A stretch of 32,000 bases of DNA. It comes from Candidatus Saccharimonadota bacterium (GTDB lineage: Bacteria; Patescibacteriota; Gracilibacteria; BD1-5; UBA6164). The notes beneath the pieces were generated by a model. It searched no databases. It had not been told where the DNA came from and saw only the letters and a program-made list of their open reading frames with translations. The DNA is taken from the NCBI GenBank assembly GCA_004563595.2, contig CP042461.1, forward strand, positions 1,230,001-1,262,000, written 5' to 3'. Of this stretch, positions 1 to 32,000 are shown one piece after another (the first letter of the stretch is position 1; each line of letters begins with the position of its first letter). The translations under genes and the position numbers were made by a program.

Positions 1-1425
1 CATCTATCAGTCATGTTATGTTGGTACTATGTGTTGTATTTCAGGTTGTTGTAAATGTATTCCCTATTCATGCGTATGTAGTATTTGAATTTATTCAATA
101 TTTACAGGTTGCATTTTCGTCTGTGTCTAATGTGAGATTCACATTTGTTGTTCCTGAGGCTTGTTCTCCACTTGGTGTTCCGTTCGAAAGTACTGGAGCT
201 GTTGTGTCTGGAGTTACGGCTACAGAAAAGTTTAATGTATAATCTGTTGTTGTTGCATTACTTGATCCATCTATACATCTTACATAATATGTATATGATG
301 TTGCATCTGCTAATCATGTTATGTTGGTTGTATGACTTGTATTTCAGGTTGTTGTAAAGGTATCTGTCATTGATGCATACGTTGTATTTACTGCTGTTGA
401 GTATTTACAGGTTGCATTTTCATCTGTATCTAATGTCAGGTTCACATTCGTTGTTCCTGAGGCTTGTTCTCCACTTGGAGTTCAGTTCGAAAGAATTGGT
501 GCCGTTGTGTCTGGAGTGTTCGCTACAGAAAAATTTAATGTGTAGTCTGTTGTGTTTTCATTACTTGATCAGTCGATACATCTTACATAATACGTATATG
601 ATGTTGCATCTGTGAGTCATGTTATGTTGGTTGTATGACTTGTATTTCATGTCGTTGCAAAGGTATTTATCATACTTGCATATGCTGTATTTGCACTTGT
701 TGAATATCTACAAGTAGAGTTCTCATCAGTATCTAATGTCAGGTTCACATTCGTTGTTCCTGATGCTTGTTCTCCACTTGGAGTTCCGTTCGAAAGAATT
801 GGAGCTGTGGTATCTGGAGTGTTCGCTACTGAGAAACTTAATGTGTAATTTGTTGTGTTTACGTTTGATACGGTATCGATACATCTTACATAATATGTAT
901 ATGATGTTGCATCTGTGAGTCATGTAATATTTGTAGTGTGTGTTGTATTCCCTGTTGTAGCAAAAGTGTTTATCATACTTGCATATGCTGTATTTGCACT
1001 TGTTGAATATCTACAAGTAGAGTTCTCATCAGTATCTAATGTCAGATTTACATTTGTTGTTCCTGATGTTTGTTCTCCACTAGGAGTTCCATTTGAAAGA
1101 ATCGGAGCTGTTGTATCTGGAGTGTTCGCTACTGAAAAATTGAGTGTGTAATCTATTGTTGTTTCATTCAAATACCCATCTATACATCTTACATAATATG
1201 TATATGAATTCCCTTCTGTTAATCATGTTACATTTGTAGAATGTGATGTATTTCACGTCGTAGTAAATGTATTTGTCATACTTGTGAATACTGTATTTGC
1301 AACGGTAGAATATTTACATGTTGCATTCTCATCTGTATCTAATGTGAGATTTACATTCGTTGTTCCTCAGGCTTGTTCTCCAGTTGGAGTTCCGTTTGAA
1401 AGTATAGCTGCTGTAGTATCTACTA
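1..1425 (-). repeat. Tandem 303-bp (101-codon) intragenic repeat, about 4.7 units in the window, continuing past the left edge
   Basis: Unit starts are at 1, 304, 607, 910 and ~1212 (motif catctg.gagtcatg...). A 77-nt block at 666-742 is identical to 969-1045, an offset of exactly 303. Confidence 0.9.
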
Positions 1426-4400
1426 CCGCATTTATCTTGTAGGCAAGGATTACTGGTCAAGCAGCATGATTCTCTCCATCTGCTCTGTTTAAATTCAAAT
1501 ACAATGTGTTTGATACATCATCATATGATCAACCAGCAATTAAGTTTTTTCTTGTTCCATTGAGTCTATATTCAAATGGAGTATTAAATTTTCCATATTG
1601 GTATGGTTTTACTTCGTATGATTGTTTTAATCCATTTTTTACATCTAAGAAATCATTTACATCCCATAACCATATATAGTTATACATATCAAGTGGATCA
1701 TAGGCACATGGTCATCAACATGCTTCTGTTGCACCTGATTGAGTAATCTTGTATCATCCTCCACTTTCATGCATTCATGACATTCAGATCGTTGCATAGG
1801 TTCTGGTTCATGGAATTATAAATCCATATTCTGCTCAAGAATCTTCCGTCCATAAATCATTATCTCCATTTGCATTATATAGATCCCAGTCTCAATATTC
1901 TGCCCACCCTGAAGGTGTCTTTGCTAATACATTACTTAAACCAAAATCTAATAATTTAGTAGTCGGTATAGTTACATTTGTATCGGTTGCATTCAAAAGA
2001 TCATCTGATTGAAATGCAAACGCACTTGGTCACATACTAGATCTCGAATTAATAGGTATTGAGCTTGATGATCATGATATATAATCTCATCATAATAGTG
2101 TTTGCCATTCTGTTGGTATCAATGATGCCCAACTTATTAAATGAGCCCTTCATGCAAGTGGAAATATTCCATCTATTACAGAATTTTTTAGATCTGATAG
2201 ATTTTTTACTACTGATGTTGTTCAAACATTAGTTCCACCTGCATCGTAATATGTATAGCTATGAAATAACAAACTATTGCCAATTACAGCCATTCATCAT
2301 AATTCGTCATGCGCTTCAGGATTTAATACTCTATTACGTACATAATCAAAGTCCTGTATTTGTGTTGCATTGTTTAGATTATTATAATCTGAATCAAGTG
2401 ATAACGCAGGAATACTAAATTCTCATAAGGCATCTTGATTTGTATGACTGGCTATGAAAACCGAATTTGAAGCAGGATTTACAGCAAATTTCCCTGAGGT
2501 ATAACTTAGGTCTGATACTCATGATGTTGAACCAAAAGTAAATCATCATACGTATTCAAAGTCTCCTATATGTGCAAGTGGATTTGTAGTAGGGTCTGAA
2601 CTTGGAATGCCAGATGCTACTGAAAAACTAATCGTATAATCAGAAGTATTTTCATTTGATGATCAGTCAATACATCTTACATAATATGTATATGATGTTC
2701 CATCTGTCAGTCCTCATATACTCACACTATGTGTTTGTCATCATGTTGTAACAAAGTTATTTACCATTGATCCGTATACTGTATTTGCAGTTGTTGAATA
2801 TTTACAAAATGCATTCTCATTGGTATTCAATGTTAAATTTACATTACTTATTCCTGATGAAAGTGCTCACATAGGTCATCCATTTGATATGATTGGAGCT
2901 GTTGTATCTGATGGTCATGTTGCCGTTGCTCAAGCATCAATTATTTCTATCTTATCTAAAATAAGCTCCTTATTATTCTCATAATTCACATTTGTATTTA
3001 CCAATGAATAATTCCCTGCACTTGCAGACGTAAACTCATATTCAATAGCTCCATACGAATTAGCTTCTACAGTTCATGTCGTCATAAAATACCATGTTCA
3101 AGCTCACCCAGAACCGAGCCTATCATTGTCATCAAAACTTATTCTTGGTGTAAATGTTATATCTCCATTCGTATCATTATACCAAGTTAATAAAACTCTA
3201 TCTCATTCTGCAAGTTCCATTGATGGTCATGATATTCATTGGTAGTTATAATCTTTATTCGAGGCTAATACATTCGTCATTCATTGATTATAATAGCCTG
3301 TATAAGTATCCTTAAAAACAGTATCCCAATTTGTAAAATTGAATATATCACTGGCTGCACTGTTTCAAAAATCTACCAGTAATTGACTACATGCATTGTT
3401 GCAAGCGGAGTCTGCACAATCAGTTTTTCCATTCCCATCATTATCTATACCATCATTACAGACTTCTGGTGGAACTACAAGTAAAGTAAGGTTCTTTGTT
3501 GTTAGAGCTACCGGTGAGTTTGAATCTGTAACGGTAATATCAATATTAAATATTCATAACTCTGTTGGAGCTCATGAAAGAAGACCTGCACTTGAGAGAG
3601 TTAATCATGCTGGAAGTGTTGATGTTGTTGATATACTACGTGGTGCCATTCATCATTTTGCTTCAATTTGTTTTGAGTATGGAGAGTTCAGTACAGCTGT
3701 TTGTAAAGAAGTTGTACTGAACTCCAAATCTGTAACAGCTGCATATATCGTATAATCTATTGTTTTCACTAAACTCATTCTTTGAATATCTCCAACTGAT
3801 GGAACATTTACCATGTCTAAATCATATGAATCTTGCGAAATAGCTGACCTATCTGAAATATCTGTTACGGCAAAATAAATCTTTTTTCCAAGTCAAAGTT
3901 CTGTTTTATGTTGATCTTGTAGTTCTAACGCAGCCCAAAGAACCTTGTATCATGGATTTGGTTTTATAATCTGTCCAAGAGCATTATTCTCTGCTCTATC
4001 AAAGTTAATCGTTTCTTTTGGAGTAAAAGCAGAGTTATAATTTGAATTATCTATCGGAGAAAATGAGTACTTTACTTCATATGTTGCATGACAATCTAAA
4101 CACTTGTATTTGTCCTCTAAACTAATATCAAAGATTTGCGTATCAGGATTATATCATACTCATAGATTTGTTACGGTTTCATCGTTTTCATAATCTACTT
4201 TGTATGCATCTATTTCATCTATGTAAAAATATGCAGGTGATGTGGTTTTTTGAGAACTATTTGATCTCAAAGCATATGACGCTATTCTATTAAAATAGTC
4301 TACTCCATCTCATGGTGCCTCATATCATCATACTCTGTATTGTCCATAGGGATCAGGATCTCATCCATTATTATGAGCTGGATGTCCATCATATACAATA

Positions 4401-5086
4401 TGGGTCCAAGATCACATGGGAATGTTCGTCACATGATGATAGTAATGTGCCGCTTTTCCGGTATCAATAAATGGGTACCATGAAAATGTCTCATCTGGTC
4501 TTGTATATGTTCCTGATAATTTCTGATCTTCTATATTTCTTGTTCCTTCTGGCATAAATACCCACAGACTCAGCCTATTGTTTCATTGAAGTTCTGGAAA
4601 TTTTGTTGTAACAGTTTGGTTTTTAAAATAAACTTGTAAATCTCATGGCTGTACTTGAGTTCCATATGGGTCATTTCCATCTGAAATATGTCCTTCAAAT
4701 TGTGATTTTGAGTGAACAGGTAATCCATCCCAATCAACTGAACCAAGGTTATCATATGCTCAACCAGTATAATGTACTTTTAATGAGCTTCAGCTAATAG
4801 ATAGATTTGGTTCCGCATCTATAAATCAATACCTATACCATCATTTATGGTTATTATTTTCTCCATTATAGTATGGAAATATTTGCCCCTGAGTACTCGA
4901 ACAAAGTTTCCCATAATTTTCTCAGTTATAGGCATTACATTCGTTAGATCATATATCTGAGTATGACCAATCACCAAACCCCTTAGTCAGGTCTCAATCT
5001 ATAAAATCAAAGCTTATTGCTCAAACACTTAAAAATGAACTAAAAAATATTAATATTCAAGCAAGTGTTCTTAATAGGGGTCTCAT
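1..5086 (-). CDS. Giant secreted cell-surface protein, partial (>=1695 aa; 3' end runs off the left edge of the window)
   Basis: The minus-strand frame is open from ATG (5086-5084) to position 2 with TGA=Gly; I met no TAA/TAG while reading it. The N-terminus MRPLLRTLAGILIFFSSFLSVGAISF looks like a signal peptide. It contains GLTLSSAGLLSGAPTELGIFNIDITVTDS (putative-Ig / cadherin-like) and CNDGIDNDGNGKTDCADSAC (~3400-3460; MopE-like Cys/Asp metal-binding motif). It carries six ~101-aa modules of the form DTTAPILSNGTPSGEQxSGTTNVNLTLDTDENSTCRYS...SYTYYVRC. Track ORF 920..1171(-) is an in-frame fragment of this gene. Confidence 0.8.
2610..2915 (-). repeat. Sixth, diverged copy of the same 101-aa module, separated from the array by a ~1.2-kb unique domain
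   Basis: It translates to DTTAPIISNGGPMGALSSGISNVNLTLNTNENAFCKYSTTANTVYGSMVNNFVTTGGQTHSVSIGGLTDGTSYTYYVRCIDG. The Cys...YYVRC framework matches the tandem units. Confidence 0.7.
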
Positions 5087-5184
5087 TATTCTTTCAATTA
5101 AAATATAATTACGATAATTTTATCATACTTATATTTTATGCTCAATGAATTTGTCTTGACGAATCTCTATTAATATTTTTTATA

Positions 5185-5892
5185 TTAATAATTAATTGTT
5201 AACTCTCTATCTTCTCAATTAAATCCTGCTTGTTCCAGGTTATATTTTAATGTTTTTGCCAAAGTGATTGGAAGAATTTTTTCATTTTTCACACAATCAG
5301 ATAAAAACTCTTCAATTTCAGATGAGTGTTTTTCTATATATATTCAAGCTGTTACTCCTCTATTAATTCACTTAAACATGGCCTTTACTTGTCATGATTC
5401 CCTAATAGGTGGTTGAAAAAATATTTTACTTCTCATTGCTTTATAATCTGATCCTTTCCACATGAGGTTTTCGATTTTTACTGAAACAGTAACAAGTGGT
5501 ACAGAAAAATCTGGAGCGAAACAGTTTATATCTTCTCTTAAGAATCTCAATTCTTCATAGTATTCCTCTAATATTTCTACTTCTTCTTTTAAGGTAACTC
5601 ATACAATATGAATTCTTTTTTTGTTTTTTATAGCATTTTCAAATAAACCTTTAAATATTTCAAGCTCATCTTCCGGAGAATACACATTCGAATACATTGC
5701 AGGCTTCTGGTCCGTCATTTTAAGTATTTCTATATTTTTTCTTTTCTCTAGTAAGTCAGATATAAAAACCACTTCAACATCAGAGTATTGCTTCTCTTTC
5801 CCTCCCCAATCTAAAATATCAATTGAAAATATATTATCAAAAAGGTCTGTTCATGGAATATTCACTATTCTATCTGGGTATACTTTTTTCAT
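5185..5892 (-). CDS. Hypothetical protein (235 aa)
   Basis: ATG at 5892 directly abuts the TAA (5893-5895) of the upstream rnhB-queH gene, which suggests an operon. The frame is open to TAA at 5185-5187 with TGA=Gly. It starts MKKVYPDRIVNIPGTDLFDN. I recognise no family. Confidence 0.55.
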
Positions 5893-7101
5893 TTATTTTT
5901 TCTTTTCTTTTAATTTATCTAAAAATTGTTGTTTTCCTCCTGGATACGTGTCTGAATATATGCATCCACAATAATTCTGTCTATATATATTATGTTTTTT
6001 TGTATATTCTACAGACCTTTCAAATCCCTTATTTTTTCTAAATGCTATTTTTAGAAACTCTAAACTTTCTTTTAAACTATGCTTATCTCATAACCTGAAC
6101 ATCTTTTCTAAATCTTTATGCGGAGATGTATTCAATGTTGAAGTCCAGTAAGTAATTCAAAGTTTTTTTGCTTCTTTGGCTGTTCTATCAAGTCTCATAT
6201 CATAACACTCTGTACACTTTTCTCATCTTTCTGGTGTTGCCTCTAATCATTGAATTTTTTTAAAAAAATTCTGAACATCATATTCTCATTCTATCCACTC
6301 TACTCATTCTATTTCACAGATTTTTTTTAATTCTCATAACCTCTTATCGTGTTCACGCTTCGGTTGAATATTTGGATCATACCAAAAACAAATAACTTCA
6401 TAATCTTTTTTTAAATCAACTATAGGAACAGTAGCATCAGGACCACAACATATATGGAGAAGTAATTTTGGCTTTGCTTCTAAAATAGCTTTTACTGGCT
6501 TGTATGAAGCTCTATGAATTCCAGTCACTTTTCATTTATCAGACAAGAATTCTCTATGTTTTTTTGTACCATATCATTTATGATTCTCTATTCAAAGATC
6601 AGGGTACAATGAAGCATATGTATTCATAAGTTGATCTCTAAACACTTTTGCTATAATAGACGCGGCTCAAATCTCTGTTATTTTTCCATCTCATCAAATA
6701 ATAAAAATCGGTTTTTTTGTAAGCTCATCGAATGCATAATTATCATTTCCATCAATCATTACAGTTGTAATTTCATCATTTGGTATTTTTCTCAAAAGTT
6801 CTACCAAAGCCCTTCTCATTGCTTCTTTATTCGCTTGTTTAATATTAATTTCATCAATAACGTAATTATCAACAACTCAAACTCAAAAATAAACTTTAGG
6901 ATTCTCTCCTCTACTTAATTCGATAAGCTGAGCATATAATTTTTCTCTTTTTTTCTGTGTTAATTTCTTAGAATCATTTATTTGATTTAAAAACTCCTTG
7001 CTTGGAGTATTTTCAGGATGAAAGCATAAAGCACAGGCAACTACGGCTCATAACCATGGTCATCTTCATGCTTCATCAATTCAAATTTTATATTTATTCA
7101 T
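5893..7101 (-). CDS. rnhB: RNase HII fused in frame to epoxyqueuosine reductase QueH (DUF208), 402 aa
   Basis: The N-terminal half is RNase HII: MNKYKIGIDEAGRGPWLGAVVACA...DSKKL...MIDGNDNY...IGGDGKITEIGAASIIAKVFRD...HKGYGTKKH...HRASYKPV. With no stop it continues into KLLLHICCGPDATV...FWYDPNIQP...CTECYDMRLDRTA...YRQNYCGCIYS, which is QueH. Track ORF 6334..6528(-) spans the junction in the same frame. Confidence 0.75.
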
Positions 7102-7175
7102 TTTATACTTTCAATATTATAATTTTGATTATAATAACTAAAATTAAAATTTAAACAAACAAATACGTGGAATAC

Positions 7176-8429
7176 AAAATCTTTTGATGTAAAGTAAATA
7201 AATACTATACCGATGAATGGCTCAATTCTGACTATCTTTCTGATAAAAAAGGTATTTTTATTGCATCCTGTGTAGTAACAGATAATGCAAAAAGAAAATG
7301 GGTGAAATTCATCAAAGATACTGGAAAAAACCTATCCGCATGAGAAAAAATGTATGTAAGTTGATGTGGAGCTTTTACAGAAGGAAAAGCTCAAACTGAC
7401 TTTTTTGAAGTCTATCCTAATCTTGCATACCTCAAAGACAGTATCGAGATTCTCGACGAAATACCTGATAAAAAACCGAAACCAAAATTAAACCTTGAAG
7501 AAGTGAAAAATAAGCTCAAAAATATCCCTCAGATCTATACAAAAAAATTCTTACTTATTCAGGGCTGATGTGATAGTTTTTGTACTTTTTGTCTTACAGT
7601 AAAAAAAAGATGAAGGCACTATTCTCGAAACCTAGATGATATTGTTGAAGATATTTTAGAATATGAATTACAAGGATGAAAAGAAGTAGTTCTTACTTGA
7701 GTTAACCTTACAGCTTGGGGACTTGATTCAACAAATGACATTTGAAAATCAAGATTTGCAGAGCTTCTCATAGCTATTTTAGATAGAACTGAAATTCCTA
7801 GACTTAGGATCAGCTCATTATGACCTGAATTTGTAACTGATGAAATATTAGAGGTCTGTAAAAATAAAAGAATTTACCCTCATTTCCACTATTCAGTTCA
7901 ATCATGATCAAGTAATACTCTCAAAGCAATGGCTCGTCATTACGATGGGAAATATATGAGAAAATTACTTGAAAAAACCAAAAACCTTCAAAGAGATGAT
8001 TGAATAAATGTAAGTATATGAGCTGATTTAATTGTAGGCTTTCCGGGAGAAACCGATGAAAACTTCAGAGAAACCTACAATCTTATTAAAGACTGACTTA
8101 TCACCAAAGTTCATGCATTTCCGTTTTCAGCTCATAACTTATGAGAAAGTGTACCTGCTGGAAAGTTTCCAAATCAAGTGGATGAAAAAATAAAAAAAGA
8201 AAGAATGTGGGAAATAATGAACATCTCAGATCAAATACGTGATGACTTTATAGATCAAAATATTTGAAAAACTTTAGAAGTTTTAATAGAGTCTGCTAAA
8301 ACTGATACAGACTGAAGAATAAAATGGAAATGATGGACTCAAAATTATATAGAAGCAGATCAAGATACATTTGAAATCTCTTCTTGAACTATAAAAAGAA
8401 ATGAAATAGTCGTTTGAAAATTAAAATAA
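7176..8429 (+). CDS. mtaB: Radical-SAM methylthiotransferase, MiaB/MtaB family (MtaB-like), 417 aa, GTG start
   Basis: N-terminus (M)EYKIFGCKVNKYYTDEW, then IASCVVTD and VSGCGAF, giving the three Cys of the UPF0004 domain. The radical-SAM motif is LLIQGGCDSFCTFC, with the Gly before the Cys encoded by TGA at 7566-7568. It also has SVQSGSSNTLKAMAR and LIVGFPGETDENF. A TAA at 7161 closes the frame upstream and there is no in-frame ATG before the GCKVN box. Confidence 0.75.
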
Positions 8430-8430
8430 T

Positions 8431-8516
8431 AAGATAAAAATTGTTTATTTTTTGTAACGAGGACTGTCTGAGCGCAAGCAAGTTTCTGAGTGAAAAAAAT
8501 AAACAATTTTTATCTT
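8431..8516 (+). terminator. Perfect 23-bp inverted repeat with a 39-nt GC-richer loop; probable terminator or attenuator between mtaB and lspA
   Basis: The arm aagataaaaattgtttatttttt (8431-8453) pairs with aaaaaataaacaatttttatctt (8494-8516). The loop is gtaacgaggactgtctgagcgcaagcaagtttctgagtg(a). Confidence 0.45.
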
Positions 8517-8535
8517 ATAACCACAAACAAAAACT

Positions 8536-8982
8536 ATGTTTTACATAATACTTATCCCCTGAATAATCCTTGATTTTATCACAAAAAATCTTGCAAATAC
8601 ATATTTACAAAATAAAATAAGTATTTTATGAGACTTCTTCTATTTGCAATATGCAGAAAATACATGAATTGCATTTTCCATTCAAATTCCTTCATTTTTT
8701 CTTAAAACACTCACTCTGACTTTGATTATTGCTATTTTTTATTATTATAAAACTGAAAAGAAAAAAATATCTCCTCAAAAAAAACAAAATTTACTTTTAG
8801 ATATTTCTTTTTGACTCATATTAGCAGGAGCAATATGAAATGCCATTTGAAGAATATTTCATTCATATGTTATTGATTTCATTTGAATACAATACTTCTC
8901 TATATTTAATATGGCTGACATATATATTAATCTTTGAGCATTATTATACATCTATTTGCTTATAAAAAATCGTAATTTATAA
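8536..8982 (+). CDS. lspA: Lipoprotein signal peptidase (signal peptidase II) homolog, 148 aa
   Basis: ILDFITKNL (the N-terminal Asp/Lys box), YLQYAENTGIAFS, AGAIGNAI[TGA]RIF and SIFNMADIYINLGA (the FNxAD box). See the finding on the TGA at 8848-8850. Confidence 0.75.
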
Positions 8983-8994
8983 TCCCCTTTTCAT

Positions 8995-9744
8995 ATGTGA
9001 TTCTGACCAAAAAAACTTTCTTTTTCAGATATACTTATAAATTCTATCTGAAGCCTTATTGCCTGAGCACTATGAAGTGTAATTATATTAATAATTACAT
9101 TTTCAATATGAAACATCATTAATATCCCTGCTGCATTCAATACAGCAAGTATATGAATTGAAACAAATGCTATTTTTCCACTCGTTCTCTCAGTTATCAC
9201 CCTGCTATGAACAACGACTACAATATTTCTCACATATTATATAGCTCACCTCACTAATAGTGATCGATATAGAAAGAATATTATTATCCTAGGGCAAATC
9301 GCTTTCTTTGCAGTTATGACATATTTATTTGTTACCCCTATTTACTTATATGCAGGACTTCAAAATTACGACTATATAATGTATGTCTTTCTTGCTCATA
9401 CACTCACCGTAACCTTCTGAACAAGTATTATACTTGAAACACTCAATAATTACCGCTACATTCTCCTTTGAATATATTGAAGCTTTGTTGGACTCTTTAT
9501 CAGTATAATTATAACTATTAGTATATTCTCTCTTTTTAGTGCATGAATAGCTAAATTAATCTCACTTATTATACTCCTCCCTATTATTAATTTTCTTATC
9601 ACTTTCTTTAAACAACTCTTTGAAATAATATATATGTATTATTTCAGAATGACCAATCAGGACCAGCTTTGAGATATTTTTTACCAAATTGAATTGGAAG
9701 AAAAAGAGATGTTACTAGAAGAGGAAGAAAAAAATAGTATATAA
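8995..9744 (+). CDS. Multi-pass membrane protein, hypothetical (249 aa) with an acidic C-terminal tail
   Basis: The frame is open from ATG 8995 to TAA 9742-9744 with TGA=Gly. It contains several long hydrophobic segments (for example GSLIAGALGSVIILIITFSIG and IIILGQIAFFAVMTYLFVTPIYLYAG). The tail is ELEEKEMLLEEEEKNSI. Confidence 0.55.
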
Positions 9745-9797
9745 AGAAAGCTTTAATTATAAACCCCCAATATATGTTAAATATAATAAGCCAAACA

Positions 9798-10307
9798 ATG
9801 GAGTTTTATACAAAGTATAAAAAGGTTCCATCATTAAGTGATATAAAAATTGAAAATTCTTCTCTATTAGAAGGTAAAACATCTCTATTTATAACTCTCT
9901 ATAAAAACTGAGAGATTAGATGATCAGCATGAAATATTAGAGAAATAACGAGCTCTACAGCAGAAGAACTTATCCAGAATACTATCCATGCAATATCAAA
10001 AGATCATCGTTTTCCTGAAATCAAAATTGATGATGTAAAAGATTTAAAAATTAGGCTCGATGTTATTACAAATAGAAGAGTTATCCAGGATAATGAATTA
10101 ACAAAAATTGATCCAGTTAAAAACTGAGTACTCGCGATAAAAAAAGATTACTCAAAACTTGCAGTTATTTTACCAAATATTCATCCAACACTCTTAACTT
10201 GAGATGATTTTGCTCCTATATTAAAAGAAAAGCTCTGAGAAAAATATTTTAAAGCAAATGAATATATTGTCTATGAAATACAAACAGAAGTATCAAGAGA
10301 TTTCTAA
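9798..10307 (+). CDS. AMMECR1 domain protein (169 aa)
   Basis: SLFITLYKNGEIRGSAGNI matches the AMMECR1 pattern FVTL..g.LRGCIG. It also has AISKDHRFPEIKIDDVKDLKIRLDVI and NGVLAIKKDYSKLAVILPN. Confidence 0.6.
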
Positions 10308-10314
10308 AAAATTC

Positions 10315-10359
10315 AAAACAAAAAAATAAAACCTCATTGAGGTTTTATTTTTTTGTTTT
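10315..10359. terminator. Bidirectional Rho-independent terminator between the convergent AMMECR1 and pilin genes
   Basis: aaaacaaaaaaataaaacctca / tgaggttttatttttttgtttt form a ~22-bp palindromic stem with A-run and T-run flanks. Confidence 0.75.
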
Positions 10360-10366
10360 AAGAGTA

Positions 10367-10963
10367 TTATTGAGTTCTAATTACCATTGGATTTGCAGGT
10401 GTAGTTGTACTACATGCAATACCTACCCCTACAGGAGTAACACATGTCATAGTAGAAACAGCAGCAGCTATTCATCCAGCTAAAACAACCACTGTAGGCT
10501 TTGGAATAGTATTATCAATACCAATTCATAATTCTAATCTATTATCATCGTCTCATCCATCTTTTGCAGCTTTTCAAGTTAAATTCCCTGATTGTTCAAA
10601 ATGAGTTGAAATTTCAAATTCTTGATTATTTATAGTATTTGAATCAGCTGATACATTGTATAAGTAATCAAAAACTGAATTTGCACTTCCTTGTTCTGTC
10701 TTTGGATCTTCTGGCAATTTAGGAACATATGTTGTTACTCATGAAAATGTTCCTCCTTTATCAGGATATTCTCCTGCGTCTTGATAGTATTGTTCTGTTC
10801 ATGATTTTAGAGCGTTTACATCTGTAAGTCTTGTACTATCTCTTGCTTTTTGAATTTGACTTGTATATACAGTAGTTGCCCCGGTAGCAAGAATACCTAT
10901 AATTGTGATTACTACCAATAACTCAATAAGAGTGAAGGCTTTTTTTATGCTTTGTAATTTCAT
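10367..10963 (-). CDS. Type IV pilin / pseudopilin with a prepilin N-terminal methylation motif (198 aa)
   Basis: MKLQSIKKAFTLIELLVVITIIGILATGATTVY is the classic class III signal peptide (G/A-FTLIELLVV). The C-terminus carries two Cys (TMTCVTPVGVGIACS). Confidence 0.8.
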
Positions 10964-11058
10964 AATGAAAATATAAAAAAAATAAATAAATTTTTTATTT
11001 TATGGGCAGGTGCCCTAAAATACCCCCTCAGTATATATATAATATAAAAATGTCAAAA

Positions 11059-11262
11059 TTAATCTTTATAATGTATTGCATTTACTGGACAGGCTGATAT
11101 GGCATCATCTACAGATTCTGACTGTTTTATTCATTTTTTTGAAAAAGCTTTCCCTTCATCATCAAGATCAAAGACCTCTCAACATATTGCAACACAGGCA
11201 CTACAGCCAATACAGTCCTCATTTACATATACATCTCATAACTGAGAATCCTCATGTGTCAT
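11059..11262 (-). CDS. Small ferredoxin, single [4Fe-4S]/[3Fe-4S] cluster type (67 aa)
   Basis: MTHEDSQLGDVYVNEDCIGCSACVAICGEVFDLDDEGKAF...DDAISACPVNAIHYKD shows the CxxCxxC...CP pattern. The plus-strand track ORF 11076..11264 is its antisense artefact. Confidence 0.7.
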
Positions 11263-11360
11263 AATTAATTATACTATGAAATAAAATCTCAAAGATTATA
11301 ATCAAAAAAAATACAAAGCAAAATATATAATAATTTATAAATTTCACTTTGTATTTTTAG

Positions 11361-11530
11361 GTATCCGCTTTTAAGGTCAGTCAAAATGTTTGTATTCCTT
11401 AATCGGAATAGTATTTTGAGAAGCCTATTATTCTTCAGAAAGAATGAACCCTCATCCGAATAATCACCGAGAACCTCTCACGTGCTTATTTAAGTGTAAG
11501 GAAAATTAAATTGACCTGCCACCTGTAAAA
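11361..11530. ncRNA. Candidate structured RNA of unknown class in a 355-bp intergenic gap
   Basis: This is a GC-richer island inside an AT-rich spacer. Closing pairs are aggtca (11374-11379)/tgacct (11512-11517) and ttcctta (11395-11401)/taaggaa (11497-11503). Internal hairpins are attctt-caga-aagaat (11430-11445) and gaga-acc-tctc (11469-11479). The longest ORFs I found are 18-25 codons (plus-strand atgtttgta..., minus-strand atgagggtt...), too short and too poorly supported to call. Confidence 0.3.
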
Positions 11531-11616
11531 CAGACTCTTCTATTATAATAATTTTGAGTATTTATACAAAACTATTATACTTTTATATATAAAATATTAA
11601 TAAAAAAATATACCGA

Positions 11617-12057
11617 ATGTTTAGATATGAACTTGCCATTAAACCAGAGTTTCACTTGAATTTTGATATTATTGATAAAATATTCTCAAATATTTCAAAG
11701 ATAATACCGAAAAAACAAGAAGGAACTTTAAATATTATATTCTCAAATAATAAAGAGATTCAAAAATTAAATCATACATATAGAAATATAAACAAAGCGA
11801 CAGATGTGTTAAGCTTTCACTATTTTGAAGATTTTCAAAACCTTAAAAGTAATGATATCGCATGAGAAATAGTCCTATCAGAAGAAAAGATTATTGATCA
11901 ATGACAAGAATACTGACTCTGAGAAGAAAAGGAGTTTTATAAGCTTTTAATTCACTCAACTCTTCATATATTATGATATGATCATGAGCAAGACGATGAT
12001 TATAAGATTATGCAAGAAAAAGAAGAACAAATATGGAATAAAGTATTTGAAAAATAA
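11617..12057 (+). CDS. ybeY: Endoribonuclease YbeY (rRNA maturation factor), 146 aa
   Basis: IQKLNHTYRNINKATDVLSF and LLIHSTLHILGYDHEQDDD (the H..LH.LGYDH zinc motif). It extends track ORF 11617..11865 through TGA codons. Confidence 0.85.
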
Positions 12058-12167
12058 AAAAAAATGATAAAATAGCCTTATAATTTTTAGAAAAAAACTC
12101 TTCCATTCGAATGAAGGAAGTCCCCAAAGGGGAATGGATTATTAATAGTTAAGTCCTTTCAAAATCT

Positions 12168-12584
12168 ATGCAATACAAAATACCTGTTCAAATAGAGAAT
12201 GAGGATCCAATTATTTGACCTCTCAGCCTCAGACAACTTATCATTATTATGGTTGGATGATGAATAGCTTATTCGCTATTTAATTCACTAGCTCCAAGTA
12301 TATGAGTAGAAATTGCAGCAATTCCATCTATTTTTATAGTCTTAGTTGCTCTTATGATAGCTCTTTTTAAACATTCAGAAATGACATTTATTCCTTTTGC
12401 ACTTTCACTCACAAGGTTTCATACAAACTATAAAGAAAGAAGGTGGGTTAAATGAGTCGATAGCTTCCAACCAATAGATATATGATATATCACAAATATA
12501 GAAGGAAAAAAAGAAGAAATAATAGACTTCAAATCCAAAATGGATCAAATTAACCAACTCGAAGACAAACTTAGTAAAATTTAA
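12168..12584 (+). CDS. PrgI-family small membrane protein (T4SS-associated), 138 aa
   Basis: MQYKIPVQIENEDPIIGPLSLRQLIIIMVGGGIAYSLF matches, from memory, the PrgI-family N-terminus (y.vP..ie.eDki.gpLtlRQ). It has two TM segments followed by a charged tail. Confidence 0.6.
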
Positions 12585-12602
12585 TTTTTAAATGACCATT
12601 CA

Positions 12603-13316
12603 GTGGCTGTAAAAACAAAACAAAAAGATAACCCAGACACGTCCACCACAAGACATCTTCCCTTTTCTCAAATAAGAGAAAATATTGTGATTATGAAAGA
12701 CGATAGTGCCAGGTTAGTTCTCAAATGTAGTACGATAAATTTTTTATTAAAAAATACTGATGAACAAGATTCAATCATTATAAGTTTTCAAAGGTTCTTA
12801 AACTCCCTTGATTTCCCAATTCAAATACTTGTAAGGTCAAGAAAGCTTGATATTGATTCATATCTTGCTAAATTAAATGATAAAGCTATCAAACAAGAAA
12901 ATAGTTTATTACAAAACCAAACATATGAATATATAGAATATCTTCGCAAACTTATTGAGGTTGCTCAAATTATGAAAAAAGAATTCTACATCATAATCCC
13001 CTATGATGAAAATGAAAATAAAAGCGTAAAAGACGATTCTATAATGTGACCTTTAAAAAACTTTGTTGATAGTGTTTTTAAAAATTGAGTTGATGCTATA
13101 AAGATAAAAAGCCAAATAAGAAATTTCACAAAAATGAAGAAATGATTAGTCGGTAGATCAAATTCAATCAAAACATGACTTGAGAATATTGGAATACGCG
13201 CAAATACTATTGATAAAGCTGACCTTGTGAAATTTCTTACGGATTACTATAATCCGACTCTCAGTAACTTTGTTGCTATGAAACAAGATACTGATGATTA
13301 CAACCTACTTCCATAA
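12603..13316 (+). CDS. Stand-alone protein resembling the N-terminal (non-ATPase) domain of CPR/Firmicute VirB4/TraC-like T4SS ATPases (237 aa, GTG start)
   Basis: LPFSQIRENIVIMKDDSARLVLKCSTINFLLKNTDEQDSIIISFQRFLNSLDFPIQILVRSRKLDIDSYL...QIMKKEFYIIIPY...LVKFLTDYYNP. It ends at TAA 13314-13316 with no Walker A motif. It extends track ORF 12603..13049. Confidence 0.45.
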
Positions 13317-13321
13317 TAAAA

Positions 13322-13693
13322 ATGAAAATGAAACAGTTATGATTCCTTCTTATTGGATATGTATCTACTATACAATTCAGTTTTGCAGCTGAAAATGATT
13401 TATGAATTTTATGAAATTGAGATTGATGCCTTACACAAACGAAACTCAGAAATGGAGATATACATATAAATAATATACCCTGTCTCCTCAAATGAGCTAT
13501 AGACTTTTTTATGGGAATAGCTGGAACAATAGCAATTATTTTTGTTATTATTTGAGCATATAAAATATTATTTGGTTCACTTGAACAAGATAAAACAAAA
13601 TGAAAAGACACGATTATTATGGCTCTCACTTGATTTGCGATTGCATCTCTCAGTTGGTTTATAATAAAAATAATACTTGATAACTTTTCTTAA
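13322..13693 (+). CDS. T4SS pilin-like protein (TrbC/VirB2-like), 123 aa
   Basis: The signal-like N-terminus is MKMKQLGFLLIGYVSTIQFSFA. It is followed by two TM helices around a charged loop: AIDFFMGIAGTIAIIFVIIGAYKILFGSLEQDKTKGKDTIIMALTGFAIASLSWFII. Confidence 0.5.
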
Positions 13694-13696
13694 TAG

Positions 13697-14158
13697 ATGA
13701 CTGATATTTATTACTCTTGGAAATTTGAAGATAAAAAAAATAGATCCAGTTTATGGTATGTAATCGCGCTGTCTATTGTGATTTGACTTATTATATGGTG
13801 ATTTCTTACAAAACAATATGGGATGAGTTTTATTGTACTCCTCATAGCATGAATAACATATTTTATAGAAAATAATTCTGATGATGAAATAGAAGTTCTC
13901 ATATGAGAGCTCTGAGTCAAAATTGGGTGAAGTTTTTATGAATACTCACGTATAAATTCTTATTCAATGATTTACAATTGAGAAAATGCACTCTTGTTAA
14001 GATTAAATATGAATAAACAATGATTAAGAAATATAGACCTCATGGTAAATAATGATATTGCAACGCAACTCAATAAAATTTTGCCCTCTCTTTTAGAAGA
14101 AAACCCGAAATGAGAACTGAGCCTCAGCGAAAAGATCATCCATTTATTAAAACTTTAA
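13697..14158 (+). CDS. Hypothetical membrane protein (153 aa)
   Basis: ATG at 13697 lies 3 nt after the preceding stop. It has two N-terminal TM segments (LWYVIALSIVIGLIIWGFL and MSFIVLLIAGITYFI). The frame is open with TGA=Gly to TAA 14156-14158. Confidence 0.5.
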
Positions 14159-14174
14159 TCTTACAAAAAATATT

Positions 14175-14570
14175 ATGAAAATATTATTATCAATTTTGAT
14201 TAATGCATGAATATTGTTTTTAATGACATATTTACTCGCAGCCGATCCTAGTAAATCTATTCCCGCATGAATAGCAATCACATGATGATGGAAAACATAT
14301 CTCATATGATGAATTATACTCTGAATTATGAACGTAACAATTAGACCAGTACTCAAGATATTATCACTTCCATTTTTCTTACTCTTTTTTGGACTTGTAG
14401 TATTTGTTATCAATGGAATCATATTAAAGCTATTCGATTATATAATAAATAGTGTTCTTGTAATTCCATGAGTATCATATAGCATAAATTGAAACATTAA
14501 TTTTATAATTGCAGTTGCAATTTTTACTATTTTGAATATGTTGTATTCGTTATTATTTTCTAAAAGTTAA
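14175..14570 (+). CDS. YvlD/DUF360 ('phage holin 4_2') family membrane protein (131 aa)
   Basis: GGWKTYLIGGIILGIMNVTIRPVLKILSLPFFLLFFGLVVFVINGIILKL fits the family pattern (N...RP+l..LslPf...tlGlf.lviN). Confidence 0.6.
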
Positions 14571-14575
14571 TAAAA

Positions 14576-14794
14576 ATGTTAGAAATTTTAAAGTTTATTG
14601 AGGTTATTGTAGCTGTACTCCTTGTATTTATAGTACTAATACAAAATAAAAATGTATCCTTAAATCTTAGTAGTATGTCAGGTGGAATGTGAGAAGTAAC
14701 AAAAAGATGACCTGAAAAGATCTTACATAATGCTACTATAATTTTATGAGTAATTTTTATTGCTAACTCACTTGCATTATTTTGGTTAAGCTAA
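14576..14794 (+). CDS. secG: Preprotein translocase subunit SecG (72 aa)
   Basis: MLEILKFIEVIVAVLLVFIVLIQNKN...GGMGEVTKRGPEKILHNATIILGVIFIANSLALF has the SecG layout: two TM segments, with LIQ and a Gly-rich loop. Confidence 0.65.
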
Positions 14795-14813
14795 TACCTT
14801 TTATCGATTCTTT

Positions 14814-17018
14814 ATGATAAAAAATAGAATAATAAAATTAAAAAAATACTTATTTCTTATAAGTGTTATATTTTTTGTGACTACATTTTCTCACTTATTA
14901 TATACATATTTATATAATGATTCTGAACTGATCCCATTAAAATGAGGTACTATTTCTGAGTGACTTATAGGTGATTTTCCAAGTCTCAATCCATTGAAGC
15001 CACTTACATGAAATAATAAGTATATTATTCAACTCTTGTACAGATCTCTTTTAAGATATGATATAAAAGAAAATAAAATCACATCAGATATAGCAAGTTG
15101 TGATATCAGTGATTTGAAAAATATAGAGTGCTATTTAGAAGAAAACGTAAAATGGTCTAATGGGAATGAAATATCAAATCAAGATATTATTGCGACATAC
15201 CAATTATTGAAAAATACGAATATTAACCCTATTATATCTTCATTATTATCAGAAACTACCATAGAAGAAAAAGATAATATTATTCGATTTACAAATAAGA
15301 AAAAGGATATCAATTTTTTAAATATTTTTTTCCAACCAATTTTACCAAAAGAATTACTTGATACTCTCCCTGAAGAAAGTATCAATTGAAATTTTAGTAC
15401 TATTGATCAAATATACTCTTGAAAATTTAAAATTGTAAACGTATCAAGAGACTTCACACTTTGAATTACTAAATTTATTTTAGAAAAAAATCTTTTTTAT
15501 AACAAAAATGATATTTTAATAAATCAATTTATTATAAAGCTTTTTCCAGATACAAATAGTTTTCTTAAAAACAAAGATACGGTTAATATTTTTAATGATA
15601 AAAATAATTTAATATGAACGAGTATCCCAAGATTTGAAGCTTTCTGATACACTCTTCCACAATATGTATCCACTTTTCTTAATACTGATACGATAAAAAA
15701 TAAAACATTCAGAAGCTATATACTAAATAGTATTGATAAAAATGAGCTCCTTGATCTTCTAGGAAAAGAAAACTTTAAAGAAGTAAAAAACCCCTACCTT
15801 ACAGAAATAGAGATTTTTCAAACAAAAGAAAACTTAAATATCACAAAAACTATTAATTCTTTATGATACTATAAAAAAGCTACTCTTATAAAAAATATAA
15901 TACCATCAAAAGATGCCAAAACGTATTCAGAAGAAAGTAGTATTATACCATCAAATTCATGAAGCATAGAACATTTTCAAGAACCATCAGAAACAATTAC
16001 ATCACCAAATTATGTTGAAAAGTACAACTTTATATCAAAAGATAATATTCTATTGAAATGAAGAACTACAGATGGTGTAACTGCAGTCTATATAAATGAC
16101 TATAAACTCACAGGTTATAACGCTTGAGATACTGTATTTTACTATAAACTACTCGAATCATATAATACAATCACAGAATGAAGAAATAAATACAACATAT
16201 ACTTTGAAACCAAAAATGAAAAAAAATTCATTGAAGAAATAAACTTTCTCTACTATAAAGATCAACAGAAAACTGAAATAGAAAAGCAAAATTTCATACA
16301 AGACTTGTACCTGCAAGAAAAAGAAACAGAAATTACTAAAAAGATTAACATAGAAAGTGAGAAACCCCCGATTAATTCCGAATTGTTAGATAAGTTAAGT
16401 AAATTAAATGACAATTATTACTATAATAATAAATATAAGAAGCTCAGTTTAAAGTTATTTTATGTAGCAACTGATAAAAACTTAGAGATAACAGCAAATT
16501 ATATTAAAAAAACGTTAGAAGAAAACTGAATCTGAATTGAGCTTATTCCAGTCTCATTATCTCAATTAATTCAAACTGTATCAAATAAAGATGCGTATGA
16601 TATTATTCTTGCATGAGTTCATTTATGACACTTTAACTATAATATTTTCCCTTATTTTCATTCTAGTCAAGTAAAAAGTGGTTATAATTTTACATCTATA
16701 AGAAAAACCAGCTTAGATATTCTACTCGAAGAATTAAAATGAGATATTAATTCCGTAGGTCAAATAGAAAAAATAGAAAAAAAAGTTCTTGATATAATCA
16801 GTAATGAACAAGTCATTAGTACATTATATACACCAAAAATTAACCTATTAATTGATAAAAATATCAAAAATATACACTTACCAACGTATCTACCTCACAA
16901 ATCACTCAGGTCTAGTTTTTTAAATACAGCTTATAAGAAGGAAAAAAAGATTGTAAAATTTGAAAATAAGTCAACTATAAATTTTTTTAAATTTTTATTA
17001 GAAAAAATCAATGAGTAA
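14814..17018 (+). CDS. Membrane-anchored ABC-type solute-binding protein, family 5 (peptide/nickel type), 734 aa; orphan (no adjacent permease or ATPase)
   Basis: N-terminal TM segment LFLISVIFFVTTF. Then GGTISEGLIGDFPSLNPL...LLYRSLLRYD...IECYLEENVKWSNGNEISNQDIIATYQLLKN, the SBP_bac_5 signature region. Track ORFs 15036..15389 and 16305..16529 are in-frame fragments. Confidence 0.65.
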
Positions 17019-17922
17019 CCATGTAAAAGATAATATTATTATACCAGCGTGGAATATCGTTAAAAATGATAGTAATTTAAAAAAATTCTACCTTCTTCCA
17101 TGAATATTATCAATAATTTTTTTAAGTGCACTCCTTGTATATCAATCAATTTATACCTATGTTGAAATTATTTGAAAAAAAGAAGAAACCCTTATCATAA
17201 TTCTTAATTTCTTTCATTCTGATTACCTTTTTGAAGTAGTAATAATTGCAGTCATTTTCTTAATTTTCTACTTTTTACTATCACCTATATATGAATGATG
17301 ACTCATAAAGTATATCCAAGATAAAAATACAAAAAATGAACTAAATAATAGTGATGCTTTTCTAGTTTGACTTTATAATTTTTTTCCGTTATTCGAATAC
17401 AACAACCTCTTTAGTGAATTTAAATTTATCAGTGTACTTAATTGATACCTATTTATTGTCAGATTTGTTTGAATTGAATATATTCAAAATATTAGTTACG
17501 TATTTTTAGTTATATTCTTCTTCAGTATTATTCTTAATGTACTGTTCGCATATTCGAAATATATAATTATATTAGAAGAAAAAAAGGTATTTGAGTCCAT
17601 CTGAGAGTCATCAAAAATTGCAATGATGAATTTATCAACAACTATCAGGTTATATTTTTTAATGTTTTTTTTAAATATAAGAGTTATAATTAATTTTATA
17701 TTATTTTTAAGTTTTCCTCTTTTAGCAGTAGTACTTATATGAGTGGTAACATCAAAAATATTTTTACTGGTAGCAATAACAATATTAGTAGTCATTTTTA
17801 TAGGCCTTATCTGAGTTTTATGATACCTCACAGCTGTATTAGATATATTTAAAACATCTTTATGGTATTTTGCTTATAAAGCATGAAAAGAAAAAATGGA
17901 GAAAATAAAAGATAGCTCATAG
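17011..17922 (+). CDS. Multi-pass membrane protein, hypothetical (303 aa)
   Basis: Its ATG overlaps the upstream stop (ATGAGTAA, an 8-nt overlap). It has at least 6 hydrophobic segments. It ends at TAG 17920-17922 inside a terminator loop. Confidence 0.5.
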
Positions 17923-17932
17923 GCTATCTTTT
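17907..17932. terminator. Terminator hairpin shared by convergent genes
   Basis: aaaagatagc-tcatag-gctatctttt. It overlaps both stop codons (TAG 17920-17922 on plus, TAA 17931-17933 on minus). Confidence 0.6.
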
Positions 17933-18701
17933 ATTTAAAATTTAAAAAATGTTTTTTATAATAATTTTTAACGTATTCCAGGTTCTGAATAACTCTTTCT
18001 TCATTTCATGCTCATAATTCTGAAGGTTTAACTTTAAGCGTTATAAATCAGTTATATCAAGAAGTCTTTAACTTCATAAAAAAGCTCTCTAATGGAAGGT
18101 ATGATATTCCCCCTCATGCTCATCAAGGTAATATACCATTGTTACTCCCTCGTTTATCACTAAAAAATATATTTTTCACGCTACTTCATAATAACTTCTG
18201 TGCTTTTAAAATATCAAACCCTGATGTACTATCTATACTCGATAAATCAAGAGTTGTATCTCAAGTTACTTTCTTTATTTCAAATAATGTAGTATTTTTA
18301 TACTCTGGGATGATAAAAAACATAAATTTAGGAGCTATGTTTTGAATTGAAATAGATAAATGAGTGTCCCTCTTTACTTTAAGTAAATACTTTGTAAACC
18401 AAGTCATATTTTTATCTGAAATATGAGGTGGAGAAAAACTAATAATTTGTGTTCCTAATTTTCAAGCCATACTCACTAATTTATCTACTTTCTTTTCACT
18501 CATTCATCTTGCTGGAGCAGTAATTGATAGCACAGGGATATTAAATGAATCACTCAAAAATTTAATGTAATCTTCGTCCCAAAGGTCATGATTTGACTTA
18601 TTTAAAGCTAAATCTAATCCATCATATCATCATTTATTCGCAAAATCGAATATTCTATGCAATCAATAACCTTGTAAAGAAGAAGTAGAAAGTAATATCA
18701 C
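17931..18701 (-). CDS. Sugar phosphate isomerase/epimerase-like (xylose-isomerase-like TIM barrel) protein, 256 aa, probable GTG start
   Basis: (M)ILLSTSSLQGYGLHRIFDFANKGGYDGLDLAL...VLSITAPARG...KLGTQIISFSPPH...FFSDKRG...GYNGFITLKVKP. There is no in-frame ATG after the upstream stop, so the start is uncertain. Confidence 0.5.
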
Positions 18702-18759
18702 AGTGTTAAAATTATTAATTAAATCTACATAAATAATACCATAATATTATATAAAACAC

Positions 18760-18807
18760 AAAAAAAACATACCTAAAGTTAAATTAACTTCTTCGTATGT
18801 TTTTTTT
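18760..18807 (-). terminator. Rho-independent terminator of the rRNA/tRNA operon
   Basis: aaaaaaaacata (18760-18771) pairs with tatgtttttttt (18796-18807), with an inner aagttaa/ttaactt helix. It lies 1 nt downstream of the tRNA-Val CCA end. Confidence 0.75.
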
Positions 18808-18808
18808 A

Positions 18809-18885
18809 TGGTGGGTTATGTAGGATTCGAACCTACGACCCCCTGCTTGTAAGGCAGATGCTCTCGCCAACTGAGCTAATAACCC
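18809..18885 (-). tRNA. tRNA-Val (anticodon TAC), CCA encoded
   Basis: gggttattagctcagttggcgagagcatctgccTTACAAgcagggggtcgtaggttcgaatcctacataacccacca forms a cloverleaf. The anticodon loop is cuUACaa. Confidence 0.9.
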
Positions 18886-18889
18886 TAAA

Positions 18890-18965
18890 TGGTGCACGAG
18901 ACAGGGCTCGAACCTGTGACCTTCGCCTTAGAAGGGCGCTGCTCTTCCAACTGAGCTACTCGTGC
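18890..18965 (-). tRNA. tRNA-Arg (anticodon TCT), CCA encoded
   Basis: gcacgagtagctcagttggaagagcagcgcccTTCTAAggcgaaggtcacaggttcgagccctgtctcgtgcacca. The anticodon loop is cuUCUaa. There is one G-A mismatch at the base of the anticodon stem. Confidence 0.85.
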
Positions 18966-19008
18966 AAAAAAATTTACACTTGTCACAAAAAAAATTTGAT
19001 ATTAAAGT

Positions 19009-19123
19009 CTTGGCAGCTACTTACTCTCACACATCTACGAGATGCACTACCATCAGCACGAGTTGGCTTAACTTCTGTGTTCGGGATGGGAACAGGTGTA
19101 CCTCAACCGTTATAACTACCAAG
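19009..19123 (-). rRNA. rrf: 5S rRNA
   Basis: The reverse complement contains cctgttcccatcccgaacacagaagttaagcc. The terminal helix is cttggtag/ctgccaag. Confidence 0.9.
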
Positions 19124-19224
19124 AGCCTAATATCAAATTGTTTAATAATTGTTTATATATCTTGTTCTAATCTGAACAAATAAAGTTAGTTAATGTGATT
19201 ATAGAAATGAATAATCGTTAAGAA

Positions 19225-22162
<2,938 letters not shown>

Positions 22163-22227
22163 ACAACCAAAACTATTAATCATTTTAGTCTACTAATCAT
22201 TATTAACTAACTTTATTTATTCAGATT

Positions 22228-22240
22228 ATTTTAAAGAACA
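22228..22240 (-). promoter_or_regulatory. boxA-like antitermination element in the 16S-23S spacer
   Basis: The minus strand reads tgttctttaaaat, compared with the boxA consensus tgctctttaacaa. Confidence 0.5.
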
Positions 22241-22296
22241 AAATAAACAAAATATTAGAAGAAAAGTACTTGAAAAATTACTTTAAAGAAAAATAT

Positions 22297-23766
<1,470 letters not shown>

Positions 23767-23865
23767 TTTAACGTATTTGAGTATAACATTAATGTTACAT
23801 CTTGAAATTTTTTATCTTAGTTTTCCTATGTAAGATTTTTTTCGTTTCCTTCTAATATTCTGTTT

Positions 23866-23878
23866 ATTTTAAAGATCA
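23866..23878 (-). promoter_or_regulatory. boxA-like element in the 16S leader
   Basis: The minus strand reads tgatctttaaaat. The same core appears in the spacer copy. Confidence 0.45.
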
Positions 23879-23907
23879 ATTTTACTTCCTTTTATTTAAG
23901 TATCAGG

Positions 23908-23935
23908 ATTGTATAAAAATTTAGTTTAAAGTCAA
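23908..23935 (-). promoter_or_regulatory. rRNA promoter P3: TTGACT-N16-TACAAT
   Basis: On the plus strand, agtcaa is at 23930-23935 and attgta at 23908-23913. An A-rich stretch lies upstream on the minus strand. Confidence 0.6.
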
Positions 23936-24021
23936 AACTTTTTTTAACTTTAATTTAAAGTATTTTACATTTAGAATAAGTCTTTTATTCCGTACCATCT
24001 TTTATTTATAAAAGCAGGAGG

Positions 24022-24049
24022 ATTGTATGAGTTATTCATTTAAAGTCAA
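24022..24049 (-). promoter_or_regulatory. rRNA promoter P2: TTGACT-N16-TACAAT
   Basis: agtcaa is at 24044-24049 and attgta at 24022-24027. Confidence 0.6.
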
Positions 24050-24132
24050 AACTTTTTTTAACTTTTTTTAATGCATTTTACATTTAAATATTTTATTGCC
24101 CCGTTTACTTTTTATTTTATAAAAGCAGGAGG

Positions 24133-24160
24133 ATTCTATAAGATATTAATGTAAAGTCAA
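24133..24160 (-). promoter_or_regulatory. rRNA promoter P1: TTGACT-N16-TAGAAT
   Basis: agtcaa is at 24155-24160 and attcta at 24133-24138. Confidence 0.6.
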
Positions 24161-24201
24161 AACTTTTTTTAACTTTTTTTTATAATCCATATTTTATAAC
24201 A

Positions 24202-24277
24202 TGGTGGGCCTGGTTGGAATTGAACCAACGACCAATTGGTTATGAGCCAACTGCTCTAACCCCTGAGCTACAGGCCC
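24202..24277 (-). tRNA. tRNA with CAT anticodon; an elongator type that resembles tRNA-Ile2 (lysidine) more than Met; CCA encoded
   Basis: gggcctgtagctcaggggttagagcagttggCTCATAAccaattggtcgttggttcaattccaaccaggcccacca. A G1-C72 pair rules out an initiator. The body resembles the Ile family (gtagctcagg.ggttagagc...ggtcg.tggttcaa). Confidence 0.8.
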
Positions 24278-24295
24278 ATATTTCAGAAAGGATAA

Positions 24296-24386
24296 TGGCG
24301 GAAGGGATGGGATTCGAACCCACGGAACCTGCAATAGGTTCACTCCCTTAGCAGGGGAGCCCTTTCAACCGCTCAGGCACCCTTCC
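24296..24386 (-). tRNA. tRNA-Ser (anticodon GCT), long variable arm, CCA encoded
   Basis: ggaagggtgcctgagcggttgaaagggctcccCTGCTAAgggagtgaacctattgcaggttccgtgggttcgaatcccatcccttccgcca. Confidence 0.9.
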
Positions 24387-24414
24387 AGATTTCCAAGTTA
24401 CTTCTTAATTCAAA

Positions 24415-24504
24415 TGGCGGAGAGACAGGGATTCGAACCCTGGGAGCACAAGAGCACTCAACGGTTTTCAAGACCGTCGCCTTCGACCACTCAGCCATCT
24501 CTCC
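24415..24504 (-). tRNA. tRNA-Ser (anticodon TGA, reads UCA), long variable arm, CCA encoded
   Basis: ggagagatggctgagtggtcgaaggcgacggtCTTGAAAaccgttgagtgctcttgtgctcccagggttcgaatccctgtctctccgcca. Confidence 0.9.
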
Positions 24505-24535
24505 AATTTATATATACTCATTGCTATTTTAATAA

Positions 24536-24610
24536 TGGCTCCCCCGACTGGATTCGAACCAGTGACCAAATGATTAACAGTCATCTACTCTACCGCTGAG
24601 CTACGGAGGA
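24536..24610 (-). tRNA. tRNA-Asn (anticodon GTT), CCA encoded
   Basis: tcctccgtagctcagcggtagagtagatgaCTGTTAAtcatttggtcactggttcgaatccagtcgggggagcca. Confidence 0.88.
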
Positions 24611-24636
24611 ACATATACATTAATTTAGCGAGACAG

Positions 24637-24664
24637 ATTCTATGTTTTTTTAACTATAAGTCAA
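24637..24664 (-). promoter_or_regulatory. Promoter of the tRNA-rRNA operon: TTGACT-N16-TAGAAT
   Basis: agtcaa is at 24659-24664 and attcta at 24637-24642. The architecture matches the three rRNA promoters. Confidence 0.55.
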
Positions 24665-24732
24665 AGTTTTTTTAATACTTTTTTACATTATCCTTACATC
24701 AATAAACATAATGCCTATTGTAAGCGAAAAAT

Positions 24733-24763
24733 AAAAAGAGATCTTTAATCAGATCTCTTTTTT
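24733..24763 (-). terminator. Rho-independent terminator downstream of gyrB
   Basis: aaaaagagatct-ttaatc-agatctcttttt is a palindromic hairpin with A-run and T-run flanks. Confidence 0.75.
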
Positions 24764-24785
24764 AACATATCAATGTATAATTTTT

Positions 24786-26690
<1,905 letters not shown>

Positions 26691-26788
26691 TCACCATATA
26701 TTAAGTTTTAATTTGTCTTAGAATATAGATTTTTAGACTAAAATCAAGAAAAATGAATATTGAATCTAAAAAAAGCTTATTTTCATTC

Positions 26789-27421
26789 CTAAAGTATTCC
26801 ATTTTCACTAAAGCTAAAATAATCTCCTTTTGTAACTATTACATGATCTAGCAATTTAATACCTACTAACTCTGATACCTCTTTTAGCCTTTGAGTGACG
26901 ATTTTATCATTTTCACTTGGGTATGTGCTTCAAGATGGGTGATTATGAATAAGTACAATACTATTTGCCCTATCTTCAATTGCGGGAGAAAAAACTTCTC
27001 TTGGATGCACCAAACTCTGATTTAACAATCCTATTGTTATCACTTTTTGAGATATAAGTCTATTTGCTCAGTCAAGAGTGATACTTAATAAGTATTCTTG
27101 TTTTTTATTTCTATAATCTCGTACCAATCATAAAACATCATTTATTGACCCTACAATAATAGAATCTTTTATAAAGTATCTTTTTGCAAGTTCAAAAGCA
27201 CTTATTATTTGCATTGCTTTTACTGACCCAATGCCTTTTATATTCATTAAATCTTCTAATTCAATATTTTCTTGCTTCTTTTCTATCACTCTATTTACAA
27301 TCTTCGAAAGCTTAAATACATCTATTCACTTAATACCTGATCATAAAATAGTTGCAACTAATTCATATCATTCTAATTTTGCTGGTCAATACTGTAATAG
27401 CTTTTCTCTTGGCATCATCAT
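26789..27421 (-). CDS. radC: RadC-like JAB/MPN domain protein (210 aa)
   Basis: MMMPREKLLQYGPAKLEGYELVATILGSG...IKGIGSVKAMQIISAFEL (HhH region), then VHPREVFSPAI...SIVLIHNHPSGSTYPSENDKIVTQRL (JAMM motif). It ends at TAG 26789-26791. Any of the three consecutive ATGs could be the start. Confidence 0.85.
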
Positions 27422-27436
27422 TTTATATTTCAATTT

Positions 27437-28309
27437 TTATAACTCTAATTTTTCATTCGCTAATTTTACTATCAATGATTCGAGCTCACGAACTTTATTT
27501 TCAAGAAATTCGAGTTCATCCTTTTTGATCTTATAATGTTTCTTATAACGAGATGCAACATATGCTTTTCTTAACATCTCAAAATAAAATAGATCCTTTC
27601 ATATATGTAAATGAAACCATTCCGAGAATAATGGATGAAGAGTCTTTAATTTTGTATATAAAATGTCTAAGTCATGAGTTTTTGGCTTATATCAATTTTT
27701 CATTAATAAATATGAGGACATAAATCCTTCTGTAGCTTGATGTAAATAAAAAATAGCGTGTCTGTAACTTTTTCTCTTGAATGCGTTGTTGTAATCAATC
27801 AAAAATTCCTTTGCTCCATCAAAGTACCTATTGAAATCTTCTTTCTGAATTACTTCCTTCTCTATATAAGATATATGACGAGAAGATTGGAAACTACATT
27901 TATCAGTGTCATATAAAACAACCCCCTCCTTTAATATGTCTAGGTAAAAATAATTTAGCTCTTCTAATTTCCCATTAATATAACTTATATCCTCTACCAA
28001 TATATTTACATGTCAGCTCAACCACTTTTCATTTTTAATTTCAGATAATATTTTCCTAGACATATTCATATTCTTTTCCTGAGTAGGCTTTCTTGTAACA
28101 ATCAGTATTTCTATATCACTATTATATTCTAAAATAGTATCTCCCTCCTGTACCATATTTCTCTCTATAAAATCTCATCTTGCATATGCTCAAAATAAGA
28201 TAATCATCTCTATTGGGAGTTTATGCATGGAAACCTCTTTAATAATCTCCAAGATCTTATTAATTTCAGATTGCTTATATTCTGGTATATTTTTCATAGA
28301 AACTTTCAT
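27437..28309 (-). CDS. Fused nucleotidyltransferase (MNT/Pol-beta fold) - HEPN domain protein (290 aa)
   Basis: N-terminal half: MIILFGAYARGDF...EYNSDIEILIV (the GS-x-ARG and DxD/E nucleotidyltransferase motifs). C-terminal half: HAIFYLHQATEGFMSSYLLMKNGYKPKTHDLDILY...LRKAYVASRYKKHY (HEPN-like helices with a terminal R-Y box). Track ORF 27692..28000(-) is an in-frame fragment. The stop lies 16 nt upstream of the radC start. Confidence 0.7.
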
Positions 28310-28326
28310 GCTGATTTTAGTATTAA

Positions 28327-28398
28327 TATATACAGAATATATACAATATTATAAGTCTTGGACGGAAAGTCAATATAAAATATATACTTTTTATATAC
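28327..28398. promoter_or_regulatory. Four TATATAC boxes in two 11-bp-phased pairs within a divergent promoter region (candidate operator)
   Basis: tatatac occurs at 28327-28333, 28338-28344, 28381-28387 and 28392-28398. Confidence 0.3.
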
Positions 28399-28489
28399 AT
28401 AGATATTAATACCTTTATATAAGTAAATAAATATGGCTAAAATGACAAAACTCAATACACTGAAATAAACTATATTATTAAAAAAAAGG

Positions 28490-29290
28490 ATGGAAAAAAT
28501 AAAAAAGGTGTTAGAAAAAGTCTGATTAAGTCAAAATGAGATTAACGTATATTTAACGTCTCTCTCAATATGACAATCTACAGCTTCTATAATTTGACAA
28601 AAAATATGACTCAATAGATCCACGGCTAGATATACTTGCCAATCTCTTGTATCAAAAAGAATTATGAGCATGATACCCAAAAAAGACTATTATCTTTTTT
28701 CAGCTGAAGACCCAGAGAAACTTCTTAGTATACTGAACAAAGAATACTCTCTTATTGATAATAAAGTAAGGGATTTACAACAAATCATGTGAGATTTAAA
28801 ATGACTTATCAACCCACAGGCTAGTATCCCAAAAGTAAAATATTACCAAGGAGTGGATTGAGTAATTGAATTACTTGAAGATACCCTAGAAGAATGAAAA
28901 GAAATATATTGAGCTATAAAAATAGACAATAACATGAACCCTAAAATTAAAAAATACATAAAAGATACATATATACCTCTCAGGAAAAGCTCAAATTTTA
29001 ATTCATACTGACTATTCAATGATAATGATGAAACAAAAAGTTATAAGAAACTCGACAAAGAAATAAACAGGTTTTCAATGTTAGTACCAGAAGAGTTTTT
29101 TCCTTTTCCTGCCTCATTTCATATATACTGAAATAAAGTCTCTTTTTATTCTTTCTATGAAAATGAAATAACTTGAATTATTATTGAGAATCAACATATA
29201 CACGACACTCAACTTTCAATGTTTAAACTATGATGGGAGATGGCAAAACAATATTCCATAAATAATGAGTATAAAAATATTAATTTATAA
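28490..29290 (+). CDS. TrmB-family helix-turn-helix transcriptional regulator (266 aa)
   Basis: MEKIKKVLEKVGLSQNEINVYLTSLSIGQSTASIIGQKIGLNRSTARYTCQSLVSKRIM matches the TrmB N-terminal wHTH pattern (L..lGLs..Ea.vYl.LL..G..ta.eia...g+.rs.vY..l..L). aagga lies immediately 5' of the ATG. Confidence 0.65.
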
Positions 29291-30551
29291 TAGGCTCTAA
29301 TGCAATATAGTATTTTGTTTTACTGGAAAATATTTTCCTAATGCAATAACCCTTTTTTAAGTACTTATCGATAATACTTAAATCATTTTTTTCTAAAGTT
29401 ACAAATTTAACTTCATCGTTACCTTGTGATACTTGCTCTACTTCTCATGAAGGTAAGCAATACTGCATTAGTTGTTCTAAGGATATATCTTTAGTTATAT
29501 TCTGCATATTAGGGTCCAGAACTAACTCTAACATTTGCTCTGTAGTTGGAATTCATTGAACCTCTCAACCAATAGATACTCAAACATATCACATATTATT
29601 AATGTAAATTTCCATAGGCAAAGAACCAAGAACCGATAACAATTTAGCCTTTTTTCAATCAACCATATTTAATCAATATGCCTGCATTAAAGCAGCAAGT
29701 CAAAAACCAGACTGGTATTTTTCATCAATATAAATGGTCCATATATGCGGAACTCCATCATCACACTCTTCAACAAACAAAGTACTCATCAATTCATTTG
29801 AACGATCTTTCATAAACAAAAATTTTCATTGACTTAACATGAAGTTTGAAAATGTTGCTTTTAATACAACTTTTGATATATCACTTTTCCTTCTTATGTA
29901 AGACTCTGTAATCATAGATGATAATTTTTCACTCTCTTTATCTCAAAATAAATCTGGATACAAAAAATTCTCGTCATTTTTTATTTTTTCGAGACATGGA
30001 TCATGAATTATATCTCATCAATTTAATACAAAAAATTTAAGTCCATATATATTTTCGTTAAATTCATCCATACTCACTACTTCTGTTGTCTGATTTTGAA
30101 TAGATATTTGTTTTATCAAAAGTCATCCACCAACTACATCTGTTGAATATTTTTCACTAATCATTAATTGTTTTCAATCTTCAATGCATCTAAAAATTTC
30201 CGCTAATAATTGTTTTATTCTTCTCGTCACAATATTTGATGCTCTTAAAAAATCTCATCAATTGTTACTGTCATTTATTATTAAATTAATTAAATTATTT
30301 ATTGCGGCTATCCCCCCCTCATAACCATCATGACTTGATATTTCATTCATTATTGCTGGAACTTGATTACGGTAAAACTTCGAGTTTTTTAGATGTGGTA
30401 AAATATCGTTTCATAATACCTCTTTATTTCTTACTACAAGATTAATAGTAGTAGATAACTTATCAATGACAGCATTCACGTGAGAATGAACAAAACCTAG
30501 TCCATCTGAGATATCTTGACTTTTAAGTGATTCAATAGTTAACTCATTCAT
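29280..30551 (-). CDS. Hypothetical protein (423 aa) with a possible C-terminal GNAT-like acetyltransferase fold
   Basis: The frame is open from ATG 30551 to TAA 29280-29282 with TGA=Gly. IWTIYIDEKYQSGFGLAALMQAYGLNMVDGKKAKLLSVLGSLPMEIYINNMGYV resembles GNAT motif A (Q/R-x-x-G-x-G/A ... Y...GF). The N-terminal two thirds is unrecognised. The 3' end overlaps the trmB-like gene by 11 nt (convergent). Confidence 0.45.
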
Positions 30552-30716
30552 CTTAATATGCATAATAATGAAATATTAGATAAGTGATTCTAATGTAATT
30601 CTGTTAATAATCAACCTTTGAATATACCATAACTGGTGACTAACGATAGTTACCATCATATTTTACCTATTTTAAAGCAATAAATGTGGTATATAATTAA
30701 AGACTGGTAATTATCT

Positions 30717-30744
30717 TTGACTATAATCCATTTTTGTTTACTAT
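30717..30744 (+). promoter_or_regulatory. Candidate promoter TTGACT-N16-TACTAT facing the hairpin pair
   Basis: ttgact is at 30717-30722 and tactat at 30739-30744. The -35 hexamer and 16-nt spacer match the four rRNA/tRNA promoters. Confidence 0.35.
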
Positions 30745-30751
30745 ATATTTA

Positions 30752-30905
30752 ATATCAAAAAGAAAGTTTTTGGTGTTGAATTAAGTCCATTTATTTCACA
30801 AAAGGAGGATGAAGTAAATGGACTTAACCAATAAAGGAGCAAAAAGACAGTTGTACTTACCCTGAAGGAGGAACAGGGTAGATACAACTGTCTTTTTCGT
30901 TCTTA
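30752..30905 (+). ncRNA. Candidate ~150-nt sRNA: two long hairpins, each with AAGGAGGA in the loop, plus a third AAGGAG in the linker
   Basis: Hairpin 1: ttaagtccattta (30781-30793) / taaatggacttaa (30815-30827), with loop ...acaaaaggaggatgaag. Linker: ccaataaaggagc. Hairpin 2: aaaaagacagttgta (30841-30855) / tacaactgtcttttt (30883-30897), with inner taccctg-aaggaggaa-cagggta, followed by cgttcttattttttt. Confidence 0.35.
30841..30897. terminator. Bidirectional terminator hairpin (terminates prfA on the minus strand and the candidate sRNA on the plus strand)
   Basis: A 15-bp outer stem plus a 7-bp inner stem, bracketed by A5/T5. It lies 14 nt beyond the prfA stop codon. Confidence 0.7.
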
Positions 30906-30910
30906 TTTTT

Positions 30911-31990
30911 TTATACTTGACCTTTTCATGCAGATTCAAGCTTCGCTTGTTGATCAGCTACTGCACAAGCATCAATGATCGGAGCGAGTTTTCATAACAT
31001 TATATGAGGTATTCATGAGAAATTTTGTCAGATCCTATGATCTGTAACCCTATCTTGAGGGAAATTATAAGTTCTGATTTTTTCTGACCTATCTCATGAT
31101 CATACTTGAGACTGTCTTGCTTCTCAGAGTTCTTTTGCTCTTTGCTCTTCGGCTAAAGTGTATAATTTTGACCTCATAATAGCAAAAGCTTTATCTCTAT
31201 TTTTATGCTGACTTCTCCCATCTGAACATAAAACGATAATTCCAGTAGGAAGATGCTTTAAATGGACTGCAGAATCTGCCTTGTTTGCATGTTGTCATCC
31301 AGGACCTCATGATCTCGTAAACTTCATTTCAATTTCATCCATATTCAAAACTACATCAAGCTCATCTACTTCTGGCATAATTGCAACTGTAATTGCTGAA
31401 GTATGGACTCTTCATTTATTTTCTGTTTCTGGAATTCTTTGAACTCTATGTACCCCTGATTCATATTTAAACCTTGAATATGCTCATTCTCATTTAATTT
31501 CAAATACCATTTCTTTTACCCCTCACGCTTCACTGATATTTTGCTCAACTATTTCAATTTTATATCCTTCTCCTTCAGCAAAAATAATATATGCCCTCGA
31601 TAATTCTCATGCGAATAGTGCTGCTTCATCTCACCCTGTACCAGCCCTGAGCTCAACCATAATATTTTTTTCATCGTTTGGGTCTTTTGGTAACAATTCT
31701 AGCTTTAAACGCTCTTCCATTTCAGGGATTTGATCTTCAATTTCTTTGATTTCTTCTTTTAACATATCTTTCATTTCAGTATCTTTTTCAGAACTGAGCA
31801 TTTCTTTATTCTCTATTAATGATTCATTAGCATTTTTATATTCTTTATATAAATTTACAGCTCATTCAATTGCTTTTTTTCTTGTAGCAACCTCTCTTAT
31901 TTTTTTTTGATCTTTAAAAATATTAGGATCTCCTAATTTATTCTCCAACTCTTTATATTCAGCTACCAAATTATCTAAATTGAATTTCAT
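30911..31990 (-). CDS. prfA: Peptide chain release factor 1 (359 aa)
   Basis: [25 protein letters not shown]...[19 protein letters not shown]...[29 protein letters not shown] (the PxT tripeptide identifies RF1)...[26 protein letters not shown]...[28 protein letters not shown]. The second G of GGQ is encoded by TGA at 31295-31297. Confidence 0.93.
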
Positions 31991-32000
31991 TTACTTTTAT

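Follow-up and report, generated by a model that had tools for sequence, protein, structure and literature searches.

What does TGA specify in this window, a 32-kb stretch of bacterial chromosome in which calling genes with translation table 11 leaves every one of them fragmented? An earlier note on the same DNA had claimed that the conserved genes are interrupted by in-frame TGA, that they are restored when it is read through, and that it stands for Gly rather than Trp. When TGA is treated as a sense codon, ORFs of at least 100 residues account for 11,125 aa (13,141 aa once those that run off the window ends are counted), compared with 2,159 aa when the standard code is applied, and the longest ORF reaches 742 aa internally, while one that extends past the window has 1,706 aa. 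In 100 first-order Markov simulations matched to the composition of the window, the total was 1,826 ± 435 aa, with a maximum of 3,044 aa, and the longest ORF averaged 160 aa, with a maximum of 244 aa. Freeing TAG instead yields a total of just 3,366 aa; freeing TAA gives numerous ORFs, none longer than 323 aa.

Reading TGA as sense yields 23 ORFs, all of which contain the codon in frame, between 4 and 77 times each: together, they hold 318 TGA among 7,773 codons (4.09%), and not a single internal TAA or TAG. Moreover, 20 genes end in TAA, two in TAG and none in TGA, the remaining gene running off the window, and genes plus RNA genes then cover 88.7% of the sequence. UGA is a sense codon in this window, as the earlier note had claimed, and all stops are TAA or TAG. 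The apparent fragmentation of all genes under table 11 would also be seen if the standard code applied and the TGA codons were sequencing or assembly errors, or the marks of genome-wide pseudogenes. We consider the probability of this to be vanishingly small: besides the 318 in-frame TGA set against zero internal TAA or TAG, and the use of TAA or TAG at gene ends, identical TGA positions occur in the independent JGI, Logan and NCBI assemblies (100% identity), TGA is either conserved or swapped with GGN in about 100 relatives, and the essential genes gyrB and prfA would both be broken.

The composition of the encoded proteins bears on which amino acid is involved. Glycine makes up 2.79% of residues if GGN alone is counted, and a normal 6.88% if TGA is added, UGA then being the majority codon with 59% of all Gly codons; were TGA counted as Trp together with TGG, the Trp content would reach 4.68%.

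The most detailed comparison is provided by gyrB (24786..26690, minus strand; identified by Pfam), which encodes 634 aa with 26 TGA, 31 GGN and 4 TGG codons. The motifs that the earlier note had singled out in GyrB ([21 protein letters not shown] and PGKLSDC/QTKGKLG) do carry TGA as read, and appear as '[20 protein letters not shown]', 'LPxKLSDC' and 'ExQTKGKLx', where x is TGA. Against 148 diverse representatives (47–61% identity), Gly is the most frequent residue in 18 of the 26 TGA columns, and its mean frequency is 0.59 in TGA columns, 0.81 in GGN columns and 0.02 elsewhere. The log-likelihood for the TGA columns is −22.6 for Gly, the runner-up being Ser at −89.9; Trp is close to absent from these columns and lies outside the six best-fitting residues. 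The claim that TGA falls on invariant glycines thus holds for most TGA codons; it fails for the other eight GyrB columns, which are variable positions where Gly is not the commonest residue, and for one LspA codon at a catalytic Glu/Asp position, considered below. Selenocysteine recoding was also tried and rejected: UGA, at 4.09% of codons, is present in every gene, and Cys is among the top three residues at just one of the 26 columns, where it occurs once in 148 sequences.

A second set, comprising 96 GyrB sequences from close relatives, exists in code 4 translation, in which W denotes either TGA or TGG, and G denotes GGN only. Here, the TGA columns of the window protein are occupied by W in 51% and G in 46% of cells, and its GGN columns by G in 76% and W in 22%, whereas its TGG columns are W in 99.7% and never G. 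Within this close circle, TGA and GGN exchange freely, whereas TGG stays Trp and is never replaced by Gly; that TGG still encodes Trp, as the earlier note had argued, is borne out by the same figures. These data also decide the case of genetic code 4, in which UGA is Trp, the reading used by Mycoplasma and by several endosymbionts of insects. In its favour, UGA is clearly sense, public databases hold the same genes translated with W at every TGA, and the early literature placed BD1-5 under UGA=Trp, according to a review. Nevertheless, a Trp reading is scarcely credible: Trp is all but missing from the TGA columns of the 148 diverse sequences; in the relatives, GGN replaces TGA in 46% of cells but never replaces TGG; reading TGA as W reduces all Pfam scores (see below) and would give the Trp content of 4.68% noted above; and proteomics of a BD1-5 relative found 97 Gly versus 3 Trp peptides (PMC4032931). 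We regard code 4 as refuted by the exchange pattern in the 96 relatives together with the GyrB columns of the 148 sequences.

Other genes lead to the same residue. In all 14 Pfam domain hits, the score is higher with TGA as G than as W, and functionally fixed glycines in solved structures from standard-code organisms align with TGA; the structure-matched motifs include GGQ and 'GTGERSEK' in RF1, 'GCxxxC' and 'VQSGSS' in a radical-SAM enzyme, 'NTGAAF' and 'GN' in LspA, and 'HLLGYDH' in YbeY, with a further motif-level match of TGA to Gly in an alignment with QueH from the PDB. The last of these proteins is the C-terminal part of a single ORF (5893..7101, minus strand; 402 aa, 19 TGA) that fuses RNase HII to the epoxyqueuosine reductase QueH: Pfam RNase_HII covers residues 11–207 (106.7 bits as G versus 64.1 as W), with additional support from NCBIfam, and QueH covers residues 218–389. 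It is followed by a radical-SAM methylthiotransferase of the MiaB/RimO family (7155..8429, plus strand, start codon provisional; 19 TGA), for which MtaB is the best match; this assignment is based on NCBIfam TIGR00089 (254.8 bits; cutoff 251), the MtaB equivalog (250.7 bits) and an alignment with MiaB from the PDB. Its TGA at 7566-7568 (plus strand) supplies the Gly preceding CxxxCxxC, in the context 'QGxCDSFCTFC'. The signal peptidase II gene lspA (8536..8982, plus strand; 148 aa, 8 TGA; NCBIfam lspA 83.4 bits, cutoff 74) has TGA at 8836-8838 (plus strand) for the G of the G-N motif, in the context 'GAIxNA', and the Pfam domain Peptidase_A8 scores 107.6 bits as G versus 81.9 as W. The endoribonuclease gene ybeY (11617..12057, plus strand; 146 aa), aligned with a PDB structure, has five TGA, including that for the Gly of HxxxHLxGYDH (114 bits as G versus 97.9 as W), and an AMMECR1-domain protein (9774..10307, plus strand; 177 aa, 6 TGA) scores 66.6 bits as G versus 43.4 as W. 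Additionally, a radC-like JAB-domain protein (26789..27421, minus strand; 210 aa, 7 TGA) matches Pfam RadC and UPF0758_N.

The release factor gene prfA (30911..31990, minus strand) encodes peptide chain release factor 1 with 359 aa and 16 in-frame TGA. One of these, at 31295-31297 (minus strand), provides the second G of GGQ, in the context 'GPGxQ', and two more, at 31100-31102 and 31094-31096 (minus strand), lie within '[18 protein letters not shown]'. Aligned with Thermus RF1, 10 of the 16 TGA fall at Gly and none at Trp, the other six being at variable positions. The codon-recognition tripeptide is P-E-T, the NCBIfam score passes the cutoff for prfA (468.6 bits; cutoff 423) and fails that for prfB (268.8 bits; cutoff 370), and the PDB matches are to RF1 with E=1.5e-95 versus RF2 with E=4.8e-57, which upholds the earlier identification of an RF1 with PET in the window. 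Indeed, all five TGA codons for which coordinates had been given (three in prfA, and one each in the radical-SAM gene and lspA) are TGA in the claimed frame and context, and the reading as Gly, not Trp, is sustained by the GyrB columns, the Pfam scores, the structures and the composition alike.

Of the remaining genes, the largest encodes a giant secreted or surface protein (3..5086, minus strand), which runs off the window start with at least 1,694 aa and 77 TGA; its 101-aa tandem repeats lie at 2-1420, with a diverged unit at 2606-2908, and it gives weak fn3 and purple-acid-phosphatase-N-like hits. A further 14 ORFs, examined by per-gene codon table and Pfam, are intact solely with TGA as sense. 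Those on the plus strand are at 8995-9744, 12168-12584 (PrgI), 12693-13316, 13322-13693 (T4SS pilin), 13697-14158, 14175-14570 (holin-like), 14814-17018 (SBP_bac_5), 17011-17922 and 28490-29290 (TrmB-like); those on the minus strand are at 5185-5892, 10367-10963 (pilin-like), 17931-18503, 27437-28309 (NTase-HEPN) and 29280-30563.

The organism can be named. At all non-TGA residues, GyrB and LspA match their counterparts from Candidatus Gracilibacteria bacterium 28_42_T64 without a difference, and NCBI has Gly at the TGA positions of the latter. A JGI contig from this organism shares 17,215 bp with the window at 100.000% DNA identity. Under taxid 1862133, the organism is placed in the phylum Candidatus Altimarinota, within the Patescibacteria group, in keeping with the earlier attribution to a genome of Gracilibacteria/Absconditabacteria type. 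The window is almost certainly a piece of the chromosome of 28_42_T64, a marine BD1-5 member of the Patescibacteria/CPR that uses genetic code 25, with UGA as an ordinary Gly codon. This bacterium has a closed chromosome of 1.343 Mb, for which Sieber et al. (2019, mBio, PMC6851277) ran gene prediction in Prodigal with the option -g 25; the window, including its one rRNA operon, shows no difference from the published genome, of which it is a part. Moreover, later papers cite the assignment of Gly to UGA in SR1 and Gracilibacteria from 2013 (Campbell et al. 2013; Rinke et al. 2013). Proteomics confirmed it in a second BD1-5 population, where 97 peptides fitted UGA=Gly alone and 3 fitted UGA=Trp alone (Hanke et al. 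2014, PMC4032931). There is nothing new in the code itself, which has been known for the lineage since 2013, and for 28_42_T64 since 2019.

The coding rule of the window does not differ from NCBI translation table 25 (Candidate Division SR1 and Gracilibacteria code): in both, UGA aligns with Gly, UGG is Trp, the stops are UAA and UAG, RF1 is present and the hosts are low-GC Patescibacteria. A tRNA(UCA) of Gly identity occurs in recoded contigs, some of them from Gracilibacteria-labelled MAGs. Code 4, as used by Mycoplasmatales/Entomoplasmatales, Hodgkinia, Nasuia, Zinderia and Stammera, resembles table 25 in capturing the same codon at low GC, with loss of RF2 and a UCA-anticodon tRNA, but differs in that UGA is Gly here, not Trp, and in that the decoding tRNA of the recoded relatives has Gly identity and adjoins tRNA-Gly(GCC). 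The distinction matters for annotation: table 11 fragments the genes of the window and table 4 puts Trp in place of Gly, an error carried by 96 of the 120 GyrB entries that lie closest to the window protein in a public protein collection. Flagging the recoding from the raw sequence avoids both mistakes.

As to how the code would operate, the AT-richness of the genome may favour TGA over GGN, consistent with UGA being the majority Gly codon. Termination takes place solely at UAA and UAG, both recognized by RF1; RF2, a would-be competitor at UGA, would have been lost; for this organism, the loss is taken from the genome paper, whose authors report that prfA is present and prfB absent (Sieber et al. 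2019, PMC6851277). UGA would be read by a dedicated UCA-anticodon tRNA bearing glycine identity elements (G1:C72, C2:G71, G3:C70 and U73), presumably charged by GlyRS. A 79-nt tRNA(UCA) with Gly acceptor identity was found at 30 loci, all of them on recoded low-GC contigs, and in 26 of the 30 a tRNA-Gly(GCC) lies 6–68 nt downstream; among the hits from the genome collection, seven bear a Gracilibacteria label and eight a Peribacteria label, those on metagenome contigs carrying none. Drawing on these loci and on the literature, we infer that such a tRNA is the probable decoder in 28_42_T64.

The tRNA genes of the window flank its rRNA operon (19008..23772, minus strand; Rfam gathering-score hits), which consists of 16S (22296-23772, the earlier note having placed it at 22297-23766), 23S (19227-22161) and 5S (19008-19123) genes. 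Downstream of the 5S gene are tRNA-Val(UAC) and tRNA-Arg(UCU) (18809..18965, minus strand), neither of which reads UGA; upstream of the 16S gene are tRNA-Asn(GUU), tRNA-Ser(UGA), tRNA-Ser(GCU) and tRNA-Met(CAU) (24202..24610, minus strand), all located with ARAGORN and Rfam. ARAGORN found no UCA-anticodon tRNA in the 32-kb window, nor was there one in an extra 4.7 kb of the same genome; a neighbourhood from the closest reachable relative has no tRNA inside. When whole collections were searched by pattern for a Gly-type tRNA(UCA), neither of two scans gave a match in 28_42_T64 or its source metagenome, for which either the pattern or the content of the collections could be the cause.

One TGA in lspA is unusual. 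Instead of matching a conserved Gly, the codon at 8848-8850 (residue 105) falls on the catalytic acid: of 57 relatives, 47 have Glu in this column, whereas outgroups have Asp, and the TGA is also kept in the LspA of an 81%-identical relative. It is very unlikely, in our view, that this site marks a sublineage in which UGA is not uniformly Gly, through site-specific alternative decoding, or else an LspA working with a single catalytic Asp, and that the decoder is structurally atypical; the last idea is entertained because 28_42_T64 was missed by both scans for a canonical tRNA(UCA) of Gly type. An ambiguous code, in which UGA is mostly Gly and some sites are read as another residue or as low-level termination, is likewise highly improbable: the catalytic-site TGA shared with the relative would suit it, as would the possibility, raised in the literature, that a U34 anticodon might wobble onto UGG, but it rests on one site, and GAA to TGA is a single substitution, so that a plain replacement of Glu by Gly is the simpler account. 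Moreover, TGA ends no gene, and the bulk statistics all fit Gly alone.

Under the standard bacterial code, the whole window yields only 18 ORFs of at least 100 aa, which sum to 2,159 aa and the longest of which has 154 aa, whereas re-calling the genes with TGA as a sense codon raises the content of ORFs in this size class to 11,125 aa, as expected from the earlier note, in which the conserved genes were described as broken by in-frame TGA. Freeing TAG instead of TGA gives 3,366 aa only. With TGA as sense, 23 ORFs are called, the shortest of 123 codons and the longest of at least 1,694, and 4 to 77 in-frame TGA lie in each; these ORFs and the RNA genes jointly occupy 88.7% of the window. The long ORFs are not due to AT-richness: in 100 first-order Markov simulations of matched composition, with TGA again read as sense, ORFs of 100 aa or more summed to 1,826 ± 435 aa, and the longest ORF averaged 160 aa, as against 742 aa and 1,706 aa observed. 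Of the 22 ORFs with an end inside the window, 20 stop at TAA, two at TAG and none at TGA. All five TGA coordinates that had been claimed proved to be TGA in the given frame and motif, including that at 31295-31297, within the GGA-TGA-CAA that encodes the GGQ of the release factor.

Five independent lines bear on the meaning of UGA, namely distant homologs, close relatives, profile scores, solved structures and composition. For the first, 148 diverse GyrB representatives (47-61% identity) were aligned to the window GyrB with its TGA positions masked. Glycine is the commonest residue in 18 of the 26 TGA columns, and its mean frequency is 0.59 in TGA columns, 0.81 in GGN columns and 0.02 elsewhere; tryptophan, the residue expected under code 4, is nearly absent from the TGA columns. 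Summed over the columns, the log-likelihood favors Gly (−22.6) over Ser, the second-best residue (−89.9). The close relatives are informative in a different way: 96 of the 120 nearest GyrB entries had been translated with code 4, such that a W denotes either TGA or TGG, and a G only a genuine GGN codon. Within these 96 entries, the TGA columns of the window hold W in 51% and G in 46% of cases, the GGN columns hold G in 76% and W in 22%, and the TGG columns hold W in 99.7% and never G. Because of this pattern of exchange, we take TGA and GGN to be synonyms and TGG to be a separate, conserved Trp codon; the earlier claim that TGG still encodes Trp is thereby upheld.

Profile scores point the same way, as G at TGA outscores W in 14 of 14 Pfam domain matches, and a weak match to UPF0004 obtained with G is lost with W. 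The solved structures used for comparison all come from standard-code organisms. Against Thermus RF1, 10 of the 16 TGA codons of the window RF1 fall on Gly and none on Trp, the former including the second Gly of GGQ and both Gly residues of 'GTGERSEK'. Likewise, TGA supplies the Gly that precedes the CxxxCxxC cluster in the MiaB-like enzyme and that of its 'VQSGSS', the Gly residues of 'NTGAAF' and 'GN' in LspA, and that of 'HLLGYDH' in YbeY; in QueH, three of seven TGA codons lie on Gly, with the remainder at variable positions. As to composition, across the 7,773 codons of the 23 ORFs GGN accounts for 2.79%, TGA for 4.09% and TGG for 0.59%; glycine as GGN plus TGA would thus amount to 6.88%, an ordinary value, and tryptophan as TGG plus TGA to 4.68%. 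TGA is the majority Gly codon (59%). GyrB columns, Pfam scores, structures and composition therefore agree with the earlier proposal that UGA is read as Gly rather than Trp. The accompanying statement that the TGA codons sit on invariant glycines holds for most of them, but 8 of 26 in GyrB and 6 of 16 in RF1 occupy variable positions, and one in LspA lies at a catalytic acid site.

This last codon, TGA 8848-8850 in lspA (8536-8982, plus strand), occurs in 'GNAIxR', where x is the TGA-encoded residue, opposite the catalytic Asp of 'GNLYDR' in Pseudomonas aeruginosa LspA. Among 57 relatives, the position is occupied by Glu in 47 and by Asp in six; a TGA is found there only in the genome of the window, Candidatus Gracilibacteria bacterium 28_42_T64, and in one 81%-identical relative. 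Since one substitution turns GAA into TGA, the simplest reading is that Gly has replaced Glu in this sublineage. LspA retains its second catalytic Asp ('FNMAD').

A further comparison is offered by the giant protein of at least 1,694 aa at 3-5086 (minus strand), which runs off the window start and has an N-terminal signal-like segment. It contains five 101-aa tandem repeats (2-1420 and 2606-2908) with weak fn3 and purple-acid-phosphatase-N-like matches. TGA interchanges with GGA or GGG in five of 11 repeat columns and with TCA in three; GGA/GGG and TCA are alike one step from TGA, and the repeats are only weakly informative on its meaning.

A reading of CGA and CGG as Trp has been predicted in Absconditabacteria and in some Gracilibacteria. 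In the 7,773 codons of the 23 ORFs, CGG is unused and CGA occurs five times (7626, 9265, 15285, 18150 and 27119); the one informative CGA, in the MtaB-like gene, is opposite a conserved Arg. This second reassignment is therefore unsupported in the window.

The window release factor scores 468.6 bits against the NCBIfam prfA equivalog (cutoff 423) and 268.8 bits against prfB, below the cutoff of 370, and it carries the P-E-T recognition tripeptide; it is RF1. RF1 recognises UAA and UAG, and this specificity matches the stops used in the window. None of the six tRNA genes of the window (Val-UAC, Arg-UCU, Met-CAU, Ser-GCU, Ser-UGA and Asn-GUU) reads UGA, and ARAGORN found no tRNA(UCA) either in the window or in L001, a contig giving 4.7 kb of the same genome beyond it.

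Wider scans used a pattern of Gly acceptor identity (G1:C72, C2:G71, G3:C70 and U73) plus a UCA anticodon, the criteria of Shulgina and Eddy. The GTDB genome collection gave 82 matches, with 28_42_T64 absent, and a metagenome collection, searched with a widened pattern and an encoded CCA end, gave 86, none from Ga0239576, the source sample. Across both scans, a 79-nt tRNA(UCA) (including the encoded CCA) with Gly acceptor identity is conserved in 30 loci (e.g. L014:5279-5357; also L006, L023, L051, L067, L072, L113 and L153). Rfam supports it as a bona fide tRNA (RF00005, 43.4 bits); its D-loop is enlarged and devoid of the usual GG, and in 26 of the 30 loci tRNA-Gly(GCC) follows 6-68 nt downstream. 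All 30 loci have a GC content of 28-42%, and in all 30 the long-ORF content rises between 2.3 and more than 20 times when TGA is read as sense. Of the hosts in the genome collection, seven are labelled Gracilibacteria and eight 'Candidatus Peribacteria'; the metagenome contigs are unlabelled. The contigs of these eight 'Candidatus Peribacteria' MAGs look UGA-recoded. Further Gly-like tRNA(UCA) types adjoin tRNA-Gly(UCC) on other recoded contigs. Given this co-occurrence, the Gly-type tRNA(UCA) is tied to recoding across the lineage.

Synteny was also pursued. The order TyrRS, tRNA(UCA), tRNA-Gly(GCC), YmdB, Cmk is confined to one clade of ~40% GC, the loci of which share only an AMMECR1 homolog with the window. 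In low-GC contigs, a T4SS coupling-protein-like gene is a conserved neighbor; homology searching did not retrieve its 28_42_T64 ortholog, and no tRNA lies within 10 kb of the homolog in the closest relative that could be reached. Both scans and the synteny attempts returned none from 28_42_T64, and its UGA-decoding tRNA is therefore inferred: UGA would be read by a tRNA(UCA) of glycine identity.

Five contigs, L041 (Streptococcus sp. LQJ-218), L043 (a Thalassotalea MAG), L057 (a Patescibacteria MAG), L161 and L140, carry 71-76-nt tRNA(UCA) genes that fit the Gly-acceptor pattern; the contigs themselves do not look recoded (long-ORF ratio ~1.0, TGA as sense versus stop). These tRNAs may be natural opal suppressors, or mutated or misassembled tRNA-Gly(UCC).

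Outside its TGA codons, the window GyrB is identical to the NCBI 28_42_T64 entry, which has G at 26 of 26 TGA codons; a second database entry differs from that one only by a W at each of the 26, and LspA is represented by a similar pair. A JGI metagenome contig matches 14786-32000 with 100.000% identity, and the taxon belongs to Candidatus Altimarinota, a phylum in the Patescibacteria group. The closed 1.343-Mb 28_42_T64 genome, with genes predicted under code 25, is reported to have one rRNA set, 33 tRNA genes and prfA, and to lack prfB (Sieber et al. 2019, PMC6851277); the supplements of that paper do not mention tRNAs. The UGA-to-Gly reassignment itself was proposed in 2013. Proteomics of another BD1-5 population confirmed it, with 97 unique peptides for Gly at UGA versus three for Trp (PMC4032931). 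The earlier reading, of a Gracilibacterium that uses code 25 and has RF1 for its release factor, rests on a real observation and is correct; because lineage and genome alike were already known to use this code, the finding is scientifically ordinary. The reading nevertheless matters for correct annotation. Code 4 was used for most Gracilibacteria translations in the large public protein collection, and these wrongly place Trp instead of Gly at every UGA (96 of 120 GyrB relatives, and P0002 and P0272, two translations of 28_42_T64 genes); one gene is frequently present twice, in a G and a W version.

The window has a GC content of 31.7%, and its minus strand bears a complete 16S-23S-5S rRNA operon. 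One 402-aa ORF (5893-7101, minus strand) encodes RNase HII together with the epoxyqueuosine reductase QueH; no TAA or TAG separates the domains, and the arrangement has the appearance of a gene fusion. A type IV pilin-like gene with an N-terminal methylation motif (10367-10963, minus strand) and a small cluster of PrgI-family, T4SS-pilin and holin-superfamily-IV-like membrane proteins (12168-14570, plus strand) resemble a partial T4SS or pilus-like module, with the large ATPase absent nearby. Finally, a single 290-aa protein (27437-28309, minus strand) joins a Pol-beta-like nucleotidyltransferase domain to a HEPN domain, two domains that mostly occur as separate members of a toxin–antitoxin-like pair.
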